From: a virus | Lineage: Duplodnaviria > Caudoviricetes | Reading direction: 5' to 3' (one strand) | DNA: 58,351 bases | IMG/VR virus record: IMGVR_UViG_3300026196_000002 | Location: 1 to 58,351 of that record | Shown here: positions 1 to 58,351 of the stretch, one piece after another | How positions within the stretch are numbered: position 1 is the stretch's first letter | How the letters are laid out: each line of letters opens with the position of its first letter | Notes under the pieces: generated by a model | The model's database searches: none | The model's input: only the letters and a program-made list of their open reading frames with translations | Told to the model about the DNA's origin: nothing | Translations under genes and position numbers: made by a program

Positions 1-127
1 AAAAGCCTGAAAACGTATTTATAAATCATTACGCCTTGCAGTATTATGGGGATGATATTGTTGTTGAGGACGTTCACAATTTGAGTATTACTGGCGGGAT
101 TGAACATTATGATGGCTCTGGCCCTGC
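1..127. repeat. Terminal 127-bp direct repeat (copy 1); circular-assembly overlap
   Basis: 1-127 is identical to 58225-58351, and one ORF reads in frame across the junction. Confidence 0.95.
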
Positions 128-1349
128 TGTTCGTATGGATGTAGGGGCAGATATTACCGGGAAAGTCGTTATTGACATAATCCCTCATAATACCCCGTCG
201 TTTTCTATTGCGGATGAACACATTCCTGTTATTGATTTTAGGAGTGGTTTTTTAGAGGGTTATTACAATTCCTCTGATCCTAGTTATGACGCAACATTTG
301 AGACAGGTTTGGATGGATGGATACAGTCATACGCCTTCACACCTCCAACTGACAACCTCAGGGTGACAACACAAGCACACACAGGGACTTATTCGTTTGC
401 CGTTACAGGGTCTGACAATGGTGCAAGTTGTGAAAACACTTATTTTTACGAGACTTACACAAATCTGCCTAATACAACCTACCTCCTGAGTTTTTGGGCG
501 AAGGCTAATCAAAGTGATGTGGCTTTTGTTTGGCAAGAAGATGGGGCTGGAACACCAACAGAAATATTGAATATTTCAGAAGTCAGCACCTCATGGACAA
601 AATACACGGCAGAATTTACAGGTTCAGCAATTTCAAGTAATCTAATTAGAGCCTATATAAATTATTGTACTACAGAGACAGCTGTTGTGTATGTCGATGA
701 TCTTACAATAACTCCATCATTAGAGGGGGGAGAAGTCCTCGTTTATAATTCCACCAATAAAAGATATGAGGATGCTGCGGAGGGGGGTCCCCTTATCCAA
801 CAAGACGACTCATCTGTAGCCGTCACAGACACAGGGACGGATGGAAAGATTGAGTTCACAGTTGATGGAGAAACTAGCCTCACTTTAAATGATACATTTA
901 ATAGTTATACAGCCCCTAATGCGTCATTTAAAACTAATGGAGTATCCAACTCGCTTAACATGGTGACACACAACGCCGCATCCACAGGTACAAATTATTT
1001 TAGATTTATCAAAGCGAGAGGCACTGAAGCAAGCCCATCTGCGACACAGTCTGGTGATGTCATGGGGTTATTCTATTTCGGTGGCTATAACGGAACAGAT
1101 TATGATGTGCGAACTTTTATGCAGGGCGTCGCAACGGAGAATTGGGATGCAACCACTGGAGAAGGTTTTAGAGTTGATATAAAAACAAAAGCGAATGGTC
1201 AAACTGGCGGATCTGCTGTCGCGATGACATTTCAGGATGACGGTGAGATTGAAATACCTGATTTGGCTGGCACATACACGGGTGGTTCAGCATATGTGTG
1301 TGTCGATAATGCAGGTGTTTTATTTGTGTCTGAATCCGCCTGCCCATAA
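1..1349 (+). CDS. Tailspike C-terminal part (carbohydrate-binding-like domain plus fiber-type C-terminus)
   Basis: CBM4/9-like segment (TFETGLDGW...YLLSFWAK...VYVDDLTI); C-terminal KARGTEASPSATQSGD motif typical of phage fibers. Confidence 0.7.
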   Translation, partial: KPENVFINHYALQYYGDDIVVEDVHNLSITGGIEHYDGSGPAVRMDVGADITGKVVIDIIPHNTPSFSIADEHIPVIDFRSGFLEGYYNSSDPSYDATFETGLDGWIQSYAFTPPTDNLRVTTQAHTGTYSFAVTGSDNGASCENTYFYETYTNLPNTTYLLSFWAKANQSDVAFVWQEDGAGTPTEILNISEVSTSWTKYTAEFTGSAISSNLIRAYINYCTTETAVVYVDDLTITPSLEGGEVLVYNSTNKRYEDAAEGGPLIQQDDSSVAVTDTGTDGKIEFTVDGETSLTLNDTFNSYTAPNASFKTNGVSNSLNMVTHNAASTGTNYFRFIKARGTEASPSATQSGDVMGLFYFGGYNGTDYDVRTFMQGVATENWDATTGEGFRVDIKTKANGQTGGSAVAMTFQDDGEIEIPDLAGTYTGGSAYVCVDNAGVLFVSESACP

Positions 1350-1358
1350 GGAGCAACA

Positions 1359-1583
1359 ATGAAACAATTGCTATTACTAATCCTCCTGCTCCCCTCCCTC
1401 GCGCTGGCCGGGTATGTGACCATCGGGGTTGCTGTACCACATGATCTAACAATGGCCATTACCGACACAACAGCCATCAGCGCTGATATCAATGGGGGTA
1501 CTGGTCGAGCAATTACCGACTACACCACCGAGAGCGGCAGCTATGACGGCAACGCCAAATTCCAGATGCGGGATATTCAGTAA
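1359..1583 (+). CDS. Small protein with predicted signal peptide
   Basis: RBS AGGAG; N-terminus MKQLLLLILLLPSLALA. Confidence 0.7.
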   Translation: MKQLLLLILLLPSLALAGYVTIGVAVPHDLTMAITDTTAISADINGGTGRAITDYTTESGSYDGNAKFQMRDIQ

Positions 1584-1666
1584 TTGCTACTTTGAGGCGT
1601 CCCGCCTACGGTCAAAGTTGGGGCTAATAGGGTATTAATAACCCAAGCATTTGAAAGCAGAGCATA

Positions 1667-3751
1667 GTGGCCGTAAAAATCCACCCTTCAGTAAAGCCAG
1701 ACACACCGCTGGCGAAAATCCCTAGTCATGCTAAGTACCGTATGGCTCAACATGGGGCTGATATTGTCATTGGTGGTGATCACCCAACACTGGTGCTGCC
1801 GGAAGTCCGCGCCGATAAGTGGGGAGGTACGTGCTGGCTGACGGTTCGCCATGCCGACGCCGACCAGATGCATCCGCAGGATCGGCATACCGAGCGACTG
1901 GCTAATGGTAAGGTGGAGCTCGATCTGCCGGTCAGTGCCAAAGGCCGGACGCACCGGATAAAGCAGGGGTCGCTCAAGTGGGATATTGAGTATGCATCTG
2001 CGGAGTCGCTGCCTGCTGACGGGATCGAGCGGTTCAGCCTTGAGTCACCTGCTGGGCTGACATGGCATCACCAGTCTGCCTTGACACAGGCAGAAATCGA
2101 CGCGGGGCTCTCTCGTCCTGAGAACGTCATCAACTCTTACGCAGCCTACTGGAACCAATCAAACAATCAGTACGGCACCGGCAAATTCGCCCATCTTTAC
2201 CGCCCGGAAATGGTCGATGCTAGTGGTAACCGCGCTTGGGCCACCCAAGAGATTGTCGGTGATGAGCTGCGAGTAGTCCTCCCCCTCGGGTGGCTTGAGA
2301 CGGCGACCTACCCCGTCACCCTCGACCCAACTTTTGGGTTTGAATCGGTTGGTGCGTCTACTCGAAATGCATTAAATAATTATCTCATGGGGATTGGACC
2401 GTTCACGCCAACAGCTTCCGGGACTGTTACCTCCATATCCATCTATATGACGGTGGCGACTGACGGGACATCGGTAACGATGGGCCTGTACGACGATACT
2501 GCTGCTGACCCGGCAAATCGTCTCGGCAGCAGTTCCGGTGGTTCGGTCCCCAATGCGTGGGGATGGCGGGAACAGTCGGTGAGTGCGGAAGTCACGGGAG
2601 GAGCGGATTATTGGGTAGCTCAAAACCACGATACCGGCTACGCCTATCTCAAGTTTGACAGTGTTGCCGATTTCCATGGTGTTTATACTTCTGACACCTA
2701 TTCCGCAGGGTCGCTGCCAGACCCATTCGGCGCGATTGGCGGGTCTTGGTCTAATACTAAACATTCAGCATACGCCACCTATGCCGAGGGGACAAGTAGT
2801 TTTGGGTTTGTTGATAGTGGCGGGTTCAGCTTTGAAAATGATGGCGGCTTCGATTGGGGGGATACTGACGGCACCCTGACTTCTCCAGCGATTTCGGCAC
2901 AGCCGGTTGTCTCTTCACCAACTTTGCTTGGCGTCAGGGTTGGGATCATGACCGCCCCACCCGTCAGCGCCCGGCCTGCAGTTTCGGCAGTGGTTGCGAC
3001 GGGGGTTCAAAACGGCGAACTGACCGCCCCACAAATTAGTGCCCAACCAGTCGTCAGCCCCTCAACCCTGACGACGACGGCAGCGGCGGTGATGACTTCT
3101 CCGCAGGTTAGCGTTCAGCCTGTCGTCTCCTCCTCGGTTTGCACGGGCACCCAAAACGGGGCCATGACCGCCCCGGCAGTCAGTGCGCAGCCAACGGTTA
3201 CCGCCTCATTCCTTGTTGGCGGAGCTGTCGGCGTGATGACCTCTCCACAAACAACAATTCAGCCGAGCGTTGTTTCTTCCCTGTTATCGGCTGGGTCTTT
3301 CGGCTTGATGGATCCTCCGGCGGTTACAGCCCAACCGGCTATCTCTGTGTCAACTCTGTTCGGCGTCCGTAACGGGTCAATGTCCTCGCCGCCCGTTTCT
3401 GTCCAGCCTGAAATTGTTGCGACAGTCGCCTATGGTCTGCGCAGCGGGGATATGACTTCGCCAGCCGTGACGGTTCAGCCTGTTGTTCTGGCGGCGTCTC
3501 TGGCGGTCGGCATTCTCGATGGGGCAATGGCCTCCCCGGCGGTCAGTACCAGGCCGAAGCTTGCCGTTTCCTTGTTGTCTGGAGTGAGGATCGGGGCACT
3601 GGCAAGCCCAGCCCTGACTGTTCCGCTCTCTGTTACGGCGTCAAGATTATTGGTCGGGTCGGCAGAGGGCAACCCAAGGGAGGTTATTTATTTCCAGGGG
3701 CGGATAAAATCAATTACGCTTGATGGGCGGGTTAAAAACATACAAATTTAA
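1667..3751 (+). CDS. Putative virion structural protein with repetitive C-terminal half
   Basis: 694 aa; repeats of the form G-x-MTSPxVSxQPxV; lies in the tail gene region. Confidence 0.65.
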   Translation: MAVKIHPSVKPDTPLAKIPSHAKYRMAQHGADIVIGGDHPTLVLPEVRADKWGGTCWLTVRHADADQMHPQDRHTERLANGKVELDLPVSAKGRTHRIKQGSLKWDIEYASAESLPADGIERFSLESPAGLTWHHQSALTQAEIDAGLSRPENVINSYAAYWNQSNNQYGTGKFAHLYRPEMVDASGNRAWATQEIVGDELRVVLPLGWLETATYPVTLDPTFGFESVGASTRNALNNYLMGIGPFTPTASGTVTSISIYMTVATDGTSVTMGLYDDTAADPANRLGSSSGGSVPNAWGWREQSVSAEVTGGADYWVAQNHDTGYAYLKFDSVADFHGVYTSDTYSAGSLPDPFGAIGGSWSNTKHSAYATYAEGTSSFGFVDSGGFSFENDGGFDWGDTDGTLTSPAISAQPVVSSPTLLGVRVGIMTAPPVSARPAVSAVVATGVQNGELTAPQISAQPVVSPSTLTTTAAAVMTSPQVSVQPVVSSSVCTGTQNGAMTAPAVSAQPTVTASFLVGGAVGVMTSPQTTIQPSVVSSLLSAGSFGLMDPPAVTAQPAISVSTLFGVRNGSMSSPPVSVQPEIVATVAYGLRSGDMTSPAVTVQPVVLAASLAVGILDGAMASPAVSTRPKLAVSLLSGVRIGALASPALTVPLSVTASRLLVGSAEGNPREVIYFQGRIKSITLDGRVKNIQI

Positions 3752-3761
3752 GGGGCCACTT

Positions 3762-4061
3762 ATGTTACTTGCAAGTAAACAGCCTTACGAGGAATATTTC
3801 ATCACCGTCACCTTTGGCGATTTTGTGGACACCAGCGAAACGGTTGCATCCTACACTATTACGGTGGCTGACGAAGCGGGAGGGGATGTAACCAGTACTA
3901 TCCTGGACACGACGAAAACGGTCAATAACGGGACGTCTCTTAGCTTATGGGTGCGCGGCGGCACGTCAGACAACGCCTATACCATTCTTTTCAAGGTTAC
4001 CGGATCGGACGGGCAGAAGGTAGAAAAAGAACTCGTCCTCCCGGTCTTGGACACAGAGTAA
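3762..4061 (+). CDS. Putative fiber-tail adaptor-like small virion protein
   Basis: KQPYEE...LWVRGGT...Y pattern seen in small phage tail proteins. Confidence 0.55.
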   Translation: MLLASKQPYEEYFITVTFGDFVDTSETVASYTITVADEAGGDVTSTILDTTKTVNNGTSLSLWVRGGTSDNAYTILFKVTGSDGQKVEKELVLPVLDTE

Positions 4062-4066
4062 GCAAC

Positions 4067-4306
4067 ATGCCTAGAGTCCTTACTTGCGGAGGTTGGCATT
4101 GTGCCCACCGGGCAGGGCTAACTCCTCCTGCTCCAGACTACTGTCGGTCAGTATGTTTGGCTGGAAGATTTTACGACACAAGGGGCTGCATGGCTATCGG
4201 CGGATCATGCCGTAACCCTGCCGCCCCTTCTTTTGTTAGAGAGCATAAGGAAGTGGCCTTTGGTGCGCTTCTGGCTTCACCCCCTATTGCTACTCAAAAA
4301 ATTTAG
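4067..4306 (+). pseudogene. Probable remnant of a metallophosphoesterase gene
   Basis: MPRVLTCGGWHCAHRAGLTPP resembles the phage phosphoesterase N-terminus (xDxHCGHxxGLTPP) but lacks the Asp and is only 79 aa. Confidence 0.4.
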
Positions 4307-4333
4307 ATTTTTAGTCAACAGTCTATGTGCCAA

Positions 4334-4516
4334 TCAGTAAACAATTCTGACGTTGCTGATCTTCCCCTGAACAATAGCTGAGACAATGGCTTTTGCAATG
4401 GCGCTTCCCTCTGCGATGTTTCCAGCGTGGAGATCAGAGATGACGTTGACCAGATCGGCGGCGGCAGCGTTGTTGATTTTCGCTTGCACGACATCAGGCT
4501 TCTGTGTGTTTCCCAC
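4334..4516 (-). CDS. Small hypothetical protein, possibly a fragment
   Basis: Follows the exonuclease in the leftward operon. Confidence 0.45.
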   Translation of the reverse strand: MGNTQKPDVVQAKINNAAAADLVNVISDLHAGNIAEGSAIAKAIVSAIVQGKISNVRIVY

Positions 4517-4531
4517 TGTTCCCCCCCTTGT

Positions 4532-5206
4532 TTACAAAAACATCATGCGCCGATGAACATTTCTGAGTGCTGCTACGTCTGCCCGGTTGTAATCTACTAT
4601 TTTCTTAATATTCCCTTTCTGGAATTCCGGCCAAACATCGGCTCCGGTCATGTCAGTCTTCGGGGATTCAACGCCAAGAGCCTTACAAACGGCATCAAGC
4701 GAGACGTAATTCCCCCATCCGGCCCACGCGGTCTTGGTGTCATAGACATGCTCTCCATTATATCTTGTGTCCTGGCGGAGATCGAATGACGGCTTACAGG
4801 ACAAGACAACCGAACGCTGGAATAAAAACCTCAGGTCAAACAAGTCCTTACTGCCATGAATCACCCGCTGCAGCATCCCGATGCCCTCAGAGATGAGAGA
4901 ATCGTTGACCGCTAAATAGAAACCATCAAGCAAGTCCAACTCGCTTTCGCCCTGTGACCTGAAACGAGTTCTGACCTCGGAAGTATTCAGCGCCCAGGAA
5001 ATGCAAACAACCTCTCCCTTCGACCCGTCAAAGGACGTTTTCAGCCATTTTTCTTCTGCCGCCTGCTCAGCATTTTCTTTCATCCATGCTGCAATGGATT
5101 CAGGTTTTTTGATGTTCCCAGGCGGAGAAATTGAGGCATAGATATCCTCTTTTACCTGCTGAGATTGGGAGGGAATTGTTTCAATGTCGAGATAAAGATA
5201 GTTCAT
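4532..5206 (-). CDS. DEDD-family 3'-5' exonuclease (PolB proofreading-like)
   Basis: YLDIETIP (ExoI), FDLRFL (ExoII), YNRADV (ExoIII). Confidence 0.85.
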   Translation of the reverse strand: MNYLYLDIETIPSQSQQVKEDIYASISPPGNIKKPESIAAWMKENAEQAAEEKWLKTSFDGSKGEVVCISWALNTSEVRTRFRSQGESELDLLDGFYLAVNDSLISEGIGMLQRVIHGSKDLFDLRFLFQRSVVLSCKPSFDLRQDTRYNGEHVYDTKTAWAGWGNYVSLDAVCKALGVESPKTDMTGADVWPEFQKGNIKKIVDYNRADVAALRNVHRRMMFL

Positions 5207-5877
5207 GGTTTATCCTTAAATGGGAGGTCGTCTTTTGAGCTGTCATAAGAAGGCCCTTCGTTTTCAAGCTTATCGACCATCTTTTTCAGTTCTTTGGCGA
5301 CAACCCCCGCCTGCTTGTCTGAATACCCACGGTAGTCGGGTTTTCCAAGGATAGTTTTACCGTCCTTTTCCCACGTTGTCAGGTCGATCAAGGTTGCCTT
5401 TTTTTCTTCGATGCTGTCGCCGAAAAGGGTATCAAGGGCATGCACAATGTCGTTGTTAATTTTTTGCCGTGCATCTGAGGGCGCAGGGTTGTTTTGCTGA
5501 TCAGTGGCTCTCTGCTGGGGCGGCTGGTTCTGCTGATGTATTGCATTTGCTACTTCGTCGGCCGTGGCAAACTCTGTCCCACCAAGGCCGAAGGAAGCAA
5601 GAGCGCGGCCAATCGCAGAAGTTTCAGCATTCTCCAGAGCGCTGGTGCGGTTAATCTGGCTGCGGCTGCGCTGTTCTTCAGCGTGACCGGTAGCGATAAC
5701 CCTGCCCTGTTCATCGCTAATTCTGGCGATCATGACCACTTCGTCCTGATCGCGAAAAAGAATTTCCGTCGTCAAAGAAATCATCGGGTGAGATTCACGA
5801 AATTTTCCGACCCGATAAGCAACGGTCTGATATTGTTTTCCGTGGATTTCAACGATTCCTGTATCTTTATTCATCAC
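5203..5877 (-). CDS. Putative Rad52/Sak-like single-strand annealing protein
   Basis: IHGKQYQTVAYRV...ATGHAEE...SALENAETSAIGRAL motif; coupled to the exonuclease gene. Confidence 0.65.
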   Translation of the reverse strand: MMNKDTGIVEIHGKQYQTVAYRVGKFRESHPMISLTTEILFRDQDEVVMIARISDEQGRVIATGHAEEQRSRSQINRTSALENAETSAIGRALASFGLGGTEFATADEVANAIHQQNQPPQQRATDQQNNPAPSDARQKINNDIVHALDTLFGDSIEEKKATLIDLTTWEKDGKTILGKPDYRGYSDKQAGVVAKELKKMVDKLENEGPSYDSSKDDLPFKDKP

Positions 5878-6143
5878 ACCACCTCGCCGCCAATGGCCGC
5901 AATCTCTTTTCTGAGTTGTTTTATTTTTTCCTTCCTTTCGAGATTTATTCTTTTATGCCAAATTTCAAACGCCTCTTCGTAAGACGTGCCGGTCGCGGAA
6001 TATCCGTTGATGTAGACGGCAAAATGTGGGGCTTCTTTGCTTTCGAAACACCCTTTGCGCAAGCCGTCATTAACAGTCACAGACCCGTAAGGATCGCCGT
6101 TGTGTAGCTTCATGGCCTGTTCAAACGCCTCTTTTTTTGTCAT
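5874..6143 (-). CDS. Hypothetical protein
   Basis: RBS AGGAG; overlaps the next start codon. Confidence 0.7.
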   Translation of the reverse strand: MTKKEAFEQAMKLHNGDPYGSVTVNDGLRKGCFESKEAPHFAVYINGYSATGTSYEEAFEIWHKRINLERKEKIKQLRKEIAAIGGEVV

Positions 6144-6222
6144 GATTATTTCTCCTGTCCTCCTGGTTAAAAATAGTCTCCGGGACAGTAGGAGGATGGG
6201 GACTCTCCCGGAGACATTGCAA

Positions 6223-6375
6223 CTAATCTACGTTTGGGTGCTCGTTAAACTCGCGTTCCCACGGATATTCGGGTTCGCGGTCGTACTCAGAGATGCACTC
6301 GTGGTCGTCCAGGTCAGTGACCAGCCCACCACAATTTTTGCATCTGTAAAATCTGATATAGTGATTTCTGTTCAT
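6223..6375 (-). CDS. Small CxxC protein
   Basis: MNRNHYIRFYRCKNCGG. Confidence 0.5.
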   Translation of the reverse strand: MNRNHYIRFYRCKNCGGLVTDLDDHECISEYDREPEYPWEREFNEHPNVD

Positions 6376-6377
6376 AA

Positions 6378-6536
6378 TCACCCCGGCCAGACATCCAGAA
6401 CGATAATAATAAGGCCAGCGATAGCCATGGCCAACGCGCACAGGGGGAACAAGTACATTCTGTCCTGCTGATCAAACTGCTCGTCTTCCGCTGCCTTCCT
6501 CATAACGTACCCGGAAATGTTGAGATCGCTCTTCAT
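6378..6536 (-). CDS. Small membrane protein
   Basis: RBS GGAGG; hydrophobic C-terminus. Confidence 0.6.
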   Translation of the reverse strand: MKSDLNISGYVMRKAAEDEQFDQQDRMYLFPLCALAMAIAGLIIIVLDVWPG

Positions 6537-6559
6537 GGTACCTCCCTTTGTTTGTTTGT

Positions 6560-6660
6560 ATGGGTAGAGCCTATCACCACGGAAACCGGATTGCAAGGAA
6601 AAAAACAGACAATAAGAAATAAAATGATTGACAAGGCAGCCCAATAGATTTAATGTAGAA
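6560..6660. promoter_or_regulatory. Divergent sigma70-like early promoters
   Basis: Rightward TTGACA(6628)-17 bp-TAATGT; leftward TTGCAA-17 bp-TAGGCT; between divergent operons. Confidence 0.55.
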
Positions 6661-6678
6661 AAAAATAAAGGAGGCAAC

Positions 6679-6879
6679 ATGTTAGCAATTTATGAGTTAA
6701 AAAACCTGGTTAATGTTAGAGCCAGGAATGGGTTAACCCAGGCGGAGCTCGCTGAGCAGGCGGGCTGCGGAGTCCACACGATCCACAGGATTGAAAATAG
6801 GGGGGACCCGGTGAAAATGTCCACGGCCCGCAAGATCGCCAGGGCGATGAATGTTGACCTGGCTGAGTTGGTTGGCTGA
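6679..6879 (+). CDS. XRE/Cro-like HTH regulator
   Basis: RARNGLTQAELAEQAG...TIHRIEN; RBS GGAGG. Confidence 0.85.
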   Translation: MLAIYELKNLVNVRARNGLTQAELAEQAGCGVHTIHRIENRGDPVKMSTARKIARAMNVDLAELVG

Positions 6880-6958
6880 GCAACGTCTCCATAGGTGGCA
6901 TGTCCGCTTGATAAAGCGCTGTCCGTTAGCGGTCACCCTTGCTATTAAGAGGGAAAAC

Positions 6959-7300
6959 ATGAGTTTTGAATATTACGGGCCTAGCATGGCCATAGAGGAA
7001 GAAATCAGGCCTTTTGATCTTCACTGTCCACTGATGGGCGGAGGGCTAAACTTTTACAAGGAAAAATGCTTGGCAAGGCAAAGGAACCCACAGGATTCAA
7101 CATGCTATGGTGGGTGTCGAGGAATCAGGGTTAATAGCATGGCAAAAAAGAATAAACTAAATGGGGCGAAAAAAACCGGAAACAGGGCCGCAGCTATGCT
7201 CATGCTGAAGCACAATGTCCCAGTTTCAGAAATCGCCAAAGCCCTGAATGTCAGCAAGGCAACCGTTTATAAATACAAAGGAGGGAGAAATGGCAAATAA
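6959..7300 (+). CDS. Cys-rich protein with C-terminal HTH
   Basis: VPVSEIAKALNVSKATVYKY. Confidence 0.65.
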   Translation: MSFEYYGPSMAIEEEIRPFDLHCPLMGGGLNFYKEKCLARQRNPQDSTCYGGCRGIRVNSMAKKNKLNGAKKTGNRAAAMLMLKHNVPVSEIAKALNVSKATVYKYKGGRNGK

Positions 7301-7751
7301 GTGGATCGGCGTTGGAAATTTAACCAAAGACCCAGATATTAGGTATACACCCCAAGGAGCTGCAGTAACAACATTTTCAATCGCCTGCAATGAGCGGTTT
7401 AAAGATCGGGATGGGAACAAAAAAGAGAAAACTGAATATATCAACATTGTCGCCTGGCGGCAGCTGGCGGAAATCTGCGGGAAGTATCTGCACAAGGGGA
7501 AACAAGTTTATATCGAGGGGAAGATCCAGACCAGTTCCTACGATGATCGCGACGGGAACAAGCGCTATATCACCGAAATCGTTGCTGACCAGATGGAGAT
7601 GCTGGGGGGGCGCGATGATCGCCAGCAGGCGCAGGGTGCCAGCGGCGGGCAGCAGGGGCAGGGCGGCGGTGGTTGTCAGGAACCGGTTTTCAACCCGGAT
7701 GATGAGATACCGTTTTTTCTCCCACATGAGCGACGTGAGGTTAAGTGTTGA
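7290..7751 (+). CDS. ssb: Single-stranded DNA-binding protein
   Basis: NKWIGVGNLTKDPDIRYTP...GKQVYIEGKIQT...DDEIPF. Confidence 0.95.
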   Translation: MANKWIGVGNLTKDPDIRYTPQGAAVTTFSIACNERFKDRDGNKKEKTEYINIVAWRQLAEICGKYLHKGKQVYIEGKIQTSSYDDRDGNKRYITEIVADQMEMLGGRDDRQQAQGASGGQQGQGGGGCQEPVFNPDDEIPFFLPHERREVKC

Positions 7752-7781
7752 GCACATCGAAGGAGTGAAGGCCCTTATCTG

Positions 7782-8192
7782 ATGAAAAAACACCGTATCA
7801 TCATAAGAAGCGATTGGCATAGGGAAAGGGCAGCATCTTTGGCGCGGTCCGCTCCCGAAGGATTTGAGGTCGTCATTCAGAAACATAGGGAGAATAAAAC
7901 TATCCCCCAACTGGGCTACACCTTCGGGATCATTTACCCGACCATTATCGGATTTATCGAAGATAGCCATGGAGATACATTCTCTGTTGAGGAGATCCAC
8001 AAATACATGAAAAGGCAGATTCTTGGAGTGGAACACAAAGAAATTGACGGCGACATTATCGAGGTCGAGATAGAACTGAAGAAGTCAGATAAGGATGCCT
8101 GGTCGGGGTATATCGACCGTCTTGTCGCATATTGCTGGAACCGGTGGGGGTTGCAAATCCCTGCGCCGCACTGGAAAGAGGACCCCGCATGA
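7782..8192 (+). CDS. NinB-like protein
   Basis: Size, position and loose pattern match to NinB/Orf. Confidence 0.5.
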   Translation: MKKHRIIIRSDWHRERAASLARSAPEGFEVVIQKHRENKTIPQLGYTFGIIYPTIIGFIEDSHGDTFSVEEIHKYMKRQILGVEHKEIDGDIIEVEIELKKSDKDAWSGYIDRLVAYCWNRWGLQIPAPHWKEDPA

Positions 8193-8497
8193 TATTCCCA
8201 AAGCCGAAACGCTGGAAGAGCAAAAAATACCGGGATGCCGCCAGGGATCAGAATTGCAAGCTCCGCCTGCCAGGGTGCATGAACAATACCGAAACGGTTG
8301 TCCTCGCCCATCGCGGCGGCGCAGGAATGGCGATAAAGGCCTGCGACCACAACGCGGTTGACGCCTGTTTCCATTGTCATTCAATCCTTGACAGGCCGGA
8401 TTACTGGCCATGGCCAAAGAAGGAAATGGAGAGTCGGTTCAATCGCGGGCGCCTGGAAACCCTCATTGACCGGATCGAGCGGGGGATTTTAAAATGA
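8189..8497 (+). CDS. DUF1364-like Zn-binding putative nuclease
   Basis: ARDQNCKLRLPGC...ETVVLAH...ACFHCH. Confidence 0.75.
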   Translation: MIFPKPKRWKSKKYRDAARDQNCKLRLPGCMNNTETVVLAHRGGAGMAIKACDHNAVDACFHCHSILDRPDYWPWPKKEMESRFNRGRLETLIDRIERGILK

Positions 8498-8934
8498 GTT
8501 ATGAAATTTGCCCGGTGGGGAAGATTTACAACAGGACCCATGCCACATGCCGGACCTGCACAATTAAATGCACTGGGAAGGGCGCGGCACAGCCACACCG
8601 GGCAAAAAAAAGCAAATACGGCAATCGCAAGGTCGTCGTTGACGACGTTCTGTTTGATTCTAAGCGCGAAGCGTCGCGCTATCAAAAATTAAAGTTGATG
8701 GGGCTGGCTGGGGAGATCTCTGGATTGCGGTTGCAGGTAAGGTTCGAACTTGCCCCGGCTGTTGTTATTAACGGAAGAAAGAAGCCGGCACTTCGTTATT
8801 ATGCAGATTTTGTTTATCTCGACAAATCCGGTGGTGTGGTTGTCGAGGATGCAAAAGGGCATCGTGATGGGATCTATAAAATTAAGCGGCACCTTATGAA
8901 GTCGGTCCACGGTATTGATATTCTGGAAACCTGA
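8494..8934 (+). CDS. DUF1064-family PD-(D/E)xK endonuclease
   Basis: SKYGNRKVVVD...FDSKREA...YYADFVY...VVEDAKG. Confidence 0.85.
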   Translation: MSYEICPVGKIYNRTHATCRTCTIKCTGKGAAQPHRAKKSKYGNRKVVVDDVLFDSKREASRYQKLKLMGLAGEISGLRLQVRFELAPAVVINGRKKPALRYYADFVYLDKSGGVVVEDAKGHRDGIYKIKRHLMKSVHGIDILET

Positions 8935-8984
8935 CCAGTGTGTTCAGTCTGCTGATGTCCGTGGTTATACGCAAGGAGTTTCGT

Positions 8985-9188
8985 ATGAAAATAGAACAAG
9001 AAAACCCACTTTATAAACCGATAACTATCACGCTTGAAGAATGGCATGAAGCAAAAGCATTGTTCGGAATTATTGATAAGGCTGAGGTGTGGAGATGCAA
9101 CGCAGAAAACCCAAAATTTACCCACGACGAAATTAAAATGTTAATAGACTTATCAGACGCACTGACCAACCAAGTTGTAAGCGTATAA
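8985..9188 (+). CDS. Cassette ORF, hypothetical
   Basis: RBS AAGGAG; stop codon within the GTATAAC core. Confidence 0.75.
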   Translation: MKIEQENPLYKPITITLEEWHEAKALFGIIDKAEVWRCNAENPKFTHDEIKMLIDLSDALTNQVVSV

Positions 9189-9318
9189 CTGACTTAGATC
9201 AGCTGCGGCGACGTGAAGTTAAGTTTATTACCGCATTAATCGGATAAAACAGACGTATGTTCCGTCCGCTTGATGCACTGGTTAGGTTCTTATCACAACT
9301 TTTTGAAAGGGAGTAATC

Positions 9319-9525
9319 ATGGCAGCAGAAGCTATTTATATTGTTTGGTGCCCGACCGGAGATACCCCACCAATTATCCGCCACCAGTCAGTTGACGAAG
9401 CACGAAGGGCGGCAAGGGATATGTGCCAAAATCACCCACACAAGGAATTTTTTGTGATGAGGGCTGTTGAGTCTGTGCAATACAGAACAGACCCTTTTGT
9501 TTGCAAGAGCTACTGTAAGCGTTAA
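9319..9525 (+). CDS. Cassette ORF, hypothetical phage protein
   Basis: RBS GGGAG; bounded by GTTAGGTTCTT and AAGAACCTAAC. Confidence 0.75.
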   Translation: MAAEAIYIVWCPTGDTPPIIRHQSVDEARRAARDMCQNHPHKEFFVMRAVESVQYRTDPFVCKSYCKR

Positions 9526-9642
9526 GAACCTAACATTACAAATAACTGGTGGCGACGAGCCGACCGAGCATTTAGCGAACAGGGTGTTCCATCCACGTTG
9601 ATTTGCTGGTTAGTTTGCGCTGCTGAGAAGAGGAGAACGACG

Positions 9643-9804
9643 ATGGCAAAAGGTGAAATGGATAAACAGCCCTGCAAAACCTGCGGAAAAGAAACGAACC
9701 AAGTCTTTAATATTGGATTCAAGGCTGTGCCCATTTGTAATTCGTGTGCGAACACGATAGCTATGCAGCAGTTGGGATGGTTGATTGAACACCAAGCAAC
9801 CTAA
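9643..9804 (+). CDS. Cassette ORF, Zn-finger (two CxxC)
   Basis: CKTC...CNSC; RBS AGGAG. Confidence 0.7.
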   Translation: MAKGEMDKQPCKTCGKETNQVFNIGFKAVPICNSCANTIAMQQLGWLIEHQAT

Positions 9805-9839
9805 CGTTACTGATAACCAGGGGCGACGAGGAGGACGTA

Positions 9840-10127
9840 ATGACTGACGAAATGGACTGTAACAGTTGCGTAGTGACTGATTTGGAAGATCAAGAGTGCG
9901 ACGTGTGCCATGCAGAGCAAGTGCGTGAACCCGCACAGGAACACCCCTCTGCGTTAATTGGCTTGTTAGCACGCGCTCTTTGCAAGGCGGACACCCTTGG
10001 ATATGAGCGCGGTTTCACTGACGCAGACCCTACGGCTGGAAACACCGATGATGCGTTAATGGAGGTGGTTGAAATGACATGGAAAGAATGGATAGAGGAC
10101 GCCGAGCAAGTTTTACGTGCGTGCTAA
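9840..10127 (+). CDS. Cassette ORF starting inside the attC loop
   Basis: RBS GAGGAGG inside site 9799-9971; two CxxC. Confidence 0.7.
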   Translation: MTDEMDCNSCVVTDLEDQECDVCHAEQVREPAQEHPSALIGLLARALCKADTLGYERGFTDADPTAGNTDDALMEVVEMTWKEWIEDAEQVLRAC

Positions 10128-10237
10128 CGTTGGAATAAGCGCGTGGCGGGTAATAGCTGGCGACAGGGTTTGATCCTGTGAACCACACCACTATTTCCAT
10201 CCGCTTCATGTACATGGTTAGCCAAGGAGTAGACATT

Positions 10238-10495
10238 ATGAAAAAGGGATATTTAATTTTAGCAAGAGCTCCGCTGCTACCAATACATGCGGTATGTGAG
10301 TTTATTTTATTGCTGGCAACCTTAATACTGCTGCCGTTTATTTGGATGTCTGGGCGGCTTATAGATATTGCCGAAAAGATGCCAGACATGAGTTGGTACA
10401 AGGGGGCTGAGTACCACAACTTAAAGGCGAGGATAAACGCGAAAATTAAAAAACGCCTGAAAGAGAAAGAAGCTCGTTTGCCGAAGGCTGACTAA
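10238..10495 (+). CDS. Cassette ORF, membrane protein
   Basis: RBS AAGGAG; hydrophobic segment. Confidence 0.7.
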   Translation: MKKGYLILARAPLLPIHAVCEFILLLATLILLPFIWMSGRLIDIAEKMPDMSWYKGAEYHNLKARINAKIKKRLKEKEARLPKAD

Positions 10496-10526
10496 CTATT
10501 GAGATAACCGGATTGTGGAGGAAGAG

Positions 10527-10778
10527 ATGGCATTTTGCAAACACAATGGCGGTGGACCGAAGACGTGCCCGGCATGTCGTCGCGAGGGTAGCAATTCCGC
10601 GTTGATTGACGGGTTAGCCGCCGAACAGATCAAAAAGGGGATAAGCGAGATTCTTCATGCCGCCCTGAGTGGAATAGACGAAACCCTGCGACATGAGAAA
10701 AGTTATATACGATGGGGGCTGGTCGAGAAAAGGATACATGAGAAAGTGGATGAACTGCTGAATGTTCATGGCGGCTAA
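10527..10778 (+). CDS. Cassette ORF starting inside the attC loop
   Basis: RBS GGAGG in the attC arm; CKH...CPAC. Confidence 0.7.
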   Translation: MAFCKHNGGGPKTCPACRREGSNSALIDGLAAEQIKKGISEILHAALSGIDETLRHEKSYIRWGLVEKRIHEKVDELLNVHGG

Positions 10779-10880
10779 CGAAATTAATAAGCGGCGGCGG
10801 CTCAATGGTGGGCCGCGTAGCGGCGCGGACAGGTTCACCGTCCGCTTGATTTAAGGGTTGTACGGCAGAGGAGGTGGAAA

Positions 10881-11039
10881 ATGGCATGCCCTGGATGTGG
10901 TTGTAAGGTGACTTACCAGCACGACTGTATGGACGACGACTACAATAGCGAAGGTGAAGAGTACGAACGGTGCGCAGCCTGCGGCTTTGTTTTTGATATT
11001 GAACTGGCCGCAGATGATGACGACGCCGAAAATTTTTAG
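10881..11039 (+). CDS. Cassette ORF, 52-aa acidic Zn-finger
   Basis: Manual translation MACPGCGCK...RCAACGF...; RBS GAGGAGG. Confidence 0.75.
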   Translation: MACPGCGCKVTYQHDCMDDDYNSEGEEYERCAACGFVFDIELAADDDDAENF

Positions 11040-11091
11040 CCGTACAACGCCCCAGTAAGCGGCTACGACGAAATGACGGAGGATTGACGCA

Positions 11092-11388
11092 ATGGAATGT
11101 ACACACCCAGAACCAAGGGCCTATTGTAAGCACGATGACGGATGCAACGACTGCGGCAAGTTTGGTTTAGCAGAGCCGGTTCCTAGTCCGCTTGACGATA
11201 TGGTTAGCCTGCAAGCAGTTCGAGCGTGCATCGAATATCTTTTAAATGGATTTGAGAGCCGAGAAGATGTCACACCACGAAAAATTTGTTTAGAGGCACT
11301 GCAAAGAAATGGGATACCGCTTGACGTTAAGTACAGCACCTTAGCAGAACGAACCAAAAGATACACTGTGAGCGTGGAAGGCAGATAA
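11092..11388 (+). CDS. Cassette ORF starting inside the attC loop
   Basis: Cys-rich N-terminus encoded in site 11042-11209. Confidence 0.65.
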   Translation: MECTHPEPRAYCKHDDGCNDCGKFGLAEPVPSPLDDMVSLQAVRACIEYLLNGFESREDVTPRKICLEALQRNGIPLDVKYSTLAERTKRYTVSVEGR

Positions 11389-11534
11389 ATTTTTCAGTAG
11401 GCTAACGCCCACGCATGAGCTGCGGCGACGAACTGCCGACCCGCGCCAGCGGAGTACCCCGCTATGTTCCGTCCGCTCGATGCGATTGTTAGATACGCTC
11501 TTCAATTTATTTTTATTTTATTTTACTTTTTCTG

Positions 11535-11563
11535 TTGACATGTGTCCCCATTGGGAATATAGT
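11535..11563 (+). promoter_or_regulatory. Strong sigma70 promoter inside a cassette, with a palindrome in the spacer
   Basis: TTGACA-17 bp-TATAGT; AT-rich upstream tract; TCCC..TGGGA dyad in the spacer. Confidence 0.85.
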
Positions 11564-11604
11564 TAAATAACAAACAAGGAACACTAACCCAACGGAGGCA
11601 CATC

Positions 11605-11925
11605 ATGGAAACAACATTAATCGTATCGTCCGGCCAGTACGAAACATCAGCTGTAAAGCTAGCTGTCAATCATAAGACGTGGGGCGGCCTCTGTCGCCGA
11701 ATTACCCAACTTGAAAATCAGTATGCTGTTTATGGTGACAATTTCGCGGGCTGGCTAAAAGCAAGTGTTTCGCTGGCGGACAGCCGCGACGAGTGGGGGG
11801 ATAATCAAATCATCGGGGGCCAGTGGTGCCAGCCCTATAACGGATGGCTGTCAGTGGAAGAAATCGATGGTCCGTTTATGTCCTACGATGATCTCCATAA
11901 AAAACTTTATGGGTGCAACCGATGA
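11605..11925 (+). CDS. Cassette ORF, hypothetical, with its own promoter
   Basis: RBS GGAGG; 106 aa. Confidence 0.8.
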   Translation: METTLIVSSGQYETSAVKLAVNHKTWGGLCRRITQLENQYAVYGDNFAGWLKASVSLADSRDEWGDNQIIGGQWCQPYNGWLSVEEIDGPFMSYDDLHKKLYGCNR

Positions 11926-12101
11926 CACCCGCCGAATTAATGGAGGACCGGCAAACGCTGGGCCTCAATATTACGCAGATGGCAGCCCGCCTGAACACGC
12001 CGCGTGGAACCTATTTGAAATGGGAGCGCGGTGAACGACGGGTGCCACCATGTTTGGATGTGCTGATACCGTTGGTGATAGAAAAAGACGGGAGTATCTA
12101 A
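11922..12101 (+). CDS. Small XRE-type HTH protein
   Basis: RQTLGLNITQMAARLNTPRGTYLKWERGER; ATGA overlap with the upstream ORF. Confidence 0.85.
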   Translation: MTPAELMEDRQTLGLNITQMAARLNTPRGTYLKWERGERRVPPCLDVLIPLVIEKDGSI

Positions 12102-12222
12102 CGGTGGTGATAAGCGGTGGATTGCTACCGCTTGCATACAAACGAATTAATCAAACTAGCAGCATGTAACAACCATCCGCTTGATTAGGTTGTTATAATG
12201 CGCTGTTTCGCAGGGGGCGGGA

Positions 12223-12405
12223 ATGGATGCAAAAGAGACTAGCAGATTGATAGGTGCCGCGTATAAGCGAGGCATTGAGGATATCTGCGACACAATGGCT
12301 GAATCTGTCCGAATTATTGCAGAAGGCTTGCCGGGAGTAACCTTCACAACACAAGACTTAATAGCCTTTATAGAGAAGGCCAAAAATGAGGGCCTAGCAT
12401 TATAA
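12223..12405 (+). CDS. Cassette ORF, hypothetical
   Basis: Fills the cassette; stop codon in the core site. Confidence 0.7.
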   Translation: MDAKETSRLIGAAYKRGIEDICDTMAESVRIIAEGLPGVTFTTQDLIAFIEKAKNEGLAL

Positions 12406-12535
12406 CAGTGATGATAACCAGTTGCCGTAGACAGGTGGATTGACCGCCGAGCAGTTATAGGGAGAACACGCGCCGCTCCTTGCAATCTGCGTTGATTTTT
12501 TGGTTAGTTTGCGCTGCTGAGAAGAGGAGATAACA

Positions 12536-12742
12536 ATGTTTAAACATGATGATAACTGTCCTGTTTGCGTAAAACACCCAATAGACGAGGTGCAATGCCA
12601 ATGTAAAGACCAATTTTATAGGGAAAAATTGGCGCTGGAATATTGTAACCAATACAACATAAACGATGATTCACCAGAAAGGGATGCAATAATAAACGCG
12701 TTTATAGTTGGGATAACTATTGGAGAAAAACGAGCAAACTAA
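12536..12742 (+). CDS. Cassette ORF, Cys-containing hypothetical
   Basis: RBS AGGAG; stop codon in the core site. Confidence 0.7.
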   Translation: MFKHDDNCPVCVKHPIDEVQCQCKDQFYREKLALEYCNQYNINDDSPERDAIINAFIVGITIGEKRAN

Positions 12743-12838
12743 CGGTAAAGCTAAGCGGCGGCGACGCGAGGCTTAAATAAAAACACCAGACGGATAACCC
12801 GTCCGACTTTAGCACCTTGTTAGGCGTGGGAGAATGAA

Positions 12839-13003
12839 ATGCAAATATTGGAACTTGTAAAACTGCTGAACCAGCAGGCAAACGAGATAGCGTCTGCTGG
12901 GCATAATGGCTGGGGAAATACAATGCGAGATGCTGCCGACAAACTTGAGGAGTTGCAAGAGCGTATTTACCAACTAGAGAATCAATGTGCTAATGGTGCC
13001 TAA
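12839..13003 (+). CDS. Cassette ORF, 54-aa coiled-coil
   Basis: Manual translation MQILELVKLLNQQANEIASAGHNGWGNTMRDAADKLEELQ...; stop codon in the core site. Confidence 0.7.
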   Translation: MQILELVKLLNQQANEIASAGHNGWGNTMRDAADKLEELQERIYQLENQCANGA

Positions 13004-13049
13004 CGGTAGTGATAAGCGGCGGATTGCCGCCAGAAGGGATACCACCGCA

Positions 13050-13322
13050 ATGGGCAGAAAAGAGCCAACACCTCCGCCAGAAAATGCCGTGAAGCCTTCG
13101 CCACCACCAGCACCACCTGTTCGGCAAAATTCGGCTGCTTGTTCCCGTCCGGTTGATTTGATGGTTATACGCAAAACCTTGGAGCGCGAAATTGCTTCTA
13201 AGCAAAAATCCGTTGATAGACTGCACCGAAAGGGTGCATTGGAGGCCGCTGCAAGGGAGGACGCTGTACGCGAAGGGCTAGCGTGGGGGCTATTCGTGCT
13301 GTCCCAAAAGTGCAGCGTATAA
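13050..13322 (+). CDS. Cassette ORF with Pro-rich N-terminus encoded in the attC
   Basis: MGRKEPTPPP...SRPVDLMVIR; start position uncertain. Confidence 0.55.
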   Translation: MGRKEPTPPPENAVKPSPPPAPPVRQNSAACSRPVDLMVIRKTLEREIASKQKSVDRLHRKGALEAAAREDAVREGLAWGLFVLSQKCSV

Positions 13323-13451
13323 CGACCTGCATAACAGGTGGCGACGTGCCGATGAAACTATTGACGCAATCAAAGCGGTTTTCGGGGAGCACAGACCTAT
13401 TTTCCATCCGCGTTGATGCACTGGTTAGCCCATACCAGAAAGGATCGCACG

Positions 13452-13646
13452 ATGTACGATAGAGATTTTTTAATTTGGCTACATGAGCGCATGGAGCATG
13501 TACACCAAGAAAGCCATTTAGTAGATTACATGCACAAGTTACGAGCGATAATTAAAAGGACCCCGCCAAAGCAAATGACACCGAATGCCATGGGCAAAAA
13601 CAACCTTGAAGAGCTGAAAGAGGAACTAGGCATCTTAAAGGGCTAA
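13452..13646 (+). CDS. Cassette ORF, hypothetical phage protein
   Basis: DRDFLIWLHERM...DYMHKLRAII. Confidence 0.75.
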   Translation: MYDRDFLIWLHERMEHVHQESHLVDYMHKLRAIIKRTPPKQMTPNAMGKNNLEELKEELGILKG

Positions 13647-13784
13647 CGCTTGCGGATAACCGGTGGCGCTGCTAACTGACAACCTTTACCGCAATTTAGA
13701 TTTTGCTTTTTGTAAACCACAGAGGCCCATTCCATCCGCGTTAATTAGCTTGTTATGTGGCCTGTTTCGGAATAGGGGACTGAT

Positions 13785-13970
13785 ATGAAAATAGTTATTG
13801 AACACGATACAGACGAAAAACAATACGGACGTGTGTTGGTGCAGACAAAGCATGGTGGACGATCTGATGTTAGCAATGGGGACTATGTTGAATTAACGCC
13901 TGAATTATTAGATGCGATTCAAAAAGCACAGGTTGAAATGGACAGGGTGAGTAGACTTTTGAAAGTTTAG
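13785..13970 (+). CDS. Cassette ORF, hypothetical
   Basis: RBS AGGGG; fills the cassette. Confidence 0.7.
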   Translation: MKIVIEHDTDEKQYGRVLVQTKHGGRSDVSNGDYVELTPELLDAIQKAQVEMDRVSRLLKV

Positions 13971-14102
13971 ATGCCACATAACAGTACTGATAAGCTGCGG
14001 CGACGCACCCTTTGCGGGCCACCGAGCTTATCGTAAACCACGGCGCTATTCCCCGTCAGCTTGATTATTTTGTTATATTTTAATTTTACACGGAGCAAGT
14101 TT

Positions 14103-14309
14103 ATGAAAAAACAAAGACCTATTTTTATTGAATACTCATGGGTTGACCCGTGGGACGGCAGTTTTTGTGCTGGAGGGAGTTGCCCATATTTAAAAGGAAG
14201 AATGCTACGCGGTGTATACCGCAAAGAAATTCTTGCTGCGAAGAAACTTGCAAGGGGATGGACCGGGCCCAGAACCCCAAGACTGCAGGTATTAGTCCAT
14301 AAAATATAA
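14103..14309 (+). CDS. Cassette ORF, basic hypothetical
   Basis: RBS GGAG; stop codon in the core site. Confidence 0.65.
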   Translation: MKKQRPIFIEYSWVDPWDGSFCAGGSCPYLKGRMLRGVYRKEILAAKKLARGWTGPRTPRLQVLVHKI

Positions 14310-14409
14310 CGCCCATGTTAAGCGGTGGCGGATGGACGGTGACTAAGAAGCAGACGCCTTGTTCCATCCGCTTGAACTAATTGTTAGCCCAAACCACAGG
14401 AGATCAAAA

Positions 14410-14580
14410 ATGATACAGATTGAACAGGTGGCAAATGGTTTTGTGGTGACTTCTGGCATAATGCACCGCGGAGAGTGCCGCAGCAATGATGACACGTACG
14501 TTTTTCAAACAATGGAAAATCTCCAAAAGTGGATTGATCAACATTTTAGCCCCGTGCAAAAGACCGCGAGGCAAGATTAA
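14410..14580 (+). CDS. Cassette ORF, hypothetical
   Basis: RBS AGGAG; IEQVANGFVV motif. Confidence 0.75.
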   Translation: MIQIEQVANGFVVTSGIMHRGECRSNDDTYVFQTMENLQKWIDQHFSPVQKTARQD

Positions 14581-14701
14581 GGGCTAACGTCAATGGTAAC
14601 CGGAGGCGACGAACCGGCTCGGCTACCTACGCAATTTTGATTTTCAATTTTGCACAGACGTATATTCATTCCGGTTCACTCAATTGTTAGCGAGGCGCTT
14701 T

Positions 14702-14926
14702 ATGGACTACCTAGGGATTTGGCTTCTTGTGCTGGTAGCGTTTGCCGGTGGGTGGGGATGGGGGCAATGGCAAGCAGAAAGAACAATGCGGCAAGAAAAG
14801 TCGCTGAACGAAAAAGGACGAGTGGTTGTTTCTATGCCAATGCGTGAAGACAACGCTTCTCAAATGATGGGGATGCTACAGGATTTAATAAAGCAGGCCG
14901 AAGAAACCAACGCCGAGCCACGCTAA
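14702..14926 (+). CDS. Cassette ORF with N-terminal transmembrane segment
   Basis: RBS GAGG; hydrophobic N-terminus. Confidence 0.7.
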   Translation: MDYLGIWLLVLVAFAGGWGWGQWQAERTMRQEKSLNEKGRVVVSMPMREDNASQMMGMLQDLIKQAEETNAEPR

Positions 14927-15051
14927 CAGTACTGATAAGCTGCGGCAGCGCACCCCTTGCGAACCGCCGCGCTTATCGTAAACCACAGCGCCATTTTTCC
15001 GTCAGCTTGATTTGATGGTTCAACGCCTACGCTACCAAGGGAGATAAAATT

Positions 15052-15240
15052 ATGGCAAACAGGAAAAGGTATACAAAGGTGACGCGGAATGAGGCGTGCT
15101 GTATTTTCGACGAAGACGGGCTGCTTGGAGAAATCGAAATTTTCCTCGAAGCTGAAGAGCCTGGCGACAAAATCACCCTCGAAATTGTTTCCATGACTGA
15201 GGATGAGTACGCCTCTTTGCCAGAATTCACTGGTTGGTAG
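15052..15240 (+). CDS. Cassette ORF, acidic
   Basis: RBS GGGAG; C-terminus similar to 48207..48389. Confidence 0.75.
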   Translation: MANRKRYTKVTRNEACCIFDEDGLLGEIEIFLEAEEPGDKITLEIVSMTEDEYASLPEFTGW

Positions 15241-15375
15241 GCGAGCGTTGAACGATTGGAATAAGCGGTGGAGCAGCTACCAGAGAGAACCTACGCAATT
15301 GCTCTTGCTTTTTGAGAACCGGCGCGGATCGGACATCCGCTTGATTTTGTGGTTATGCGTAACCACAGGAGGTTG

Positions 15376-15573
15376 ATGATGGGGATTATACGATTAACGC
15401 CGCAGTTACGGTACATCGAAACCGATGAGAATATGTCGAGTTTATCGCCGTGCACGCATCTACCCGGATACCCTGAAAATGGCAGCACGTTTTTCAAATT
15501 ACAGCAGGCGTGGGAAGATATTGAAGACGGAAGTTTGCATTGGAAAGACGTAGAAATTGATTATAGCGCATAA
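15376..15573 (+). CDS. Cassette ORF, hypothetical
   Basis: RBS AGGAGG; KLQQAW...WKDV motif. Confidence 0.75.
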   Translation: MMGIIRLTPQLRYIETDENMSSLSPCTHLPGYPENGSTFFKLQQAWEDIEDGSLHWKDVEIDYSA

Positions 15574-15701
15574 CGGTGCTGTTAAGCGGGTACGACGCGA
15601 CCTGTGAGACGCACCGAACAATTATCTTTGAAATCAGCAGCAGCCAATTTTACTCCGCTTGAACTTTTGGTTGTGCTGCAAACACTTTGAGCGAGGCAAA
15701 A

Positions 15702-15896
15702 ATGAACCCGATTGTAAAAGGTAGGTTTATATCAAACAAATGCCCAGATCCAAATTGTGATGGTGTTTTGCAACACAGACAGAACAAATATGGAGAAAAC
15801 CGCTGGGAATGTGACGGCCTTGTTGACCCAAATGATATTACAAAAGAGCTGCAACCCTGCCTTGTGGACGTGGTAGACGGGGAGTTACGTTTATAG
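15702..15896 (+). CDS. Cassette ORF, Zn-ribbon-like
   Basis: CPDPNCDG...WECDG...PC. Confidence 0.7.
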   Translation: MNPIVKGRFISNKCPDPNCDGVLQHRQNKYGENRWECDGLVDPNDITKELQPCLVDVVDGELRL

Positions 15897-16011
15897 CAGC
15901 ACAACGGTGAAGATAAGCGGCGGCGATGTGCCGTAACCTATGGAAAACAAAGCTATTTTCCGTCCGCCTTCATTTTATTGTTATAATTCGTACTTTATTT
16001 GCTGATTTCCC

Positions 16012-16039
16012 TTGACAACGTAACTAGTTATGGTAATAT
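16012..16039 (+). promoter_or_regulatory. Sigma70 promoter inside a cassette, with palindromic operator TAACTAGTTA
   Basis: TTGACA-16 bp-TAATAT with extended -10 TG; perfect 10-bp palindrome at 16021-16030. Confidence 0.75.
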
Positions 16040-16066
16040 CTAAGTAACTTAACAAAGGAGGCAGCC

Positions 16067-16258
16067 ATGAAGCAAAAAACTTGGATTAAGTATTCTGTGA
16101 AATCAATGATGGGTGAAGTTGTCAACGGTGAGATAAACCTGAATTGGGCGTTTGATGCTGACTTGGTGAACAATTTCGACAAGACCATGCGCTACCTTGA
16201 GCGGGACGCCGGTTGTTATATCAAGGAAGTTCTCGAATTTGAGTCGGGGACAAAATGA
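16067..16258 (+). CDS. Cassette ORF, hypothetical, with its own promoter
   Basis: RBS AAGGAGG. Confidence 0.8.
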   Translation: MKQKTWIKYSVKSMMGEVVNGEINLNWAFDADLVNNFDKTMRYLERDAGCYIKEVLEFESGTK

Positions 16259-16410
16259 CCAAACTTGATGACCTTCTGGAAGGGCTAACCGAGGCCGAAT
16301 TGAAAACACTACGTGCCAAGATAAACGGGAAGATCGGAAAGCGTAGTATATCGCCAGAGGCACAGGCCAAGATGCAGGAAGCGCGCAAGAAAAAGCACCA
16401 AGAATTATAA
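16255..16410 (+). CDS. 51-aa basic protein, possible DNA-binding autoregulator
   Basis: Manual translation MTKLDDLLEGLTEAELKTLRAKINGKIGKRSISPEAQAKMQEARKKKHQEL; ATGA overlap. Confidence 0.7.
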   Translation: MTKLDDLLEGLTEAELKTLRAKINGKIGKRSISPEAQAKMQEARKKKHQEL

Positions 16411-16539
16411 CATTTGGAATAACCGGTGGCCGTAGAAACCTGCGTGAGCCACCACTATTTTGCACTTAAATTTACAACCGCAGCCAGTTGCCATCCGCGT
16501 TGATGTCCCTGGTTATGTGGCCTGCTGAATGGAGGGAAA

Positions 16540-16710
16540 ATGCCAGATTTTGAGAGAGTGTTGGACGAACTGAGTATTGACCTAGCGCAGACAGATGCAG
16601 ATAGGCAGTATGCAAAAGGATATATAGCCGGTAAAAACCGGGCGCGGTTTGAAATACTTGGAGTGGTGGTTGTGCTGTATTTTGTAATAGCACTAATCGG
16701 TAAACTTTAA
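16540..16710 (+). CDS. Cassette ORF, 56 aa with C-terminal transmembrane segment
   Basis: Manual translation; RBS GGAGG. Confidence 0.7.
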   Translation: MPDFERVLDELSIDLAQTDADRQYAKGYIAGKNRARFEILGVVVVLYFVIALIGKL

Positions 16711-16841
16711 GCCACATAACAGTACTGATAAGCTGCGGCGGCGCACCTTTTGCGCACCACCGAGCTTATCGTAATTTGCAGCGCCATTTTCCGTCAGCTT
16801 GATTTGATGGTTGGCTGGCGCTGGTTCCTACGGAGAGAATA

Positions 16842-17033
16842 ATGAGCAAGAAAGAGCGACGGAACTACACCATTACCGCCGAACGTTCTGACCACGGCAA
16901 GTCGTCAGTTGACATCAAGTGTCCATTTTGTGGCTCGATCACAACCGCTTACCTTTGGTCCCTGGCCGGCAGTGGGAAAAAATGTGAATGTGGGGCAAAG
17001 CATACATATCTGAACGGGACAATTGCGGCATAG
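16842..17033 (+). CDS. Cassette ORF, Zn-finger
   Basis: CPFCG...WSLAGSGKKCECGAKH. Confidence 0.75.
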   Translation: MSKKERRNYTITAERSDHGKSSVDIKCPFCGSITTAYLWSLAGSGKKCECGAKHTYLNGTIAA

Positions 17034-17160
17034 CCAGCCAACAGTGAAGATAACTGGTTACGACGCGAACCAGGCGAACCACCGAGTTTTTCGAGAACCG
17101 CATCTTTATTTTAATCCAGTTCATTTTTTGGTTAGTTTGCGAACCTTGAAAGGGCAACCG

Positions 17161-17343
17161 ATGATTACTAAAACTACAATTTCAAACTTTATAAAAAAGA
17201 TCGATAAAAAGCAGATAAAAATCGGAAAAGAGCGAGACTCTTTAGACGACCTGATTTCTGATATGGCACAACTGCGCGAGGACTGCAGCGAAGCATGGGA
17301 CAATTTGCAGGACGCAAGAGACGCGCTGAGCCGTATGCAGTAA
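17161..17343 (+). CDS. Cassette ORF, coiled-coil
   Basis: Fills the cassette. Confidence 0.7.
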   Translation: MITKTTISNFIKKIDKKQIKIGKERDSLDDLISDMAQLREDCSEAWDNLQDARDALSRMQ

Positions 17344-17461
17344 AGCAAACTAACGTTCGAGTAAGCGGCAGCGGAAAACTGCCAAAATAAGAACCACACA
17401 GCTATTTTCTGTCCGCTTGACGTAGCTTGTTAGGCGTTACCACTACCGATGGAGCGTGGGA

Positions 17462-17647
17462 ATGATTGCTGATCTGAAACAACCGGCAAAATACTGGCTG
17501 GCTGATCACCTGAATAACTTTGGAGTATTACTCGAAAAAGGAGAAGACCCAAGTTGCCTGATTACCTACGGTGGTGTAGAGATCGAGATTAGGCTGAATA
17601 AGGTGCCAGGAGTCTTCGAGCGTAAAGAAATTTCACTTAGCGCCTAA
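17462..17647 (+). CDS. Cassette ORF, hypothetical
   Basis: RBS GGAG; stop codon in the core site. Confidence 0.7.
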   Translation: MIADLKQPAKYWLADHLNNFGVLLEKGEDPSCLITYGGVEIEIRLNKVPGVFERKEISLSA

Positions 17648-17675
17648 CGACCTGATAACCGGATTTGTGGAGGAT

Positions 17676-17972
17676 ATGATGGAAAAGTTTGTTGATGCGT
17701 TGCCAGAAGGTGAGCGTGAGCTACGTAAGTTTTTTGCAGAGACGGAAACAAATTCCGCGTTGATTGACTTGTTGTGCCCAGCCCGGATCGAGATAACCAC
17801 CGACCACATAGCCGAGAAATTGGATGAAATGGCCGACATTGCAGAATACTGGAGAAAGAACAGAGATAAAAAACGTATGCCAGGTGCGATACGTGCCGCA
17901 ATGCTGATGCTGGCCGAAGAATTGACCATGCTTAACAAAGTAAATGAAATTCCTAGACAGGAGTGCGGCTAG
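17676..17972 (+). CDS. Cassette ORF starting inside the attC loop
   Basis: RBS GGAGG in the attC arm; NSALIDLLC is encoded by the other arm. Confidence 0.7.
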   Translation: MMEKFVDALPEGERELRKFFAETETNSALIDLLCPARIEITTDHIAEKLDEMADIAEYWRKNRDKKRMPGAIRAAMLMLAEELTMLNKVNEIPRQECG

Positions 17973-18137
17973 TTATTTTAAGGGCACAACGCCCTGATAA
18001 CTGCGTTTGCGGGAAAGTACGTAGACATTATTCGGACAGGGGCGCAAAACGAGAAACCTAGACCGATTAAATTTGCAGAGCTGAAAGCAAATCCACGTTG
18101 ATTACGCTTGTTAGCCTGCCGAGAGAGGTAGCTAATC

Positions 18138-18329
18138 ATGAAAGTTTCGGAATTGATGGAACGGCTTGGAAAATACAACCCTGACGCTGATGTGGATGTT
18201 GTAGCCAATAACAAGGGCCACGAGTTCTCTTTTGCGTACGGCAATAGCGAAGGCTGCACCATAGAAAATTGTGAGACTGTTAGTTTGTGGGTAGACAGCT
18301 TAAATGACGGTGGCGAGTCAGCAGGCTAA
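18138..18329 (+). CDS. Cassette ORF, hypothetical phage protein
   Basis: MKVSELMERLGKYNPDADV-type N-terminus. Confidence 0.75.
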   Translation: MKVSELMERLGKYNPDADVDVVANNKGHEFSFAYGNSEGCTIENCETVSLWVDSLNDGGESAG

Positions 18330-18451
18330 CGGCTTGGTCAGCGGATGCGACGCAATGCTTGTGAACCACTGACCTCTTCAAAAATTTGCAGAAGTATTTT
18401 CATTCCGCTGCACTGAATGGTTGTGCGGCAAACAGCCAGAGCGAGGTAGAA

Positions 18452-18652
18452 ATGTTTGCATATCATTATTTTGCAGAGTTTAAGTGTGCGGCAGGCACAG
18501 CCAGGATGGATGGGGTAATCACGAGCGACAAAAAGATAGTAGATTACGACGGATACACAGCGATGAAGCGAGAAATCACAAAAGGGACAGACATTGAGGG
18601 TATGCCAGAGAAGCTATCTGTTTGCTCGTTGCAGCTACTTCATAAATTTTAG
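18452..18652 (+). CDS. Cassette ORF, hypothetical
   Basis: RBS GAGG. Confidence 0.7.
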   Translation: MFAYHYFAEFKCAAGTARMDGVITSDKKIVDYDGYTAMKREITKGTDIEGMPEKLSVCSLQLLHKF

Positions 18653-18705
18653 CCGCACAACGCCATAGTAACCGGCTACCCACTGAAAGAAAGGAACGCT
18701 GCGCA

Positions 18706-18984
18706 ATGAAATGCGACAAACACGATTGCTGGCTTGATGAAGAACCAAATAACCCAAGTGCGCTGTACTGCCCATTGTGCGAGGCAGAGCGGGACGTTAG
18801 TCCGGTTGACGAACTTGTTAGACCGCAGGCGCATATTGCAAGCGATTGCTCTGCAGAACACTTTGAGCGCGTGTTTAACTGGCAGAAACAAAATTTTACC
18901 TGCGCTAAATGTGGGACTGGACGCAGTGTGAAATATAAGAAGGGTGGAAAGCCGTACTGCAATATGTGTGTTCTAGCGGGCTAA
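18706..18984 (+). CDS. Cassette ORF, multiple Zn-finger motifs, starting inside the attC loop
   Basis: CDKH, CPLC, CAKC, CNMC. Confidence 0.7.
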   Translation: MKCDKHDCWLDEEPNNPSALYCPLCEAERDVSPVDELVRPQAHIASDCSAEHFERVFNWQKQNFTCAKCGTGRSVKYKKGGKPYCNMCVLAG

Positions 18985-19105
18985 CGAGGGAGTTGAGCGC
19001 TGCGGCGGTAGCGCACTGGCGAACCACCGCAATTTTGCTCTTGTAAATTTGCAGAATATTTTTCCGTCCGCTCGAACGTTTGGTTAGATTTACGGAGGCT
19101 ATAGA

Positions 19106-19315
19106 ATGGCAAGCGCGTATAGAGATGTTGATATTCGTGGACTTAGAAAGGCGCATTTTAACCAACTGCGAAACTATGTGCACAGTAGAGATGAGGAAGG
19201 CTGGTACTACGGCAACAAGGAGCAGTTTGAAAAGAGGCACGAAGACCTGAAACAATGGATTGATTCTGTTTGCGATCTATTTAACCAGAGTGATGTTGTT
19301 ATTGAGAAGAAGTAA
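19106..19315 (+). CDS. Cassette ORF, hypothetical
   Basis: RBS GGAGG; GWYYGNKEQFEKRH motif. Confidence 0.75.
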   Translation: MASAYRDVDIRGLRKAHFNQLRNYVHSRDEEGWYYGNKEQFEKRHEDLKQWIDSVCDLFNQSDVVIEKK

Positions 19316-19434
19316 ATCTAACGGTGAAGATAAGCGGCGGGGATTGACTGCCGACCCGCGAAGCGGCAACGCACAGCTAACCCCGTCCGACTTGATTATT
19401 TGGTTCTATTTCTAACCTGAAACGGAGAACGATT

Positions 19435-19617
19435 ATGGAAGTTTACAGACCGGACCGCCGCTGTGAAATTACCGGAATGCCACTTGACACATCTTCTATG
19501 GGTTTTTGGTCTTCGCCATTTAAAAAGGCTAAACGTGGCGGTACAAAAAGGACTGCTAAACAAAAAGAAAAGCAAAAGATGCAAAAGGCTAGCAGGCGTA
19601 AAAACCAGAAGAAATAG
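19435..19617 (+). CDS. Cassette ORF, highly basic
   Basis: KMQKASRRKN C-terminus. Confidence 0.7.
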   Translation: MEVYRPDRRCEITGMPLDTSSMGFWSSPFKKAKRGGTKRTAKQKEKQKMQKASRRKNQKK

Positions 19618-19759
19618 AACGTGAGTTATTAACCGGCGACAACGAGACTTAACAACTTACAGCGCAATTTAGATTTTTCTTTTCGGACAAAAACAGAAGC
19701 CGATTTCGTCCGGTTGAATTATTTGTTAGTTTGCGCTGTTACAAAAGAGGGAGGACGAT

Positions 19760-19942
19760 ATGCAATTGACACTACAGGAAGTTATGGATATTTGCCCTAG
19801 TTGGGATGATTTCTGCGAGTTAAAGGGCTTCAGCCCTTATGCAGTAAATGAGGGAGGTGGACACGTTGAGGTGAGCTTGACGCTTGAGGAAGCCTGCAAT
19901 TTGAAGATGGTAAAAAGCTGGAAGTACCCACAAGAAAACTAA
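19760..19942 (+). CDS. Cassette ORF next to the attI-like site
   Basis: RBS GGAGG; stop codon in AACTAAC. Confidence 0.75.
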   Translation: MQLTLQEVMDICPSWDDFCELKGFSPYAVNEGGGHVEVSLTLEEACNLKMVKSWKYPQEN

Positions 19943-19955
19943 CCAGCATTAGGCG
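19937..19955 (-). other. Candidate attI-like primary insertion site of array 1
   Basis: Minus strand reads CGCCTAAT-GCTG-GTTAGTT; core site with no attC hairpin; same motif as 48186-48204. Confidence 0.6.
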
Positions 19956-19997
19956 TACCATCCAAGGTGGTGGGGCAAAATGCCGCAGGAGGGGCGT

Positions 19998-20243
19998 ATG
20001 TTCAAAAAGAAAAAACGTGGGTCACGAAAATACGAATGGGCGAAGCAGTACAAGGCGGTGGGAAGGATATCTGAAGACCCGCCGGACTATCCGCACATCC
20101 CAAATACGAATGAACCCGTCATTGAAGTGATTGCAAAACATAATCTCCTTGGTGTGATTCACGAATACAAGTGCTATCCGACCATGGCAAGGTGTGACAG
20201 TTTTGATTTGTTCGTTGATGGCGAGCTTCTAGTCCGTTGCTGA
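19998..20243 (+). CDS. Hypothetical protein
   Basis: RBS AGGAGG. Confidence 0.55.
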   Translation: MFKKKKRGSRKYEWAKQYKAVGRISEDPPDYPHIPNTNEPVIEVIAKHNLLGVIHEYKCYPTMARCDSFDLFVDGELLVRC

Positions 20244-20566
20244 TAGCTCCACCATTTGAGGTTCTGTACTGAATTGGCTTATTTAGCGCCGACGCTAAGT
20301 CTTCAGAAATAAACGGGATAACGTTGTTTGCAGATAGATATACCGGAAGATTGGCGCCACCCTCAGACGCCTGCTTTCTTCGCCAGTGCGCGTCACTCCC
20401 GCAATGGAGGCTGGCGTTACAGGCCACGTCTGGTCCCTTGGGGACATCGCAAAATTATTAGATTCAAACTGACCCACTACCAAGATTTTAAACCGCTTGA
20501 AAAAAAATTAGTTTTAGATTAATATCAGTGGGATTAGTTTATGGGGTAAGCCAAGAAAGGGAGCGG

Positions 20567-20767
20567 ATGAGTAAAAAAACACCCGATACACTTGCCAGGG
20601 AGGTCCTTCTCAGGGCAGGTGTTGATTTAGAAAAACTCCTTCCCCTCCTTCTTCGGGCGATAGGTCCAGAACACACCGGGGAGGTTGCCATCAACATCAA
20701 TTTTCACACGCACTGCGGCGGGATAAAAAAAGTTCGCAGTGCGATCACAATTAATCAAGCGCAGTAG
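20567..20767 (+). CDS. Small hypothetical protein
   Basis: RBS GGGAG; TGEVAININF..GGI pattern. Confidence 0.55.
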   Translation: MSKKTPDTLAREVLLRAGVDLEKLLPLLLRAIGPEHTGEVAININFHTHCGGIKKVRSAITINQAQ

Positions 20768-20799
20768 GGAGGCTCACTATTAGTGGGCTGTTTTTAGTT

Positions 20800-21375
20800 A
20801 TGGCTCGGGACAGGGAAATTGATTGGGAGCGGGTGGAAGATCTCTATCGCGCCGGGCAAATCTCGATCCGTGAAATAGGGAGACAGTGCGGAGTAACGGA
20901 TACGTCTATCCGCAAAAAAGCGAAACGGGAGGGGTGGGAGAGAGACCTATCAAAAAAGGTCGCAGAAAAGGTTCGCAGTGAGCTGGTTCGCGCCGAAGGT
21001 CGCAGTGAAACCGCCCCGACGGAAAAAGAAATCATCGAACACGCAGCAGCACAGGGGGTAGAGATAGTTCGCAGCCATCAGCGCAGGATCGGTGCGGCGC
21101 AGGAAGTTGCGGATACATTGCTCAAACAGTTGCAGGGTGTGATACTCCACAGCGAAGATATAGAAGAAGAAATCCTAATCGAGACAGCCGAGGACAGAAG
21201 TTCCAAACGACGGGACGCGATGTTTAAGGCTATATCTCTACCGATCCACTCCACAACATTATCTAATCTCACCAACGCTATGAAAACCCTCGTTTTTTTA
21301 GAGCGGCAGGCATTTAACCTGGACGAGTTATCCGGTGCTAACACCCATGAAGATGATTTGGAGATGCTGCGTTGA
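20800..21375 (+). CDS. terS: Terminase small subunit (HTH N-terminus)
   Basis: IDWERVEDLYRAG...SIREI...IRKKAKREGWER; directly upstream of terL. Confidence 0.8.
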   Translation: MARDREIDWERVEDLYRAGQISIREIGRQCGVTDTSIRKKAKREGWERDLSKKVAEKVRSELVRAEGRSETAPTEKEIIEHAAAQGVEIVRSHQRRIGAAQEVADTLLKQLQGVILHSEDIEEEILIETAEDRSSKRRDAMFKAISLPIHSTTLSNLTNAMKTLVFLERQAFNLDELSGANTHEDDLEMLR

Positions 21376-22931
21376 GCGAGGACAGGCTTGAGATCAAACA
21401 GCGGCTTAAGGATGATTTCTGGCACTATGCAGTGAGGTGTCTCAAAATCCGTACCAAAGCCAGCGAAACCCTCCCATTTAATCTCAACCGGGTGCAGAAC
21501 TACATACACCAGCGGCTAGAGGAGCAACGAGAAAAGACAGGGAGGGTCCGCGCTATTATTCTCAAGGGGCGGCAGCAGGGATGCTCGACCTATGTTGAGG
21601 GGCGGTTTTATTGGCGGGTGACCCATACCCCTGGTGCTCGGGCGTTTATCCTAACCCACGAGCAGGCGGCAACTGATAATTTATTTGACATGGTGTCACG
21701 CTATCACGAAAACTGCCCATCACAGGTCAAACCGCGAACCGGAGCATCGAGCGCAAAGGAACTGAGTTTTGACCGGCTCGACAGCGGGTACAAAGTCGGT
21801 ACTGCCGGGACTAAAGCGGTCGGGCGGTCTTCTACGTTCCAGTTATTCCACGGGTCGGAGGTGGCATTTTGGCCAAATGCCCAGGATCACGCGGCGGGTG
21901 TCCTGCAGGCGGTTCCGGATGAGGCCGGGACTGAGGTCATATTGGAGTCAACGGCCAACGGGATCGGTAACTACTATCACACCCAATGGCAGGATGCCGA
22001 GGCCGGATTATCGGATTTCATCGCGGTTTTTATCCCATGGTACTGGCAGGAGGAGTACAGCCGCGAGCCCGGGGAAAATTTCACCCTGAGCACTGATGAG
22101 GTTAAATACCAGGAAGAATACGGCCTGAATTTAGGTCAAATAGCCTGGAGGCGGGCGAAAATCATCGAGTTGGGCAGTGGTGGCCTGTTTAGACAGGAGT
22201 ACCCAGCGACGGCGGCAGAGGCGTTTCAGTCGTCTGGGGATGGCTACATTTTGCCTGAGATTGTCATGGGTGCTAGAAAGGCGAAAGCGGTGGAGCGGTT
22301 CGGACCTGTCCTGATCGGGGTTGACCCCTCTGCCGGGAGGACGGATAAAGCGGACCGAACAGCAATTATCCGACGCCAAGGCCGCGTTGCCTATGGTCTG
22401 GAAACGATGACAAAACTTGGGCCGCTTGGGACCATGCAAATTGTCGCAAGGATTATTGCCATTATTAACCAAGAGAGGCCGGATAAAGTTTTTCTGGACC
22501 GGGCAGGGTTAGGTGTCGGAATTCTCGACCGCCTGCATGAGTTGGGCTACGGAGATGTGGTGGTTGGTGTCAATGGTGGCGACGCAGCCAGCGACCCAAA
22601 ACGCTGGAAGAACAAAAAAGCCGAGATGTGGGACACCTGTTACACATGGCTCAAGGATCAGCCCTGCCAGATCCCCGATAGCGATGAGCTCCATGCCGAC
22701 CTGACCGGTATCCAGGGTGGGTGGGACAGTAACAGTTGTTTAGTGATGGAGACTAACGAGCATCTAGCCTCAAGAAAGATCCGCTCTCCTGATACGGCGG
22801 TGGCTTTGTGTTTGACCCATTCGTACCCGATGCGCCTAGAGATGTCATCTGCACCATTAACCACCCCGCAGGAGGATTGGCTGATTATTCAAGGGCAGAG
22901 CCATGGTGGCCGCGCCGTTAACCTGGAGTAA
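21372..22931 (+). CDS. terL: Terminase large subunit
   Basis: ILKGRQQGCST (Walker A), FHGSEVAFW (Walker B), ESTANG, nuclease motifs IGVDPS and SPDTA. Confidence 0.95.
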   Translation: MSEDRLEIKQRLKDDFWHYAVRCLKIRTKASETLPFNLNRVQNYIHQRLEEQREKTGRVRAIILKGRQQGCSTYVEGRFYWRVTHTPGARAFILTHEQAATDNLFDMVSRYHENCPSQVKPRTGASSAKELSFDRLDSGYKVGTAGTKAVGRSSTFQLFHGSEVAFWPNAQDHAAGVLQAVPDEAGTEVILESTANGIGNYYHTQWQDAEAGLSDFIAVFIPWYWQEEYSREPGENFTLSTDEVKYQEEYGLNLGQIAWRRAKIIELGSGGLFRQEYPATAAEAFQSSGDGYILPEIVMGARKAKAVERFGPVLIGVDPSAGRTDKADRTAIIRRQGRVAYGLETMTKLGPLGTMQIVARIIAIINQERPDKVFLDRAGLGVGILDRLHELGYGDVVVGVNGGDAASDPKRWKNKKAEMWDTCYTWLKDQPCQIPDSDELHADLTGIQGGWDSNSCLVMETNEHLASRKIRSPDTAVALCLTHSYPMRLEMSSAPLTTPQEDWLIIQGQSHGGRAVNLE

Positions 22932-22935
22932 GCTA

Positions 22936-23217
22936 ATGACCATATCAATCGCCGACATTCTTTTCCTTCTCATCACCTGCGGCATACTTGTTATTTCTAA
23001 TGGGTTTCTGGTCGGTTGGCTGGTCTACCGATCAAAACGAGAGGCACATGAACCGTTGGCGCCACAAAAACGGGAACCAGTGACGCAGAGGGCCGTTAAT
23101 TTGGACGAGTTTGCTATCGAGGACGATCCGGGTCTAGCGGCGGTGACGAAAGCCAATCTTGGGCGGATGAACGAGGCGTTTGGGATTGACATTTTGAAGG
23201 ACGAAAAGAAACAATGA
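22936..23217 (+). CDS. Membrane-anchored hypothetical protein
   Basis: N-terminal transmembrane segment. Confidence 0.65.
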   Translation: MTISIADILFLLITCGILVISNGFLVGWLVYRSKREAHEPLAPQKREPVTQRAVNLDEFAIEDDPGLAAVTKANLGRMNEAFGIDILKDEKKQ

Positions 23218-23269
23218 ACCCTCCAGGGGAAACCCTTAACTTACAACCTTAACAATCAAACAAAAATAT

Positions 23270-23380
23270 TTGACTTATATGGTTTAAACTGATATAGCTG
23301 TATCGAATAACTGGACCTACCCAGGCGCGTGTTTCGCTAACCTGTATGGCCGTTCCCCGAAAGGGGTGCGGCCTTTTTTT
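23270..23380 (+). promoter_or_regulatory. Putative late promoter, leader and intrinsic terminator upstream of the portal gene
   Basis: TTGACT-17 bp-TATAGC; hairpin GGCCG...CGGCC followed by a T-run. Confidence 0.55.
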
Positions 23381-23391
23381 GTGGGAAAACT

Positions 23392-25257
23392 ATGGAACAG
23401 AACTGGTCGCTAGTAAACCTCCCGCCCGAAGGTCACGACGACGCTGGACAATTCTTCTGGAATCTCTACCAGGAATCAGAAGCGGAAAAGACCCGTCTGA
23501 ACCTCCCGGACCGTTGGTTAGAAAACCACCGGCTGTATCGTGGCGGTTCTCAAACGGCTACCGCCAAGACCAAGCAGGCGGTAACGGCCAACATTATATT
23601 TTCTAACGTCCAACGTACCGTTGCTAACCTGACCGCCAAAAACCCCGTTGCCGAGGTCGTGTCAACGGATTGGTTCCCGCAGATAGATCCTGAGACGGGA
23701 GAAACGGTTCAGGACGACACCGATTCCATCCTGACCAACAAACTCAAACAGTGGTGGTCAGACTCAGAGCAAAACCACTCGCTCGTTGATTCGACGTTGA
23801 ACCAGGAAAACTACGGTGTCACGTTCGAAAAAGCGGTCTACAGTACCAAGAAAAAACATGGTGACGTGGTGGTGATTGACCCATTCTCTATCATTGTCTG
23901 CCCTGGTTTTTGGGACGACCTCAGTGATGCCCCCTATGTCGGTCATGCCTACCCAGAGCGCACCGAGAAATTATCTAGCATCTATGGCGAGGATGTCTCC
24001 CCAGATAACAATCGGGACGGGTTGGGAGACGAGCGTGAGGACAACCGCCCGATGCTGTCTGGCCAGTATCCGGGGAGCGTCCCCTCCGGTAGTATCAGCA
24101 CTTGGCAGAAGTCGAAAAAGACTGGACGCCCAGACACAACGCTGGTGGCTGAAATCTGGATACGCGATAACCGGATGGTTGACGAGTCGGGACAGCCGAT
24201 ATTCGAGGAAGAGGGCCAGCCCCTCCCAGAAGGCGCCGAACTGAAATACCCGGGCGGAATCCGGATGGTGACTGTGACGTCTGACCTGCGGATACTGGAA
24301 GACCTACCTAACCCGAATGTCAACATGACGCTCTGGCAGGATAAAGAAGCCCGTGAAGCCGTTTCCCAGACCTATTTATTCAGCCATTTCCCGTTCTGGT
24401 ATGCCAATAGTTACCGCGACCCGTCCTCTTTGTGGGGATTCGCCGCAGCCGAACAGGTGGGCGGTTTGGCCGAGCAGATCGGTGAGATTTTAAGCCGCCT
24501 CTACCGCTACCTGGCGCGGGTGATGATGCCTGCCCTGGTGCTGCCGAGAGATTGCGGCGTGACGCTACAGCAGGTTAACAATAACCCCGGCCTAGTTCTC
24601 CAACCGACATCCGGCTCTGTTGCGTCCGGGATTCGTTATCTGGAGATACCCTCTCTACCCTCCGACACAATGCGGCTCTACAACATGCTGCTATCGATGT
24701 TTGATCGGGTGTATCAGATTGAGGATGCCGACCGGGGGGATACGCCAAACAGAATTGTCGCCGCGTCTGCAATTGTGGCCCTTCAGGAGCGTAATGCCGT
24801 TCTCATGCGGCATAAAATCCGCTCAGTGGATTATCTCATCCGACAGCGCGGGCGGGCGGCAATTTCATTTCTGCAGAATTTCGGGGTTGTCTCTGAGGTG
24901 GTTCGAGGCGATGACGATTCTGTGGCCAAACTCAAAGGGATCGATCTGCTGGGCCGTAAATTCAATTATGCGGTCGAGGCCGGGTCAACTATCCCACAAA
25001 CGACACTCCAGACTAAAGAGCAGGCGATGGACCTCTACAAAGAGCGGGCCATTGACGCCCGTGCTCTGCTGGAGGTACTGCAATTTCCCGGCTGGCGCCA
25101 GATTGTCGAGCGGATGGCGGAATCTGGCGGCCAGTTGGACCAAGCTGCGCAAGTGTTTGTCCAAGCGGGTGTCCCGGAGGACCAAGTGCGCATGCTGTTG
25201 CAGGTGGCCATGGAGACACAAGGCGCTCCGGGGGATATACAACAGCCTGCCGCGTGA
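23392..25257 (+). CDS. Portal protein (podovirus/P22-like)
   Basis: 621 aa after terL; AASAIVALQE-type motif and overall pattern. Confidence 0.85.
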   Translation: MEQNWSLVNLPPEGHDDAGQFFWNLYQESEAEKTRLNLPDRWLENHRLYRGGSQTATAKTKQAVTANIIFSNVQRTVANLTAKNPVAEVVSTDWFPQIDPETGETVQDDTDSILTNKLKQWWSDSEQNHSLVDSTLNQENYGVTFEKAVYSTKKKHGDVVVIDPFSIIVCPGFWDDLSDAPYVGHAYPERTEKLSSIYGEDVSPDNNRDGLGDEREDNRPMLSGQYPGSVPSGSISTWQKSKKTGRPDTTLVAEIWIRDNRMVDESGQPIFEEEGQPLPEGAELKYPGGIRMVTVTSDLRILEDLPNPNVNMTLWQDKEAREAVSQTYLFSHFPFWYANSYRDPSSLWGFAAAEQVGGLAEQIGEILSRLYRYLARVMMPALVLPRDCGVTLQQVNNNPGLVLQPTSGSVASGIRYLEIPSLPSDTMRLYNMLLSMFDRVYQIEDADRGDTPNRIVAASAIVALQERNAVLMRHKIRSVDYLIRQRGRAAISFLQNFGVVSEVVRGDDDSVAKLKGIDLLGRKFNYAVEAGSTIPQTTLQTKEQAMDLYKERAIDARALLEVLQFPGWRQIVERMAESGGQLDQAAQVFVQAGVPEDQVRMLLQVAMETQGAPGDIQQPAA

Positions 25258-25266
25258 GGAAAAGTG

Positions 25267-25554
25267 ATGCCAATTTACGCCTGGAACTGCGCCTTGCACG
25301 GCGAGTTCGAATCATTTTACAAGATGGCCGACAAACCAAAGCAAGCCCCCTGCCCTGATTGCGGGGCGGAGAGCCGTCAGGTGCTGACTATAGGCGGGGT
25401 TGAGGGTGACGAACTACCGCCCTGGTTCCGCCACGAGCATGCCAGGGGCTGTTTGCAGTCATCGGGCGAGAAGCCGATTGAAAGTCGGTCTGAATACAAA
25501 AAATACCTGCGGGATAGGGGGATTGTCGAATCCTCAGCCAACAGGGAGTTTTAA
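25267..25554 (+). CDS. FmdB-like zinc-ribbon protein
   Basis: MPIYAWNC..HGEFE...CPDCG. Confidence 0.8.
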   Translation: MPIYAWNCALHGEFESFYKMADKPKQAPCPDCGAESRQVLTIGGVEGDELPPWFRHEHARGCLQSSGEKPIESRSEYKKYLRDRGIVESSANREF

Positions 25555-25611
25555 GCGCAATTAAGCGCACTATTGAGCGGGGAGCCCCACGGGGTCCGCA
25601 AGGAGAGAATC

Positions 25612-26400
25612 ATGGCAAATGGAAAAATTCCGAGTGGCAGCGTGTCCGTCCTGGCGTCGGGGAGCACTGAGCCAAAAACAGAAGAGCCGGTCGAAACCGC
25701 CGTTGAAGAACCAAAGGCCGAACCGACCCCAAACCCCCTGGAAGAGAAGATCTCCAAGCTGGAAAAAGAGTTAGAGAACAGCCAAAAGCTGATTGGTAAA
25801 CACTCAGATGAGGTGAAAACCGCCAGGGGAATGAAGCAAGAACTGGAAGAACTAAAGGCGAGGCTCCCGCAAGAACCGAAAGGACCGACCGTCGAGGAGC
25901 AGATTGACGAGATCAGCGCCAAAATGGAGGACGGGGATATCGGCCTGCGGGAAGGGAACCGGCTGATTGCCCAACTCAGCGCACAGCTTGGCAAAGACCA
26001 GGCAATGACTGAATACGAAAGCCGCCGCCAACAGGAAGAATCCGGCAAGCTCCAACAGCAGTTCATGGAGAAAAACCCGGACTACCAAGATGTGCTGCAA
26101 TCTGGTGCCCTTGAACCGTACCTGAAAGCCGACCCTCTAAACGACGAGTTCTCTGCGTATAAGGAGTTTAAGGCTGACCAGCGGATCAAAGAACTTGAGG
26201 AGCAGTATCGATCCGATCTCGCCGCCGCCAAGGAAGAGGGAGCCAAACTGGCCTCTGGGGCGGAGAACGCGGGGAAGGTCGCCGGGAAGACCGGAACGAC
26301 GTTACGGCCCACTGGAGAAATTAAGAAATTCAACAACTCACGCGAAGCGACTGACGCAATGCAGGCCGAATTACAAAGGATTCGATCCGCGTCAGGATAA
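25612..26400 (+). CDS. Capsid scaffolding protein
   Basis: Acidic coiled-coil directly upstream of the capsid gene. Confidence 0.75.
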   Translation: MANGKIPSGSVSVLASGSTEPKTEEPVETAVEEPKAEPTPNPLEEKISKLEKELENSQKLIGKHSDEVKTARGMKQELEELKARLPQEPKGPTVEEQIDEISAKMEDGDIGLREGNRLIAQLSAQLGKDQAMTEYESRRQQEESGKLQQQFMEKNPDYQDVLQSGALEPYLKADPLNDEFSAYKEFKADQRIKELEEQYRSDLAAAKEEGAKLASGAENAGKVAGKTGTTLRPTGEIKKFNNSREATDAMQAELQRIRSASG

Positions 26401-26412
26401 AGGAGAAACATC

Positions 26413-27354
26413 ATGGCATTCACACTGGACGAGCTTAATGCTCTTACGAAGGTTTACGTTCTCGGCCAAACGGAGGACACCTATTTCCGCTCCCATCCGC
26501 TGTTGTACATGCTGATGGAATCCGTTGAGACCGTCGATGGCGGTTTGACCCTTGACCAGCCGCTTGAGGTTGGCGAAGGGAACAGCGGGGTGTACGGCAA
26601 TTCGACTGTTATCCCGGTCACCAAGAAGGAAGTTTTCAACACGGCGAAATTCCCGTGGGGCGCTTACTTCGCCTCGAACAGCATTGATCTGGATGACCAG
26701 CGCAAAAACAACGGCGAGAGCGCTATTGTTAAGTTGGTTCAAGGCAAACTGTCCAACATCCAGAAGACCATTCGCAAGAAAATGGCCGCTGGCATCTACC
26801 TGGACGATGTTGTTGGTGGAATCCAGGGGTTCCATGGCTTGGCCGCGCTGTTCAATACCGACACTGCAGTAGCCTACGGTGGAATTACCGAAACCCAATA
26901 CGCTAATTGGTCGGCAAATGTCGTCGCGACTGCGACCGTGGCCAACTTCGCTGGGTTCCAGACGATTCGCCGGTCGGCAACCGTCGATACCAACGCCGAG
27001 GGTATGCCGGATTTGTACCTGGCCACCCAACTCCTGCGCGACGCCTTTGAGGCATCTCTGCAGACGAGCGTCCGCTACTCCGACCAGAAAATGGTCAACG
27101 CCGGATTTTCCAACATTCTGTTCGACGGCGCTCCGGTGGTGGCCGATCTCGGCCAGACGGCCTCGCGGGTTGATGCACTCAACACCCGTAAGCTGCGTTT
27201 CGTCTCCCACAAGGACTACAATTTCACCACTCCTAAATGGGAATACGACCGTCAGCAGCCTGACGCGATGACTGCAAACGTTCGCTGGAGTGGGCAGTTG
27301 ACCAACAGCGACCGTGGAGCACATGCCCGTTATACCGGAGTTACCGCCAGCTAA
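26413..27354 (+). CDS. Major capsid protein
   Basis: 313 aa; GGxxLxQPL, YGGI and AGFSNILFDG motifs; position after scaffold. Confidence 0.9.
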   Translation: MAFTLDELNALTKVYVLGQTEDTYFRSHPLLYMLMESVETVDGGLTLDQPLEVGEGNSGVYGNSTVIPVTKKEVFNTAKFPWGAYFASNSIDLDDQRKNNGESAIVKLVQGKLSNIQKTIRKKMAAGIYLDDVVGGIQGFHGLAALFNTDTAVAYGGITETQYANWSANVVATATVANFAGFQTIRRSATVDTNAEGMPDLYLATQLLRDAFEASLQTSVRYSDQKMVNAGFSNILFDGAPVVADLGQTASRVDALNTRKLRFVSHKDYNFTTPKWEYDRQQPDAMTANVRWSGQLTNSDRGAHARYTGVTAS

Positions 27355-27362
27355 ACCATAAC

Positions 27363-27385
27363 GCTCCCCCTCCGGGGGGAGCTTT
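27363..27385 (+). terminator. Hairpin/terminator after the capsid gene
   Basis: GCTCCCCC-TCCG-GGGGGAGC-TTT. Confidence 0.55.
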
Positions 27386-27400
27386 AAAAGGAGTAGAACA

Positions 27401-27757
27401 ATGAGAAAACTCAATTATCCGATTACTGCCTCGACCGGTGCGGTGACGGCCTATATCCCGGTTGATGCCGCCCACACCGTCGTCGGTGGTTACGCTGTGG
27501 TTAACAGCGCGACCTGTAACGCTGCGACAACCGTCAAGTTCAAGTCCGGTTCGACCGTCCTTGGAACAGCCACGATTGCCAGCGGTGCAACCGTTGGTAC
27601 GGTGGCGGCTTTCGTCATGGATACCACCCTGGCGACCCGCAAAACCAATATTACCGCCGCGATTCCGCTGACCGTCCTGACCGGCGGTGATCAGTCAAGC
27701 TCCACCGGGTTTGACGTGTTTGTCCACCTGGACGACCTGGCCTGCCCGCGCGACTAA
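27401..27757 (+). CDS. Putative capsid decoration protein
   Basis: Small Thr/Ala/Val-rich protein after the capsid gene. Confidence 0.6.
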   Translation: MRKLNYPITASTGAVTAYIPVDAAHTVVGGYAVVNSATCNAATTVKFKSGSTVLGTATIASGATVGTVAAFVMDTTLATRKTNITAAIPLTVLTGGDQSSSTGFDVFVHLDDLACPRD

Positions 27758-27765
27758 CCCATTTC

Positions 27766-27788
27766 GGCGGGGCTTCGGCCCCGCCTTC
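27766..27788 (+). terminator. GC-rich hairpin with TTCG loop
   Basis: GGCGGGGC-TTCG-GCCCCGCC. Confidence 0.6.
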
Positions 27789-27800
27789 ACATGAGGGCGC

Positions 27801-28460
27801 ATGAAACTTTTTGAACTGGAAGAATCAATTGGCGAGATTGTTCAGGATTCGTCATTTGACGGGACGCAAACCCGCCGACTGATTAATCGCGCCATCCAGT
27901 CAATCGCCGGTGCGGTCGATCTGCCGGAGCTGGTCAAAACCGACACAGTATTAACGACTGGATCTTCGTCGTCGGCCTCGCTCCCGGCAGCCTACATGAA
28001 GGGGCTGTTCTTCGTCGGCAGCGCCAACCAGAACCGTAGAATAGGGGATCGCATCGGGTACCGCAGTTACAACCGTTTCCTGCGGCGTTGGCCTGACCCC
28101 GCGCTGGATAAAGCCGGGCCGATCGTTGACGTGGCGGTGAAGGGGACTAGCCTGGTTTACCAGCCCTGCGTTGCGGATACTCTAACCCTGCAATTCTACC
28201 GCAAACCGGCGGCTCTCACGGGCGCTTCCGATTCCGTCGAGGCTATCCCGGCGCATCTCCAAGAAGGGCTGATCGTTAATTTTGTCTGCCGGGAGATCTA
28301 TTCGCGGATTGAGGACGGGGTTGAGGGGAAAAAGGTCAATACCGCTTACCATGCAGCACTTTATAACCAGGCGCTCTCTGACCTTCGTGACTTTATTGGC
28401 CAAGACGATGAGCCCGAGTACGTCCAGAACGAAACGGAAGCTGACCCATGGCCACGGTAG
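27801..28460 (+). CDS. Head-tail adaptor protein
   Basis: LINRAIQSI...LTLQFYRKPAAL pattern; position. Confidence 0.7.
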   Translation: MKLFELEESIGEIVQDSSFDGTQTRRLINRAIQSIAGAVDLPELVKTDTVLTTGSSSSASLPAAYMKGLFFVGSANQNRRIGDRIGYRSYNRFLRRWPDPALDKAGPIVDVAVKGTSLVYQPCVADTLTLQFYRKPAALTGASDSVEAIPAHLQEGLIVNFVCREIYSRIEDGVEGKKVNTAYHAALYNQALSDLRDFIGQDDEPEYVQNETEADPWPR

Positions 28461-29329
28461 CCCTCTTCCGAGGGACGTCGGGAATCAACAACGCGGTTCC
28501 AGCCACTCGCCTGAAAAGCGATAAGGGGTTCGTTGAGCTTGCTGCCGGGGTCAATGTCGATATCGGCGACAATTACGAACTGATGCGCCGGAAAAAAGAG
28601 ACGCAGCAACGCGCCGAGGCTGGCCACTCGCCGTTTTGTGACGGGGGTGATGCGTTTTATGTCTCTGCCGGGTCTTTGTACCGATTAAACAGCGATTTCA
28701 GTCGTGACCTGGTGCGCTCTAGCGTTGGTGATGAGCCGATGTGGTATGCGCAGGTGGCCGGAATGACCTTTTACGGCAATGGGGTTGCCTCCGGAATTGT
28801 CGAAGATGGGTCAAGCCGCGCTTGGAGCGGGACATACTACGGTCCAGAAACCGAACGCAGTCTGGCCGGGCCGCCGACCGGGGCGAAGCCTTTGGCCTAT
28901 GTCGCCGGGTGCTTGATTGCGGTGGTGGATAACATCGTCTGGAAATCAGAACCTTACGCTCCCTCACTCTTTGATCTGGCAGCAGGGGCGATTCCTCTGC
29001 CGTCAAGAATTCTCGGAGGGGTTGGGTTGGATACCTCTTTTTACGTCTCGGATGAGACCGGAGTTTACTTCATCACTTTGGCTGAACCGACCTTCCGCAA
29101 AGTCCACAACAAACCCATGAGAGAGGGGACCGCACTTCGGGTCTTTGATTATTCCATTGGTGACAGGTCGTCTGACGGAGTGCTGATGCTCTGCGCTGAC
29201 GGGATTTTTTTCGGCTCGACACAGGGCGAGTTCATCAACTTATCCAAGCAACGGCTGGTTCTGCCTGACGGGGGACCCGGATATGCCGTACTAACCAACA
29301 AACACTATATCGTAGCGATGGGAGATTAG
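28448..29329 (+). CDS. Putative tail/stabilization (nozzle-like) protein
   Basis: GINN...GVNVDI...KSEPY motifs; follows the adaptor. Confidence 0.6.
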   Translation: MATVALFRGTSGINNAVPATRLKSDKGFVELAAGVNVDIGDNYELMRRKKETQQRAEAGHSPFCDGGDAFYVSAGSLYRLNSDFSRDLVRSSVGDEPMWYAQVAGMTFYGNGVASGIVEDGSSRAWSGTYYGPETERSLAGPPTGAKPLAYVAGCLIAVVDNIVWKSEPYAPSLFDLAAGAIPLPSRILGGVGLDTSFYVSDETGVYFITLAEPTFRKVHNKPMREGTALRVFDYSIGDRSSDGVLMLCADGIFFGSTQGEFINLSKQRLVLPDGGPGYAVLTNKHYIVAMGD

Positions 29330-29332
29330 GCT

Positions 29333-29800
29333 ATGGCTTTACGTATTTCCACCGGTCTGAGAAATGGGCTTTTAGACTCTGGGGACTTCAAAACCCTGAT
29401 GGACACCGGAGTGATGAGAATTTATTCCGGTTCACAGCCAGCTGATGCCGACACGGCTGAAAGCGGCACTTTATTACTGGAAGTCTCCGTTGACGCTGGG
29501 ACATTTGTTGCCGACACGGGCAGCGGGTCAACAAACGGGATCAGTTTTGGTGCTGCTGCCGCTTCGGGGGTCCTGGCGAAAGCGGCAGAGAATTGGCAGG
29601 GCGTTGGCGTAACGGATGGGTCGGCTGGATGGTTCCGGTTTTATGATGCAACCAGGACGACTGGCGCGTCATCTGCTGCGGTCCGCTTTGATGGTTCCTG
29701 TGGGACGTCTGGCTCACAGTTGAATATGGGATCGACAACCATTACCAGTGCGGCGACCCATACGGTTGATTCTTTTCAGGTGACGCTCCCCGCTTCGTAA
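29333..29800 (+). CDS. Virion structural protein
   Basis: STGLRNGLL...IYSGSQPADAD...AGWFRF family pattern. Confidence 0.7.
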   Translation: MALRISTGLRNGLLDSGDFKTLMDTGVMRIYSGSQPADADTAESGTLLLEVSVDAGTFVADTGSGSTNGISFGAAAASGVLAKAAENWQGVGVTDGSAGWFRFYDATRTTGASSAAVRFDGSCGTSGSQLNMGSTTITSAATHTVDSFQVTLPAS

Positions 29801-29836
29801 TATTAATAATTACGGCATCTTAGGCTTGGGTCTATT

Positions 29837-31057
29837 ATGATCGACAATTATTATAATGATACAGTCCTCTTTCTCCCGATGTTTGGGGAGAATGGGGCTG
29901 TTGATTTTACTGACCTCTCTGTTGCCGGGGAAACCGTCACGGTTGATGGTGGTGCGCAAAAAGTCACCAGCCAGTATAAATATTATGGTAGTTGTGGCTA
30001 TTTTGACGACATCGACAGCCGGCTATCTGTCGATGGTGCGGTTTTGGCCGATTGCGGGGCAACCTTCACTGTCGAGGCGTGGATCCGGCTGGACAGTTGG
30101 GATTCACCTATCATCGGCCAGGGAGATAATGCGGCCAACGAAGATCAGTTTTTCAAAGTATCCCCCTCCGGATATCTGCAGTATCATCGAGCATCAGCTC
30201 TAGCCAACCCGATAACACTAACTGGATCGACACAACTATCGCTGGATACGTGGTATCACGTCGCTCTGGTCTGCGACGGGACCAATGCTAAAATTTATCT
30301 CGATGGGGTTCAGGACGCAACAACGGCCCATACCGGGTCATGGGTTGACACAGTGCAGCCGCTCTATATCGGGTATCACGTTGTTATAAACTTTGAGGCG
30401 AATGAGGATTATTACGGCGGATATATCCAGGATTTGCGGATTACGGACGTTGCACGATATACAACGACCTTTACCCCCCCTGGGCTCCTGTATGTCCCCT
30501 ACGATGGAGATATGACCCTCCCGGCCCTTACTTCGTCGGGGTTTGCAGCAAATGGGACGACAAACGACGGGGATGTAACCTTCCCGCCGCTTTCAACGAC
30601 CTACACCTATGGCGATGTGACTGCCCCGTCATTTGTGGTCACGGGACAGGTCAATGATATCTGGAATGCAGATATTACATTGCCGACCATGACTGTTAAT
30701 GGGAGCCTGAGTAAAGGGTTTAACGGGAAAATCGCTCTTCCTGAGCTCGACGCAACAGGCCAACTTTCCGGGTGGACCGGCCAAGCCGACCTCACTCTCC
30801 CGAATCTTGAAGCCACAGGGGATTTTCTCCCTGGAACACTTTCTGCCGGGGTTGTTTCGCTTCCGAGGTTTAAAATTTCGGGGAGAATACTTTCAGGCGT
30901 CGTGACGGATGGTGAGGTTGAAATCCCCGCGATGACGTGCAGCGGGTCTCTCTATGCCGATACTGACTCTGACGCTGACTTAACCCTTCCATCGCTGGTC
31001 TGTTTTGGATCTATACGCCAAGAGTTGACAGATATTATTCTGAGGTATGCGCGATGA
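29837..31057 (+). CDS. LamG/concanavalin-like domain tail protein
   Basis: FTVEAWI...TWYHVALV...IYLDG...GYIQDLRIT..ARYT. Confidence 0.85.
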   Translation: MIDNYYNDTVLFLPMFGENGAVDFTDLSVAGETVTVDGGAQKVTSQYKYYGSCGYFDDIDSRLSVDGAVLADCGATFTVEAWIRLDSWDSPIIGQGDNAANEDQFFKVSPSGYLQYHRASALANPITLTGSTQLSLDTWYHVALVCDGTNAKIYLDGVQDATTAHTGSWVDTVQPLYIGYHVVINFEANEDYYGGYIQDLRITDVARYTTTFTPPGLLYVPYDGDMTLPALTSSGFAANGTTNDGDVTFPPLSTTYTYGDVTAPSFVVTGQVNDIWNADITLPTMTVNGSLSKGFNGKIALPELDATGQLSGWTGQADLTLPNLEATGDFLPGTLSAGVVSLPRFKISGRILSGVVTDGEVEIPAMTCSGSLYADTDSDADLTLPSLVCFGSIRQELTDIILRYAR

Positions 31058-31497
31058 TCGTATTAACCATGAACCGGAAGAATGGGGCATTAACTCAATA
31101 CACGTCATTTGCTTTTCGAGGGGCCATGTTACTCGACGGGGAACCTGTTTTTGTTGGCGATAACGGGGTTTATACCCTCGACAGTACTTCCGGGGCGGTG
31201 ACGGTCACGGTTGATCTGCCAAAGACCGATTTGGATAATCGCGGAGAAAAAAGAATTCGACGCATTTATGGCAGTGGGCAGGGGTCGATTGTCGTGGCGG
31301 CAACATCGGATCGTAATGAAACCATCGACGCCACAATAGAAATGGGTGAGTCCTACCAAAAGACGGGGCGAAGTCAGGGGCGAAGGGACGTACGCGGGAA
31401 ATATTACCAATTTTCACTGACTAACCCGGATGGGGCTGATTTTATTCTTGAAGATCTCGACGTTGTGACCGTAACCCTCGGGCGGAAACCGACTTAA
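31054..31497 (+). CDS. Putative tail protein
   Basis: Translationally coupled within the tail operon. Confidence 0.6.
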   Translation: MIVLTMNRKNGALTQYTSFAFRGAMLLDGEPVFVGDNGVYTLDSTSGAVTVTVDLPKTDLDNRGEKRIRRIYGSGQGSIVVAATSDRNETIDATIEMGESYQKTGRSQGRRDVRGKYYQFSLTNPDGADFILEDLDVVTVTLGRKPT

Positions 31498-34109
31498 TGA
31501 CGGAAACCATTCGCATTCTTGGAGATGACCCTGATGTTGCTTTTGTGAAATTTGCCAGAAGCCGTCGGGATCGCCTTGCCCGGCTGATGAAATTTCAGAA
31601 TTTACGGTCAAGCCAAAGAAAAACCATTTTCCCGGACGGAAGCTATATCCATGTTCGCCGGTCGTTTGGGCGGGATTTAATTGACATTTATATCCCATTT
31701 GGAGGAGCAGCAGAAGACCTTTATACGATGTTGTTCTGCAAACCTGCAGCTGGGGGCGTCGAGGTTTTTGCTTATCATCACGAAACAAATCGCCTGACAT
31801 CACTTGGAACTCTCCCGGTTGGTTCTAGCAGCCCAACGCTTCACAGCTTCCACGATTCAAGAACGCACCTGAATACCGGAACAACGTATGTCGGGGTGAA
31901 TTATGGGTACAACAAAACGGCTGACTATCAGGATACCCTGACAACTGAGGACGGCGGCACTGGTTTTATTAAGGCATTTAGGACGGATGAGACAACCGGG
32001 CGAGAATATGCCGTTATCTTTAAAGGCGGCAGACCAATTCTATATGCTCGGGTACCAGGAGAAAAGTTTAAAAAGGTCGCCGAATTTCCGTCCCGCGCAA
32101 ATCCTGGAGGGTTTGAGGGGGAAGAGGCTGGCCCGTGGAAATGGGCGATCGAGGATGGAGATGACCCAAGGGCGTTCCAAATTTCCGGCGGTTATGTTTA
32201 CCTTGGCGGTTGGTGGCAAGGGGAGGCATGGAATCTTTTTGAGGGATATGAGTTCTTTGGCATAAAGCCAAACAGTTCCGATACTCACATTATTCAATGG
32301 TTTTCAGAATTATGGTTCTGGGACCCCCTTGATTCTGGGATGGCCCCGGGGATGAACTGGAAGGGAATCTATGGGCCATATAAGGAGGCATCTGTTGAGT
32401 TTGGCTGTCTGCTGGATGATCGTGCTGGTAGCGACGGGCCTGGTCTCTGCGAAATGCTTGTTGAGGCGGAATATATTGATGACGAAAGGGCGCCGACGGA
32501 AAATTATGAAGGAATGATGGTTATTAAAAACAAGTATACCGATGGTGTTTACCAGCCATATTTTACCTTTGATTCTTCAGATTATTTAACTCCATCCGAC
32601 AGCCATACCTATCACTATTGGTCGTGCGTAGGAGACGCCAAGGCAGAGCGACCCAGCACTGGGATTTGGTGCCTGCTTATTTTTACTGCCGGAGGAAGGT
32701 GGTGCCTACTCGATCACCCAGGATACCAAAGGCAGGTCTTGAACGGGTCCTATTACCATACCCACACGGTCAGCAACGATGGCAATTTAGTGATGATCGT
32801 TGAGGGGGCTGATAACCGCCGTGGTGTTTTGCTTGACGTAACAACAGGAGAAGTAACTTACCACGATAAAATAAGCGATTTTACCTCCGGGTGTTTTATC
32901 CCGCCAGTGAGCGAGAGCAGGGAAGAGATTACCGGGTATGCAGATATTGGCGACACTGAGACAACCATGGCCGACCCAAGTATGGGTGCTGTTCGCCCTG
33001 GGATATCACAATCCAGCACTCTGACAAATACCCACTGGAAGATAGTGTCTGACGAGCCCTACATTGCCCGGGGCGCGTTGTGGTGGGACCCCTGCTGGAA
33101 GTGGACGGCGACTGAAGTTGCCGCCCTCTCTGGGGGAGCATTGATTCGTGTTGCTGGCGACGTTTACCCGATAAGTGAGGCTCCCTTTTTAATCGGCGGG
33201 ACCTACGATAACACTTTGTTGTTTGGGCAATGGGATTATTCTTCCAGCACCGAGTTTACGACTAAGGCGATTGATATAGAACCGGTCTCTGAAAGTGTTG
33301 TCGTTTCTCTTTACGATCATCCAGATGTCTATCTGCTTCCGTATGGCATTTTGGGCTACCCACCAAATACCCTGTATCTTCAGGGTTCATACAGCCCGCC
33401 TGTTGGTTGGAGTTCAACAGGAGAGTCTGAACTTGAAACGCCATTCACCGACGGCGAAGACCCCGACGGTTTCTTTGCAACACTGACCATGCACTGTCCA
33501 GGAGATTATATCGTTAGTGCAGAAGATGCTTGCGGGCGAAGCGGGACAGCCACCGTTACAAACGAAGATTACTATATGTTTATACAGGGTGAAGACCTCG
33601 TTGCTGAAGGTAATTCTTATGTTGCTTATGGCGGATATGGTCCATATACTTACTCGTTCGACAAGGGGAGTATAAACGCTGACGGTGAAATAACAAGTTT
33701 AAGCGGAGACTGCGGAGACCCTGGGGGCCCAGCCTACGGGACAGTAACAGCGGTTGACCAGTGCGGAACGCGGGTCGATTTTGATGTCCGCCTGCCAGGG
33801 GGATCTTGGGTCGTCACTAATTATGAATGCGGCCCTGGATATGAGCCCGAAGTCTACGGCCCATGCAACACTCCGTGGCCGGGGTGTTTTGGTGCCGTAA
33901 CCGCTCAATGTACCTATTTTTCAGGGATAACAAATAAATACGTAGAATATTGGAGAGAATCAGGCGGTTGCTCTCAAGATTGGTGTGCGCAAGCAGACCC
34001 CGCCGATTTGCTCGGGAGGCAAACTTCGTACCCTTGTGACGTTCCGCCGATAGCATCAAATTATTTCTGCCATTTCCAAACCATTTATTACGAATGGCAG
34101 TGTCCGTAA
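31497..34109 (+). CDS. Large putative tail/receptor-binding protein with Cys-rich C-terminus
   Basis: 870 aa; GGYGPYTYS and VSAEDACG Ig-like repeats. Confidence 0.6.
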   Translation: MTETIRILGDDPDVAFVKFARSRRDRLARLMKFQNLRSSQRKTIFPDGSYIHVRRSFGRDLIDIYIPFGGAAEDLYTMLFCKPAAGGVEVFAYHHETNRLTSLGTLPVGSSSPTLHSFHDSRTHLNTGTTYVGVNYGYNKTADYQDTLTTEDGGTGFIKAFRTDETTGREYAVIFKGGRPILYARVPGEKFKKVAEFPSRANPGGFEGEEAGPWKWAIEDGDDPRAFQISGGYVYLGGWWQGEAWNLFEGYEFFGIKPNSSDTHIIQWFSELWFWDPLDSGMAPGMNWKGIYGPYKEASVEFGCLLDDRAGSDGPGLCEMLVEAEYIDDERAPTENYEGMMVIKNKYTDGVYQPYFTFDSSDYLTPSDSHTYHYWSCVGDAKAERPSTGIWCLLIFTAGGRWCLLDHPGYQRQVLNGSYYHTHTVSNDGNLVMIVEGADNRRGVLLDVTTGEVTYHDKISDFTSGCFIPPVSESREEITGYADIGDTETTMADPSMGAVRPGISQSSTLTNTHWKIVSDEPYIARGALWWDPCWKWTATEVAALSGGALIRVAGDVYPISEAPFLIGGTYDNTLLFGQWDYSSSTEFTTKAIDIEPVSESVVVSLYDHPDVYLLPYGILGYPPNTLYLQGSYSPPVGWSSTGESELETPFTDGEDPDGFFATLTMHCPGDYIVSAEDACGRSGTATVTNEDYYMFIQGEDLVAEGNSYVAYGGYGPYTYSFDKGSINADGEITSLSGDCGDPGGPAYGTVTAVDQCGTRVDFDVRLPGGSWVVTNYECGPGYEPEVYGPCNTPWPGCFGAVTAQCTYFSGITNKYVEYWRESGGCSQDWCAQADPADLLGRQTSYPCDVPPIASNYFCHFQTIYYEWQCP

Positions 34110-34444
34110 TGGTGATTGTGCGAGTCGATCATAGAGGCAACCGAGCTGTCATTGAATCCGACAGCAGCGTAAAAATCACAGAAGATTATGAAGACGTTGG
34201 GATGCCGCCGGTCAGCGAACAGGTCAAAGGGTTCGGCCTGGCGATCATGAAGATGATTGAGGGAGGGGTTAAACCGGCCGACCCGGAAACCCTGAAGAAA
34301 CGCCAGGGGATTTGTGATGGGTGTGAATTTCTCGGAAGAGATGGCGACCCGCCCCATTGGCAAGGCCGGTGCAAAAAATGCGGATGTTTTATGAAAGTTA
34401 AGGCCCGGATTGCGGCAATGACCTGCAAGATAGGAAAGTGGTGA
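34109..34444 (+). CDS. Cys-rich protein (DUF6171-like)
   Basis: RQGICDGC...RCKKCGCFM..KA......CKIGKW. Confidence 0.7.
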   Translation: MVIVRVDHRGNRAVIESDSSVKITEDYEDVGMPPVSEQVKGFGLAIMKMIEGGVKPADPETLKKRQGICDGCEFLGRDGDPPHWQGRCKKCGCFMKVKARIAAMTCKIGKW

Positions 34445-34448
34445 GATT

Positions 34449-35735
34449 ATGACAGAAGTATCGACAAAAGAAGAATCAAAGAACTTTGTCCTCGAAAGAG
34501 TTAACGAAGCAAACGAATATTCTGACAAGGCGTGGACGATATTAGAAGCGTTTACAAGTGCCATGGCCGAAGGATTCGCGGCCCCGGAAGTCCCTGAAAT
34601 CGAAAGTGGCTTTATCTCTGTTGACCCGGATGAAGATGGGTATACATTCGACTCCACGCTGTTCACCGAAAGCCTTCCAGAAGACCCTAGCGCCGAACTT
34701 ACCATTGATGCCTCAAGCGTTGCGCGACCCTCTTACAATAAGCAAAACGTTGGGTCTATTTCATTGTCTGCTGCCCCAACTTTCGACGCTGACACTCCAG
34801 ACACAACTCTTGGTTACGATGAACTGACCTACACCTCCACGCTCCTTGATAGTCTGAAGGCCAAGCTTGCCGTTGACATCCAGGGTGGCACCGGGATGGA
34901 CGAAGCCACCGAGCAGGCGATTTATGACCGGGCCGCTCGAAGGCTTGAGCGTGAACATGACCGCCGCTACTCGTTGGCCGAGAACCGCTGGGGAGGTGCC
35001 GGGTTCCCCTTGCCGAATGGGTTTTTAAATACCAGCCTGCGGGAAGAAATAAACCGCCATGCTAACGAGGTTGAAGATCTGAACAATAAAATTCTCGAAC
35101 TGTCGGTATCTATGGAGCAGGAAAATCGTAAGCAGGTTGAGGCGGCGGTCTCCCAGCTTGAGCAAATTCTTTCGGCAGCGAACGACGCCAGGAATGCAAG
35201 GCGCTTAGATGCCGCAAAGACCAATGTTGGCTCTCTGATTGAGCTTTACAATGCCGAGGCGGCTAAGTTCAACACCTTGACTCAGGCATGGAAGGTTGAA
35301 TCTGATGTCGAGTTGGCCCGGTTCGACGGTGAAATCAAACAGAATGAGATTCTAGCCAGCGTTTACGCAGAAGAGTTGAAGGCGCGGGGGGTGGATATCA
35401 GTGCCTTGATTGAAGAAGTCAAGGCGAAGGCTGACGTTTATCGAACACTGATGGCAGGCCTTGACGCCAGGGCAACAGTGTTGAGCCGGGTGGAAGAAGC
35501 GAAGCTGAGAGCCTACGAAACAAAGAGCCGCCTTGCAATCTCTGAGGCTGAATTGGCCTTAAAGCAGGCCGAGGTTGCCATCCAGGCGGCCCTTAACAAG
35601 CTCGGATTCGATATTGAAACGGCAAAGGCTGGGGCGAATGTCGCCGCGCAGATTGTCGCTGAAGCCATTGGCAGCGTGAATGCCAGCGTCGGTTTCTCTC
35701 ACAGTGGAAGTTATAGTGCAAGCGAAACGTTTTAA
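34449..35735 (+). CDS. Coiled-coil internal virion protein
   Basis: EQAIYDRA...GFPLPNG; helical composition. Confidence 0.6.
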   Translation: MTEVSTKEESKNFVLERVNEANEYSDKAWTILEAFTSAMAEGFAAPEVPEIESGFISVDPDEDGYTFDSTLFTESLPEDPSAELTIDASSVARPSYNKQNVGSISLSAAPTFDADTPDTTLGYDELTYTSTLLDSLKAKLAVDIQGGTGMDEATEQAIYDRAARRLEREHDRRYSLAENRWGGAGFPLPNGFLNTSLREEINRHANEVEDLNNKILELSVSMEQENRKQVEAAVSQLEQILSAANDARNARRLDAAKTNVGSLIELYNAEAAKFNTLTQAWKVESDVELARFDGEIKQNEILASVYAEELKARGVDISALIEEVKAKADVYRTLMAGLDARATVLSRVEEAKLRAYETKSRLAISEAELALKQAEVAIQAALNKLGFDIETAKAGANVAAQIVAEAIGSVNASVGFSHSGSYSASETF

Positions 35736-35746
35736 GGGAGGCAATC

Positions 35747-37198
35747 ATGGCCGAACGATATAGCCCCACCAACGAAGCATCCACCGCTCTCAAGGCTCGC
35801 AGCAAGAAGCAGAAACCAGTAGCCTCGACGCAACCGACGGTTGAGGGTGGCGGGACAAGCCTTGATGCTGCGTCCCGACAGTGGAGTAAAAACATTAAGC
35901 GAGCTCAGCCTGCAATTAATTCGGTGAGGGCTGGACTGGGTGCAGCGGTTGATTTCGTTAAAGGCGGAGCAAACCAGATAACGTCAGCGCCAGCATTGAG
36001 GCGGGATATCGGGATTTTAGCAACGACCCCAAGAAGAAATTTTATTGGAACCGATGCTGTCAACGCATCAAACCGTCAATATGCCAAAAACACTGGTGCG
36101 CCTGTCAATGTTACTGTCGATAACCCGCCAGAGGATAACCGTTTTGGGGGGATTGGTGGCCTTGATAATCGATCAAGACGGGCTGTTCCACCACTGGTAA
36201 GCCAAGCAGGCCCGGTGGGGCCAATGAGAGCGAACGCCAATTTTGAAGACTTCGCTAGGGGGCGTCAGGGGATTAACGCGGACGGACAATATAGCTTAAG
36301 TGGGGCCAGAAGGTCTGGCGCACTTGATGGGTCTGGCCGACAAATTCTCCACAACCAGAACACTGTCCCTAACTTGGATGGGGAAACGCGCGGGGCTTTG
36401 GTCAAAGATGCTTCTCAGCTCCAAGGGGTCAACTCTGCTAATGGAAGAGTGGTCAGTGGTGCTTCGTTGAGAGACTTAAACAATCGCAGAGAGACAGGGC
36501 TCCTCAAGAACGGCGCAGAATACACTTATTTTAAAAGCCCAGGCGATAAGATGACCCCCGTGGAGCAGGAGAAATATAATTCCGAAGTGGCAAGAGCCAA
36601 AAGAGTTAATGCCCTCGGCCCTGTCACTAAAGCGAAATTCCCGGAGACGGGAAAGGGGGTACCGACCGCCGACGATATCAAGAAGCCGACCTTTACTGGC
36701 AACCGGGCAGAACGGGCGAGATATGAAGGGGAACTGAAGGCTTTACCGGAGCGGGTTGCTGGATACCACCAAGACAAGAAGACTCAGGCTGACCTTGAAG
36801 CAAACCTTCAGGATAACGCTGCCACTATCCAAAAAGCGCAAATTAAGGCCCAGAGCGACGCGGAAGACCGCGCAAACAAGCGCTATACGCTGAGTGACGG
36901 ACAAATATTGACTGATTCCGAGGGGGGTATCGTTTCCGAAGGCCAAGCAAAGATCAAAGACTGGAAGCTTGGCAAGGTCGCCCTTGGCAATGATGCTGAC
37001 GGCGCCCCGATTGAGAAAAGCGTGTACTACCGGACCGGAGAGGATGGGAAATTGGAAATTCAAAATAACGAACAAGACCAAACCCTAGAACAACAATACC
37101 CGGAACAGGCAGAAAAAATAGCGGTAGCAAGAGAGCGCGGCTACAGCGACGAGCAAATCCGCAAAAGTCTGCAAAAACATCTACATGGAGGGGCATAA
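35747..37198 (+). CDS. Putative ejection/internal virion protein
   Basis: Low complexity; precedes the giant protein. Confidence 0.55.
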   Translation: MAERYSPTNEASTALKARSKKQKPVASTQPTVEGGGTSLDAASRQWSKNIKRAQPAINSVRAGLGAAVDFVKGGANQITSAPALRRDIGILATTPRRNFIGTDAVNASNRQYAKNTGAPVNVTVDNPPEDNRFGGIGGLDNRSRRAVPPLVSQAGPVGPMRANANFEDFARGRQGINADGQYSLSGARRSGALDGSGRQILHNQNTVPNLDGETRGALVKDASQLQGVNSANGRVVSGASLRDLNNRRETGLLKNGAEYTYFKSPGDKMTPVEQEKYNSEVARAKRVNALGPVTKAKFPETGKGVPTADDIKKPTFTGNRAERARYEGELKALPERVAGYHQDKKTQADLEANLQDNAATIQKAQIKAQSDAEDRANKRYTLSDGQILTDSEGGIVSEGQAKIKDWKLGKVALGNDADGAPIEKSVYYRTGEDGKLEIQNNEQDQTLEQQYPEQAEKIAVARERGYSDEQIRKSLQKHLHGGA

Positions 37199-40100
37199 GT
37201 GAGCGCCGAACTTGAGAATATCCTTTTTGGCGATAGCCCGGAGATAAGCCCGCCAGAACCTTCCGTGGATGAACTTGCCGGGATTCTTGGGTTTAAGGAA
37301 GAGCCAGGGTTTATCAAGCAATCCATCTATGATGTCGCCGGGGGGGTGATTGACGCCGGGGAAACTTACGCTCGTGCTGGCCGGGCGCTTCCTGGCGGGC
37401 CTGAGACATACGACCTTGACGAAAACTCAATCTTCGGGAAAACGATAAAATGGGCCGAAAATTTTAAAAGGGACAACCCTAACTATGACCATGTTGACAG
37501 CGAAGGACTTCCGCGCTGGTGGCATGAGGGCTTGAGGAGCGTCACTTCTTCGGTGATTGCCGGTGCTCCATCGGCGGCAGCTGGCGCGGCGATTGGTGGC
37601 CCCCTGGGAGCGGTTGTTGGCTTTGGTCTTGGGGCGGGGACAACCTTTGGCCTGGCCGAATATGACCAGTTCATGCAAGAGGCGAAGCAATCCGGCATCA
37701 AGGAAGACGACGCGCAGAAATATGCTGTGCTTTCAGCCGTTGCTGAGGGCGGGTTTGAGGGGGTGACGGACATTTTACAAGGGCTGACCATGGGAGTGAC
37801 GACACCATTAACTCAGCCAGGAAAGGCGGCCTTGAAGCAGGGGGTCAAGCAGCTCTTTAAGACTCGCATTACATCGGTATTAAAGCGGCAGGTTGGGACC
37901 GGATTGCTTGAGGGCGGATCAGAGGTCGCTACGGCAGCAGTTCAGACTACATTGAGGAACCGTGTCGGGCTGAGTGAGCAAGATGCGATGATGGCAGCAG
38001 GGGAAGCCTTTGGTCCTGCGTTTGTCGCTGGGGTAATCTTTGGTGGATTTATCGAGGGCGGCAATATTGTCAATCGAAAGAAGATTGCCCGGGCGTTGAC
38101 CGACGAAAAGACCGATCCGGAACAACGCCTTGCTGCGGCAAGCGAAGTGGTAAAGACCTTGCGCCAGAGTGATAAGCGATTGGCTCAAATCTGGGAGCAG
38201 AGCGCACAGCAGGCTATTGCCAGGGGTGAAGCAATAGACCTCGGCCTTACCCCAGAAGAACTACAGGGGAAGATTGATAATCTGCGTCAGAACGCCAAAG
38301 CTTCGCCGAGAGCCAAGGAGAATTTAGATATCTTTGAGGAGGTGCAGGCACAGCAGACTGGAGAACCCGTTGCCAGCCAAGAGGATGAGATTGATACACA
38401 GATTTTGGAATCTGGGACGCCGACCCCGGAAGACTACTCCACCGTCAACCGTCGTATCCGCAATCTGAAGCGATACCGGAAACTGACAAAGAACCAACAG
38501 CGACAACTTGAAACGTTACAGAGGGTTCGCGCCGACTACGAACGTCGGCTGGATGCAAGCCAGGAACCTAACCTTGAAATAGGGGGCAATGAACAACCTC
38601 AGGGCGTTACAATGGCGGGTCAGGATGAACCGTCCATATTGAAGGAACGAGAGATACAAACACAATCTGAACAGCTTATTGCACAACCTGAACATGAGGG
38701 AGCGTGGGCCAGCAAAGACCCGGAAGTTGACAAGCGCCTTTTGCGTGAAGACTACCGCCAAAACGCTCCACAGTTTCTTGCCTCTATCTCGTTCAATGAG
38801 TTAGAACAGGGGCGCGTTGGGGCCGCGGTCGGAACTGACGATCTGGGCCGCAATGGATACCGGATGCCGACGGCGAACGAACCATGGGTTCAGGAAACCT
38901 CTGCCATGGTGGGCGGGATTGATAAGCTGCGCAATGCGTTAAACAGGGCTGTCGCCGGGGAGAAGCTAGGCAAGAACCAGCGCGAAGCCGTGAAAATTGT
39001 CCTTGACCAGTACGGGAAAGCGCGAACCGATGCCTTGGCCCCCGAAGTTCTTGAGAAGCGTCAGCAGCAGAAGGACACTTGGAGACTGACCAAATACAAG
39101 CCTGGAGATGTCCTGCCTCCCCCACCGGCTTATACTGAACCGGCCTTTGAAGACACAGAATATCATTCTGAATGGGATACTGAGTCGCGGCAGATCAGCG
39201 ACCTTTATAGCCAAGCTTCCGCGATTGACAAAGTTGCGGCTGACGATATTATTGGTTCAGTCAGTGATGACAACGGGCAGGTTGCCGCCGCGTTGTGGCA
39301 ATTTATCAAGGAGAATGAAAATGGGCGAGAAAGCCAAGGAGATAGCGGATTGGGTCAACGAGAACCGCAACCCGCAGAACGTGCGCAAAAAACCGCAGCC
39401 CCAGACCAGCCCGCCGAAGGAACAACCCAAGAAGTAGCTCCAGAACCCGACGGGCAGAATAAACTCTTCGCAACCCCCCCGACGTTCGGCAAGAAAGCAC
39501 AGCCGCAATCTCGCGCCACTAATGATGATCTGCAGTTCGACCAACTTCAGCAAGACGCGAAGCAGGGGGACCTTCTTACCCCTCAAACTACCAGCCAACA
39601 ACCAACCGGAAAGGAAACAAATGATCTGTCCGAACTGTCAAAGCCTGGGGCTGAAGCGCAACAAGAAGTGCAAGGTGTGCGGGCACAGGAGCAGGGAGTA
39701 ACACAGCCTGCCGATCTGTCAAGCGCAGACCCCGCCTCGAAGGCAGGAGAAGGAGCAGCAGTAGAAGAACTTGCCTCTTTCACCGAATATGGTACAGTAA
39801 AAGAACAGCGAGGGAGCAATGCTCAAGTCGAATTTAACTTCGATCTACCCGCCGACCATGGAAAAAATTCTGGACGGCAACAGCCCGCCGGATCCGGGGA
39901 CCTTCAGCCCGCCGGACGCGTATCGCTCTACCGCCGCAAAGGGCTCCCTCCCACCCCCCGCAACATCGCCGCCAGCCTCGAAACCCAAGTAGACCGCGTT
40001 CAGACCGGAACCTTTAAAATCGGCCTGAAGAAGATCCTGTCCGCCGCCGACGCTGCGCATGTTTTTGCCCCCTTGCGCAAGTATGCCAAAGAAAACTTCG

Positions 40101-43100
40101 CGGTTCTAGTCCTTGACAAGGGCAATCAGCCCCTCGCCGTCCTCGACATTTCCACCGGGTCCACCACCGCCTCTATCGTGCACCCGCGCATCGTCGCCGG
40201 GGCCGCCCTGGACGTCCCAGGGGCGGCTTCGGTGTGGCTGGCCCATAACCATCCTTCCGGGAACCCAGCCCCCTCGCAGGAAGATAAGGAGATCACCGCC
40301 CGCCTCGAAGATCTATTGCGTGGTAGTGGGGTGGAAATTGCGGGAAGTGTTATTGTCGGCAAGAACGGAGAATTCACCAACATCGGCAGAACCAACGTCC
40401 CGCGAAAGCCCACCATTGCCAGGAGGAACCTTGATATCCCCAAGATGGATGATCGGCTCGCCAGAAACCCGACCGGAGAAGCCAGGGCGATTTCCTCCGC
40501 CGGGGACGCTGCGACGCTTTTTGCTACCCAGGGTTACGCCAACCGTGTGGATGGGGTGTTGCTGCTCAACGCCAAAAACGAACCGGTCGGCTGGGTGGAG
40601 ATGACAACGGCAGAAATGAAGTTGTTACGAACGGGCAGTAAGGAAAAGGGGTCCGGTCTGCTTTCCCGCGCCCTTTCCCAGTCGAACGCCGTCGCCTTCG
40701 TGGTGCGGATGAAGCGCAGCGCCCCGCGTTCCCCCCTGGCTGGAAGCGTGGAAGCCGCCACCAATATGGCGAATTTTGCCGCACTCAATGGCTCCAGGAT
40801 GCTCGATGTAATCACCGATGACGGAAAGGGCGCGTTTGTCTCCCTGGGAGATCAGGGTTTGTTGCCAAGTGGCGGGGGGGTGATGTACTCCCGCAAGACC
40901 GGCCAGAATGCAGCAGAAGGCGACCCACAAAGCCCCGGCATCCGTTACGGGACCGCTCCAGACAGCACCGATGCCCCAAAAATCACCATCGCCCAAGTCC
41001 AATCTGAGGTCCGCGACTTCCTGAAAAAAGGCTACGACAACCTGACCAAGCTCGGGAAACTTAAGGTTGTGCAAAGCGCGGAAGAGCTAGGGATAAACCA
41101 CGGCAAAAAAACGCTCTTCTCGAAGAAAACCAACACGGCGTCTGAAGCGTTTAAGAAATGGTTCGGCGACAGCAAAGTGGTTGATGAAAACGGTGAACCG
41201 CTGGTGGTTTATCATGGGACAAATAAAGCGGATCATCGAGAAGCGCCAACTGATAAAGGATTTTTTGTCACGTCCTCAAAAGAAATGGCGAATAGTTATA
41301 CAAATACGAGAATATCGCAATTGCGCGATATGAAAACTCGCGCAACTACAACAGAAGGGAAGATAAAATCTTACGAAAAACAGGCAAAACGCGCAGTTTT
41401 CCCTGTGTATATAAAACTAGAAAATCCGTTTATTTGGGGGAATGGAGTTGACAGGGATTTATCAAAACCGTGGGCAGATTTACATCAAGCATGGAATTTT
41501 GAAACGAATAGTAAAGAGGGCGTTTTTTACAAGATGTTGGGAAGGCCATCACTTGAACAGTTGCAAGAAGCCTTCTCCAGGATAAGAGGCCAAAAACAAC
41601 CAAAATCCACTGTGGCAGCAATGGAAATGTTGTTGAGAATGCAAGGTGTTTATGGAGGCAGGACAGATGCAGAGTATTTTATCGGTGCGCAAGGTTCTGA
41701 GTATTTGACTAAAGACCTTAAGATATTTTTGGAAGGGCTAGGCTTTGATGGAATAGAATTTACAGACAACATTAAAACAAATTATGGGGTTAAATTTGAA
41801 GAAGGGAAAACCTATGTCGCCTTCTTCCCAACCCAGATCAAGTCCGTCTACAACAAGGGAGCCTTTGACCCGGAAAACCCGAATATCCTTTACTCCAAGA
41901 GCGGAGACGTCGCTGGCGTCTATAATGACGGGACTATCACCCTGATCGCCGACCGGATGAATAAAGGTGACGCAGAATATCTCATGCGGCACGAAGGTCT
42001 GCACATGCTGATGAGGGAAGATGAGGTATTCTCCGCCAAGCGTGATGAGATATTGGCGCAATTCAAATCTCTTAAAGAGGCAAGTAAGAGAGTCCGTGAC
42101 GCTTATGCCAGGGTCCCGGAGGAGACCAAAAAGGGCTATCTTGACGAAGAGGCTTTAGCTTATTTTGTTGAGTCGAAGGATAACCATAATCACAGTATCG
42201 TTAGAAAACTAATCGCCGCCGTCAAAGCCTGGATGCTGCGGCATGGTATCCCTGTGACCAAGTTGACAGAGGCTGACTTTGTGGCTCTGGTTAGCCAGGG
42301 CGTGAGGTCGTTTGCAAGCCATGGGAAACCCATCACCGATGCCATGAGCTCCGACGTGATGCAAACGCAACCTCTGGGTAAAAAGACGCAAGAACAGCAA
42401 CCTGACCAAGAACAGTTAAAGTCATGGTTCAAAAAATCGAAGGTGGCCAACCCCGACGGTAGCCCAAAGGTTGTTTACCACGGAACCAACGCCGAGTTTA
42501 CTGTATTCCAGCCATCAGGGCGCGGGATATTCTTCTCCGACTCAAAGGAAGTCGCAAGTAACTACACCGAGCAATACCGGGCGGAAAAGTCGGTCAACGA
42601 CGGGATTGTGATGCCAGTTTACCTTTCGCTGCAAAACCCGGTTGAAATGACCTTTGACGGTGGCCGGTCGATTGCGTCGGCGGTTAAGGAAGCGCGGGAC
42701 ACCGGTAATGACGGGGTGATTGTCAAAAACTACCCTGACAGCTACGGCGGCAAAGATTCGGTTGCCGATATGTATATTGTTTTTGAGCCGACACAAATTA
42801 AGTCTGCACTTGGGAATGGTGGTGCATACGATGCAAAAAACCCGGATATTTTGTACAGTAGGCGGCCAGTTGGTGGAGTTGGCCCGGCCCGTTCTGTAAT
42901 TGAAAAGGCTGGCCCAAGAGTAAAAAACACGATTGACTATTTACGCATGAAGTTCCAAGACAAATTCATTCCATTGAGTAGGGCACAGGAGGTATTGCAA
43001 GGGCAGGGGTGGGTAAAGACCACCGAGAACGACGCATACCGGGCAGAGGAAGTTTTCCACGAGAAGGCGACAGGGCGGCTTGAAGACTTCTACAATGGGA

Positions 43101-45604
43101 AGGCGGAACCGCTGGTCAAGAAGATTGAGGAGAGCAGCGTTTCCGTCGATGAATTAGAAGATTACCTTTATGCCAGATTTGCCCCACAACGAAACGCCTA
43201 TATCGCCTCGATCAATGAGGACATGCCGGATGGCGGGTCTGGGTGGACGAACAAAAAAGCAAGAGATATCCTTGATAAATTTGATGCCGAAGGGAAAACT
43301 GCAGAACTAGAACTCCTCGCTGCCGATGTGCGAGACATAACCAAAATGCAGCGGGACATCATCAGGAGCGAGGGTCTTGAGCTTGACGAGACAATGGATG
43401 CGTGGGAGCTGTCAAACCCTGATTACATCCCCCTAAAGGGTGGTAAGGAAAGCCGGGGGAAGGGGATCGGAACTGGGTATAATGTTAAGCGGTCCGGGAC
43501 GAAAAAGGCGCTGGGGCGGAGAAGTGAGGCAACTGCTTTACTCGCTCATCTGTTTGATCAAGCCGGGGCGACGATTGTCCGGGCAGAAAAGGCCAAGGTT
43601 GGCCGAGCCTTCCTGAAGATGGTCGAGGAAAACCCAAATCCCGAGCTGTGGAAAGTTTACGACCCGAAGCGGCCGGAGACTCTGCCAACCTCGCGGAAGC
43701 TGACCGACAATCCGGAAGTTAAGAGAATCAAGAAAAAGCTAGACCGGCGCAATTATGCCCTGAACCGGGCGACAGAACAGCGGACAATCAGCAAGCTACA
43801 GGAAGAAATTTTCGCCCTGAAAATGGAGCTGATGGGCACCCGCGATAAGGTTGTGCGGGATATCCTCGATGCTCGGCTGCTGACCGGCGATAATGTCATG
43901 GCGGTGACCCGCGAGGACGGCACGGTGGTTTATATCGATATCATCGATGACGACCTGGCCAGGGTCATGAAAAATCTGACGCCGAACCAATATGGGAAAG
44001 TCACCAAGGCCCTCGGCACCGCAACGCGCTACCTGTCAAGGATGAGCACCATTTTTAACCCTGAGTTTGTCGTGACTAACTTCGAGCGGGACATCCAGAC
44101 GGCAATGGTGAACCTTAGCGGAGAGCATAATACTAAACTCGCCAAGGAGGTTTTAAAGGGAGTCCCTGGCGCATGGAAGGGGATTCATGACGCCCTGAAG
44201 GGGAAGGACAGTGGGAGCGATTGGTCCCAGTGGTTTGTCCGGTATAAAAGGGCCGGTGCGCAGGTTTCTTTTATGGATTTGCGCGGGGTGGAACATTGGC
44301 AGGCTAAACTAAAAAAGTTGAGCGACAAAGACGGTATCATTACAGCGACAAAAGGGAAAATTGCCCAGGTGGGAAACTTGATTGACCGGATGAACGGAGC
44401 CACGGAAAATGCTGTGCGGCTCTCCGCTTTCCGTAAAGGGATTGAAGCCGGGATGAGCGAATCGGACGCGGCCAGCCTCGCCAAAAACTTGACGGTTAAT
44501 TTTAACCGGAAGGGAGAGTTAGGCCCGGCCATGAACGCCCTTTATATGTTCGCCAATGCTGGTGTTCAGGGTTCTGCTCGGATGTTTGGCGCGTTGAAAC
44601 ACAAGCGGGTACGGAAGATGATGGGGACCGTTGCCGTTATGGCTTTTGGCCTGGCGGAAATGAACCGCCTTGTCGGGGGGGATGATGATGACGGGGAAAA
44701 CAAGTGGGATAAAGTGAGTGATTTTGAAAAACAGGTCAATTTTGTCTTCAAAACTGGGGACGGAGAATTTAAAATCCGGCTGCCATATGGATATAACGTC
44801 TTTGTCGCAGCAGGATACGCACTAAGCGACATTTTTCATTACGCTCAAGGGGATGGTGGCAAATCTCCCGTACAGGTCGCTAGGTTCATGCAGGCGGCCA
44901 TTATGAACGCCTTTAACCCATTGGGCGGCGATGAGGGGATATTGAAAATCATGGCACCAACCCTGGCCGATCCGCTGGTTGAAATTGCAACCAATGAAAA
45001 TTTCATGGGCAGCAAGATAATGCCTGAGAACTTCCCCTTTGGGGCGCAGAAGCCTGATAGTCAATTGTATTTCAGGAATGTTTCAGCCCCATCGAAGGTT
45101 GTTGCGGAATTCCTCAACGAAATAACTGGTGGGAGCAAATGGGAATCCGGGGCGGTTGATATTTCTCCGGAGACAATTGACCACTATTTTGATTTTGTTC
45201 TCGGTGGTCTTGGCCGCACAATCCGCAGGACAGCGAACGTGCCAGCCCTGGCACTGGAAGACAGCCTGAAAATAAAAGACATTCCGTTCATCAGGCAAGT
45301 ATACCAAGAAGCTTCCCCGCAAGTTGACCAGTCCCGCTTTTATGATAATCTGAAAAGTATCGCAGCATCCCGTGCTGCGCTGAAGGAAATGCCATTGGCT
45401 GACAAGAGGGAATACCGTATTAAACATCCCGAGGCGCGGTTGTACAGGCTGGCAAATTCCTATCGGAGATCGTTAAGCAATCTGCGCAAGCGTCGGTATG
45501 CCTTGTTGGACGCGGGGAACAACGAGGCTGCGAAAAGGGCAGAAGAGCAGATGCAGAAGGTTGCCAAGCGGTTTAATGGGATTTACAATGCCAGAACCGA
45601 TTAG
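37199..45604 (+). CDS. Large polyvalent (probably injected) protein: JAB/RadC, two ART-like domains, HExxH metallopeptidase, LPD38-like C-terminus
   Basis: WLAHNHPSG..PSQED (about 40240); two copies of WFxxSKV.....P.VVYHGT...PTQIKS (about 41150-41890 and 42420-42860); RHEGLH (41990); NFNRKG..LYMFANA. Confidence 0.85.
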   Translation: MSAELENILFGDSPEISPPEPSVDELAGILGFKEEPGFIKQSIYDVAGGVIDAGETYARAGRALPGGPETYDLDENSIFGKTIKWAENFKRDNPNYDHVDSEGLPRWWHEGLRSVTSSVIAGAPSAAAGAAIGGPLGAVVGFGLGAGTTFGLAEYDQFMQEAKQSGIKEDDAQKYAVLSAVAEGGFEGVTDILQGLTMGVTTPLTQPGKAALKQGVKQLFKTRITSVLKRQVGTGLLEGGSEVATAAVQTTLRNRVGLSEQDAMMAAGEAFGPAFVAGVIFGGFIEGGNIVNRKKIARALTDEKTDPEQRLAAASEVVKTLRQSDKRLAQIWEQSAQQAIARGEAIDLGLTPEELQGKIDNLRQNAKASPRAKENLDIFEEVQAQQTGEPVASQEDEIDTQILESGTPTPEDYSTVNRRIRNLKRYRKLTKNQQRQLETLQRVRADYERRLDASQEPNLEIGGNEQPQGVTMAGQDEPSILKEREIQTQSEQLIAQPEHEGAWASKDPEVDKRLLREDYRQNAPQFLASISFNELEQGRVGAAVGTDDLGRNGYRMPTANEPWVQETSAMVGGIDKLRNALNRAVAGEKLGKNQREAVKIVLDQYGKARTDALAPEVLEKRQQQKDTWRLTKYKPGDVLPPPPAYTEPAFEDTEYHSEWDTESRQISDLYSQASAIDKVAADDIIGSVSDDNGQVAAALWQFIKENENGRESQGDSGLGQREPQPAERAQKTAAPDQPAEGTTQEVAPEPDGQNKLFATPPTFGKKAQPQSRATNDDLQFDQLQQDAKQGDLLTPQTTSQQPTGKETNDLSELSKPGAEAQQEVQGVRAQEQGVTQPADLSSADPASKAGEGAAVEELASFTEYGTVKEQRGSNAQVEFNFDLPADHGKNSGRQQPAGSGDLQPAGRVSLYRRKGLPPTPRNIAASLETQVDRVQTGTFKIGLKKILSAADAAHVFAPLRKYAKENFAVLVLDKGNQPLAVLDISTGSTTASIVHPRIVAGAALDVPGAASVWLAHNHPSGNPAPSQEDKEITARLEDLLRGSGVEIAGSVIVGKNGEFTNIGRTNVPRKPTIARRNLDIPKMDDRLARNPTGEARAISSAGDAATLFATQGYANRVDGVLLLNAKNEPVGWVEMTTAEMKLLRTGSKEKGSGLLSRALSQSNAVAFVVRMKRSAPRSPLAGSVEAATNMANFAALNGSRMLDVITDDGKGAFVSLGDQGLLPSGGGVMYSRKTGQNAAEGDPQSPGIRYGTAPDSTDAPKITIAQVQSEVRDFLKKGYDNLTKLGKLKVVQSAEELGINHGKKTLFSKKTNTASEAFKKWFGDSKVVDENGEPLVVYHGTNKADHREAPTDKGFFVTSSKEMANSYTNTRISQLRDMKTRATTTEGKIKSYEKQAKRAVFPVYIKLENPFIWGNGVDRDLSKPWADLHQAWNFETNSKEGVFYKMLGRPSLEQLQEAFSRIRGQKQPKSTVAAMEMLLRMQGVYGGRTDAEYFIGAQGSEYLTKDLKIFLEGLGFDGIEFTDNIKTNYGVKFEEGKTYVAFFPTQIKSVYNKGAFDPENPNILYSKSGDVAGVYNDGTITLIADRMNKGDAEYLMRHEGLHMLMREDEVFSAKRDEILAQFKSLKEASKRVRDAYARVPEETKKGYLDEEALAYFVESKDNHNHSIVRKLIAAVKAWMLRHGIPVTKLTEADFVALVSQGVRSFASHGKPITDAMSSDVMQTQPLGKKTQEQQPDQEQLKSWFKKSKVANPDGSPKVVYHGTNAEFTVFQPSGRGIFFSDSKEVASNYTEQYRAEKSVNDGIVMPVYLSLQNPVEMTFDGGRSIASAVKEARDTGNDGVIVKNYPDSYGGKDSVADMYIVFEPTQIKSALGNGGAYDAKNPDILYSRRPVGGVGPARSVIEKAGPRVKNTIDYLRMKFQDKFIPLSRAQEVLQGQGWVKTTENDAYRAEEVFHEKATGRLEDFYNGKAEPLVKKIEESSVSVDELEDYLYARFAPQRNAYIASINEDMPDGGSGWTNKKARDILDKFDAEGKTAELELLAADVRDITKMQRDIIRSEGLELDETMDAWELSNPDYIPLKGGKESRGKGIGTGYNVKRSGTKKALGRRSEATALLAHLFDQAGATIVRAEKAKVGRAFLKMVEENPNPELWKVYDPKRPETLPTSRKLTDNPEVKRIKKKLDRRNYALNRATEQRTISKLQEEIFALKMELMGTRDKVVRDILDARLLTGDNVMAVTREDGTVVYIDIIDDDLARVMKNLTPNQYGKVTKALGTATRYLSRMSTIFNPEFVVTNFERDIQTAMVNLSGEHNTKLAKEVLKGVPGAWKGIHDALKGKDSGSDWSQWFVRYKRAGAQVSFMDLRGVEHWQAKLKKLSDKDGIITATKGKIAQVGNLIDRMNGATENAVRLSAFRKGIEAGMSESDAASLAKNLTVNFNRKGELGPAMNALYMFANAGVQGSARMFGALKHKRVRKMMGTVAVMAFGLAEMNRLVGGDDDDGENKWDKVSDFEKQVNFVFKTGDGEFKIRLPYGYNVFVAAGYALSDIFHYAQGDGGKSPVQVARFMQAAIMNAFNPLGGDEGILKIMAPTLADPLVEIATNENFMGSKIMPENFPFGAQKPDSQLYFRNVSAPSKVVAEFLNEITGGSKWESGAVDISPETIDHYFDFVLGGLGRTIRRTANVPALALEDSLKIKDIPFIRQVYQEASPQVDQSRFYDNLKSIAASRAALKEMPLADKREYRIKHPEARLYRLANSYRRSLSNLRKRRYALLDAGNNEAAKRAEEQMQKVAKRFNGIYNARTD

Positions 45605-45664
45605 CGCGATAATCTGGTAAATAACTACCGCGCAACGACTCTTCCGGCTGGTACGGCAATCATC

Positions 45665-46897
45665 GAAAAACCTCCTTGGATACCCCGTCCCTTGGGGCGG
45701 GGAGGAAAAGGGGTTGCACGTCAGTGCAATCGGTGTTATATTATCCTATATGAAACGAACCGTATCCGTCAAGCTGAATACGACCACTGAGCAGTCATCA
45801 TACCTTTCTGCGCTACAGGCCGAGTTCGCCGTCGTCTGCAATCTTGTGGTCCCTTTCGCCCGCGGCAACCGCTGCTGGAACCGTGTTGCGCTACACCATT
45901 TGGCCTATTACCCGGTGAGGGAGGTCTCCCCGCTTGGATCGCAAATGGTCTGCAATGCCATCAAGGCCGTAGCCAATGCCTACAAGGGGCTGAAGCTCAG
46001 GCGCAAGGATGAGGTCCCGACCGTTGTCTTCAAGCCCACCGGGTGTGTCCATTTCGATGCCCGCACCTTCTCCGTCAAGGGCGATATCGTTTCGCTCTAC
46101 ACCATGGCCGGGCGGCAGGCCGTCCCGATGTTGCCCGGTAAATTCCAGGCAGAATATCTGGCCAAAGGAAAAATCAAGGAGGCCGAACTTCTCCGCAAAC
46201 GCAACACTTGGTTTCTGAATATTGTCCTCGACCTCCCCGATGCCCCGCCCGCGACTGGTGGCGGCAGCATGGGGGTAGACGTGGGCGAGAATAACCTGGC
46301 TGCCACCTCCGCCGGAAAGATCATCGGTGGCAGTCGTCTCCGTCACACCCGCGACAAGTATCTTGCCCTTCGTCGTCGGCTTCAACGCAACGGCTCGCAG
46401 AGTGCCAAACAACTGCTCTGCAAAGTCTCCGGTCGCGAAGCCCGGCACATGAAGCATGTCAACCACGAAGCCAGCAAGGCCATCGTCGCGGAAGCCCTCA
46501 CTTCGGGCGCTTCGACCATTGTTCTGGAAGACCTCACGCACATCCGCAAAAACATCAAGGCTGGCAAACGCGTTCGTGCCCGGCTGCATCGGTGGGCGTT
46601 CGCACAGCTTCAATCCTTCGTGCGCTACAAGGCCGAAGGTGTGGGGCTGGCAGTGGCCATCGTCGATCCCGCCTACAGTTCGAAGACTTGCGCGGTGTGT
46701 GGTTGTCTCGGTACTCGGTTGAAGCATCGTTTTTCCTGTTCTGCCTGTGGAAACCTGGCGCACAGCGACTTGAACGCGAGTCGGAATCTTGCCAAGTTGG
46801 CTCCCTCTGCCGAGGGTTCCAGGGTCGCCGTAACCCGGCCTTATGTGGCAACTTCGGTTGACCATAATGCTCCGTCGCTTGCGGCGGGGTAGTTTAC
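45665..46897 (+). mobile_element. IS200/IS605-family element, TnpB only (IS1341-like); left boundary approximate
   Basis: Left hairpin CCCCGTCC-CTT-GGGGCGGGG (about 45683-45702); right hairpin CTCCGTCGCTTGCGGCGGGG followed by TAGTTTAC; no tnpA. Confidence 0.8.
45750..46892 (+). CDS. tnpB: RNA-guided endonuclease TnpB
   Basis: RuvC motifs GVDVG, IVLEDL, HSDLNASRNL; zinc finger CAVC/CSAC. Confidence 0.93.
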   Translation: MKRTVSVKLNTTTEQSSYLSALQAEFAVVCNLVVPFARGNRCWNRVALHHLAYYPVREVSPLGSQMVCNAIKAVANAYKGLKLRRKDEVPTVVFKPTGCVHFDARTFSVKGDIVSLYTMAGRQAVPMLPGKFQAEYLAKGKIKEAELLRKRNTWFLNIVLDLPDAPPATGGGSMGVDVGENNLAATSAGKIIGGSRLRHTRDKYLALRRRLQRNGSQSAKQLLCKVSGREARHMKHVNHEASKAIVAEALTSGASTIVLEDLTHIRKNIKAGKRVRARLHRWAFAQLQSFVRYKAEGVGLAVAIVDPAYSSKTCAVCGCLGTRLKHRFSCSACGNLAHSDLNASRNLAKLAPSAEGSRVAVTRPYVATSVDHNAPSLAAG

Positions 46898-47646
46898 TGC
46901 GCCTCCCCAAAAATTGAAGTCAGGGGCCCGCTCACAGCCCTGATTTTGTCCTTGTCAAGGTATCTCGACGCCAACTTCCAACCGTACAGCTCCAGGCCAA
47001 GCCGTTCCTTCGCCTCCACCGCCGCTCCATCAACATACTGCCCGTCAGTGTAAAGGTCGAACCCGCACAAGACAACCTCGTCGGCCATCAGGTGAGCCAG
47101 CCACATCGCCAGAAAAGGGGATGATTGGAAAAACCAGCAGGCTGTCTCATCGGCGTCAATCAGATAGTCGCTATACTGCCCCCAGATAGAAATGACCCTC
47201 TTGGCCCTCGCCATCTCCTTTACCTCGCCAACCCACCTATCAACAAACACGGCGATATCGGCCTGGTAGTATTTCATCGGTCGCCAGTTGACGCTGATCA
47301 GAAGATCTTTATCTGTCCGTCCGACATTGCTCATGTCTCCAATGAGCGACGTCCCGGCGCCCATGACGATAGCGCGGCCTTTGTGGGTTTTTTTAAGCAC
47401 CATAACTGACGGCTTATCTTCGCCGCCTTTGCGCACATCGACAATCTTGAACGGTCTGGTGTCTTGGCCAAGTGCCAGCTTTTTCACCCCGTCCTCGATG
47501 ACCGGAACCGGCAGGGCGCAGACCTGTTTCTCCTGGTCGGCCCAGAGGACGTTTTTCAAAAAAGGGGATTTTTCGTCACCATCGAGGATAACGAGGAAAT
47601 TATTAGATCCGAGGATGTCCGGTCCGTAGTAGCGCAGATTAGTCAC
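46894..47646 (-). CDS. DUF115/MptE/Maf-like nucleotide-transferase-fold protein
   Basis: AIVMGAGTSL...ISVN...EVVLCGFD; the stop codon is supplied by the IS end. Confidence 0.6.
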   Translation of the reverse strand: MTNLRYYGPDILGSNNFLVILDGDEKSPFLKNVLWADQEKQVCALPVPVIEDGVKKLALGQDTRPFKIVDVRKGGEDKPSVMVLKKTHKGRAIVMGAGTSLIGDMSNVGRTDKDLLISVNWRPMKYYQADIAVFVDRWVGEVKEMARAKRVISIWGQYSDYLIDADETACWFFQSSPFLAMWLAHLMADEVVLCGFDLYTDGQYVDGAAVEAKERLGLELYGWKLASRYLDKDKIRAVSGPLTSIFGEAQ

Positions 47647-48098
47647 TTTCTATACACCCCAATCTTCTTCAGCCGGTTAACCACCACCATGTAGTGACCA
47701 ATCCCCAACTCATCCGCGATTTCCTTCGGCTTCATACCAGATACGTAGAGTTCACGAATCTTGGCGTCCAAGTTGTGAGCCTCCTCGCTGTAGCCGTCGC
47801 CATCGCTGAGAGTGTCCGCAACCGAGGCGTCAACGCTGACCGGAGGCTGAATGCCCTGTTTTTTGGCACCGTCAACCCGCACCTTGCCATAAATATCCGC
47901 ATATGGAGCACCGCAATTAGGGCACTCTATCGCGTCACCAGTAACCCCGGAGTGTTCTGGGAAACTGGCCCACCCGTTTCCCTTGAATGGTTCATTGAGA
48001 GCGAACATACTACCATTGGGGGTCTTGTCTGGGTCAAACTTGTCGGTCGTTTGGTGGTAGGGCCCACCGCAATTGTTTCTACATAATATGTTGGTCAT
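47643..48098 (-). CDS. Zn-binding protein with C-terminal HTH
   Basis: CRNNCG, CPNCG; GMKPKEIADELGI. Confidence 0.7.
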   Translation of the reverse strand: MTNILCRNNCGGPYHQTTDKFDPDKTPNGSMFALNEPFKGNGWASFPEHSGVTGDAIECPNCGAPYADIYGKVRVDGAKKQGIQPPVSVDASVADTLSDGDGYSEEAHNLDAKIRELYVSGMKPKEIADELGIGHYMVVVNRLKKIGVYRK

Positions 48099-48185
48099 AC
48101 CATTCCTTTCTGTGGGGCATTATGCCCCACACCTAATACCAATTAAACCAAATGGCTTATAAACCGTTTATAGGTCTATAGAGCC

Positions 48186-48204
48186 CGCCTAATCCCTGTT
48201 GTAC
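48186..48204 (+). other. Candidate attI-like primary insertion site of array 2
   Basis: CGCCTAAT-CCCT-GTTGTAC; no attC hairpin; matches the array 1 end motif. Confidence 0.6.
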
Positions 48205-48206
48205 GG

Positions 48207-48389
48207 CTACACTTCTGGAAGCGCTGCCATTTCCTCATCGGTCATGTCGAACCTCTTGAACCGCAGCGTTATTTCCTCTCCCTCATCCATGCTATCCTCT
48301 GTGCAAATAAGTTCCCCATCAACATTAACCGGCACTGGTATCCATGAGTCGTGCCCTTCTTCCCAATAAAACAATCTCGCCTTTTTCAT
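48207..48389 (-). CDS. Cassette ORF, acidic
   Basis: MKKARLFYWEEG...MTDEEMAALPEV. Confidence 0.75.
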   Translation of the reverse strand: MKKARLFYWEEGHDSWIPVPVNVDGELICTEDSMDEGEEITLRFKRFDMTDEEMAALPEV

Positions 48390-48495
48390 CTGTATTCCCC
48401 TTTCGTAGGTAAGCCGTACAACCAGCAAATCAAGCGGATGAAAATACTGGTGTGGTTTCTATTCAGCGGTCATCCGTCACCGCTTATCATGGGCG

Positions 48496-48645
48496 TTATG
48501 TAGCTTTAAAAATTTCAGCTAATTTTTCTTCTAACCACTTTACTTCCCTATATGACCCTTCTCCGGTCAACTCAATAGTCCAGGCTGTTGACTCTGTATT
48601 CGTGTTTGTTATGGGCTTCTGTTTTATAATGGTCGTTGCTTTCAT
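48496..48645 (-). CDS. Cassette ORF, 49 aa
   Basis: Manual translation MKATTIIKQKP...LAEIFKAT; RBS GAGG; stop codon in the core site. Confidence 0.65.
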   Translation of the reverse strand: MKATTIIKQKPITNTNTESTAWTIELTGEGSYREVKWLEEKLAEIFKAT

Positions 48646-48778
48646 ATCCACCTCTGCCGCATAACCAGTAAATCAACCGGACGGGAATTAGCTTCTGTTC
48701 TTAGGCTGTTCAACTCGGTGGTCCTCCATCGTCGGCAATCCGCCGGTTATCGCCATCCGTTAGCCAGCCTTCGGCAAA

Positions 48779-49069
48779 TTAAATACCCTCGCCAATAAAA
48801 TGCTCTGATATTTTGTCTGCGGTTTCGGGGTCAAATAGTTTTTCGGTGATAAACCAAATCACTTCCTCAACACCTTCGCGCATTCCTACTTTACGAAACT
48901 CGTCAAGTTGCACATCGCAACGTGCGTGAAACTCTTGCTGCCACTTTTCAACCTCTGCGATCAACCACTCAAGCGTGTCTTGGTCATCAACTCCCCAATG
49001 TGGCGTTGTTGCTAATTGCTCAGTGTGTTTTGCGAGCTTCTTCGCTTTTTCCAACAGTTCCATTTTCAA
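48779..49069 (-). CDS. Cassette ORF, hypothetical
   Basis: Fills the cassette; WLIAEVE motif. Confidence 0.7.
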   Translation of the reverse strand: MKMELLEKAKKLAKHTEQLATTPHWGVDDQDTLEWLIAEVEKWQQEFHARCDVQLDEFRKVGMREGVEEVIWFITEKLFDPETADKISEHFIGEGI

Positions 49070-49164
49070 TGCCTCTCAGAATAAGGCTAACAATTAGTTC
49101 AAGCGGATGGAACAAAGCGTCTGTCTCTTAGTCACCGCCCATCCGCCACCGCTTAACATTGGCG

Positions 49165-49416
49165 TTAAATTGCTTGCATATCTTTCAGCGCCAACGCCAT
49201 TGCTTTCGCCGGGCCGGTGTACTTTGTAATGCACTTTCGGCAAGGAACAACCTGTATCCCTGGCACCTTTTCCATACATCCACCAGTGGGCAATGGCGGG
49301 TTATCCATATCAGTTGTCGTAAATTGGCACTTAACCGTCTGCTCCGACTGTCTTTTTATGCCTAGCAGGGCACCGCATTCTGAGCAGAAAAATTGAAGAA
49401 TAAGGTTATTTCTCAT
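49165..49416 (-). CDS. Cassette ORF, Zn-finger
   Basis: CSECG...PCRKC; RBS AGGAG. Confidence 0.7.
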   Translation of the reverse strand: MRNNLILQFFCSECGALLGIKRQSEQTVKCQFTTTDMDNPPLPTGGCMEKVPGIQVVPCRKCITKYTGPAKAMALALKDMQAI

Positions 49417-49512
49417 AATGTTGCTCCTTTCAAGAGCGCAATTTAACCAACTAATCAACCGGACGGAAGAACCGTCTGCGCTAAATGCCCGATCCAGGGC
49501 ACCGCCGCTCGT

Positions 49513-49728
49513 TTACTTTTGCTCATTGCCTAGCCTCCTCATTCTGAATTGAACCCTAAAATTATCACCCGCGATTGTTGCTATTGCTGTACCGTCGTCG
49601 TGTTCTTTCAGCAACTCTATTACTCTAAAATCTACTTCATGTATCAACCCACAATCGCAACATTTCATTTCGTATTTATTCATTTGTGGCTTTACCCACT
49701 CATTACTTCTTACCTTGTAAAACCCCAT
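49513..49728 (-). CDS. Cassette ORF, CCDCGL-H family small protein
   Basis: EWVKP...KCCDCGLIHEVDF. Confidence 0.75.
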   Translation of the reverse strand: MGFYKVRSNEWVKPQMNKYEMKCCDCGLIHEVDFRVIELLKEHDDGTAIATIAGDNFRVQFRMRRLGNEQK

Positions 49729-49883
49729 AAACAACCCCTTATGTCTGCTTCGCAGCCACGCCGTTTTAAAATCTAACCAGTGCATCAAGCGGACGGAACA
49801 TACATCTGTTTTAGGCCGATTAATGCGGTAATAGTTTGTTGCTTCACGTCGCCGCAGCTTATGCGGGTCGTTAGCTGTTTAAT

Positions 49884-50081
49884 TTAAATCATTGATTCAA
49901 CGGTAAAATAAATGTCTGACTCTTTTTTATCCGGGTTAACCCTAATGTCCCACTCAAAATGCTCCATGAGTTTTTCCGCCGTTTCGCGGGAAATTCGCAG
50001 TAATAGTGTCTTGTCATCATCCTTTTGATTGTAAGGGTGGCGAGAAAGTATTCTTAACGCGTAGTCAACTTTATCTCCCAT
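49884..50081 (-). CDS. Cassette ORF, hypothetical
   Basis: 65-aa ORF with a weak RBS. Confidence 0.5.
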   Translation of the reverse strand: MGDKVDYALRILSRHPYNQKDDDKTLLLRISRETAEKLMEHFEWDIRVNPDKKESDIYFTVESMI

Positions 50082-50107
50082 ATTTATAACCTTTATGGAG
50101 GCACCAA

Positions 50108-50392
50108 ATGGACGAAATCAAAAAGCCAAACTTTGGAGAGTGTAACTTTGCTGAAAACACAGTTATCGCTGGCGGTGCTTTTAAAGAAAGGCCAGAAATA
50201 AAGCCCCTGAAAATAGCCACTCTCATTCTTGGTAATGTCCATATTGATGTGAAAATCAAAACAATTTCCGACCAAATTCTTACTGGTAAAGTTGTCAGCG
50301 TTGAACCCAAAAAAGAACTTCCACCTGAATTAGCCATAAATGACACGGTAGAATTCTCCTTTGACAATATTTGCAATATAAAAGACAGCTAA
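50108..50392 (+). CDS. Cassette ORF in canonical integron orientation
   Basis: RBS GGAGG; stop codon in AGCTAAC (R''). Confidence 0.7.
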   Translation: MDEIKKPNFGECNFAENTVIAGGAFKERPEIKPLKIATLILGNVHIDVKIKTISDQILTGKVVSVEPKKELPPELAINDTVEFSFDNICNIKDS

Positions 50393-50518
50393 CCATGAAA
50401 TCAACCGGACGGAAAATACGTCTGCCTAAATTTGATTAGCTCGGTGGTCCTCGTTGCGTAGCGCCGCCGCCGGTTATCACTACCGTTGTATTGCTTAATG
50501 TAAAGTCGGAGGCACATT

Positions 50519-50824
50519 ATGCCTATCGAACATGTTTGGGGTCTCGTTCTCGTTCTTGCTGGCGTTGCAATCCTCGCCGTCCTTGACGATATTCGGAGTA
50601 GAAGTTCGCTCAAGGAAGTTAATAATAAACTCTCTGCTCTCCGGGAGAAGATTGAAATTTGCGATAGCGAGCACAATAAAACCATCTCTAACCTCAAGAA
50701 AATACATTTTCAAGAAATTACCAAACTTAAAGAATCGATCTCTGAACTTACGGAAGAAAATAAAGAGCTTAAGCTTATGCCATGGCAAGCCGAGAAAAAC
50801 GAGCCTACGTACTACGGGGAATAA
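50519..50824 (+). CDS. Cassette ORF in canonical orientation; transmembrane segment plus coiled coil
   Basis: RBS GGAGG; bounded by GTTGTATTGC and GCAATACAAC. Confidence 0.7.
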   Translation: MPIEHVWGLVLVLAGVAILAVLDDIRSRSSLKEVNNKLSALREKIEICDSEHNKTISNLKKIHFQEITKLKESISELTEENKELKLMPWQAEKNEPTYYGE

Positions 50825-50897
50825 GCCGCAATACAACCATGCAATCAACCCGTCAATGTTTTTGTGCGTAGCGCCGCCGCCGGTTATCTTCACCGTT

Positions 50898-51035
50898 CTA
50901 TTCGTACTCGTCGGCGCTAATTCCTTCAACAGTTATCGCCCCGACTTGAAACTTAGCGACAACATCAATAGCCTCGTCTCCGCTACAGCCTGCTAGTACC
51001 TCTAAAAACTCTCGCAATGACAGATCTTCACTCAT
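50898..51035 (-). CDS. Cassette ORF, 45 aa
   Basis: Manual translation MSEDLSLREFLEVL...ISADEYE; RBS GAGGAG. Confidence 0.6.
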   Translation of the reverse strand: MSEDLSLREFLEVLAGCSGDEAIDVVAKFQVGAITVEGISADEYE

Positions 51036-51083
51036 CTATAAGTCTCCTCACACTTTAACCAGTAAATCAAGTGACGTTATGCG

Positions 51084-51290
51084 CTAAATACAGCTCTTGT
51101 GGTATTCGTCTTTTTTTTCTTCAATTTCGCCAATCGTGTGCTCAGTAATCTTGCATTCGTACTTGCCACCGCGCCATGTCTTTTCCACGTCAGCTGCATA
51201 GGCAGCAGAACCATAATTAAGATACGCGCCGACCACATAACTGTGACTTTCTTGGTCGCCCCACCTATAAGCAGTCACGACAAGAATCAT
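51084..51290 (-). CDS. Hypothetical phage protein
   Basis: VVTAYRWG...HSYVVG...RGGKY; ATGA-coupled to the DnaC-like gene. Confidence 0.75.
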   Translation of the reverse strand: MILVVTAYRWGDQESHSYVVGAYLNYGSAAYAADVEKTWRGGKYECKITEHTIGEIEEKKDEYHKSCI

Positions 51291-52183
51291 TTCATGCCCC
51301 CCCGCCGCCGATATGACTCCCAATTAAAAACCAACACCCTAGAATTTCCCTCGTAAAATCGATCTATTGCTCGCTCACTCAAATATACCTCAAGAGCCTC
51401 TGCTGGGAGATTGCTGATAATGATCGTTGGCCTCTGGGCCTCATAGCGCTCGTTGATCACCTCCGTCAGAAACATCTTTTCGGTTGCCGACCCGAACTGC
51501 ACTCCCACCTCATCGATCACCAGCAGATCTGGCAAGGCGAACTCATCGATAGCCGTCTGCTCATCCTCTTTGTTGTTCCAGGTCGCTTTCACTCGTCTGA
51601 CAATTTTGATCGCCGTCGAATGAATAGCGGTATAACCATTATTCATCACCTCATTACAAATTGCCGCAGACAACATATTTTTTCCTGTGCCATAGTTGCC
51701 GACCATACAAATGCTGTCACCAGCCGCCAGGCGATCCTCAAATGTCGCTGCATATCTCTCACAGAAGTGCAAAACCTTCTCTGCCTCCGGAGTTGGAGGT
51801 TTGTAATCATCGAATTTCACAGCAGCGAACCGACGGCCAATCCGACACCGCTCAAACCGAGCTTGGGTCTTCTCTTGCTCGCGTCTTTCTTTGTTTAAAA
51901 TTTCTTCCTTGGCAACCTTAGCCATAAGTTCTTCCGCCAGAGCATCGGCCTCTTCTTTGACGCACTTCGGGCAAAATTCTTCGCCGGTGTGCTCGGCAAT
52001 GATTAGTTCAACCCGGTGTTTCTCGCAGCTCTGCTGCGAAGCCCGGGGGATCGTTGATCCCATTCCGCATAGTGCCTGACCAATCGTCGCTGGTTCGCTT
52101 CCTGTTTGCTGAACCCTTTGCTTTCGCTCCTTGCGCTTTTTCTCCAGCCTCTCCTGGGCCGCCTGCCAGTCCCGCACCTCCAT
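51287..52183 (-). CDS. DnaC/IstB-like AAA+ helicase loader
   Basis: GNYGTGKN (Walker A), LLVIDEVG (Walker B), INERYE..PTIIISNL; start placed at the ATG with a GGAGG RBS. Confidence 0.9.
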   Translation of the reverse strand: MEVRDWQAAQERLEKKRKERKQRVQQTGSEPATIGQALCGMGSTIPRASQQSCEKHRVELIIAEHTGEEFCPKCVKEEADALAEELMAKVAKEEILNKERREQEKTQARFERCRIGRRFAAVKFDDYKPPTPEAEKVLHFCERYAATFEDRLAAGDSICMVGNYGTGKNMLSAAICNEVMNNGYTAIHSTAIKIVRRVKATWNNKEDEQTAIDEFALPDLLVIDEVGVQFGSATEKMFLTEVINERYEAQRPTIIISNLPAEALEVYLSERAIDRFYEGNSRVLVFNWESYRRRGGMK

Positions 52184-52832
52184 CACTCGGTCCTCCCTCT
52201 GGGTTCCTTCCTGGTTTCGGTTCACCATCCCTCCGCCAAAAATTGCGGATAGTCGCCGCATAGTCCTTATATTTCTTGCCCTTAGATGCGCAGTAATCGT
52301 TAACCTTGTCAATATAGCTTGAAAGCTGGTCTTCCCCCAACATCTCTTTTAACGATTTATGTTGTTTTTCGCACAGCCTGACATGGCTACCATATTTTTG
52401 TTTATTATCTGGTTTATTATCTGGTATATTATCTGGTTTATTATCTGGTTTATTATCTGGTATAGGTTCGGGGATTTTCTCACCTCGACTTGTGAATTTT
52501 CCCAACTCGATATTGGAAATTTCACAAATCCACTTTGACTCTTCAGCAAATGCGTACCATGCGGTCCTGTCGTACTTGTTGTTGTTATACTCTCCTTTAA
52601 CCAAAACACCTGAGTCAACAAGCGTTTGCAGGCAATATCTGATTTGGCTTTCCGTCCAAAAAGGGAAAATCTCCGTGAACGCCTGAACACTATTATAAGT
52701 CCATGTCCTTCCGTCATAATTATGACTACCATTCGCTCTGTTTTTTATTATCCAAAATTGGAAATTGGCGATAATAATCGCCTGGTTTACCCCATATCTA
52801 ACTGCCGTTCCAACATCGAATTGATAATTCAT
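52008..52832 (-). CDS. Phage replication initiator protein
   Basis: YGVNQAII...FWI.KN...DGRTWTYNS N-terminus; KYKDYAATIRNFW C-terminal domain; internal tandem repeats. Confidence 0.85.
   Translation of the reverse strand: MNYQFDVGTAVRYGVNQAIIIANFQFWIIKNRANGSHNYDGRTWTYNSVQAFTEIFPFWTESQIRYCLQTLVDSGVLVKGEYNNNKYDRTAWYAFAEESKWICEISNIELGKFTSRGEKIPEPIPDNKPDNKPDNIPDNKPDNKQKYGSHVRLCEKQHKSLKEMLGEDQLSSYIDKVNDYCASKGKKYKDYAATIRNFWRRDGEPKPGRNPEGGPSDGGAGLAGGPGEAGEKAQGAKAKGSANRKRTSDDWSGTMRNGINDPPGFAAELRETPG
52401..52460. repeat. Five 12-bp tandem repeats (TTTATTATCTGG); candidate origin iterons
   Basis: Five adjacent copies, one with a single substitution, inside the initiator gene as in lambda O. Confidence 0.75.
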
Positions 52833-53165
52833 CTTCCCTCTCTGTAAAAATAAAATACCCCGTCAGGTGTCGAGGTTCCTTAACGGGGTATACCGGCATT
52901 TGCCGATCTCATAACAACCAATAGCCTCGACCCCACCAGTTGTTTTTATTTTCTTTATTGTAGTGTTTTTTTTTGAATTAACAAGTAAAATATAATTAAT
53001 AGTCTCACCGGCCCCCGCGATGTTGTAGCCCATAATTGCCCTAGCGGTGTCACCGGGTATTGTTTTAACGCAGAAAACTTTCCATAATTGTTGACTTTAG
53101 AACAGAATTGTGGGAAGTTTCTTTAAGTAATCAGGCTACTTTCCACGGTAGTTTACCATCTGGGA

Positions 53166-53200
53166 AGGCCGTAGGCGCGTTTGCGCTAGCGGCCTTTTTT
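53166..53200 (+). terminator. Leader terminator upstream of the lysis operon
   Basis: AAGGCCG...CGGCCTTTTTT; TTGACT at about 53092 upstream. Confidence 0.6.
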
Positions 53201-53217
53201 GTTTTCAGGGAAAACCC

Positions 53218-53523
53218 ATGTCGAAAGAAACCTCTCAGAACGGCCAACCAAGCACAATCCCAGGGTTTGATGAATACCAACTAAAGATACTTATCAAAGA
53301 AGCTTTCAGTGAACATATCAGCACCGTCGGCTGTGCCCCAGCAAACAAAGAATGCCCCTTCTCAAGCGACGACCTTTACCTTATTCATAAGTTTGTCAAC
53401 ACATGGAATTCTGCAACAAAAATTGTTGGATCAGCAATTTTGATCGGCGTTCTCAGTGGGATTGGTTGGCTGGCAAAGATAGGTATTGAAGCTTGGAGGA
53501 CAGCGGGGGGGAACACGCCATGA
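53218..53523 (+). CDS. Putative holin-like membrane protein
   Basis: C-terminal transmembrane segment; coupled to the endolysin. Confidence 0.5.
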   Translation: MSKETSQNGQPSTIPGFDEYQLKILIKEAFSEHISTVGCAPANKECPFSSDDLYLIHKFVNTWNSATKIVGSAILIGVLSGIGWLAKIGIEAWRTAGGNTP

Positions 53524-54152
53524 AACTGAATTTCCTTATAGACCCTGGCCATGGCGGACGATTTACCGGAGCCGTCAGTCGTGGGGTGCAAGAAAAAGAC
53601 ATCAACCTCAATGTTGCTTCCCTGCTACAACGCGAACTGTCCCGCAAGGGCGTATTTGCTGGCATGACCCGCCTGGCTGATTATTCTCTCCGAGACGATC
53701 TCCAGGAAGATCTCCAAGAGCGCTGCAACATAGAGCACATGTCCCGTCCTGACCTGACGATCTCTATTCATTGCAACCAATCAGAGCACGAATCGGCAGG
53801 GGGATTTGAAATTTTCACCTCTCCCGGAGAAACCGACTCGGACGAATTCGCCACTGAAATTCTTGAGAGTTTCGCAAAACGCTTTCCTGACATCCGCCTG
53901 CGGAAAGATTTGAGCGACGGAGATCCGGACAAGGAAGCCAAATTCAAGATACTGACCGGTACTAACGGCCCCGCCGTTCTGGTGGAGCTGTGCTTTCTCA
54001 GTAACGACTTTGAACGCGAGTGGATTTTGAACCCGGAAACGCAACAGGCGGTTGCCGAGGCGATCTGTTCTGGGGTGGTCGGGCAATTCACCAATATGTG
54101 CAAGCTCTGCGGCGACAACTATAGTGGTAATTGCCGGGCTTGTTTGGGGTGA
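53520..54152 (+). CDS. N-acetylmuramoyl-L-alanine amidase (Amidase_3) endolysin
   Basis: IDPGHGG, EKDINL, ISIHCN, PAVLVELCFLSN. Confidence 0.93.
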   Translation: MKLNFLIDPGHGGRFTGAVSRGVQEKDINLNVASLLQRELSRKGVFAGMTRLADYSLRDDLQEDLQERCNIEHMSRPDLTISIHCNQSEHESAGGFEIFTSPGETDSDEFATEILESFAKRFPDIRLRKDLSDGDPDKEAKFKILTGTNGPAVLVELCFLSNDFEREWILNPETQQAVAEAICSGVVGQFTNMCKLCGDNYSGNCRACLG

Positions 54153-54164
54153 TAGGGATGAGCT

Positions 54165-54377
54165 ATGGCGGTCAATCAAATCAGACAGGCGATGTACGAC
54201 CTTTGCGAACAGCGGAAGACAGAGAAGCGCGGATGTCGTCAATGCCAGAACCCTTGTGTCACATCGACCCCGATCTGTGCCGCTACCGGCAAAACCCTAA
54301 AGACTGTCCCGCCGCCAAATCGGACCGGCTGTGCGGAGCGATGGAGGACTAAGGGGGCAGACAAAGGCAAAAAGTAA
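54165..54377 (+). CDS. Small Cys-rich hypothetical protein
   Basis: 70-aa ORF after the amidase; overlapping alternative frames exist. Confidence 0.4.
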   Translation: MAVNQIRQAMYDLCEQRKTEKRGCRQCQNPCVTSTPICAATGKTLKTVPPPNRTGCAERWRTKGADKGKK

Positions 54378-54498
54378 AAAGAAAGGGCAATGACATGAAC
54401 GAGTGGGCAGACATTAAGCGACCGAACCCGTGTCCGGGTCCACACCCAAGGGGAAAAGGATCGTCGTTATGAATAAGATCTGTGAGCGATGTTGGGAA

Positions 54499-54759
54499 AT
54501 GAAGTTTCTGATTCTACTGATCCTGCTGCCGGTGCTGCTGGCTTCGTTACAGGGGTGTACCAGTATGAGCGTTACCATCACAAACCCAGACGATGGCGAA
54601 ACCTGCAAGGCGTCCTACACCTCATTTTTTCGCACACTCGAAAACCCGGCTGGCTCCGCTTGTGGGCTTACGGCTTCGGCGGGGAAGGCTGGGTCTGACA
54701 GTCAGTTGGCCAGCGCGTTGACTAGCGCCCTGGTGCGCGGGATAGGGGTTGCACCATGA
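54499..54759 (+). CDS. Lipoprotein (possible spanin-like lysis protein)
   Basis: MKFLILLILLPVLLASLQG-C lipobox. Confidence 0.7.
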   Translation: MKFLILLILLPVLLASLQGCTSMSVTITNPDDGETCKASYTSFFRTLENPAGSACGLTASAGKAGSDSQLASALTSALVRGIGVAP

Positions 54760-55007
54760 AAGATTCCTTTTTGAATAAATATAAAGAATTGCTCGGGCTG
54801 GCAATGATCGTCATCGCCGGGTCCGATGGCGTCAACGCCGACATCGACACGGAAATGCTGCAACAGCTTGTCGCAACCCTGGACATCAAGGGCTTGCTGT
54901 TAGTCGTTGCGCTGATCATCTATTTTTATATTTCTGAGCATCATCAGAAAAGACGGTTGGATGAGATGGAGGAGCGGCTGGCACCTGATAAGGACGACCT
55001 GAAATGA
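54756..55007 (+). CDS. Two-TM membrane protein (holin-like)
   Basis: Two hydrophobic segments and a charged C-terminus. Confidence 0.55.
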   Translation: MKDSFLNKYKELLGLAMIVIAGSDGVNADIDTEMLQQLVATLDIKGLLLVVALIIYFYISEHHQKRRLDEMEERLAPDKDDLK

Positions 55008-55444
55008 GCGATCTGATTACCCCTCAACAGGACATTATGGCCTATGTCGAGGGGTTCAAGTACCAGCTATCCGACAAAGAAATCAGTTTTTTGATTCCAT
55101 CCTTGTCCCCCTACGCTGGTGTCAAGACCGACTGGATCGAAATCCGTGCCGGGGGGCTTCTGGTGCTCAAACATGGGTTTGCATCGGATGGGGCCAGCGG
55201 CCCGACAATTGACACCCCTAGCTCGATGCGCGGGTCCTTTGTTCATGATGCGTTATTTGAGTTGATGCGCAAGGGGCTTATTCCTCGATCGTTTTTCCTC
55301 CTGGCCAATGAAATCATTCGGGAGATGTGCATCAAAGATGACATGTGGCGCTGGCGGGCAAATGCCTGGAAGGAAATGTTGGACAGGTTTGGGCACAAAA
55401 ATGTTATGGCCAGCCACCGCCGCCAAGTGAAATACGCGCCATGA
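55004..55444 (+). CDS. DUF1353-like protein
   Basis: GFASDGASGP..DT...MRGSFVHDAL. Confidence 0.75.
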   Translation: MSDLITPQQDIMAYVEGFKYQLSDKEISFLIPSLSPYAGVKTDWIEIRAGGLLVLKHGFASDGASGPTIDTPSSMRGSFVHDALFELMRKGLIPRSFFLLANEIIREMCIKDDMWRWRANAWKEMLDRFGHKNVMASHRRQVKYAP

Positions 55445-55556
55445 ACAGCAACTGTATCATCGAAGGCTATCGACTTTTTAGGGTTGCGAGTGGTGCAAAG
55501 GTTTATCTGGATAAGGGACGACGAGGAGCGCAACGATCAACTGCTTGGGGGTATTG

Positions 55557-55811
55557 ATGTGGGGTAACTGCTTCACTTTTGCCATGCGTCTGCGCCGTAA
55601 GCTTGGAGGGTACATTGCCTTTAGGGCGACGAGGCACAAGCACTGGTGGCCGATCATAAAGTTTCATGCGCTCTGGCACCCGGAGAACTGCCCGGAAAAG
55701 GACAAGCCCTGCCCTTATTGGGTCAGTCTGATCCCAAGGTGGAAACAGGAAAAGAAATTTCCCCCGCCATTTTTCGACGGAGAGGTAAAGCAAGGTGATG
55801 AAGAAGATTAA
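55557..55811 (+). CDS. Hypothetical protein
   Basis: NCFTFA...GGYI...FDGEVKQGD pattern. Confidence 0.65.
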   Translation: MWGNCFTFAMRLRRKLGGYIAFRATRHKHWWPIIKFHALWHPENCPEKDKPCPYWVSLIPRWKQEKKFPPPFFDGEVKQGDEED

Positions 55812-55839
55812 CCGTCCGTCGTGAGACGGGCTATCCCCT
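55810..55839 (+). repeat. Intergenic hairpin repeat copy 1 (GTC-GTGA-GAC)
   Basis: AACCGTCCGTCGTGAGACGGGCTATCCCCT. Confidence 0.7.
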
Positions 55840-55858
55840 ATTAGAAGGAGTTTTAAAA

Positions 55859-56278
55859 ATGGCCGACATTACTGCAAGTACAGCTTTACGAGATTTTATT
55901 GCCGGACGGCTTTCAACTGCCGGAGGTAGCTACATGTGGGCAACACTGCATTCCGACACCGCCAACATTACCGCTGCATCAACCTATGCTGCCAGTGGGA
56001 TTGACGAGTTAACAACCGCAAACGGATACACTGCTGGAGGCCAAGCATTGACGCCTATCGTCAATACCAACGGTGTTCTTGACGTGCCAAACGCGCAATG
56101 GACGACCGGCGCAGGCGAAACCCTGACCGCCGCCTGTGGGTGCCTTTGGATTAATTCGAGCGATACCATTACTGGGGCTGCGCTGGTTTGTTTGGAAGAT
56201 AATTCTCAGGTGGCTAGTAACGGCGGGACAATGACCCTGAGTAATACCAATAACATCACAATCCCAACCCCGGCTTAA
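55859..56278 (+). CDS. Virion/tail structural protein
   Basis: ELTTANGYTAGGQAL motif. Confidence 0.7.
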   Translation: MADITASTALRDFIAGRLSTAGGSYMWATLHSDTANITAASTYAASGIDELTTANGYTAGGQALTPIVNTNGVLDVPNAQWTTGAGETLTAACGCLWINSSDTITGAALVCLEDNSQVASNGGTMTLSNTNNITIPTPA

Positions 56279-56284
56279 CGTAAA

Positions 56285-56314
56285 AACCGCCCGTCGTGAG
56301 ACAGCCGATCCCTA
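56285..56314 (+). repeat. Intergenic hairpin repeat copy 2
   Basis: AACCGCCCGTCGTGAGACAGCCGATCCCTA. Confidence 0.7.
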
Positions 56315-56348
56315 AAGCCCCCTTCGGGGGGCAAGATGGAGTTGAAAA

Positions 56349-58351
56349 ATGAGGAAACTGTTTATTGGTCTAACCCTGACGTTGTTGCTGGTTGCCCCGG
56401 CATTCGCCGACAACAAAGTTATCTGGAGAGATGGGCTGACAGGCGGAGGCACCTCACTCGACGGGAAGGCGGCTGCGGACTTGTCAACCGGTGACGTTGC
56501 GGCGGTATTCTCCGGGTCAAAGGTCTATTTATATACCTATGATGCGACGGACGAGACTTCTGAAAGCTCCCCGGATACGATCAAGCCGGATGATGCCGGA
56601 GCCGGGGGTGTGTGGTTTCTACAAGGGTCCGGGATTGCTCCTGCGGCCCATGCCTCGACTCATGCCATTGGCGGGAGCGATGCAATTACGATTACAGCGG
56701 CGGGAACTTCCGTTGAGGACGCGGGAGGGCTTTATGCTGCGACGGATGCAGAAGCGGCGTTTGCCGAAGCTATGACGGCGATTAATAACCTTAACAGTGA
56801 AGTCACCGTCTCCGACGCCAAGCTTGACTTTGGGGCCAAAGGAGACGGGGTTATTCATCCTGGTTTCAATATGTATCCCCAAAGTTGCTCTATCGACACA
56901 GCTACATCAACAACGACATTAACCTGTCTTGACCAGTTTTTTGGAGTCAGACAAATTGGCAAAATTATTATCATCCCCGGTGCCGGGACAGCCGGGGCAA
57001 CACTTGAAACAACTATTACAGCTGTTCCTAATGATTATTCTGTAACATTGGCTGATGCGGCTTCAACGGATGTGACGGACATAGACACGGTTAGGATGGG
57101 GCATGGTACAGGCTGCCATATGACAGCTGGTAGCCCTATTATAACGTGTACTGAAGCTGTGTTTACTGACACGGCTACAGATGGTGGCAAAGATATCGCC
57201 ATTGAAGGAGTTGGCGCTGCTGGTGCAAACCTTGTAACCACAATATCAAGCGTGTCATCAACAACCGTTGCGACTCTTGCTAACAACGCAAGTACTACGA
57301 GTCGTTACAGGTGGATGAAGTTTGGCACAGACGATACGACGGCAATTCAAAATGCAGTTGCTTGGGCGGCAGACAACCAGGGAAAGATTTATTTCTCCGA
57401 AGGTGTCTATATGTATGATGATGAGGCAGTCATTGATGATACTGGATTAATTGAGGGTGCTGGTGCATATGACACTCTTTTTGCCCCATTGCCGGGGTAT
57501 GCTGGTGGATGGTTTTTAACTCTTAACGATACGTGGGGGCAAGCTACTCCCAACCCCCTTGGGGGCGCTGACGGTGGTATGGGGGTTACGTCCGAGGGTA
57601 TCTCTCCGCTTGAATACAAGCAAGGGGTAATTTTAAACGGTTTTAGTGTTGTAGGAACACGGCAGCTTGACCCATTAGGGACGCATGGAATTAGGACGTA
57701 TAACCGTGTTGACCGGACAATATGGCTTGACGTTTCTACGTGGTATCTCAATGGAACGGGGGTAAGTCTTGGCCTTCAAGGCGGGACTGCTTACGGGGCT
57801 GCAGGGCAAATGGGTGAAGTCCGAGAGTCGCAGTTTTTCAGGCTTATTCTTCGTGGTTGTGGGGTAGCGAACACCTATAAATCTTTTGAGGTTGGAACAC
57901 AAGAGGGCGATGTTGCTACAGCAGATTGGAATGAACAATCAAATATTCTTACATTCTATACCCTGCAATCTATTTACAATTACGGGGAATCGGGGATTTA
58001 CGACAACACCACAAGAGACTTTGCAAGCACGAGAGAAATAACTTTTTACGACTTAAAGCTTCACGGCTTTGCTAATTATGGCTTTTGGCAAAGAAACGCT
58101 ATTGATGATGATTTGTTTGTTATTGAGGGGGATATAAACGGGGTTCGATTCACAGACGCCGACATTAATGGTGGTCACGCTGGGGGAGCGATGTTAAGAA
58201 TCAAGAAAAGCGATACCACAGGCAAAAAGCCTGAAAACGTATTTATAAATCATTACGCCTTGCAGTATTATGGGGATGATATTGTTGTTGAGGACGTTCA
58301 CAATTTGAGTATTACTGGCGGGATTGAACATTATGATGGCTCTGGCCCTGC
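56349..58351 (+). CDS. Tailspike/depolymerase-like protein, N-terminal part; continues across the junction to 1349 (about 1074 aa total)
   Basis: Manual translation is open from ATG 56349 (MRKLFIGLTLTLLLVAPAFA...) to the end of the window. It has pectate-lyase-3-like motifs DFGAKGDG...GTDDTTAIQNA...IYFSEGVY and is in frame with ORF 36..1349. Absent from the ORF track. Confidence 0.8.
   Translation, partial: MRKLFIGLTLTLLLVAPAFADNKVIWRDGLTGGGTSLDGKAAADLSTGDVAAVFSGSKVYLYTYDATDETSESSPDTIKPDDAGAGGVWFLQGSGIAPAAHASTHAIGGSDAITITAAGTSVEDAGGLYAATDAEAAFAEAMTAINNLNSEVTVSDAKLDFGAKGDGVIHPGFNMYPQSCSIDTATSTTTLTCLDQFFGVRQIGKIIIIPGAGTAGATLETTITAVPNDYSVTLADAASTDVTDIDTVRMGHGTGCHMTAGSPIITCTEAVFTDTATDGGKDIAIEGVGAAGANLVTTISSVSSTTVATLANNASTTSRYRWMKFGTDDTTAIQNAVAWAADNQGKIYFSEGVYMYDDEAVIDDTGLIEGAGAYDTLFAPLPGYAGGWFLTLNDTWGQATPNPLGGADGGMGVTSEGISPLEYKQGVILNGFSVVGTRQLDPLGTHGIRTYNRVDRTIWLDVSTWYLNGTGVSLGLQGGTAYGAAGQMGEVRESQFFRLILRGCGVANTYKSFEVGTQEGDVATADWNEQSNILTFYTLQSIYNYGESGIYDNTTRDFASTREITFYDLKLHGFANYGFWQRNAIDDDLFVIEGDINGVRFTDADINGGHAGGAMLRIKKSDTTGKKPENVFINHYALQYYGDDIVVEDVHNLSITGGIEHYDGSGP
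58225..58351. repeat. Terminal 127-bp direct repeat (copy 2)
   Basis: Identical to 1-127. Confidence 0.95.

Follow-up and report, generated by a model that had tools for sequence, protein, structure and literature searches.

Two integrase-less arrays of attC-type cassettes in a complete soil phage genome

Genome layout and cassette arrays

The window analysed here is the whole of an IMG/VR virus record (58,351 nucleotides), and this soil phage record is a complete genome. Its first 127 bases recur with 100% identity at positions 58225-58351 as an exact direct terminal repeat, which leaves a unique genome length of 58,224 bp; the collection places the record in the class of direct terminal repeats with a CheckV completeness of 100%, and an ORF of 1074 aa runs stop-free from position 56349 across the junction to window position 1349. 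These observations bear out the original prediction that the contig closes into a circle. The phage appears to be a podovirus whose early genes are of lambdoid type; attempts at host assignment met with conflicting protein affinities, and no assignment resulted.

The arrays to which the original prediction referred are real: with 33 and 8 cassettes (41 altogether) and 39 complete attC-type sites, they account for 23.8% of the genome (Table 1). Their GC content is 46.8% (array 1) and 44.2% (array 2), that of the backbone 51.9%. The only array 2 ORFs on the + strand are 50519-50824 and 50108-50392. Since the 39 complete sites stand in a genome that lacks intI and any tyrosine recombinase, the arrays are classed as integrase-less attC clusters (CALINs). 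Classification as a complete integron was rejected, because intI is absent and the attI-like half-site is a putative one.

At the upstream boundary of array 1, the extension and the AAC end of cassette 1 pair at 6/8 positions, and the terminal half-site of array 2 is complementary to the cassette start at 8/8; in the collapsed site at 51050-51086, extension complementarity is 2/8, i.e. non-matching. Read on the opposite strand, the downstream half-site of array 1 would resemble a simple attI-like site in layout. The terminal half-site motif is common to three arrays, namely array 1, array 2 and that of locus L012. Among the cassettes, the one at 11488-12102 contains a strong sigma-70-like promoter (11535-11563, 11/12), and its ORF 11605-11925 has homologues at 64-68% identity in two other viral records. 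The iterons within the initiator gene mark a putative replication origin. The two proteins beyond array 2 comprise one of 250 aa, with a weak MptE-like lead, and one of 151 aa, with a zinc ribbon and a C-terminal HTH recognised by eye.

Table 1. Features of the phage genome, in window positions
Feature	Position	Strand	Remarks
Direct terminal repeat	1-127	.	Identical copy at 58225-58351; ORF crosses junction
3'-5' exonuclease-like protein	4532-5206	-	General recombination module
Small HTH_7 protein, 149 aa	6851-7300	+	Resolvase-type motif only, residues 107-143
NinB/Orf-like mediator	7782-8192	+	Homologous recombination
YbcO nuclease	8190-8497	+	Homologous recombination
DUF1064 / Holliday-junction-resolvase PHROG	8494-8934	+	Homologous recombination
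Array 1 upstream boundary	8940-8974	+	GTT-side arm only (L arm, spacer, GTTATACGC); adjoins DUF1064 gene on its 3' side
Array 1	8964-19943	+	33 cassettes, 32 complete attC-type sites; 36 small ORFs, all on +
Two-gene cassette	11488-12102	+	ORFs 11605-11925 and 11922-12101 (HTH_3)
Second two-gene cassette	15980-16411	+	Own promoter-like site 16012-16039, 10/12, TG-extended
Array 1 representative attC-type site	16710-16820	+	Best-scoring model match, 97.3 bits
Array 1 downstream terminal half-site	19933-19965	+	Extension-AAC, 7 nt, AGGCG..., partner arm missing
TnpB-like RNA-guided nuclease	45714-46892	+	OrfB_IS605 and Cas12f-like TNB domain
Two proteins without assigned function	46894-48098	-	Directly past array 2 terminal site
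Array 2 downstream terminal half-site	48170-48212	-	AGCCGTACAAC, 7 nt, AGGCGGGC
Array 2	48200-51078	-	8 cassettes, 7 complete attC-type sites; 8/10 ORFs on -
Array 2 representative attC-type site	50383-50495	-	97.3 bits
Array 2 upstream boundary	51050-51086	-	Collapsed site: AAC, then directly remnant L arm, spacer, GTT
DnaC-like loader	51287-52312		
Replication initiator (O-like)	52008-52832	-	Six 12-nt iterons inside, 52388-52483

Structure and polarity of the sites

The representative site of array 1 consists of an extension with AAC, a 7-nt spacer, an L arm, a variable middle, the opposing L arm bearing the extrahelical T and G, a 6-nt spacer, and GTT with its extension. Column statistics were taken from an alignment of 31 sites, in all of which (31/31) the AAC and GTT triplets of the R box are invariant. 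Eight of the 11 pairs of the L helix show compensatory changes, and the helix is 95.8% paired (slid controls: 27-52%); double-change cells number 47 against 10.3 +/- 3.2 after shuffling, and 0/500 shuffles reach 47. The helix contains no G-U pairs, which is consistent with a constraint on DNA rather than on RNA. The extrahelical T occurs in 30/30 sites and the extrahelical G in 24/31 (C in five, T in one, A in one), while 8/31 sites have a third extra base. Spacers measure 7 nt in 23/31 and 6 nt in 28/31 sites, the helix arms lie 28-66 nt apart, and six paired columns separate G16 from T23. This geometry agrees with the published description of the attC bottom strand, as far as the part considered here extends: extrahelical bases opposite the AAC arm, G16, T23/24 and 6-bp spacing (PMC5027507).

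Each cassette is a very small ORF flanked by a split attC site, and the cassette ends carry a split-site signature. In array 1, the GTT extension ahead of a cassette and the extension ahead of its AAC are reverse-complementary at 6.6/8 positions (n=33), compared with 2.9/8 both for same-site pairs and for 1056 non-cognate pairs; the values are 5.5/8 against 3.9/8 in array 2 (n=8), 5.75 against 3.33 in L012 and 5.67 against 3.5 in L053. As read from these ends, cognate complementarity shows that the cassettes were assembled by R-box crossover. The original prediction had taken good core complementarity across array 1 as a sign of recent activity; the complementarity is confirmed, but it does not date the activity.

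A covariance model (R1), trained solely on sites of the window, finds 38 matches in it, all within the arrays (31 in array 1 on +, seven in array 2 on -). On plasmid R100, the model scores the attC of aadA1 with 43.4 bits on the antisense strand and 6.9 bits on the sense strand, and in phage TJE1 it recovers 3/3 attCs, again antisense to the ORFs. An Rfam search of the window gave no family matches, Rfam containing no attC family. Judged by sequence and predicted fold, the repeats are integron-type attC sites: every structural feature of an IntI substrate that we examined is present.

All 38 matches lie on the coding strand of the arrays, whereas both controls match antisense. The predicted recombinogenic bottom strand is hence the coding strand, the reverse of R100 and TJE1, and the canonical cassette, with its ORF on the top strand and attC 3' of the gene, was rejected, except for the two + strand ORFs of array 2. 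Most likely, each cassette carries its attC 5' of the ORF. Six ORFs begin in the variable middle of a site, from where they cross its GTT arm; such a gene stays intact only when its own cassette has the attC on the 5' side, which supports this arrangement. Simple cassette exchange with ordinary bacterial integrons would be unproductive because moved genes would sit antisense: a phage cassette to Pc, a bacterial cassette to phage transcription. The inverted array type also occurs in three other IMG/VR records. The original prediction had passed over the polarity.

Searches for a recombinase

Six-frame HMM searches of the whole record, with each family recovered in control genomes (6 to 14 of 14, by family), gave no matches to the tyrosine recombinase (PF00589, at E<=10), serine recombinase (PF00239), integron integrase (TIGR02249), Y1 transposase (PF01797), rve (PF00665; two first-look candidates were scored and both failed), IS110 DEDD (PF01548) or large-serine recombinase (PF07508) profiles. 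As a second method, phmmer --max was run with IntI1 of R100 and the tyrosine recombinase of record G003 as queries against all 818 segments between stop codons (minimum length 40 aa) in the circularised genome. It found no recombinase among them (top match E=0.18, 6.4 bits), and the two queries detect each other at E ~5e-12. By Pfam and/or PHROGs, none of 37 distinct backbone ORFs (all those of at least 150 aa included) and none of 46 cassette proteins has a recombinase domain; about 13 backbone ORFs below 125 aa, too short for the catalytic domain of a tyrosine recombinase, were covered by the six-frame searches only. Both the profile searches, with PF00589 and the integron integrase among them, and phmmer thus uphold the absence of an integrase claimed at the outset: the phage has no recognisable site-specific recombinase.

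The sole recombinase-related matches are the HTH_7 motif of the 149-aa ORF and the TnpB-like nuclease, whose closest bacterial relative shows 60% identity. The former was rejected as a serine recombinase, since the catalytic domain is absent (no PF00239 match); the latter was rejected both as cassette recombinase and as a sign of IS200/IS605 transposition, since a TnpA partner or Y1_Tnp match is absent. The functions encoded at 7782-8934 are those of homologous, not site-specific, recombination.

Other array-bearing records were compared as well. Record G001 (99% complete) lacks a tyrosine recombinase (no PF00589 matches). G003 encodes a generic Xer-like recombinase, which scores 39.9 bits with TIGR02249 (cut-off 265). 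Only the DUF1064 and DnaC-like genes are common to this phage and the other array-bearing records, and among those compared no candidate enzyme is conserved beside the arrays.

Possible origin and exchange of the cassettes

Because the phage has no site-specific recombinase of its own, dynamic arrays need an enzyme supplied in trans, which would catalyse excision, insertion and reordering of cassettes. We lean, with somewhat better than even confidence, towards integrase-less arrays in a complete phage that are recombined in trans by host IntI; the most likely candidate would be an integron integrase supplied by the infected cell. Imperfect hairpins folded from single-stranded sites would present the AAC/GTT R box, the unpaired spacers and the L box to the integrase, with crossover presumably at the coding-strand AAC. 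If replication proceeds in both directions from the iterons, both arrays would have their bottom strand on the lagging-strand template. In the part of the literature drawn on here, IntI1 recombined five of six attCs tested from virulent phages (PMC9892861).

No close relative or rearranged variant was found in phage, viral-contig and metagenome collections. Joints in contigs of three soil runs were considered as excision products and rejected, as similar sites elsewhere explain them; in the second soil run, 8/8 listed pieces above 300 nt match the window with zero differences, at low depth. The R box of crossover is ambiguous: the sites at 13972 and 16710 share the AAC-side extension, whereas those at 14300 and 49174, like one contig of run X3, have the GTT-side extension in common, which is the opposite signal.

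One explanation for these arrays could be that real attC-type hairpins form static arrays, built in an ancestor or elsewhere and kept since as an early-gene block, in which whatever change occurs would stem from homologous recombination of the phage on the repeats. The phage does encode an exonuclease and a YbcO nuclease, besides a NinB/Orf-like mediator and a resolvase-type protein (DUF1064); similarity between the sites extends over 20-90 nt, and no variant array was seen in collections or soil runs. But the L arms still pair, with many compensatory changes, where homologous exchange within sites would disrupt this pairing; R-box extensions are matched per cassette, a homologous cassette occurs in the differently placed array of L053, and the hairpin structure kept over 39 sites argues for ongoing selection. 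We therefore regard static arrays as unlikely. A phage recombinase of a new, unrecognised family appears rather improbable. Similar terminal half-sites in three arrays hint at a dedicated platform, and proteins without assigned function adjoin the arrays (46894-47646, 47643-48098, 19980-20243, and the Slr1353_N-like 5203-5877), yet these candidates, the pair beyond array 2 included, have no homologues in other array-bearing loci, and the sites mimic the IntI-specific geometry (G16, T23, 6-bp spacing) with a model that finds classical attC.

Another host tyrosine recombinase, such as XerC/XerD, might recombine the folded single strands; XerC/XerD integrate the folded single-stranded genome of CTX phage. 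Xer is nearly universal, which would make an integron-bearing host unnecessary, and a Xer-like recombinase is present in G003. That gene, however, is some 40 kb distant from the array and resembles an ordinary lysogeny integrase, and the extrahelical-base pattern is, in the portion of the source used here, a feature read specifically by integron integrases (PMC5027507); this explanation is highly doubtful. Capture of the arrays as a block from the chromosomal integron of a bacterium would accord with their GC content, below that of the backbone, and has a precedent in the chromosomal integron fragments reported in Vibrio phages in the part of that work considered (PMC9892861). It is nevertheless very improbable, given the inverted polarity of 36/36 array 1 and 8/10 array 2 ORFs, unlike both controls, the placement of the arrays on opposite strands, each following phage transcription, the inverted type in three other viral records, and cassette products that are phage-like orphans. 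Hardly plausible, finally, is a role of the repeats as regulatory cassettes (promoter and stem-loop or terminator, with T4-type shuffling) or RNA processing sites: they do separate early genes of one orientation and form part of the transcribed mRNA, but promoter-like (22 against 19.3 +/- 4.8 shuffled) and terminator-like sites (16 against 17.6 +/- 3.6) are at shuffled levels, the only two strong promoters lie within cassettes, Rfam gives no matches, the conserved helix is free of G-U pairs, and neither long-range cassette-end complementarity nor the aadA1 attC match is expected of regulatory hairpins.

The modular cassettes of T4-type phages, promoter-stem-loop units that carry promoters and act by homologous recombination, likewise comprise intergenic repeats on either side of small accessory early genes within a hyperplastic region; here, promoters are not enriched and the ends bear a site-specific split-site signature. 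Sedentary chromosomal integrons, e.g. the Vibrio superintegron, share with these arrays their length, small and mostly orphan cassettes, within-array attC similarity, occasional two-gene cassettes with own promoters, and a cassette GC unlike the backbone. They differ in that here intI is absent and Pc apparently absent beside the array, the location is viral and the ORFs are on the bottom strand. For chromosomal integrons, the reported strand arrangement is the opposite of a bottom strand on the lagging-strand template, where it would lie here if the putative origin holds. The class 1 aadA1 attC of R100 has the same hairpin layout and a near-identical L-box core, TAAGC.G ... T-C.GCTT-G-A; the phage sites have the reverse polarity with respect to their genes, are longer, and in many cases have a conserved inner block.

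Small integrase-less attC clusters in phages have already been published, 17 CALINs being listed in one study (Qi et al. 2023, PMC9892861). As described there, Tetrasphaera phage TJE1 similarly has attC-type sites between co-oriented small genes and no integron integrase. It contains three sites and four ORFs, and its polarity is the canonical one (bottom strand antisense to the genes), compared with the 39 complete sites, 41 cassettes and two arrays described here, where the bottom strand is the coding strand and terminal half-sites are conserved. New here are the scale and the inverted polarity, although the 17 CALINs may include larger or inverted cases.

Beyond recombination by host IntI, we tentatively suggest, as a possibility that we rate well below even, that soil phages maintain integrase-less 'inverted integrons' of their own. 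Tiny cassettes, each with its attC ahead of the gene, would circulate among unrelated phages and insert at a conserved attI-like half-site via the host integrase. The recombinogenic strand would then be the coding as well as the lagging-template strand, and SOS triggered by the phage could induce the host integron integrase. If so, the reversed polarity would allow the cassette pool to be expressed in phages while keeping it silent in bacterial integrons, and genes for host takeover or anti-defence could be gained, lost and reordered within one infection. About a quarter of the phage DNA lies in cassette arrays, but the genome encodes no integrase, so that the gene shuffler would have to come from outside the phage, most plausibly as the integron integrase of its host.

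Architecture of the attC-type sites and of the cassettes

The repeats of the phage genome group at 8964-19943 on the plus strand (array 1) and at 51078-48200 on the minus strand (array 2). Statistics on the sites are based on an alignment of 31 sites of the window, all of which possess the AAC and GTT triplets; the spacer after AAC measures 7 nt in 23 of them and the spacer before GTT 6 nt in 28, and the helix arms lie 28-66 nt apart. The L arms pair as an 11-bp helix, in which compensatory changes occur at 8 pairs and 95.8% of the cells are paired. Double changes account for 47 cells, compared with 10.3 ± 3.2 in shuffled alignments (the observed value was reached by none of 500 shuffles), and slid controls were just 27-52% paired. 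The helix contains no G-U pair at all, which fits selection on the pairing of DNA, not RNA. Minimum-free-energy folds of single sites reproduced the L-box pairing non-uniformly, whereas the alignment-based counts did show it.

Two bases of the GTT-side arm have no partner: a T in 30 out of 30 sites and, six pairs nearer to the R box, a G in 24 out of 31 (C in five, T in one, A in one). A third unpaired base lies between them in eight of the 31 sites. Numbered from the 3' end of the 7-nt R box, the unpaired bases fall at 16 and 23, or at 16, 20 and 24. According to PMC5027507, the attC bottom strand carries extrahelical bases opposite the AAC arm, namely G16 and T23 or T24, and their 6-bp spacing is required; the window sites agree with this description in both extrahelical positions and spacing. 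Structurally, the 39 sites of the window are integron attC bottom strands. Many site middles also contain an inner block (ACCACCGAG..TTATC or ACCGCAATT, e.g. at 14020-14035, 14965-14980 and 16758-16773), which can pair near-perfectly with the AAC-side L arm and offers a bulge-free alternative hairpin, rival to the attC fold.

In integrons, the crossover takes place inside the R-box triplet; therefore, the start of a cassette complements the inverse core at its own far end, and not that of the abutting site. For each GTT, the 8 nt that follow it were checked against the 8 nt in front of the next AAC downstream. For the 33 cassettes of array 1, the mean complementarity is 6.6/8 (8 in four cassettes, 7 in 16, 6 in 11 and 4 in two), as against 2.9/8 for same-site pairs and again 2.9/8 for all 1056 non-cognate pairs. 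For the eight cassettes of array 2 it is 5.5/8 versus 3.9/8, the first cassette being unmatched (2/8). The window cassettes are joined at the R box, and this cassette-wise end complementarity leads to a count of 33 + 8 cassettes with 32 + 7 complete sites, which occupy 23.8% of the genome.

The GC content of the arrays (46.8% in array 1, 44.2% in array 2) is below that of the backbone (51.9%). In 19 of the 33 array-1 cassettes, the ORF stop is the TAA of a TAAC motif. The cassette products are 45-106 aa long and nearly all of them are orphans; scans of 46 cassette ORFs yielded HTH_3 in one and a few weak zinc-ribbon or PHROG matches. The cassettes 13752-13980 and 16512-16718 hold unrelated ORFs in a shared frame: they have in common the 5' leader, which runs from the GTT extension as far as the ribosome-binding site, and the AAC-side extension that matches; a contig of differing depth from the soil metagenome run X2 has the same frame with other content. 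Furthermore, one GTT extension is found four times (9609, 12503, 17131, 19725).

Coordinates of array ends and selected genes in the window
Feature	Position	Strand	Remarks
First site of array 1 in the direction of transcription	8940-8974		degenerate site, GTT-side arm only; from sequence
First site of array 2 in the direction of transcription	51086-51050		collapsed site; from sequence
Terminal half-site, array 1	19933-19965		AAC-side arm only: AAC, seven bases, AGGCG
Terminal half-site, array 2	48212-48170		AAC-side arm only: AAC, seven bases, AGGCG
Array-1 ORFs starting in the variable middle of a site	9840-10127, 10527-10778, 11092-11388, 13050-13322, 17676-17972, 18706-18984	+	
Polyvalent protein, 2801 aa	37199-45604	+	RadC-like JAB domain, ADP-ribosyltransferase, LPD38 domains
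TnpB-like gene	45714-46892	+	OrfB_IS605 and Cas12f-like TNB; between polyvalent-protein gene and minus-strand gene

Polarity of the cassettes

A covariance model (R1) was built from the 31 window sites in the orientation of the coding strand of the arrays. At E<=1, it recovers 38 sites in the window, 31 on the plus strand (array 1) and seven on the minus strand (array 2), with none outside the arrays and none on the opposite strand. On plasmid R100, R1 detects the attC of aadA1 with 43.4 bits (E 3e-11) antisense to aadA1, the sense strand scoring 6.9 bits. In the Tetrasphaera phage TJE1, whose CALIN (attC cluster without integron integrase) has been published as one of 'typical' structure (PMC9892861), three sites are detected, located at the ends of orf1-3 and each antisense to the ORFs. 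Because the matches on R100 and TJE1 run antisense to the genes, R1 is a model of the canonical attC bottom strand. In the window, coding strand and bottom strand coincide, so that its cassettes have the opposite polarity to those of ordinary integrons. Exceptions are two plus-strand ORFs in array 2, 50519-50824 and 50108-50392. One of them is arranged divergently to 50081-49884, and the two may make up a self-regulated or toxin-antitoxin-like module. On the canonical top strand, the terminal half-site would correspond to the 'L-like box, spacer, G|TT' layout of a simple attI, at the place of attI.

The six array-1 ORFs that start within a site have a ribosome-binding site ahead of the start, and in all of them the GTT-side arm is translated in one and the same frame, encoding S-(A/P)-(L/V)-(I/D)-x-x-(L/V). 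Four (those starting at 9840, 10527, 11092 and 18706) show CxxC zinc-ribbon-like motifs in their N-terminal parts. Since the six ORFs span the GTT-side arm, excision would leave them whole only where the same cassette carries its attC on the upstream side of the gene, an arrangement predicted by cleavage at the coding-strand AAC. As to which R box is the crossover, similar sites in the window and in contigs give contradictory indications: sites 13972 and 16710 have the AAC-side extension in common, but it is the GTT-side extension that agrees between sites 14300 and 49174 and in one contig of the soil run X3.

A complete genome without a site-specific recombinase

The original prediction held that the contig closes into a circle, and this is confirmed. 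Bases 1-127 recur exactly at the end of the 58,351-nt record, it is classed among the records with direct terminal repeats and has a CheckV completeness of 100, and a 1074-aa ORF that starts at 56349 crosses the circle junction to end at 1349. This ORF carries pectin-lyase-like and CBM_4_9 domains and is therefore probably a tail fibre. With 58,224 bp of unique sequence, the genome can be regarded as complete.

Its backbone genes mark it as a tailed phage, with small and large terminase subunits, portal, major head protein, SU10-type adaptor and further head and tail proteins. The 2801-aa polyvalent protein is probably an injected multi-enzyme protein, and an endolysin of the Amidase_3 type is encoded as well. 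The early region is of lambdoid style (NinB/Orf-like protein, YbcO nuclease, DUF1064 resolvase-type protein, exonuclease, O-like initiator, DnaC-like loader) and further holds an Xre-type HTH protein and an SSB, both assigned by eye; six 12-nt iterons lie in the O-like initiator gene. Beside the exonuclease, the gene 5203-5877 (-) falls in clusters dominated by Pfam PF27148 (Slr1353_N); judged by position, its product could be a candidate single-strand annealing protein. The gene 1667-3751 (+) encodes a 694-aa protein without a family match, with diverged repeats of a 72-nt (24-aa) period around 2877-3492. No tRNA genes were found in the window.

The same prediction had recognised no recombinase, and the searches bear this out. 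In six frames of the window record and at E<=10, HMMs gave no match for Phage_integrase, Resolvase or TIGR02249 (integron integrase), nor for Y1_Tnp, the IS110 DEDD domain or the large-serine Recombinase domain. The same searches gave no rve match, and two first-look candidates, when scored, did not match either. Every recombinase family searched was detected in control genomes. As a second test, phmmer --max was run with IntI1 of plasmid R100 and the tyrosine recombinase of G003 (another array-bearing virus record) against all 818 stop-to-stop segments (40 aa or longer) from the circularised genome; the top match reached only 6.4 bits (E=0.18), although each query found the other with E ~5e-12. 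Pfam and/or PHROGs scans took in 37 distinct backbone ORFs, including all of at least 150 aa, and the 46 cassette ORFs; about 13 small backbone ORFs below 125 aa were covered by the six-frame searches alone. What comes closest to a recombinase is a 149-aa ORF with an HTH_7 motif and no catalytic domain, the TnpB-like nuclease, which has no TnpA partner, and general homologous-recombination proteins.

Assigning a host by protein affinity proved unsuccessful. The nearest relatives of TerL are from a Pseudoalteromonas phage (50%) and Vibrio phages (48%), those of the major capsid protein from a Methanosarcina virus (36%) and Myxococcus phages (27-29%), and that of the DnaC-like protein from lambdoid coliphages (37%); the closest bacterial relative of the TnpB-like protein, 60% identical, belongs to a groundwater Latescibacterota MAG. 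Because these affinities conflict, no host is named.

Arrays in other phages and a proposed source of recombination

Inverted attC arrays recur in other phages: R1 detects arrays of the same polarity in three further IMG/VR records. Locus L012 in G001 (40 kb, CheckV 99) has five sites with default filters and ten matches at E<=0.01 with filters off. The sites are 64-132 nt long, the ORFs lie on the same strand, and the cassette-wise complementarity is 5.75 versus 3.33 (nine of the ten matches used). Its terminal layout is that of both window arrays, and PF00589 has no match in G001. One L012 cassette, 619-1119 (+), encodes a 166-aa protein that resembles, by eye, a phage DNA N6-adenine methyltransferase; methyltransferase cassettes have been reported in phage CALINs. 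Locus L015 in G002 (CheckV 56) has two sites, and L053 in G003 (48 kb, CheckV 82) has four, with a complementarity of 5.67 versus 3.5 and a closing AAC-side arm. One L053 cassette holds two genes and a promoter-like region of its own (TTGACG-type hexamers, by eye); the first of its ORFs is 64% identical to the window cassette ORF 11605-11925. The L053 array lies upstream of SSB and that of the window downstream of DUF1064; hence, the backbone position of related cassettes differs between the two phages. Sites at E<=0.01 are present in two out of 44 DUF1064-anchored viral loci.

Other relatives are scarce. TerS has one related locus in viral contigs (34% identity) and two in metagenome contigs (34-36%). 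No match was obtained for 8 kb of array 1 in isolate phages (blastn) or for the cassette proteins in 47 loci, and viral contigs contain no relative of the cassette ORF 17676-17972. Words of array 1 do occur in contigs of three soil metagenome runs from three studies. X1 may be the run from which this DNA came. X2 contains the same phage at low depth, the eight listed pieces above 300 nt being identical to the window, and X3 yields mostly short pieces. Many contigs match the site arms alone and then continue with unlike sequence (shares 0.16, 0.37 and 0.57), which fits a wider soil pool of cassettes with the same site family. No excision products were seen among the contigs of the three runs; joints such as 9285 to 14303 and 13022 to 17391 were rejected as such, for their short sides measure 20-48 nt and they are accounted for by array 2 or by other contigs with similar sites.

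For a complete genome with structural attC sites and no site-specific recombinase, we infer that cassette recombination is catalysed in trans by the integron integrase of the infected cell. This is the original prediction, namely that the phage may borrow a host IntI to gain, lose and reorder accessory genes; this interpretation is partly supported. IntI promoters are commonly under SOS control. Transcription may favour folding of the sites, since the bottom strand serves as non-template strand in what would be heavily transcribed early operons. If bidirectional replication starts at the 52.4-kb iterons, both arrays would have their bottom strand on the lagging-strand template, the reverse of the arrangement reported for sedentary bacterial integrons. 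After an exchange with an ordinary bacterial integron, a cassette would lie antisense in the element that receives it, and for this reason the cassette pool looks phage-specific. IntI1 is known to recombine attCs of virulent phages (PMC9892861).

Of the alternatives, static arrays that are reshuffled by homologous recombination only are rather unlikely. A novel phage enzyme acting on the sites is improbable: the window and the other array-bearing phages have only DUF1064 and DnaC-like genes in common, so no candidate enzyme accompanies the arrays. G003 does encode a tyrosine recombinase, but some 40 kb from the array and with 39.9 bits against a cut-off of 265 for the IntI model; it looks like an ordinary phage integrase. 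We have somewhat greater doubt about host Xer recombinases as the acting enzymes, and en bloc capture of the arrays seems very improbable. Just as remote is the reading of the sites as regulatory hairpins instead of recombination sites, which is disfavoured by a lack of enrichment in promoter-like (22 versus 19.3 ± 4.8) and terminator-like sites (16 versus 17.6 ± 3.6) and of any Rfam family match.

The idea of recombination by a host integrase is not new in kind, since phage CALINs and their recombination by bacterial IntI are already published (PMC9892861). Qi et al. (2023) describe there 17 phage CALINs, each of two or more sites; the one in TJE1 has three. Such recorded clusters of two or more sites were taken as carried bacterial cassettes, whereas the window holds 41 cassettes in a quarter of the genome. 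Our literature search found no report of phage arrays of this size or of inverted polarity, of conserved terminal half-sites, or of cassettes common to phage arrays, although the supplementary list of PMC9892861 may bear on this.

The interest of the system rests on its scale, its polarity rule and its direct testability: the strand prediction, that the coding strand is recombinogenic, is open to an existing assay. With the arrays come about 46 small orphan phage proteins, a catalogue of candidates for host takeover or counter-defence. Integrons are regarded as a bacterial adaptation device. Here, 41 cassettes take up a quarter of a viral genome that lacks the enzyme, in a polarity that would make them phage-specific. 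If a host integrase drives the arrays, viruses, too, would draw on integron integrases, as a resource for diversifying their early genes, and the bacterial SOS-integron response would feed phage evolution.

Follow-up and report, generated by a model that had tools for sequence, protein, structure and literature searches.

Probable integron-type cassette arrays of inverted polarity in a complete tailed-phage genome without an integrase

Clusters of attC sites lacking an integrase (CALINs) have already been published from phages: as described by Qi et al. 2023 (PMC9892861), the CALIN of phage TJE1 is drawn with three attC sites, and six phage sites, including TJE1 attC1 and attC2, were assayed with IntI1, of which five recombined. 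According to PMC8946536, attC sites combine bottom-strand selectivity with extrahelical bases, and their folding is favoured on the lagging-strand template. The window, i.e., the whole stretch of DNA analysed here (58,351 bp), is a phage genome that has direct terminal repeats and is rated a complete virus genome. It contains 41 small-gene cassettes in two arrays, which together account for about a quarter of its DNA. We consider these to be probably genuine integron-type cassette arrays (CALINs) in a complete integrase-less tailed phage, with cassettes inserted by an IntI-type enzyme. A first-pass annotation had taken a phage to be an unusual setting for such an array. Given what Qi et al. 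describe, that a phage can carry attC sites is already known, but the size of the arrays, their polarity and the phage-type architecture (intI upstream of terL) appear to be new.

Array 1 (Table 1) is 10,980 bp long, or 18.8% of the genome, close to the 19% given by the first-pass annotation. That annotation had also described 33 units, two of them with two ORFs, separated by 32 palindromes of about 85-175 bp; we find the same units (the two-ORF ones being 11488-12102 and 15980-16411) and 32 imperfect palindromes of 86-173 nt, measured R box to R box. The sequence it quoted for site 14304-14389 on the minus strand is confirmed to the letter, but it reported a single array and missed array 2. 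The sites have the parts of an attC hairpin: R and L boxes, an unpaired spacer, a bulged T, a bulged G and a variable loop. The degenerate first site of array 1 was read from the sequence and is matched by neither of the models described below. The short motif after the last box is the same in both arrays. All 35 array-1 ORFs have an ATG start, most of them preceded by a Shine-Dalgarno-like stretch, and six start inside a site loop.

Table 1. Arrays, sites, ORFs and neighbouring genes in the window (R1 and R2: model scores in bits)
Feature	Positions	Strand	R1	R2	Remarks
SSB gene	7248-7751	+			directly upstream of array 1 (context block 7248-8934)
NinB/Orf-like mediator gene	7782-8192	+			same block
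HNH/YbcO nuclease gene	8132-8497	+			same block
DUF1064 Holliday-junction resolvase gene	8494-8934	+			same block
Array 1	8964-19943	+			33 cassettes (GTT...AAC), 32 attC-type sites, 35 ORFs, all +
Degenerate first site	8924-8970	+			left box lacking its left arm, then right-arm-like stretch and cassette 1 GTT box
C1, 67 aa	8985-9188	+
S1	9183-9287	+	72.7	27.2
C2, 68 aa	9319-9525	+
S2	9528-9615	+	60.2	31.8
C3, 53 aa	9643-9804	+			CxxC pairs
S3	9799-9971	+	60.4	35.5	loop contains RBS and start of C4
C4, 95 aa	9840-10127	+			start within S3
S4	10122-10223	+	48.6	22.6
C5, 85 aa	10238-10495	+			N-terminal part hydrophobic
S5	10490-10619	+	41.8	27.9	loop contains start of C6
C6, 83 aa	10527-10778	+			start within S5
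S6	10773-10863	+	59.7	35.9
C7, 52 aa	10881-11039	+			CxxC pairs
S7	11042-11209	+	63.6	27.8	loop contains start of C8
C8, 98 aa	11092-11388	+			start within S7
S8	11400-11494	+	53.3	31.4
C9a, 106 aa	11605-11925	+			cassette has array's best sigma-70-like match, 11535-11563
C9b, 59 aa	11922-12101	+			by eye resembles XRE-type HTH protein
S9	12096-12198	+	66	42.3
C10, 60 aa	12223-12405	+
S10	12400-12509	+	63.5	missed
C11, 68 aa	12536-12742	+
S11	12737-12825	+	61.7	43.1
C12, 54 aa	12839-13003	+
S12	12998-13170	+	62.7	35	loop contains start of C13
C13, 90 aa	13050-13322	+			start within S12
S13	13317-13430	+	71.5	24
C14, 64 aa	13452-13646	+
S14	13641-13758	+	68.7	31.9
C15, 61 aa	13785-13970	+
S15	13976-14078	+	85.5	42.7
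C16, 68 aa	14103-14309	+
S16	14304-14389	+	63.6	52.9	near-copy of B3
C17, 56 aa	14410-14580	+
S17	14582-14692	+	72.5	32.7
C18, 74 aa	14702-14926	+			N-terminus hydrophobic
S18	14921-15024	+	78.8	21.6
C19, 62 aa	15052-15240	+
S19	15247-15358	+	56.7	25.2
C20, 65 aa	15376-15573	+
S20	15568-15676	+	71.3	37.8
C21, 64 aa	15702-15896	+			CxxC pairs
S21	15899-15986	+	69.9	45.3
C22a, 63 aa	16067-16258	+			sigma-70-like match in cassette, 16012-16039
C22b, 51 aa	16255-16410	+
S22	16405-16518	+	55.6	32.3
C23, 56 aa	16540-16710	+
S23	16714-16816	+	87.6	33.5
C24, 63 aa	16842-17033	+			CxxC pairs
S24	17036-17137	+	73.1	missed
C25, 60 aa	17161-17343	+
S25	17348-17435	+	64	44.9
C26, 61 aa	17462-17647	+
S26	17642-17777	+	42.6	30	loop contains start of C27
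C27, 97 aa	17679-17972	+			start within S26
S27, degraded	17984-18116	+	missed	missed	boxes and arms readable
C28, 63 aa	18138-18329	+
S28	18324-18426	+	69.8	28.2
C29, 66 aa	18452-18652	+
S29	18655-18823	+	47.8	30.9	loop contains start of C30
C30, 92 aa	18706-18984	+			start within S29; CxxC pairs
S30	18979-19089	+	61.9	35.8
C31, 69 aa	19106-19315	+
S31	19316-19409	+	55.2	27.7
C32, 60 aa	19435-19617	+			C-terminus basic
S32	19614-19731	+	63.7	21.7
C33, 60 aa	19760-19942	+
Array 1 end	19937-19960	+			lone left box of cassette 33, then left-arm-like stretch, no right arm
Array 2	48198-51059	-			8 cassettes, 7 attC-type sites and one degenerate site; genes mostly minus, two ORFs reversed
Array 2 end	48175-48204	-			lone left box and short motif, as at array 1 end
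ORF, 60 aa	48207-48389	-
B1	48416-48501	-	69.3	43.4
ORF, 49 aa	48496-48645	-
B2	48659-48765	-	73.3	40
ORF, 94 aa	48779-49063	-
B3	49085-49170	-	61	50	near-copy of S16
ORF, 83 aa	49165-49416	-
B4	49441-49517	-	31	missed	shortened left arm
ORF, 71 aa	49513-49728	-			relatives in L172/L085, L174
B5	49771-49876	-	76.7	35.7	near-copy of S1
ORF, 65 aa	49884-50081	-			shares cassette with reversed ORF 50108-50392
Reversed ORF, 94 aa	50108-50392	+
B6	50387-50491	-	84.9	39
Reversed ORF, 101 aa	50519-50824	+			attC top strand, i.e., bacterial polarity
B7	50831-50901	-	37	19.7	shortened right arm
ORF, 45 aa	50898-51035	-
Degenerate first site	51053-51082	-			boxes and part of right arm; just past stop of last core gene
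O-like initiator gene	52008-52832	-			contains 12-bp iterons
12-bp iteron, 5.2 copies	52400-52461	.			within O-like initiator gene

Two models were used to assess whether these sites belong to the attC class: R1 was built from the phage sites, and R2 exclusively from bacterial attC sites (47, from 10 integron loci). On 80 bacterial loci (972 kb) chosen solely for their IntI gene, R1 gave 93 matches, every one of them upstream of intI and on its strand, and the same is true of 58/58 matches on 53 viral loci with IntI. As controls, TerL-related phage loci gave one match in 886 kb, 44 loci related through the resolvase gene gave eight (confined to two loci), and the non-array part of the window gave no match. 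Of the 39 phage sites, the bacterial-only model R2 detects 35, on the gene strand and with their ends placed exactly; it also gives one stray match at E 0.75. On phage TJE1 it finds exactly three sites. A contig with an attC of the same type (53.2 bits) has a true integron integrase adjoining it (TIGR02249, 410 bits against a cut-off of 265).

The fold has 16 modelled pairs, with 90.2% of cells paired (78.5% in shuffles) and 74 double-change cells (22.2 expected from shuffles). Its covariation score is matched by 0/500 shuffles, and the signal is lost when the partner is slid by 1-3 columns. The bulged T is present in 38/38 sites, the bulged G in 31/39 and the AAC and GTT triplets in 39/39, and these elements and their spacing match those of bacterial attC sites exactly. 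A point against is that, of 39 boxes, just 7 and 8 match the degenerate 7-mer consensus RYYYAAC/GTTRRRY in full; 32 and 34 match it to within one mismatch. The covariation, the bulged bases, the matches beside intI and the recovery by a bacterial model therefore make the phage sites attC-type, and every computational test run gave the result expected of integron attC sites.

The cores bounding each cassette had been described as reverse complements that differ between cassettes, and this is borne out. Each cassette has its own GTT...AAC terminal inverted repeat with a mean length of 9 bp (range 5-12, perfect repeat, start vs end), compared with 3.97 bp when the two boxes of a single site are compared and 4.19 bp over every pairing other than a cassette's own, and the own-cassette sum is reached by 0/10000 random re-pairings. 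The whole window contains 53 perfect GTT(k>=8)...AAC pairs (7-19 in 20 shuffles), 28 of which tile head to tail across 8964-19943. Site-specific exchange at the conserved triplet characteristically leaves R-box complementarity that is specific to the cassette; together with the model tests and the covariation, this supports the earlier integron-cassette reading of the geometry. We propose that circular cassettes were inserted by an IntI-type tyrosine recombinase cutting the conserved triplet, which would leave each cassette with complementary R-box halves.

It is also conceivable, though unlikely, that an integrase made the sites but they are now fixed, acting as hairpins in a polycistronic early mRNA, with roles in its processing, stability or attenuation, and as portable homology for recombination enzymes encoded by the phage, with any present-day shuffling being homologous, as has reportedly been proposed for the PeSL cassettes of T4-type phages. 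The absence of an integrase, the four recombination genes adjoining array 1 (SSB, mediator, nuclease and resolvase) and the degraded sites (S27, B4, B7 and both first sites) suit this explanation, as does a coding bottom strand, which places hairpins in every mRNA. So do the near-copy sites: the pairs S16/B3 and S1/B5 have unrelated ORFs on both flanks, so some homologous exchange between sites is indicated, and simple cassette duplication was rejected as their source for the same reason. However, a pure RNA or homology role leaves unexplained both the bacterial-exact bulges, spacing and triplets and the fact that complementarity tracks the cassette, not the hairpin. Neither terminator-like (16 vs 17.7 in shuffles) nor promoter-like (22 vs 19.9) signals are enriched in 5800-21000, and fold energies do not differ between the two strands.

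The window's minus strand is the attC top strand, as first read, but array-1 genes are on the plus strand, so the cassettes have the inverse orientation to those of bacterial integrons. In 33/33 array-1 cassettes the ORF with the best codon score is on the model strand, i.e., the attC bottom strand, whereas the longest ORF of bacterial cassettes is on the opposite strand in 39/42; the published TJE1 array, too, is opposite in polarity to array 1. On the plus strand, the left box would be cut at AA|C, and each attC would therefore move with its downstream ORF. For the six loop-start ORFs to remain intact within a single cassette, the cut has to be at the left box, the position predicted by the bottom-strand assignment. 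The recombinogenic (bottom) strand is here the coding strand, and the mobile unit would run from attC through ORF to stop codon. The iterons are likely the replication origin; putting it at 52.4 kb makes the attC bottom strand the lagging-strand template in both arrays, an orientation that reportedly favours attC folding.

No tyrosine recombinase was found in the phage genome (PF00589, six frames, nothing at E<=10), nor an IntI remnant (tblastn with two IntI proteins, best E 0.19). The arrays are therefore CALINs and not an integron proper. IntI may act in trans during infection to excise, reinsert and exchange units, in which case the accessory early genes of the phage would be a reshufflable library. 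The enzyme could come from a host integron or, more likely, from a co-resident phage with intI upstream of terL. The same inverted arrays are present on other viral contigs, ten of which (L081, L226-L234) have an integron integrase gene immediately before terL and co-oriented with it, and related phage arrays adjoin an intact or decayed intI (L081, G002). These neighbouring intI genes, and the likeness in kind between the phage sites and those beside true IntI genes, make it very improbable that the hairpins are instead recombined by an unrecognised phage-encoded enzyme other than a tyrosine recombinase. Such an enzyme would account for the lack of IntI, many phage ORFs are without a known family, and nuclease and resolvase genes abut array 1; however, these families are common phage recombination genes, with sites in only 2 of 44 such loci.

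The bacterial integron loci (972 kb) contain no relative of any of the 44 cassette proteins, a point against the main explanation that leaves exchange with bacterial arrays hypothetical. The product of ORF 49513-49728 is the only one with relatives in other phage arrays, and that of reversed ORF 50108-50392 found only itself in a set of 5.8 billion proteins.

The metagenomic source, the repeat-rich arrays and the breaks in Logan contigs at the repeated arms could suggest a bacterial integron array misjoined into a phage contig. Of the explanations considered, we give this one the least credence, regarding it as barely tenable. The direct terminal repeats close a record rated complete, the two arrays sit in two operons, each co-oriented with the surrounding phage genes, their polarity is opposite to that of bacterial arrays, and the codon usage of all 33 best array-1 ORFs fits the structural genes of the phage. 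In run X1, three long contigs together cover 7501-21500 with zero differences, overlapping across the breaks at similar depths (22.7-26.3), and run X2, from a second study, has identical pieces across several cassette-site junctions and core gene-array joins. Cassette order at the junctions covered by X2 is that of the window, which counts against reshuffling, and no direct sign of recombination was seen in the contigs of public runs, where every listed joint traces to the paralogous array or to other arrays present in the samples. Among the 44 ORFs there is a sole HTH_3 match, given without a member name in the search output, which is probably C9b.

Reading positions 8800-20300 of the window located all 33 cassette units that the first-pass annotation had described, each bounded by GTT...AAC, together with the 32 sites that separate them (86-173 nt), and the two units with two ORFs each were found as reported. 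Almost every small plus-strand ORF is followed by the same layout: a box ending in AAC, a spacer of 5-7 nt, an arm, a loop, a second arm, a 6-nt spacer and a box starting with GTT. The minus-strand reading that had been quoted for one site (array 1, see table) agrees with the sequence. A second array lies downstream of the replication genes. It comprises 8 cassettes and, besides 7 modelled sites, a degenerate site at its start, and two of its sites, B3 and B5, are near-copies of S16 and S1 in array 1. Together, the two arrays make up 23.7% of the genome and hold 41 cassettes and 39 sites plus degenerate ones, at a site spacing of 160-615 bp (32 sites in array 1, 7 sites in array 2). Decayed sites are S27, B4, B7 and the first site of each array. 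By coordinate comparison, the stop codon TAA forms the last three bases of 19 of the 33 array-1 units. A search of the whole genome thus finds many more than two attC sites close together and no intI in the replicon, which is how a CALIN (a cluster of attC sites lacking an integrase, for which at least two sites are required) is defined.

Features and their coordinates (positions in the window unless another locus is named)
Feature	Position	Strand	Detail
Array 1	8964-19943	+	33 cassettes, sites S1-S32
Site quoted on the minus strand	14304-14389	-	
Loops with a stretch complementary to their own left arm (examples)	13976-14078, 14921-15024, 16714-16816		
Starts of ORFs inside the preceding site's loop	9840, 10527, 11092, 13050, 17679, 18706	+	
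First two-gene cassette	11488-12102	+	
Sigma-70-like match in it	11535-11563		11/12
Second two-gene cassette	15980-16411	+	
Sigma-70-like match in it	16012-16039		10/12
End element of array 1	19937-19960	+	
Array 2	51059 to 48198	-	8 cassettes, sites B1-B7
End element of array 2	48175-48204	-	
Reversed ORF, array 2	50108-50392	+	
Reversed ORF, array 2	50519-50824	+	
ORF sharing a cassette with the first reversed ORF	49884-50081	-	
Polyvalent protein gene	37199-45604	+	2801 aa
TnpB-like gene	45714-46892	+	
Iterons in the O-like initiator gene	52400-52461		5.2 copies of a 12-bp repeat
Phage fragment L081 (= G005)	421-5954 of that record		intI and terL
Decayed intI in viral record G002 (= L267)	10001-10714 of that record		
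Lone attC-type site in L001	3140-3226 of that locus		43.5 bits
Chromosomal integron of Rhodanobacter lycopersici, L095	3299-9469 of that locus		57-nt sites

The first-pass annotation had also claimed complementarity between the two boxes of a cassette, differing from cassette to cassette, and this can be put in numbers. A cassette's own two ends pair over a mean of 9 bp, compared with 3.97 for the two boxes of the same site and 4.19 across all wrong pairings, a result reached in 0 of 10000 permutations. Perfect GTT...AAC pairs of at least 8 bp number 53 in the whole window, compared with 7-19 in shuffled sequence, and 28 of them tile through array 1. The cassette ends therefore bear the scar of site-specific exchange at a conserved triplet. 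A screen for complementary boxes within one site failed because the two boxes of a site belong to different cassettes, and a gapless inverted-repeat finder did not pick up the sites because their arms carry bulges. At the end of each array stands a lone box followed by 5 nt and then the same 7-nt motif, and the first site of both arrays is without its centre. These array-end elements may be decayed halves of attC sites or attI-like sites, or scars that a first insertion left in a non-att site.

Two helices are supported by an alignment of the 39 sites, one joining the outer boxes and an inner one of 11 pairs. The AAC and GTT triplets are present in 39 of 39 sites, the inner helix is 93.3% paired, and 90.2% of the alignment's cells pair. 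Changes on both sides occur in 10 of the 16 pairs, giving 74 such cells compared with 22.2 in shuffles; the covariation score was reached by 0 of 500 shuffles, and sliding the partner by 1-3 columns leaves only 27-49% paired. Bulged bases stand on the 3' arm of the gene strand: a T in 38 of 38 sites, a G in 31 of 39. The extrahelical bases of attC are a T and a G, and bacterial sites aligned to the model have them at the same positions. The unpaired spacers that separate box from helix are 7 nt (27/39 sites) on one side versus 6 nt (36/39) on the other, and the loops are 28-122 nt long. The consensus RYYYAAC / GTTRRRY applies only loosely: it is matched in full by 7 and 8 of the 39 boxes, respectively, and with at most one mismatch by 32 and 34. 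PMC8946536 describes the attC bottom strand by the same features: a central spacer that stays unpaired, extrahelical bases and a terminal structure that varies. In structure and sequence, then, the sites are of the attC type.

In many sites, a conserved part of the loop is complementary to the left arm of that site, so the minimum-energy fold of S15, S18 and S23 pairs the left arm with the loop and not with the bulged right arm. For these three sites, a predicted alternative hairpin is thus possible. The loops of other sites have an A/T-rich motif in common.

Covariance models allowed the phage sites to be compared directly with real integrons. R1, built from the 39 phage sites, returns 38 of them from the window, with no other match and never on the wrong strand. 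In control DNA it gives 8 matches, confined to two loci, in 649 kb and a single match in 886 kb from 80 loci with related TerL genes, which are thus almost without sites. That match is the lone attC-type site in L001, the TerL relative closest to the window (56% identity); apart from it, the early region of L001 is hairpin-free and densely filled with small genes. Scanning viral contigs for the pattern led to L081 (6 kb), where an R1 site of 53.2 bits neighbours a true integron integrase (TIGR02249 scores 410 bits, compared with a cut-off of 265). The IntI of L081 was then used to fetch 80 bacterial loci, the IntI gene being the sole selection criterion. R1 finds 93 sites in these loci, 93/93 on the intI strand and 93/93 upstream of intI, in hosts that include Rhodanobacter, Stenotrophomonas, Vibrio, Caldilineaceae and many uncultured Gammaproteobacteria; Xanthomonadales-like loci, Rhodanobacter among them, score highest. 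In 53 viral IntI loci it finds 58 sites, again all on the intI strand and all upstream of intI.

The reverse comparison used R2, trained on 47 attC sites from 10 bacterial integron loci (training sites that R1 had picked). R2 finds 35 of the 39 phage sites again, each on the gene strand and with its ends placed exactly; its one other match is a stray at E 0.75. For the check by attC covariance model that the first-pass annotation had proposed, R1 and R2 served as surrogates, in both directions. Applied to Tetrasphaera phage TJE1, R2 finds exactly three sites, and PMC9892861 draws the TJE1 CALIN with 3 attC sites. The same source reports that IntI1 recombined 5 of 6 tested phage sites, two of the six being from TJE1.

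Bacterial cassette genes read away from intI, so the strand that the sites have in common with intI is the attC bottom strand. R1 describes the intI strand in 93/93 and 58/58 sites, and R2 describes the same strand, which we call the model strand. In a bacterial control of seven arrays, the longest ORF is opposite to the model strand in 39 of 42 cassettes, and in TJE1 the three sites are on the minus strand and orf1-orf4 on the plus strand. Array 1 is the reverse: scored by a codon model that was trained on the phage's structural genes, 33 of 33 cassettes have their best ORF on the model strand, and the bacterial polarity (ORF on the top strand, attC downstream) is found in 0 of 33. All 35 array-1 ORFs start with ATG, mostly behind a Shine-Dalgarno-like stretch. 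In array 2, 7 of 9 ORFs are on the model strand.

The integron cut is placed at G/TT on the top strand (PMC9892861). With inverted polarity, the cut falls on the coding strand at AA/C of the left box, so the mobile unit becomes "C, attC, ORF, ...AA". Six ORFs provide an internal check on this strand assignment: each begins in the loop of the site before it and extends across that site's right arm, so a cut at the right box would split it and a cut at the left box leaves it intact. It is because ORFs start in their loops that these are the six longest sites (S27 aside). Inverted polarity would also place a phage cassette inserted at a bacterial attI antisense to the cassette promoter, and a bacterial cassette inserted in the phage antisense to phage transcription.

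The two array-2 exceptions lie on the attC top strand, i.e., in bacterial polarity, and one of them (50108-50392) is back to back with a minus-strand ORF inside one cassette. They may be imports from bacterial arrays or, alternatively, part of a two-gene module; the search for relatives of 50108-50392 returned only the ORF itself.

The window contains no match to the tyrosine recombinase family PF00589 at E<=10 in six frames, and tblastn with two IntI proteins, looking for an IntI or its remnant, gave a best E of 0.19. Such an integrase is encoded by other phages. L081 is a phage fragment: next to its intI, and on the same strand, lie genes for a gpA-type terminase large subunit and a lambda-type portal. 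The cassette nearest attI in L081 carries a 10-bp repeat, and its ORF shares the strand of intI. Searching a viral collection with a profile built from ten IntI proteins found 334 relatives. In nine of the loci kept (L226-L234), IntI is 62-66% identical to that of L081, and a TerL homologue lies downstream on the same strand in 9 of 9. Upstream sequence was read for L226, L228, L231 and L234: the ORF of the last cassette is on the intI strand in 4 of 4, the cassette has its own terminal repeat of 9-10 bp in L226, L231 and L234, and a short conserved stretch leads into the intI start codon. By eye, this stretch is seen at neither array end in the window.

In these ten viral contigs, a true intI is directly upstream of terL and co-oriented with it, with attC cassettes further upstream on the same strand; in most of them a lambda-type portal lies downstream. 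We found no paper describing intI directly upstream of terL.

L081 and L226-L234 resemble the window in that their sites are of the same attC type, their cassettes have their own terminal inverted repeats with ORFs on the intI strand, and these cassettes lie just upstream of the packaging genes, as array 1 does. They differ in encoding an integrase and in having the conserved stretch between the last cassette and intI, whereas the window has neither, and the window's terminase is of a different family. There seems to be a phage-type architecture of "cassettes, intI, terL, portal" in one reading direction, and the window seems to be an integrase-less member of it with by far the most cassettes among the loci examined.

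Similar arrays are found in four other viral records (36-77 kb, 85-97% complete), which have 4-9 tandem sites each. The longest ORF is on the model strand in 21 of their 24 internal cassettes, and 23 of the 24 have their own terminal repeats of at least 8 bp. In L188, a phage locus with six sites, 4 of 5 cassettes are in the inverted sense. One of the four viral records, G002 (97% complete), has a decayed intI right after its 9-site inverted array, with residues 110-361 matched at 50.6% identity and stop codons upstream. Polarity is mixed among the viral IntI loci: it is inverted in G002 (7/9), L255 (3/3) and L263/L269 (2/3), and bacterial in L237 (16/17), L235 and L266, which may be bacterial or prophage-flank DNA. 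As close relatives of the window, G001-G003 were ruled out by tblastx, and all that G004 has in common with it is the gene for SSB and a 48-residue match lying within site S9. Among the TerL-related loci and G001-G004, there was thus no close relative with which to compare cassette order.

We infer the function of the arrays and the source of their integrase as follows. An IntI acting in trans would excise and reinsert attC-ORF units, which would be swapped between the two arrays and between co-infecting genomes, and this IntI could be supplied by a host integron or by a co-resident L081-type phage. Transcription would enter the arrays from phage promoters further upstream; strong sigma-70-like matches occur in the array only within the two two-gene cassettes. 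The likely origin of replication is the set of iterons; repeats within an O-like initiator gene are a lambda-like origin layout. With bidirectional replication from the iterons on a circularised genome, the bottom strand of both arrays would be the lagging-strand template. The G-rich strand agrees with this replication direction, with transcription direction as a confounder. According to PMC8946536, having the bottom strand on the lagging-strand template favours attC folding and excision, and large bacterial chromosomal arrays mostly keep it on the leading-strand template.

Three public soil runs (X1-X3) were examined as contigs only, where excision and circle junctions are not to be expected, and they showed no junction of excision, circle formation or reordering. 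All candidate excision joints were rejected: 9285 to 14303 because its 717-nt contig fits array 2; those leaving 13022 because their sides of 20-26 letters come from other sites of the same family; and 14385 to 16718 (X3, side of 48) because the same two site types surround another cassette. Run X2, from another study, contains the same phage at >=99% identity, with cassette order unchanged at the junctions covered. All three runs hold further contigs in which the same site types are joined to other cassettes (13022-13712, 14306, 14385-16718), so a pool of such cassettes exists beyond this phage in these samples.

Several observations speak against active recombination: the contigs show no excision or reordering junction, the cassette order in X2 is unchanged where covered, the cassette proteins are almost all orphans, and several sites are decayed. 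A further one concerns near-copies. S16/B3 and S1/B5 are near-identical, yet their neighbours are unrelated on both sides, which suggests homologous exchange or conversion between sites to some extent. The genes directly upstream of array 1 encode an SSB, a NinB-like mediator, a nuclease and a resolvase, and these could promote homologous exchange.

PeSLs, other phage elements that merit comparison with the sites, work by homologous exchange. PeSL cassettes of T4-type phages are described as mobile regulatory cassettes with promoter-terminator motifs (PMC2839356, PMC4122927). The likeness is that repeated intergenic stem-loops flank small variable genes in hyperplastic regions and, in those sources, are proposed to mediate modular shuffling. 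However, a PeSL repeat consists of an early promoter and a terminator stem-loop, and the phage sites are not of this type: positions 5800-21000 have no enrichment of promoter-like sequences (22 vs 19.9 in shuffles) or terminator-like sequences (16 vs 17.7), and the two best promoter matches are in cassettes, not sites. Unlike PeSLs, the sites also carry attC hallmarks and cassette-specific box complementarity.

Clusters of attC sites in phages are already in print, PMC9892861 (2023) being the only paper we found on the subject. It reports 17 CALINs, with a minimum of two sites each, in 10,705 phage genomes, occurring in virulent phages, and a few integrons in temperate phages. A set of 71 Acinetobacter phages had no attC clusters (PMC13676570). 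TJE1 is like the window in having attC-type sites between small ORFs and no integron integrase, but it has 3 sites and 4 ORFs in bacterial polarity, whereas the window has two arrays that fill about a quarter of the genome with genes on the bottom strand. We have not found in print a phage array of such size (larger ones may be among the 17 CALINs tabulated in PMC9892861), a uniformly inverted cassette polarity in a phage, or ORFs beginning inside attC loops.

Sedentary chromosomal integrons (Rhodanobacter lycopersici L095, Vibrio, Stenotrophomonas, Caldilineaceae) are like the window in their long arrays, small and mostly unknown ORFs and similar attC sites, and two-gene cassettes with their own promoter-like sequence are common to both. 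The likeness is close in L095, where the arm sequence and bulged T match those of the phage sites and the loops are almost absent. The bacterial arrays differ in having intI, attI and ORFs on the top strand (39/42), whereas the window lacks intI and carries every array-1 ORF on the bottom strand. Starts of the next ORF inside several attC loops set the window apart from chromosomal integrons, as would its inferred lagging-strand template; in most chromosomal arrays, as far as PMC8946536 describes them, the bottom strand is the leading-strand template.

Integrons are known as bacterial devices whose cassettes include antibiotic-resistance and anti-phage defence genes, and the origin of those cassettes is an old open question. 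The boldest reading, to which we would give slightly less than an even chance, is that tailed phages run an integron system of their own, with attC-then-ORF cassettes on the bottom strand and cassettes, intI, terL and portal all in one direction. The window's phage would be its largest known integrase-less member, served in trans by phage integrases. Opposite polarity would keep phage cassettes (early genes, probably for host takeover or anti-defence) expressed in phages and silent in bacterial integrons, and vice versa, with the DNA still exchangeable, and lagging-strand placement would bring shuffling to its maximum. On this reading, phages would form a large reservoir of cassettes that has gone unrecognised, and possibly the place where cassettes arise.

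A complete phage with ~24% of its genome in 41 cassettes with textbook attC sites, together with other phage contigs that carry a matching integrase by their packaging genes, makes it testable whether phages keep and swap accessory genes using integron recombination machinery. It also offers a natural set of inverted cassettes for studying strand choice, replication orientation and expression. Surveys that expect bacterial polarity or an adjacent integrase will miss such arrays.

Judged by sequence similarity, almost all of the 44 cassette proteins appear to be orphans, and they document no cassette exchange with bacterial arrays. Pfam yielded 7 families, most of them weak matches (one HTH_3, zinc ribbons), PHROGs gave 9 matches, mostly without function, and tblastn in 2.62 Mb of fetched loci found relatives for a single protein. 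The second ORF of the first two-gene cassette is, by eye, a putative XRE-type HTH protein, and the layout of these cassettes recalls the toxin-antitoxin cassettes of chromosomal integrons.

The window, a single 58,351-bp contig, is classed as a virus genome, has direct terminal repeats and is rated 100% complete, with G+C of ~0.45-0.57 along its length. Public runs containing its sequence are soil metagenomes, with no RNA run listed among them. Rfam at gathering thresholds gave zero matches across the window, and megablast of positions 20000-40000 found no DNA-level relative in phage records; by TerL, the closest cultured phages are Pseudoalteromonas and Vibrio phages at <=50% identity. Tailed-phage marker genes are an SU10-type adaptor, TerL (whose relatives are annotated as terminase large subunit) and an Amidase_3 lysin; a P22-type portal match is weak and below the Pfam cut-off. 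A DnaC/IstB-like loader is encoded along with the O-like initiator. The polyvalent protein has RadC-like JAB, ADP-ribosyltransferase and LPD38 domains. A TnpB-like gene (Cas12f1-like TNB domain, OrfB_IS605) closes the structural block.

Follow-up and report, generated by a model that had tools for sequence, protein, structure and literature searches.

Probable integron cassette arrays of reversed polarity in the genome of a tailed phage

Introduction

Two arrays of small cassettes in a phage genome are best explained, with a probability of about 0.7, as CALINs (integrase-less arrays of genuine integron attC sites) of reversed polarity, the cassettes of which would be shuffled by a host integrase. 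Reversed polarity means here that the folding (recombinogenic bottom) strand of attC is the sense strand of the ORF. The window, that is, the whole stretch of DNA analyzed, is a complete virus record of 58,351 nt with 127-bp terminal repeats and a completeness rated at 100%; under the same explanation, it constitutes an entire tailed-phage genome devoid of an integrase. Profile searches of this complete record with TIGR02249 and PF00589 gave no integrase match. The two arrays hold 38 cassettes and take up approximately 23% of the genome (13.5 kb). Their coordinates are given in Table 1.

Table 1. Arrays, attC sites and promoter-like site in the window, with scores of the covariance models R1 and R2 in bits (ORF, the next ORF unless remarked otherwise)
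Feature	Position	Strand	R1	R2	ORF	Remarks
Promoter-like site	8466..8495	+				upstream of array 1; 10/12 consensus positions; consensus match only
Array 1	9183..19945	+			34 small ORFs, all +	31 model-found attC sites and 1 degenerate site read by eye
attC	9183..9287	+	73.1	18.7	9319-9525
attC	9528..9615	+	61.1	26.3	9643-9804	right arm and 5'UTR module common to 12485-12530
attC	9799..9968	+	28.9	20.8	9840-10127	long loop; ORF begins in loop
attC	10122..10223	+	42.3	25.3	10238-10495
attC	10490..10619	+	24.9	28.1	10527-10778	ORF begins in loop
attC	10773..10863	+	62.6	42.0	10881-11039
attC	11042..11209	+	43.3	30.1	11092-11388	ORF begins in loop
attC	11400..11494	+	46.4	32.9	11605-11925, 11913-12101 (HTH_3)	two-ORF cassette; promoter-like site 11535-11563
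attC	12096..12198	+	71.5	33.0	12223-12405
attC	12400..12509	+	48.5	11.9 (E 0.84)	12536-12742
attC	12737..12825	+	66.1	39.8	12839-13003
attC	12998..13167	+	36.8	29.2	13050-13322	ORF begins in loop
attC	13317..13430	+	73.0	23.9	13452-13646
attC	13641..13758	+	55.0	17.2	13785-13970
attC	13976..14078	+	90.5	30.9	14103-14309
attC	14304..14389	+	66.8	49.6	14410-14580	93% identical to array-2 site 49085-49171
attC	14582..14692	+	69.1	29.8	14702-14926
attC	14921..15024	+	85.9	21.6	15052-15240
attC	15247..15358	+	60.7	32.0	15376-15573
attC	15568..15676	+	78.1	36.1	15702-15896
attC	15899..15986	+	67.5	33.6	16067-16258, 16255-16410	two-ORF cassette; promoter-like site 16012-16039
attC	16405..16518	+	36.2	13.7 (E 0.29)	16540-16710
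attC	16714..16816	+	93.0	31.7	16842-17033
attC	17036..17137	+	77.9	18.9	17161-17343
attC	17348..17435	+	61.6	39.5	17462-17647
attC	17642..17777	+	22.7	26.1	17679-17972	ORF begins in loop
Probable degenerate 32nd site	17984..18115	+	missed	missed	18138-18329	by eye (CACAAC ... CGTTGAT ... GTTAGCC)
attC	18324..18426	+	64.0	35.1	18452-18652
attC	18655..18823	+	24.9	28.8	18706-18984	ORF begins in loop
attC	18979..19089	+	72.3	46.5	19106-19315
attC	19316..19409	+	56.0	23.9	19435-19617
attC	19614..19731	+	52.5	18.5	19760-19942
Array 2	48207..50901	-			best ORF on - in 5/7 cassettes	7 attC sites, bottom strand = - strand
attC	50831..50901	-	35.4	19.2	50519-50824 (+)	following interval; canonical polarity
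attC	50387..50491	-	79.7	38.4	50108-50392 (+), 49884-50081 (-)	+ ORF of canonical polarity
attC	49771..49876	-	70.5	37.9	within 49513-49788 (-)
attC	49441..49531	-	34.6	missed	49165-49416 (-)	poor left arm
attC	49085..49170	-	63.7	49.8	48779-49063 (-)
attC	48659..48765	-	59.7	31.7	48496-48645 (-)
attC	48416..48501	-	62.7	37.1	48207-48389 (-)

Detection and structure of the attC sites

Model R1 was derived from 18 sites of array 1, taken on the + strand (the ORF strand), and model R2 was trained on 71 canonical bottom strands only. Run over the whole window with filters off, R1 found 38 sites (E ≤ 6e-4): array 1 accounts for 31, all on the + strand (9183-19731), and array 2 for 7, all on the - strand (48416-50901), in each array on the ORF strand; the next best match was at E 0.06. 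R1 scored above 45 bits at 27 of these sites, and at most 12.1 bits on the opposite strand at the 38 places. R2 identified the coding strand as the attC bottom strand, and not as the top strand, at 37 of the 38 sites (31 + in array 1, 6 - in array 2), with E ≤ 0.001 at 28 of them and a best value of 1.7e-10. Outside the arrays, R2 gave a single further match at E ≤ 1 (3061-3111, E 0.37).

Read on the ORF strand, the sites have the predicted geometry: YAAC is followed after about 6 nt by a 7-nt box, and past the loop an 8-nt box containing one extra base precedes GTT by about 5 nt. In a by-eye reading of the arms, 30 of the 38 sites have G as the extra base, and the others have C, A or T. A rigid "3 bp + bulge + 6 bp + bulge + 3 bp" fit, applied by script, reached at least 10 of 12 pairs at 25 of the 38 sites. 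Spacers of 6/5 were the most common (12 sites), with G as the first bulge in 15 and T as the second in 18. Several of the remaining rigid fits represent the same layout shifted by one base in register.

AAC and GTT are invariant across all 18 aligned sites, and 94.8% of the stem cells are paired, compared with 83.9% in shuffles and at most 50% in slid controls. Changes on both sides were observed in 9 of 16 pairs, a number reached by none of 500 shuffles. These compensatory changes and the extent of pairing argue for continuing selection on the predicted fold. The softer features that have been reported for bottom strands in mobile integrons were lacking: the model strand was the more stable one in only 19 of the 38 sites, the purine fraction was 0.517, and G:T pairs stood at 1.47 vs 1.58.

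Another reading is that the arrays are relics, put together by the integrase of an ancestor or of another element, and that the cassettes survive today as ordinary phage genes, with attC sites now unused and a polarity of no present function. The nearest relatives by terminase (≤56% identity) are nearly free of sites, with 1 match in 80 loci, so that cassette gain and loss are not traceable; no paralogous cassettes were found within the genome, and where attC sites are duplicated the similarity is confined to the sites and ends at their borders. The lack of an integrase, of traceable gain or loss and of duplicated cassettes would fit decay, as would the degenerate sites at 9799, 10490, 17642 and 18655 (22-29 bits) and the site at ~17984 missed entirely. 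However, the covariation and pairing of the stems, the high R1 scores at most sites and the recurrence of the layout in unrelated viral contigs (see below) speak against it, and we regard this reading as quite unlikely.

Cassette polarity and gene content

The premise that the bottom strand is the non-coding strand in ordinary integrons was borne out. R1 matches to canonical attC sites in 85 intI1 loci were antisense to the cassette genes in 88 of 88 cases; the aadA1 attC of R100 was matched at E 5.7e-10. The aadA1 coding strand reads TAAC, 5 nt, an 8-nt box ... a 7-nt box, 6 nt, and GTTAGAT, the mirror of the phage layout, and the same mirrored geometry was seen in cmlA5, blaVIM-4, arr-3 and dfrA1, in which the coding strand has the extra bases on its 5' arm. 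According to Nivina et al. (2016; PMC5027507), cleavage by IntI takes place at the AAC of the bottom-strand R', and the extrahelical bases are on the arm opposite AAC. Since the extrahelical bases of the phage sites sit opposite AAC in this same way, the phage coding strand shows the bottom-strand layout. The observation of reversed polarity in the phage cassettes was confirmed, and its interpretation is supported. A metagenome contig (L237) contains nearly the same type of attC (R1 90 and 79.7 bits) in an array of canonical polarity.

An ATG-initiated + strand ORF of 52-106 aa is present in all 31 array-1 cassettes, and 30 of these ORFs have a Shine-Dalgarno (SD)-like motif 3-10 nt upstream of the start, consistent with the predicted unit of attC, ribosome-binding site and ORF. 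The start lies 10-32 nt past the site in 23 array-1 cassettes and inside the attC loop in 6. Judged by log-odds of the phage's own codon usage, the sense ORF exceeded the best antisense ORF in 31/31 cassettes of array 1 and 5/7 of array 2, in agreement with the claim that the bottom strand is coding for every array-1 ORF and most array-2 ORFs. Overall, 36 of the 38 cassettes have bottom-strand ORFs, and two array-2 ORFs have canonical polarity. About 19 stop codons had been predicted to be the TAA of the downstream TAAC core; 20 were counted, at 18/31 sites in array 1 and 2/7 in array 2. Array 1 ends with ORF 19760-19942, the stop of which lies within a lone CTAAC, with a hairpin absent 3' of it.

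Three of 30 ORFs matched PHROG families, and homologues of two ORFs were found in other viral contigs by tblastn, in both cases outside any cassette: ORF 16842-17033 is 65% identical to a homologue in L205, and ORF 19106-19315 is 46% identical to one in L187/L170. Every PHROG or tblastn homologue lies on the sense strand, and the top three promoter-like sites, identified by consensus match, are all on the + strand. In array 1, 29 of 31 cassettes have an SD motif and no promoter-like site of their own, and these cassettes appear to depend on read-through transcription, for which the promoter-like site upstream of array 1 is a candidate source. GC and AT skew have the same sign as in the long + strand genes of the phage. 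Could the arrays be ordinary canonical cassettes with their true genes on the strand opposite to the one assumed? A crude longest-ORF call does assign 6 of 36 window intervals to the opposite strand, but codon usage, the ATG and SD signals at regular distance from the site, the strand of the homologues, the skews and the promoter-like sites all favor the sense ORFs, making this highly improbable.

Reversed arrays in other viral contigs

Loci for a survey were picked with one attC pattern from this phage and scored by a crude longest-ORF call per interval; the ratios of bottom-strand to opposite-strand longest ORFs in unique intervals, with "viral" labels checked for five records only, were 71:26 in viral (n=97), 22:84 in metagenome (n=106) and 2:36 in intI1 loci (n=38). 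Fisher tests gave p = 3e-14 with intervals as units and p = 8e-8 with loci as units (29:10 vs 8:39). The survey shows, at the level of predicted ORFs, that the reversed cassette layout recurs in other viral contigs: it was seen in many unrelated ones, with GC from 0.35 to 0.71, among them three records with terminal repeats and without IntI. The layout of TAA in the core followed by SD and ATG is also present in L169, L214 and L179. Canonical polarity was observed in 10 of 41 viral loci and in the published phage TJE1. The suggestion that these are not ordinary host cassettes is supported by this polarity contrast, by the homologues that occur as non-cassette viral genes, and by the canonical array with a nearly identical attC type.

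Predicted units of exchange

Because the bottom strand is the ORF sense strand, the predicted mobile unit reads attC-SD-ORF-TAA. A viral contig (L172) and a metagenome contig (L233) have in common a methyltransferase cassette on the bottom strand; their similarity starts exactly at TAAC and continues through attC into the ORF, and the upstream sequences are unrelated. For the six ORFs that begin inside the attC loop, crossing over at the 3' R box would cut the ORF in two. An independent soil-run contig has 13655-13786 and 13960-13981 in common with the phage and diverges right after ...CATAA at 13981, which weakly backs a unit of attC plus ORF. In L187/L191, the common segment runs from the upstream ORF through attC to the next start codon; its end is not at the R box, so such regions are also shaped by ordinary homologous recombination within conserved attC-UTR modules. 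One such module, the right arm plus 5'UTR, recurs at 9591-9636, 12485-12530, 17113-17158 and 19707-19752, and also in the unrelated contig L187.

These observations bear on the possibility that the hairpins only resemble attC and are regulatory or recombination modules of the phage, acting without an integron integrase, with the stem-loop before each early ORF serving as an insulator, processing site, weak terminator or homologous-recombination hot spot, as in T4-type stem-loop cassettes. The placement of each site 10-32 nt before SD and ATG, the recurring module, the L187/L191 break at a start codon, the missing integrase, and the missing folding bias and purine skew would all be accommodated. 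Yet a purely regulatory hairpin has no need of R boxes, and all determinants read by IntI are kept, namely the invariant AAC and GTT, the 6/5 spacer asymmetry and two bulges at canonical places. The two models detect each other's sites in both directions with E ~1e-10, the L237 type is near-identical in a canonical array, and the L172/L233 cassette breaks exactly at TAAC. We consider such modules unlikely; with cross-detection both ways, the sites are probably genuine attC sites.

Comparison with known systems

Among the closest known systems are the phage CALINs described by Qi et al. (2023; PMC9892861), which are likewise attC clusters in phage genomes without IntI. In that work, attC sites of virulent phages were recombined by IntI1 (5 of 6 tested), with higher activity for bottom than for top strands, and 17 CALINs of at least two sites each were reported in 10,705 phage genomes. 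The CALINs figured there have 2-4 sites, whereas the present genome has 38. Phage TJE1 has a typical cassette structure according to the same paper, and our analysis gave three R2 matches on its - strand with genes on the +, i.e., canonical polarity. The passages of that paper considered here make no mention of reversed polarity. Long arrays of similar attC sites between small ORFs are also found in the Vibrio cholerae superintegron (Richard et al., 2024; PMC13108822), which likewise includes cassettes of two genes that have promoters of their own, comparable to the cassettes here with promoter-like sites at 11535 and 16012. Unlike sedentary chromosomal integrons, the present arrays are in a virus and lack intI, attI and Pc, and their 36 of 38 bottom-strand ORFs contrast with the top-strand rule of bacteria, as seen in the intI1 loci and metagenome contigs of the survey.

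Reverse-oriented cargo is already known for a minority of bacterial cassettes, which need a promoter of their own; the phage arrays are therefore a variant and not a new kind. In both, cargo genes run antisense to the top strand of attC. For example, toxin-antitoxin cassettes with their own promoters are reverse-oriented in a bacterial integron, the orientation being given in the legend of Fig. 1B of PMC13108822. In the phage, nearly every cassette is reversed, and most in array 1 carry an SD motif only, unlike the bacterial minority.

Promoter-early stem-loop (PeSL) mobile cassettes of T4-type phages consist of small early ORFs between repeated stem-loop modules (promoter plus stem-loop), which recombine by homology and favor modular shuffling. 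The present arrays are similar in having small early ORFs with repeated stem-loop modules between them, but differ in that their sites qualify structurally as attC and are detected by an integron-trained model.

Proposed mechanism and implications

The recombinogenic hairpin is predicted to present the AAC cleavage triplet on its 5' arm, while the 3' arm bears the extrahelical G and T. As IntI cuts within AAC, the mobile unit would be C-attC-GTTAG-SD-ATG-small ORF-TAA. In this arrangement attC would move together with the ORF that follows it, every unit would bring a ribosome-binding site of its own, and an ORF often takes its stop codon from the TAA of the next crossover core. Phage transcription is proposed to read through the arrays, so that all cassettes would be expressible without attI or Pc. 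Reversal may let the genes run in the same direction as transcription and replication of the phage, and the bottom strand may thereby come to lie on the non-template (lagging-strand-template) side, on which folding would be easiest; location of the bottom strand on the lagging-strand template was reported to raise excision strongly (Richard et al., 2024; PMC13108822).

Overall, the most likely reading is that of phage-specific cassettes with shuffling by a host integrase. During infection, the host integron integrase may act in trans to excise, insert and reshuffle the units among phages. With the reversed polarity, phage cassettes would be silent if captured by a bacterial integron, and bacterial cassettes would be silent in the phage.

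attC structure of the phage arrays

The sites lying between the small ORFs are regular units of the form TAAC ... GATAAGCGGCGG ... CCGTCCGCTTGAT ... GGTTAG, as seen from direct repeats and the raw sequence, and their attC structure is genuine. A structural alignment of 18 sites was folded by RNAalifold into a stem with two bulges on its 3' arm, with compensatory changes in 9 of 12 pairs. When the AAC/GTT pairs were added, 94.8% of cells were paired, versus 83.9% in shuffles and at most 50% in slid controls. In the R boxes, AAC and GTT are invariant in all 18 aligned sites, each of which keeps the three AAC/GTT pairs. A rigid two-bulge layout fits 25 of 38 sites (G in 15, T in 18), and the extra base, judged by eye, is G in 30 of the 38.

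R1, a covariance model built from 18 array-1 sites read on the ORF strand, gave 38 matches at E ≤ 6e-4, 31 constituting array 1 and 7 constituting array 2. The rest of the genome gave no R1 match below E 0.06, and the opposite strand at the sites scored at most 12 bits; a degenerate further site was seen by eye alone near 17984-18115. The window gave no Rfam match at gathering thresholds. R2, a model of 71 canonical attC bottom strands whose alignment was fitted with R1 and which is distinct from IntegronFinder's own attC model, found 37 of the 38 phage sites, 28 of these at E ≤ 0.001.

According to one study, the bottom strand of attC has a more stable fold, is purine-rich and has more G:T pairs, and extrahelical bases on the arm opposite its AAC are part of the attC definition (PMC5027507). 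The three biases are absent from the phage sites: the model strand folds more stably at 19 of 38 sites and has a purine fraction of 0.517, with G:T pairs at 1.47 versus 1.58. Such biases are a statistical trend of mobile-integron sites, not a defining attC feature. With 31 and 7 sites and the integrase absent from the record, the arrays are CALINs, defined as groups of at least two same-strand attC sites with spacings below 4 kb and no integron integrase close by (PMC4889954). Judged on the absence of intI, they are not complete integrons, in which an array adjoins intI, attI and the Pc promoter.

Positions of arrays and genes in the phage genome
Feature	Position	Strand	Remarks
Phage SSB gene	7248-7751	+	1.4 kb upstream of array 1
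attC array 1	9183-19731	+	31 sites
Two-ORF cassette	11400-12101	+	overlapping ORFs; sigma-70-like TTGACA-17-TATAGT; second ORF HTH_3
Two-ORF cassette	15899-16410	+	overlapping ORFs; sigma-70-like TTGACA-16-TAATAT
Polyvalent protein, 2801 aa	37199-45604	+	domains RadC-like JAB, ART-PolyVal (ADP-ribosyltransferase), LPD38
TnpB-like protein	45714-46892	+	OrfB_IS605, Cas12f1-like TNB (Pfam)
attC array 2	48416-50901	-	7 sites
Array-2 ORF of canonical polarity	50108-50392	+	plausible ORF, opposite bottom strand
Array-2 ORF of canonical polarity	50519-50824	+	plausible ORF, opposite bottom strand

The bottom strand is the sense strand

On the bottom strand, the AAC of R' is where IntI cuts, and the extrahelical bases sit on the other arm (Nivina et al. 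2016, PMC5027507); the phage sense strand shows this layout. The coding strand of R100 aadA1 runs TAAC, 5 nt, 8-nt box (with one additional C), 7-nt box, 6 nt, GTTAGAT; the phage coding strand is its mirror image, with unequal central spacers of 6 nt + 5 nt in the commonest fit. In cmlA5, blaVIM-4, arr-3 and dfrA1, too, the coding strand has its extra bases in the 5' arm. In 85 loci around intI1 and its relatives, R1 gave 88 matches, including the attC sites of annotated aadA1, cmlA5 and arr-3. All 88 lie on the intI strand, antisense to the cassette genes, in agreement with the original prediction that extrahelical bases mark the bottom strand, which is non-coding in ordinary integrons. A strict geometric scanner was dropped for the models: on the cassette sense strand of 35 intI1 loci it pointed in the right direction (57 top-geometry versus 25 bottom-geometry matches) but was noisy, matching 22 times in 282 kb of control flank with both strands counted.

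On the window, R2 matched 31 times in array 1 (+ strand), 6 times in array 2 (- strand) and once, weakly, elsewhere. Placement of the attC top strand on the coding strand, the outcome named as contrary to the original prediction, was not observed; R2 gave the opposite at 37 of the 38 sites. On the published CALIN of phage TJE1, R2 placed 3 sites on the - strand, with genes on the + strand. This canonical arrangement agrees with its description, and thus the method does not force inversion.

Every array-1 cassette contains a + strand ATG ORF of 52-106 aa, preceded by an SD-like motif in 30 of 31 cases. The ORF starts 10-32 nt past the site in 23 cassettes and inside the attC loop in 6; the remaining two have starts at 81 and 111 nt downstream, each preceded by one of the two best internal promoter-like sites. 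Log-odds of codon usage, with the long genes of the phage as training set, prefer the + strand ORF in 31/31 array-1 cassettes and the - strand ORF in 5/7 array-2 cassettes. These cassettes, with their ORFs on the bottom strand, are not canonical: polarity is reversed relative to the well-supported ORFs. The prediction that the bottom strand is the coding strand for all of array 1 and most of array 2 is thereby borne out by codon usage and by the agreeing strands of R2. Since the two arrays are oppositely oriented and both keep the bottom strand as sense strand, the rule is tied to gene direction rather than to a particular strand of the genome. At 20 of 38 sites, a number close to the roughly 19 anticipated, the stop codon is supplied by the TAA of the TAAC core. 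The two canonical-polarity ORFs of array 2 may be cassettes that were acquired from a bacterial integron.

Matches to PHROG families were obtained for 3 of 30 ORFs (one HTH regulator and two families of unknown function). Homologues of two cassette ORFs occur in other viral contigs as ordinary genes that lack attC sites. No paralogues were detected among 43 cassette ORFs (blastp, E ≤ 0.01). The sigma-70-like sites of the two-ORF cassettes are the best in the region, and these cassettes resemble the toxin-antitoxin or regulator pairs of chromosomal integrons. An ORF with its start in the attC loop includes the 3' arm of the site in its translated sequence; an arm-encoded NSALID peptide is common to two unrelated ORFs (10590-10618, 17752-17785). 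Downstream of several sites lies a conserved 5'UTR, GTTAGTTTGCGCTGCTGAGAAGAGGAGA or a variant of it (9608-9636, 12502-12530, 17130-17158 and 19724-19752), which is also present behind attC in an unrelated viral contig (L187, about 3660-3700, -).

The mobile unit and its breakpoints

Cleavage in AAC on the sense strand implies a cassette that opens with the C of one core and closes with the AA of the following one, in the order attC, SD, ORF and TAA. The six ORFs starting in the attC loop would be cut by a crossover at the 3' R box, which fits an attC-ORF unit and not an ORF-attC unit. One comparative breakpoint falls at the predicted crossover. A viral contig (L172, 9020-9560, -) and a metagenome contig (L233, 8280-8820, +) have in common, on the bottom strand, a cassette for an N6/N4-type DNA methyltransferase with an SPPY motif, the ORF of which starts inside the attC loop. 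The two contigs are unrelated upstream and nearly identical from TAAC exactly, through attC into the ORF. This breakpoint fits an attC-ORF unit, not the ordinary ORF-attC unit. An independent soil-run contig, which matches site 13641-13758 in its right part, matches again over the 22 nt that precede the next core and diverges directly after ...CATAA, hints weakly at the same unit. The last array-1 ORF ends in CTAAC (19938-19945) with no hairpin behind it, as should be expected at the end of an array built from attC-ORF-TAA units.

Another process also occurs. The segment common to contigs L187 and L191 comprises an upstream ORF, attC and the 5'UTR, and ends at the next start codon, indicative of homologous recombination in conserved attC-UTR modules. 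The mosaic of L170/L187 versus L191 was rejected as cassette exchange because its breakpoints are not at R boxes. In self-blast of the phage, attC duplicates do not reach into either neighbouring ORF. Contig joints 9285>14303, 12120>15334 and 13022>13687 were rejected as deletions, since they connect attC repeats that resemble each other and most likely reflect branches of the assembly graph. X2 contains the same phage at low depth, and its word share of 0.43 is therefore uninformative on array content.

Polarity in other viral and metagenome contigs

Reversed polarity recurs in other viral contigs. Loci were picked by one structural pattern derived from the phage sites. It hit 62 loci in IMG/VR and at least 120 stretches in metagenomes, 80 of the latter being used; R1 sites numbered 167 and 196, respectively. 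The strand of the longest ORF was then scored in unique 120-2500 nt intervals between neighbouring sites, setting aside those with a tie or no 30-aa ORF (window 1, intI1 0, viral 1, metagenome 3). The longest ORF lay on the bottom versus the opposite strand in 29 versus 6 intervals of the window, 2 versus 36 of the intI1 loci, 71 versus 26 of the viral loci and 22 versus 84 of the metagenome loci. The search of viral databases suggested along with the original prediction thus recovered the same inversion. Counted by locus, the bottom:opposite ratio was 29:10 for viral and 8:39 for metagenome loci (Fisher p 8e-8; by interval 3e-14), and intervals below 450 nt keep the contrast (46:12 versus 10:30). 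In 51 of the 71 viral bottom-strand intervals, the ORF end adjoins the following site, and the layout of TAA in the core and SD-ATG is also found in loci L169, L214 and L179. Five viral records checked contain 3-9 sites each, with terminal repeats in three and IntI in none.

The metagenome contig L237 (1-2400) carries an attC type almost identical to that of the phage (90 bits) in canonical polarity, its 329-aa and 213-aa ORFs being encoded opposite to the bottom strand; it is an ordinary bacterial-type array. The ORF directly after its last site, which we take to encode an IS110-family transposase, is reminiscent of attC-targeting insertion sequences.

The phage genome

The record is a complete virus genome (58,351 bp, rated 100% complete in IMG/VR) with a terminal direct repeat of 127 bp (1-127 = 58225-58351). 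Pfam matches include an SU10-type adaptor, SSB, a DUF1064 protein, an amidase and the TnpB-like protein, along with a weak P22-type portal match. A recombinase is absent from the phage: neither an integron integrase (TIGR02249) nor a tyrosine recombinase (PF00589) was found in the complete record. The TnpB-like gene sits where GC skew and gene direction flip, and no transposase was matched by Pfam in the large ORFs around it (46894-47646, 47643-48098; small neighbouring ORFs were left out) or in the other ORFs scanned. No GenBank phage matched at the DNA level (megablast of the structural region; blastn of 13600-15400). The nearest cultured terminase is that of Pseudoalteromonas virus H6/1 (50% identity), and the 80 loci of terminase relatives, at up to 56% identity, contain only 1 R1 match (L086). 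Among the sequencing runs listed, none has RNA. Folded attC sites can be melted by SSB, and an SSB gene lies near array 1.

What does reversed polarity mean?

Reverse-oriented cassette cargo is already known in bacteria. CALINs of phages have also been published (Qi et al. 2023, PMC9892861). In the literature excerpts retrieved, no report was found of whole phage arrays with reversed attC polarity, although the supplementary CALINs of Qi et al. 2023 may include some, nor of phages with dozens of cassettes.

Most likely, the phage cassette units are moved by a host integrase. Our boldest reading, to which we assign a probability of roughly 40%, is that phages keep their own reversed cassette pool and trade its members via host integrases, with reversal aiding translation, folding and pool separation. 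Through reversal, every cassette would be a self-contained translation unit in a read-through phage operon, and the recombinogenic strand would be placed where it folds best. Reversal may help the bottom strand to fold on the non-template or lagging-template side; in Vibrio cholerae, excision rises sharply with the bottom strand on the lagging-strand template (PMC13108822). Reversal may also let the two cassette pools, phage and bacterial, silence each other. On capture at a bacterial attI, a phage cassette would be antisense to Pc and silent, so that bacterial integrons could bank phage genes harmlessly, and a bacterial cassette captured by a phage would likewise be silent. Polarity would then be a simple mark separating phage-derived from bacterial cassettes.

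Integrons have been regarded as devices of bacteria, with phages carrying a few attC sites now and then. Here, about a quarter of the genome of a virulent-type phage consists of cassettes, and the reversed polarity recurs in other viral contigs, whereas bacterial-type arrays with this attC type lack it. Comparing attC strand with ORF strand sorts cassettes by likely origin, and software that assumes ORF-attC order would shift the boundaries of phage cassettes by one ORF. Should host integrases shuffle these units, integrons would contribute to phage genome plasticity, for instance through turnover of small genes with early or counter-defence roles (a DNA methyltransferase is the cargo of one shared cassette), and the arms race would use the same recombinase on both sides. 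The question of cassette birth meets here a set with attC joined to the 5' side of genes; if our boldest reading is true, the phage arrays would be a second, independent case of attC sites becoming joined to genes.

Follow-up and report, generated by a model that had tools for sequence, protein, structure and literature searches.

attC sites are usually treated as non-coding hairpins behind promoterless genes. In the phage genome described here, six ORFs begin inside attC-type repeats and read on through them, which raises the question of whether a recombination site can itself be coding sequence.

attC arrays and gene orientation

The window, meaning the whole 58-kb (58,351-nt) stretch of DNA that was analyzed, is a complete phage genome as judged from its 127-bp terminal repeat. 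It carries 39 attC-type sites, split over two arrays:

9182..19732, + strand: main array, 32 attC-type sites interleaved with small same-strand ORFs (26 matches to covariance model R1 at E<0.01 and 6 long sites found via their arms)
48415..50902, − strand: second array, 7 attC-type sites with minus-strand genes (R1 matches and ORFs)

Model R1 was built from the window's repeats. Alignment of 17 sites yielded a consensus in which the R and L boxes pair, with compensatory changes in 6 of its 14 pairs; all 17 have AAC and GTT without variation, and both triplets are present in 38 of the 39 sites overall (the exception is 49440-49532). The AAC-to-GTT length ranges from 63 to 165 nt across the window, the terminal structure being variable. 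Searching with R1 recovered 33 window sites and also 23 sites adjoining intI in two host genomes of the Geopsychrobacteraceae (G004 and G001), with scores in these intI-adjacent arrays reaching 71.5 bits. The intI profile TIGR02249 scored above its cut-off in four of the five genomes searched. nhmmer models of the separate arms, once paired, found 24 of the 39 window sites and were replaced by a pairing-based search.

Published attC sites are defined by L-box pairing, by extrahelical bases on the arm opposite AAC (G first, T last) with a 6-bp stem between them, and by a third, central bulge that is optional (PMC5027507). The six sites that contain start codons fit these features: 10–11 of the 11 L-stem positions pair, T and G are bulged (T and A in site 1) with 6 bp of stem between them, and three of the six have the third bulge. 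Their putative unpaired central spacers measure 6–8 nt on the 5′ side and 6–7 nt on the 3′ side. On these sequence features and the host matches, the repeats are attC sites of the type found in chromosomal integrons of Desulfuromonadales-like bacteria.

No match to PF00589 (tyrosine recombinase/integrase) was found across the complete 58-kb genome, and the phage arrays are therefore CALIN-type; they have no adjoining intI and attI, as a complete integron would. A phage without an integrase, and with an mRNA-sense hairpin in every cassette, could instead be using RNA-level regulatory hairpins (terminators, processing signals or translational operators) that are merely attC-like, and it would fit such a role that 80 loci of TerL relatives (45–56% identity) gave just one R1 site match. 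We regard this as highly improbable given that R1 matches host arrays next to intI, that bulge identity and 6-bp spacing correspond to IntI requirements (PMC5027507), and that extended box complementarity is present on both sides of each gene, as expected of cassettes; an RNA role and recombination could, moreover, co-exist. The same 80 loci include no close relative for cassette-by-cassette comparison, and GenBank phages yielded nothing when 19 kb of the window was compared with them by megablast. Two near-identical sites, 14303-14390 and 49084-49171, were considered as a test of which neighbour travels with the site and were set aside because their flanks are unrelated on either side.

Read along the gene strand, AAC is part of the 5′ arm and the bulges belong to the arm facing it, which makes the gene strand the attC bottom strand. 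In both hosts the strand matched by R1 points towards intI and the genes are on the other strand. Of the 39 window sites, 28 are followed on the R1 strand by a gene with an SD-ATG start (counting starts up to 75 nt after the site), as are 26 of the 42 sites from other viral loci, whereas in the host arrays this was seen on the R1 strand only at 0 of 23 sites, on the opposite strand only at 8, and on both strands at 1. The SD-ATG test was used in place of the longest ORF per strand, which was ambiguous in 19 of 26 window intervals owing to the small cassettes. The inverted design proposed in the initial annotation is borne out by the placement of AAC and bulges and by R1 pointing to intI in the hosts, and the bottom-strand assignment thus rests on published attC features together with host integrons adjoining intI. 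Opposite-strand cassettes are known in Vibrio integrons, for example toxin–antitoxin cassettes.

The phage arrays resemble the sedentary chromosomal integrons of G004 and G001 in attC family, array architecture and the 1–2 small ORFs per cassette, but in the hosts each site comes after its gene, which is on the top strand, whereas in the phage the site precedes a bottom-strand gene. The bottom-strand layout recurs beyond this phage, in other viral contigs, which suggests that the phage cassette pool is read in the sense opposite to the host pool, and it bears on cassette origin and on phage-integron gene flow. With genes on the bottom strand, a site and its downstream gene would form one cassette, reading from C through the site to the gene and TAA. 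[quoted passage not shown]

Six ORFs with start codons in the attC loop

The six coding sites and their ORFs are as follows:

9798-9972, + strand: coding site 1, three-bulge, AAC-to-GTT 165 nt, 11 of 11 L-stem pairs, bulges T and A
9840..10127, + strand: ORF 1, 95 aa; ATG at 9840 after AGGAGG; N-terminal 42 aa from loop and arm, with CxxC-x9-CxxC; the ORF ends on the TAA in the box of the following site
10489-10620, + strand: coding site 2, three-bulge, 122 nt, R1 score 22.8 bits, 11 of 11 pairs
10527..10778, + strand: ORF 2, 83 aa; loop-encoded start Cys/His-rich; SD-like GAGGA
11041-11210, + strand: coding site 3, two-bulge, 160 nt, 11 of 11 pairs
11092..11388, + strand: ORF 3, 98 aa; Cys/His-rich loop part; SD-like GAGGA
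12997-13171, + strand: coding site 4, two-bulge, 165 nt, 10 of 11 pairs
13050..13322, + strand: ORF 4, 90 aa; Pro-rich loop part; weak SD GGGA; alternative SD-less ATG 3 nt before GTT
17641-17778, + strand: coding site 5, three-bulge, 128 nt, 11 of 11 pairs
17679..17972, + strand: ORF 5, 97 aa, second ATG at 17676; SD-like GAGGA; body a conserved two-helix hairpin (structure model)
18654-18824, + strand: coding site 6, two-bulge, 161 nt, 11 of 11 pairs
18706..18984, + strand: ORF 6, 92 aa; Cys-rich loop part; SD-like AGGA

These sites had been described in the initial annotation as the longest or near-longest, and we found all six within 1–2 nt of the coordinates given there; together with 17983-18117 (125 nt), which has no such ORF, they make up the seven longest of the 39. 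The loop start codons with ribosome binding sites were likewise recovered, with an ATG 86–125 nt before the GTT box and an SD-like core ahead of it in 6/6, and the four loops called Cys-rich are so by composition. In all six, the frame stays open through the arm and for 52–66 codons more. ORFs that start at a loop SD-ATG and run at least 35 codons past GTT numbered 6 among the 28 window sites detected by structure and 5 among 23 other viral sites, as against 1 among 167 bacterial sites, and such loop-start ORFs occur above chance.

It could be argued that these are annotation artefacts, with translation truly beginning no earlier than the GTT box and the loops open by chance. Codon usage would agree with this, as the gene bodies are coding-like in the ORF frame (summed log-odds +33.6 vs −45 to −108 in other frames) and the loops carry no such signal (−10.1 in the ORF frame vs −8.8 in the next frame). 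The per-codon loop score of −0.065 is close to the −0.087 of non-coding loops and not genome-like, though the atypical Cys- or Pro-rich composition may account for the missing signal. Most arms are open in two frames in any case, some ordinary sites too stay open in the frame of their gene over 86–121 nt upstream of GTT, and four ORF 5 homologues begin right past the site position. Possible SD-less starts are an ATG 3 nt before GTT in ORFs 3 and 4 and TTG codons in the GTT box of ORF 5.

An artefact nevertheless seems very unlikely to us. None of the six coding sites has an SD-preceded start downstream of GTT within ~90 nt, as compared with the 28 of 39 sites followed by an SD-ATG; at 21 other sites the SD-ATG lies 16–49 nt past GTT in the listed frame. 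Together the loops encode 15 Cys and 5 CxxC in 157 codons, either count being reached in 0 of 20,000 shuffles, and the excess is confined to the ORF frame, with no CxxC in 1057 control loop codons or in the other two frames of the six loops. In ORF 5, invariant residues of the body lie upstream of the first internal ATG. All six ORFs combine a start signal and an open frame with no alternative start for the body. The proposal that the recombination site doubles as coding sequence is supported by the SD-ATG placement, the absent downstream starts, the Cys/CxxC statistics and the ORF 5 homologues, and we infer that translation begins at the loop ATG.

No Pfam or PHROG family was found for any of the six ORFs, and a tblastn search of 197 loci with the six proteins gave nothing. 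When N-terminal and body parts were compared by blastp with all frames of 119 loci, only self matches and weak low-complexity matches of the Pro-rich loop 4 were returned. The large protein library searches covered ORFs 1, 3, 5 and 6. ORF 1 gave a self match only among 5.8 billion proteins, and ORF 6 also matched only itself. For ORF 3, residues 1–23 are 74% identical to P0005, a protein of only 40 aa that keeps the Cys/His pattern of loop 3 and in which the loop peptide may stop ahead of the arm; this homologue covers the N-terminal part only, and the body gives repeat-protein matches. The ORF 3/P0005 pair had no match in scans of viral and metagenome contigs.

The arm peptide and the ORF 5 family

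According to the initial annotation, the ORFs cross the arm in the same frame and thereby share a recurring peptide that could mark such arrays at the protein level. Two frames are in fact used, three ORFs in each: GTT is read as a codon at sites 11041, 12997 and 18654, and as xxG TTx at sites 9798, 10489 and 17641. Among 33 non-coding sites, the last 30 nt of the arm are open in these two frames at 26 and 25 sites, compared with 3 in the third frame, and since the two used frames are open at most arms anyway, the choice of frame requires no special explanation. The six quoted peptides were read correctly, but they are a by-product of conserved DNA, which in two frames dictates two loose peptide classes, and their use as a protein-level marker is not supported. 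Overall, the observation was partly confirmed and its interpretation partly supported, in that the sites, the loop starts and the inverted design hold and the single frame and marker peptide do not.

ORF 5 could be aligned with 11 homologues. Conservation of the body begins just past the arm, with E46, K47, L48 and D49 invariant; the first internal ATG comes only after these, at residue 51. Homologues without the loop-encoded part had been named as grounds for rejecting the coding proposal; the N-terminal extension is indeed absent in 4 of the 11, which shows that it is optional and not that it is untranslated, and the remaining ones carry unrelated extensions. One homologue, L202, has its SD-ATG within a 125-nt attC-like site, and another, L201, shows the ordinary order of site, SD and ATG. 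A scan of viral sequences with the ORF 5 family returned nothing. One body with at least four unrelated N-termini, two of them encoded by attC loops in different frames, might be a snapshot of N-terminal module exchange, a reading we offer with considerable doubt.

Cassette mobility and known systems

Taking these results together, we think it likely that loop-start coding takes place in working attC cassettes, with the site heading the gene, on integrase-less phage arrays. Each cassette would run in the order C, 5′ arm, loop, bulged 3′ arm, GTTA.., gene and ..TAA, and in six of them the RBS and ATG would have shifted into the loop, the variable terminal structure and the sole part of attC free in length and sequence. 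Translation would then cross the bulged L″/R″ arm, open in two of three frames at most sites, and enter the body, the outcome being an optional N-terminal module of 29–42 residues, with an arm-encoded linker between it and the body; four of these modules appear to resemble zinc knuckles. A host IntI would still recombine the sites at the TAA|C box, and site and gene would be mobile as a single unit.

It is also possible that translation of the ORFs does start at the loop ATG while the sites are fossils that have lost recombination, the arms persisting merely as linkers. The loops of 122–165 nt are long against a typical 78–114 nt, R1 finds only one of the six coding sites (site 2), and minimum-free-energy folds of three long sites (two coding, one non-coding; z −0.80, 0.19 and −0.57) do not form the arm pairing, so long loops may recombine poorly. 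In two public DNA runs we saw no cassette excision or rearrangement with clean TAA|C junctions; contigs break or branch at the repeats, joint sides are only 20–30 nt, and uncovered bins in run X2 carry no meaning. No RNA runs containing this stretch are listed. We nonetheless judge loss of recombination unlikely, as the L-stems have lost no more pairing than those of ordinary sites and keep the correct bulges and spacers. Complementary arms would be unexpected without selection for pairing, all the more as one arm is also constrained by the protein, and similar arms with different loops recur in site 2, site 5 and the viral locus L089.

If the sites are working cassettes, a further step can be imagined, though we hold it to be improbable: phages of integron-bearing bacteria would have turned attC round, with the bulged arm as an in-frame joint at which N-terminal modules, often zinc knuckles, are gained, lost and exchanged. 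Exchange at the joint could come about by arm homology or by rare IntI cleavage at the GTT box. If true, this would be protein evolution resembling exon shuffling, driven by a DNA hairpin recombination site.

attC sites without intI have been described in phage genomes as CALINs, for which section 3.4 of Qi et al. 2023 (PMC9892861) sets a minimum of two attC sites, and five of six phage attC sites tested were recombined by IntI1. The present arrays are of the same kind but comprise 39 sites in two arrays, although the supplements of that study may list larger ones, and neither an all-bottom-strand gene layout nor starts within sites, of which there are six here, are mentioned in its section 3.4. 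Synthetic attC sites in coding sequence were designed in silico by Nivina et al. 2020 (PMC7439510), with loops of 3–21 nt and the whole site within the ORF, and the text presents embedding attC in reading frames as an engineering feat. Both cases have the same DNA serving attC structure and frame, with the attC peptide as a linker of protein parts; here, by contrast, the sites are natural, and the ORF begins in a 120–165-nt site and crosses the bulged arm only. Frames that span an integron crossover, with an in-site start affecting the downstream cassette gene, are also known from ORF-11 and ORF-17 in attI1 and from fused cassettes such as gcuF1-blaOXA-28 (PMC8876359). Those frames involve attI or a junction of two cassettes in canonical orientation, and recombination therefore separates their parts, whereas here start and body would share one cassette.

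A full-text literature search found no report of a natural ORF starting in an attC loop. attC doubling as coding sequence has so far been engineered in the laboratory only, and the six sites would be a natural case. As such, they would indicate that evolution can reconcile structural and coding constraints, and they would supply real arm sequences already working as peptide linkers. Five further loop-start ORFs are present in other viral contigs, and ORF callers working between attC sites would truncate genes of this kind.

Anatomy and strand of the attC-type sites

Seventeen clear copies of the repeat were aligned, and the alignment served to build a covariance model, R1. An AAC near the 5′ end and a GTT near the 3′ end are invariant in this alignment, and an inner stem pairs across the site, with changes on both sides in 6 of its 14 predicted pairs. 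R1 matched 33 sites in the window at E < 0.01, 26 on the plus strand (9182-19732, the main array) and seven on the minus strand (48415-50902, the second array). It picked up only one (22.8 bits) of the six sites that hold the start of a small gene in their loop, missing the other five because their loops are long; the remaining sites were placed by their arms, giving a total of 39. A search by arm pairing only found 10 or 11 of 11 inner-stem pairs in all six coding sites, each of which bulges out a T and a G (an A in site 1) with six pairs between them; a third, middle bulge is present in three. The sites singled out below are:

9798-9972, 10489-10620, 11041-11210, 12997-13171, 17641-17778 and 18654-18824, plus strand: coding sites 1 to 6
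14303-14390, plus strand, and 49084-49171, minus strand: near-identical pair, one per array, alike from the TAAC box to a few bases past GTT
13975-14079, 14920-15025 and 16713-16817: sub-family of sites, 71-87% alike over 94 nt

The genes flanking the two members of the near-identical pair are unrelated on both sides. Folding of the sub-family member at 16713-16817 gave an alternative hairpin: for its 5′ inner arm, a complementary stretch in the loop was a better pairing partner than the distal bulged arm.

In the description of Nivina et al. [quoted passage not shown] Judged by its sequence, the plus strand of the main array is an exact fit to this description. As an independent test, bacterial genomes were scanned for a two-arm pattern that occurs four times in the window and never in shuffles. 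The scan matched 94 bacterial stretches, many in Desulfuromonadales, Geopsychrobacteraceae and other 'delta proteobacterium' assemblies, and four of five such genomes encode an integron integrase above the TIGR02249 cut-off. Directly upstream of the integrase gene intI in two host genomes lie 17 and 6 R1 sites, all on one strand per genome and running towards intI. Across 77 inter-site intervals of the bacterial loci, the clearly longer ORF was opposite R1 in 52 and on the same strand in 7, and genes in the arrays beside intI likewise lie on the strand opposite R1.

Cassette orientation in phage and host

Orientation was scored as the strand on which a gene of at least 40 codons, with a Shine-Dalgarno (SD) sequence and ATG, comes after the site.

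Strand of the gene following each site, relative to R1
Set; sites; R1 strand only; opposite strand only; both
Window; 39; 28; 1; 0
12 other viral loci; 42; 26; 2; 0
Host arrays beside intI; 23; 0; 8; 1

These counts show that phage cassette genes lie systematically on the attC bottom strand and that the host layout is reversed, with genes on the top strand. When codon usage was modelled on the large genes of the phage, the annotated plus-strand frame ranked top in 20 of 27 ordinary cassette ORFs, where about 4.5 would be expected by chance. Bottom-strand placement was noted for all cassette genes in the window arrays (9182-19732 and 48415-50902) and for most in the 12 other viral loci with the same site family, including L081-L091.

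The 5′ box reads TAAC in 29 of the 39 window sites. At 21 of the 39, the TAA of this box closes a frame that has been open for 40 codons or more, placing the stop codon at the predicted crossover, so the genes extend to that point. Cleavage between A and C would then yield a cassette made of a site and the gene downstream of it. No rearrangement junctions were seen in two public sequencing runs, where contigs break or branch at the repeats. Strong sigma-70-like promoters were found inside the only two-gene cassettes:

11535-11563: promoter with 11 of 12 matches, cassette 11605-12101
16012-16039: promoter with 10 of 12 matches, cassette 16067-16410

These cassettes may be self-expressed modules of a regulator or toxin-antitoxin type; one of the two encodes an HTH_3 protein.

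Clusters of attC sites lacking an integrase are known in phages, with five of six tested phage sites recombined by IntI1 (PMC9892861), and the window arrays are likewise without one. Sites within coding sequence have been built synthetically (PMC7439510), whereas the six coding sites here are natural sequence. Reading frames across integron crossover points are reported for ORF-11 in attI1 and for fused cassettes (PMC8876359). Neither a natural ORF starting in an attC loop nor a bottom-strand phage attC array was found in a literature search of openly available full texts, and the phage/host strand reversal for one attC family seems to be undescribed.

Reading frames that start in attC loops

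In all six ORFs an ATG preceded by an SD-like core lies 86-125 nt 5′ of the GTT box, and no stop interrupts the frame across the arm and for 52-66 further codons. Past GTT, in-frame starts that have any SD-like core come no sooner than a TTG at +75 (ORF 4) and an ATG at +109 (ORF 1), the latter leaving 17 residues. An ATG lacking an SD, 3 nt before GTT in ORFs 3 and 4, and TTG codons in the box in ORF 5 are possible alternative starts. The initial annotation read the arm peptides of the six ORFs correctly, but not in a single shared frame as it had proposed: GTT forms one codon in three of the ORFs and is split as xxG TTx in the other three. Of 33 non-coding arms, 26 and 25 are open in the two used frames and 3 in the third; the rest are closed by a TGA within the arm and by the TAG of GTTAG. 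The recurring peptide is therefore present, but as two loose classes rather than one, and as a by-product of conserved DNA, since the two used frames are open in most non-coding arms.

The codon model counts against translation of the loops, which scored −10.1 in the ORF frame and thus no better than the next frame (−8.8), with a per-codon score resembling that of non-coding loops. Gene bodies (the part after GTT) scored +33.6 in frame versus −45 or lower in the other frames. The loops hold 15 Cys and five CxxC motifs in 157 codons, and neither count was reached in 20,000 shuffles; CxxC was absent from 1057 codons of non-coding loops and from the other two frames of the six coding loops. The Cys-rich N-termini noted earlier for four ORFs were borne out as paired Cys/His motifs, predicted to be of zinc-knuckle type, in four loops. 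Protein searches found no homologue of ORFs 1 and 6. For the N-terminal part of ORF 3 the sole homologue is P0005, a 40-aa database protein encoded on a 6.4-kb contig, which is 74% identical to loop residues 1-23 and keeps every Cys and His; the remaining ORF 3 matches are repeat proteins aligned to the body. In that body (11260-11330), residues 45-80 match one unit of a repeat, presumably DUF4116-like, that occurs many times in the database proteins P0003 and P0007. Five more loop-start ORFs were found in other viral contigs, several with no in-frame Met past GTT, and 167 bacterial sites gave only one case, a doubtful one. On balance, we think it probable that most of the six ORFs are translated from the loop ATG.

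Homologues of ORF 5 comprised four proteins and nine metagenome loci. ORF 5 was aligned with 11 of these, seven of them from the loci; of the two other loci, L200 repeats the protein of L199, and L204 has no start within its contig. The body is conserved from just past the arm; E46, K47, L48 and D49 never vary in the alignment, and the first internal ATG comes only after them, at residue 51. The N-terminal extension is absent in four of the 11 homologues, one of which, at L201, follows the ordinary order of site, SD and ATG; the others have unrelated N-termini, three of them Cys-rich. At L202 the SD and ATG lie within a 125-nt attC-like site (10 of 11 pairs), with the arm read through in a different frame than in ORF 5. 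All five loci of the family with R1 matches at E < 0.01 have them on the gene strand. A structure model built from the alignment gave a confident two-helix body (block pLDDT 82-94) and low confidence for the loop-encoded part (47-59). A GTTAG-type box lies beside the junction of a Cys-rich N-terminus and the conserved body in L198 (~960-990) and L205 (~30-60); no full attC site was detected at these boxes, which may be decayed sites or sites ahead of an N-terminal module.

Of all parts of an attC, only the variable loop is unconstrained in both length and sequence, while two frames usually stay open across the bulged arm. In a cassette headed by its site, a start codon arising in the loop would add an N-terminal extension with pairing undisturbed. 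From sequence alone, the six long sites look like the outcome of start codons arising in loops, with functional modules in four. The arm-pairing search found their stems intact; free-energy folding of three long sites, two of them coding sites, did not recover the long-range arm pairing.

The phage genome

The window opens and closes with the same 127 bases; its record carries the classification of a virus genome with direct terminal repeats and a completeness estimate of 100%. Its content includes terminase-like and structural genes, a DnaC/IstB-like ATPase, an amidase and a TnpB-like protein; a tyrosine recombinase was absent, with no PF00589 matches in the complete genome. In independent contigs from the probable source run, the array continues into phage genes at either end, so it is not an assembly chimera. 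The stretch from the tail genes to the second array includes:

45714-46892: TnpB/Cas12f-like ORF with OrfB_IS605 and TNB domains

A 72-nt periodic repeat (families D7 and D15) at 2877-3492 lies within a 694-aa ORF (1667-3751) that had no Pfam match. Six tandem 12-nt repeats at 52388-52483 adjoin the DnaC/IstB-like gene and may be origin iterons.
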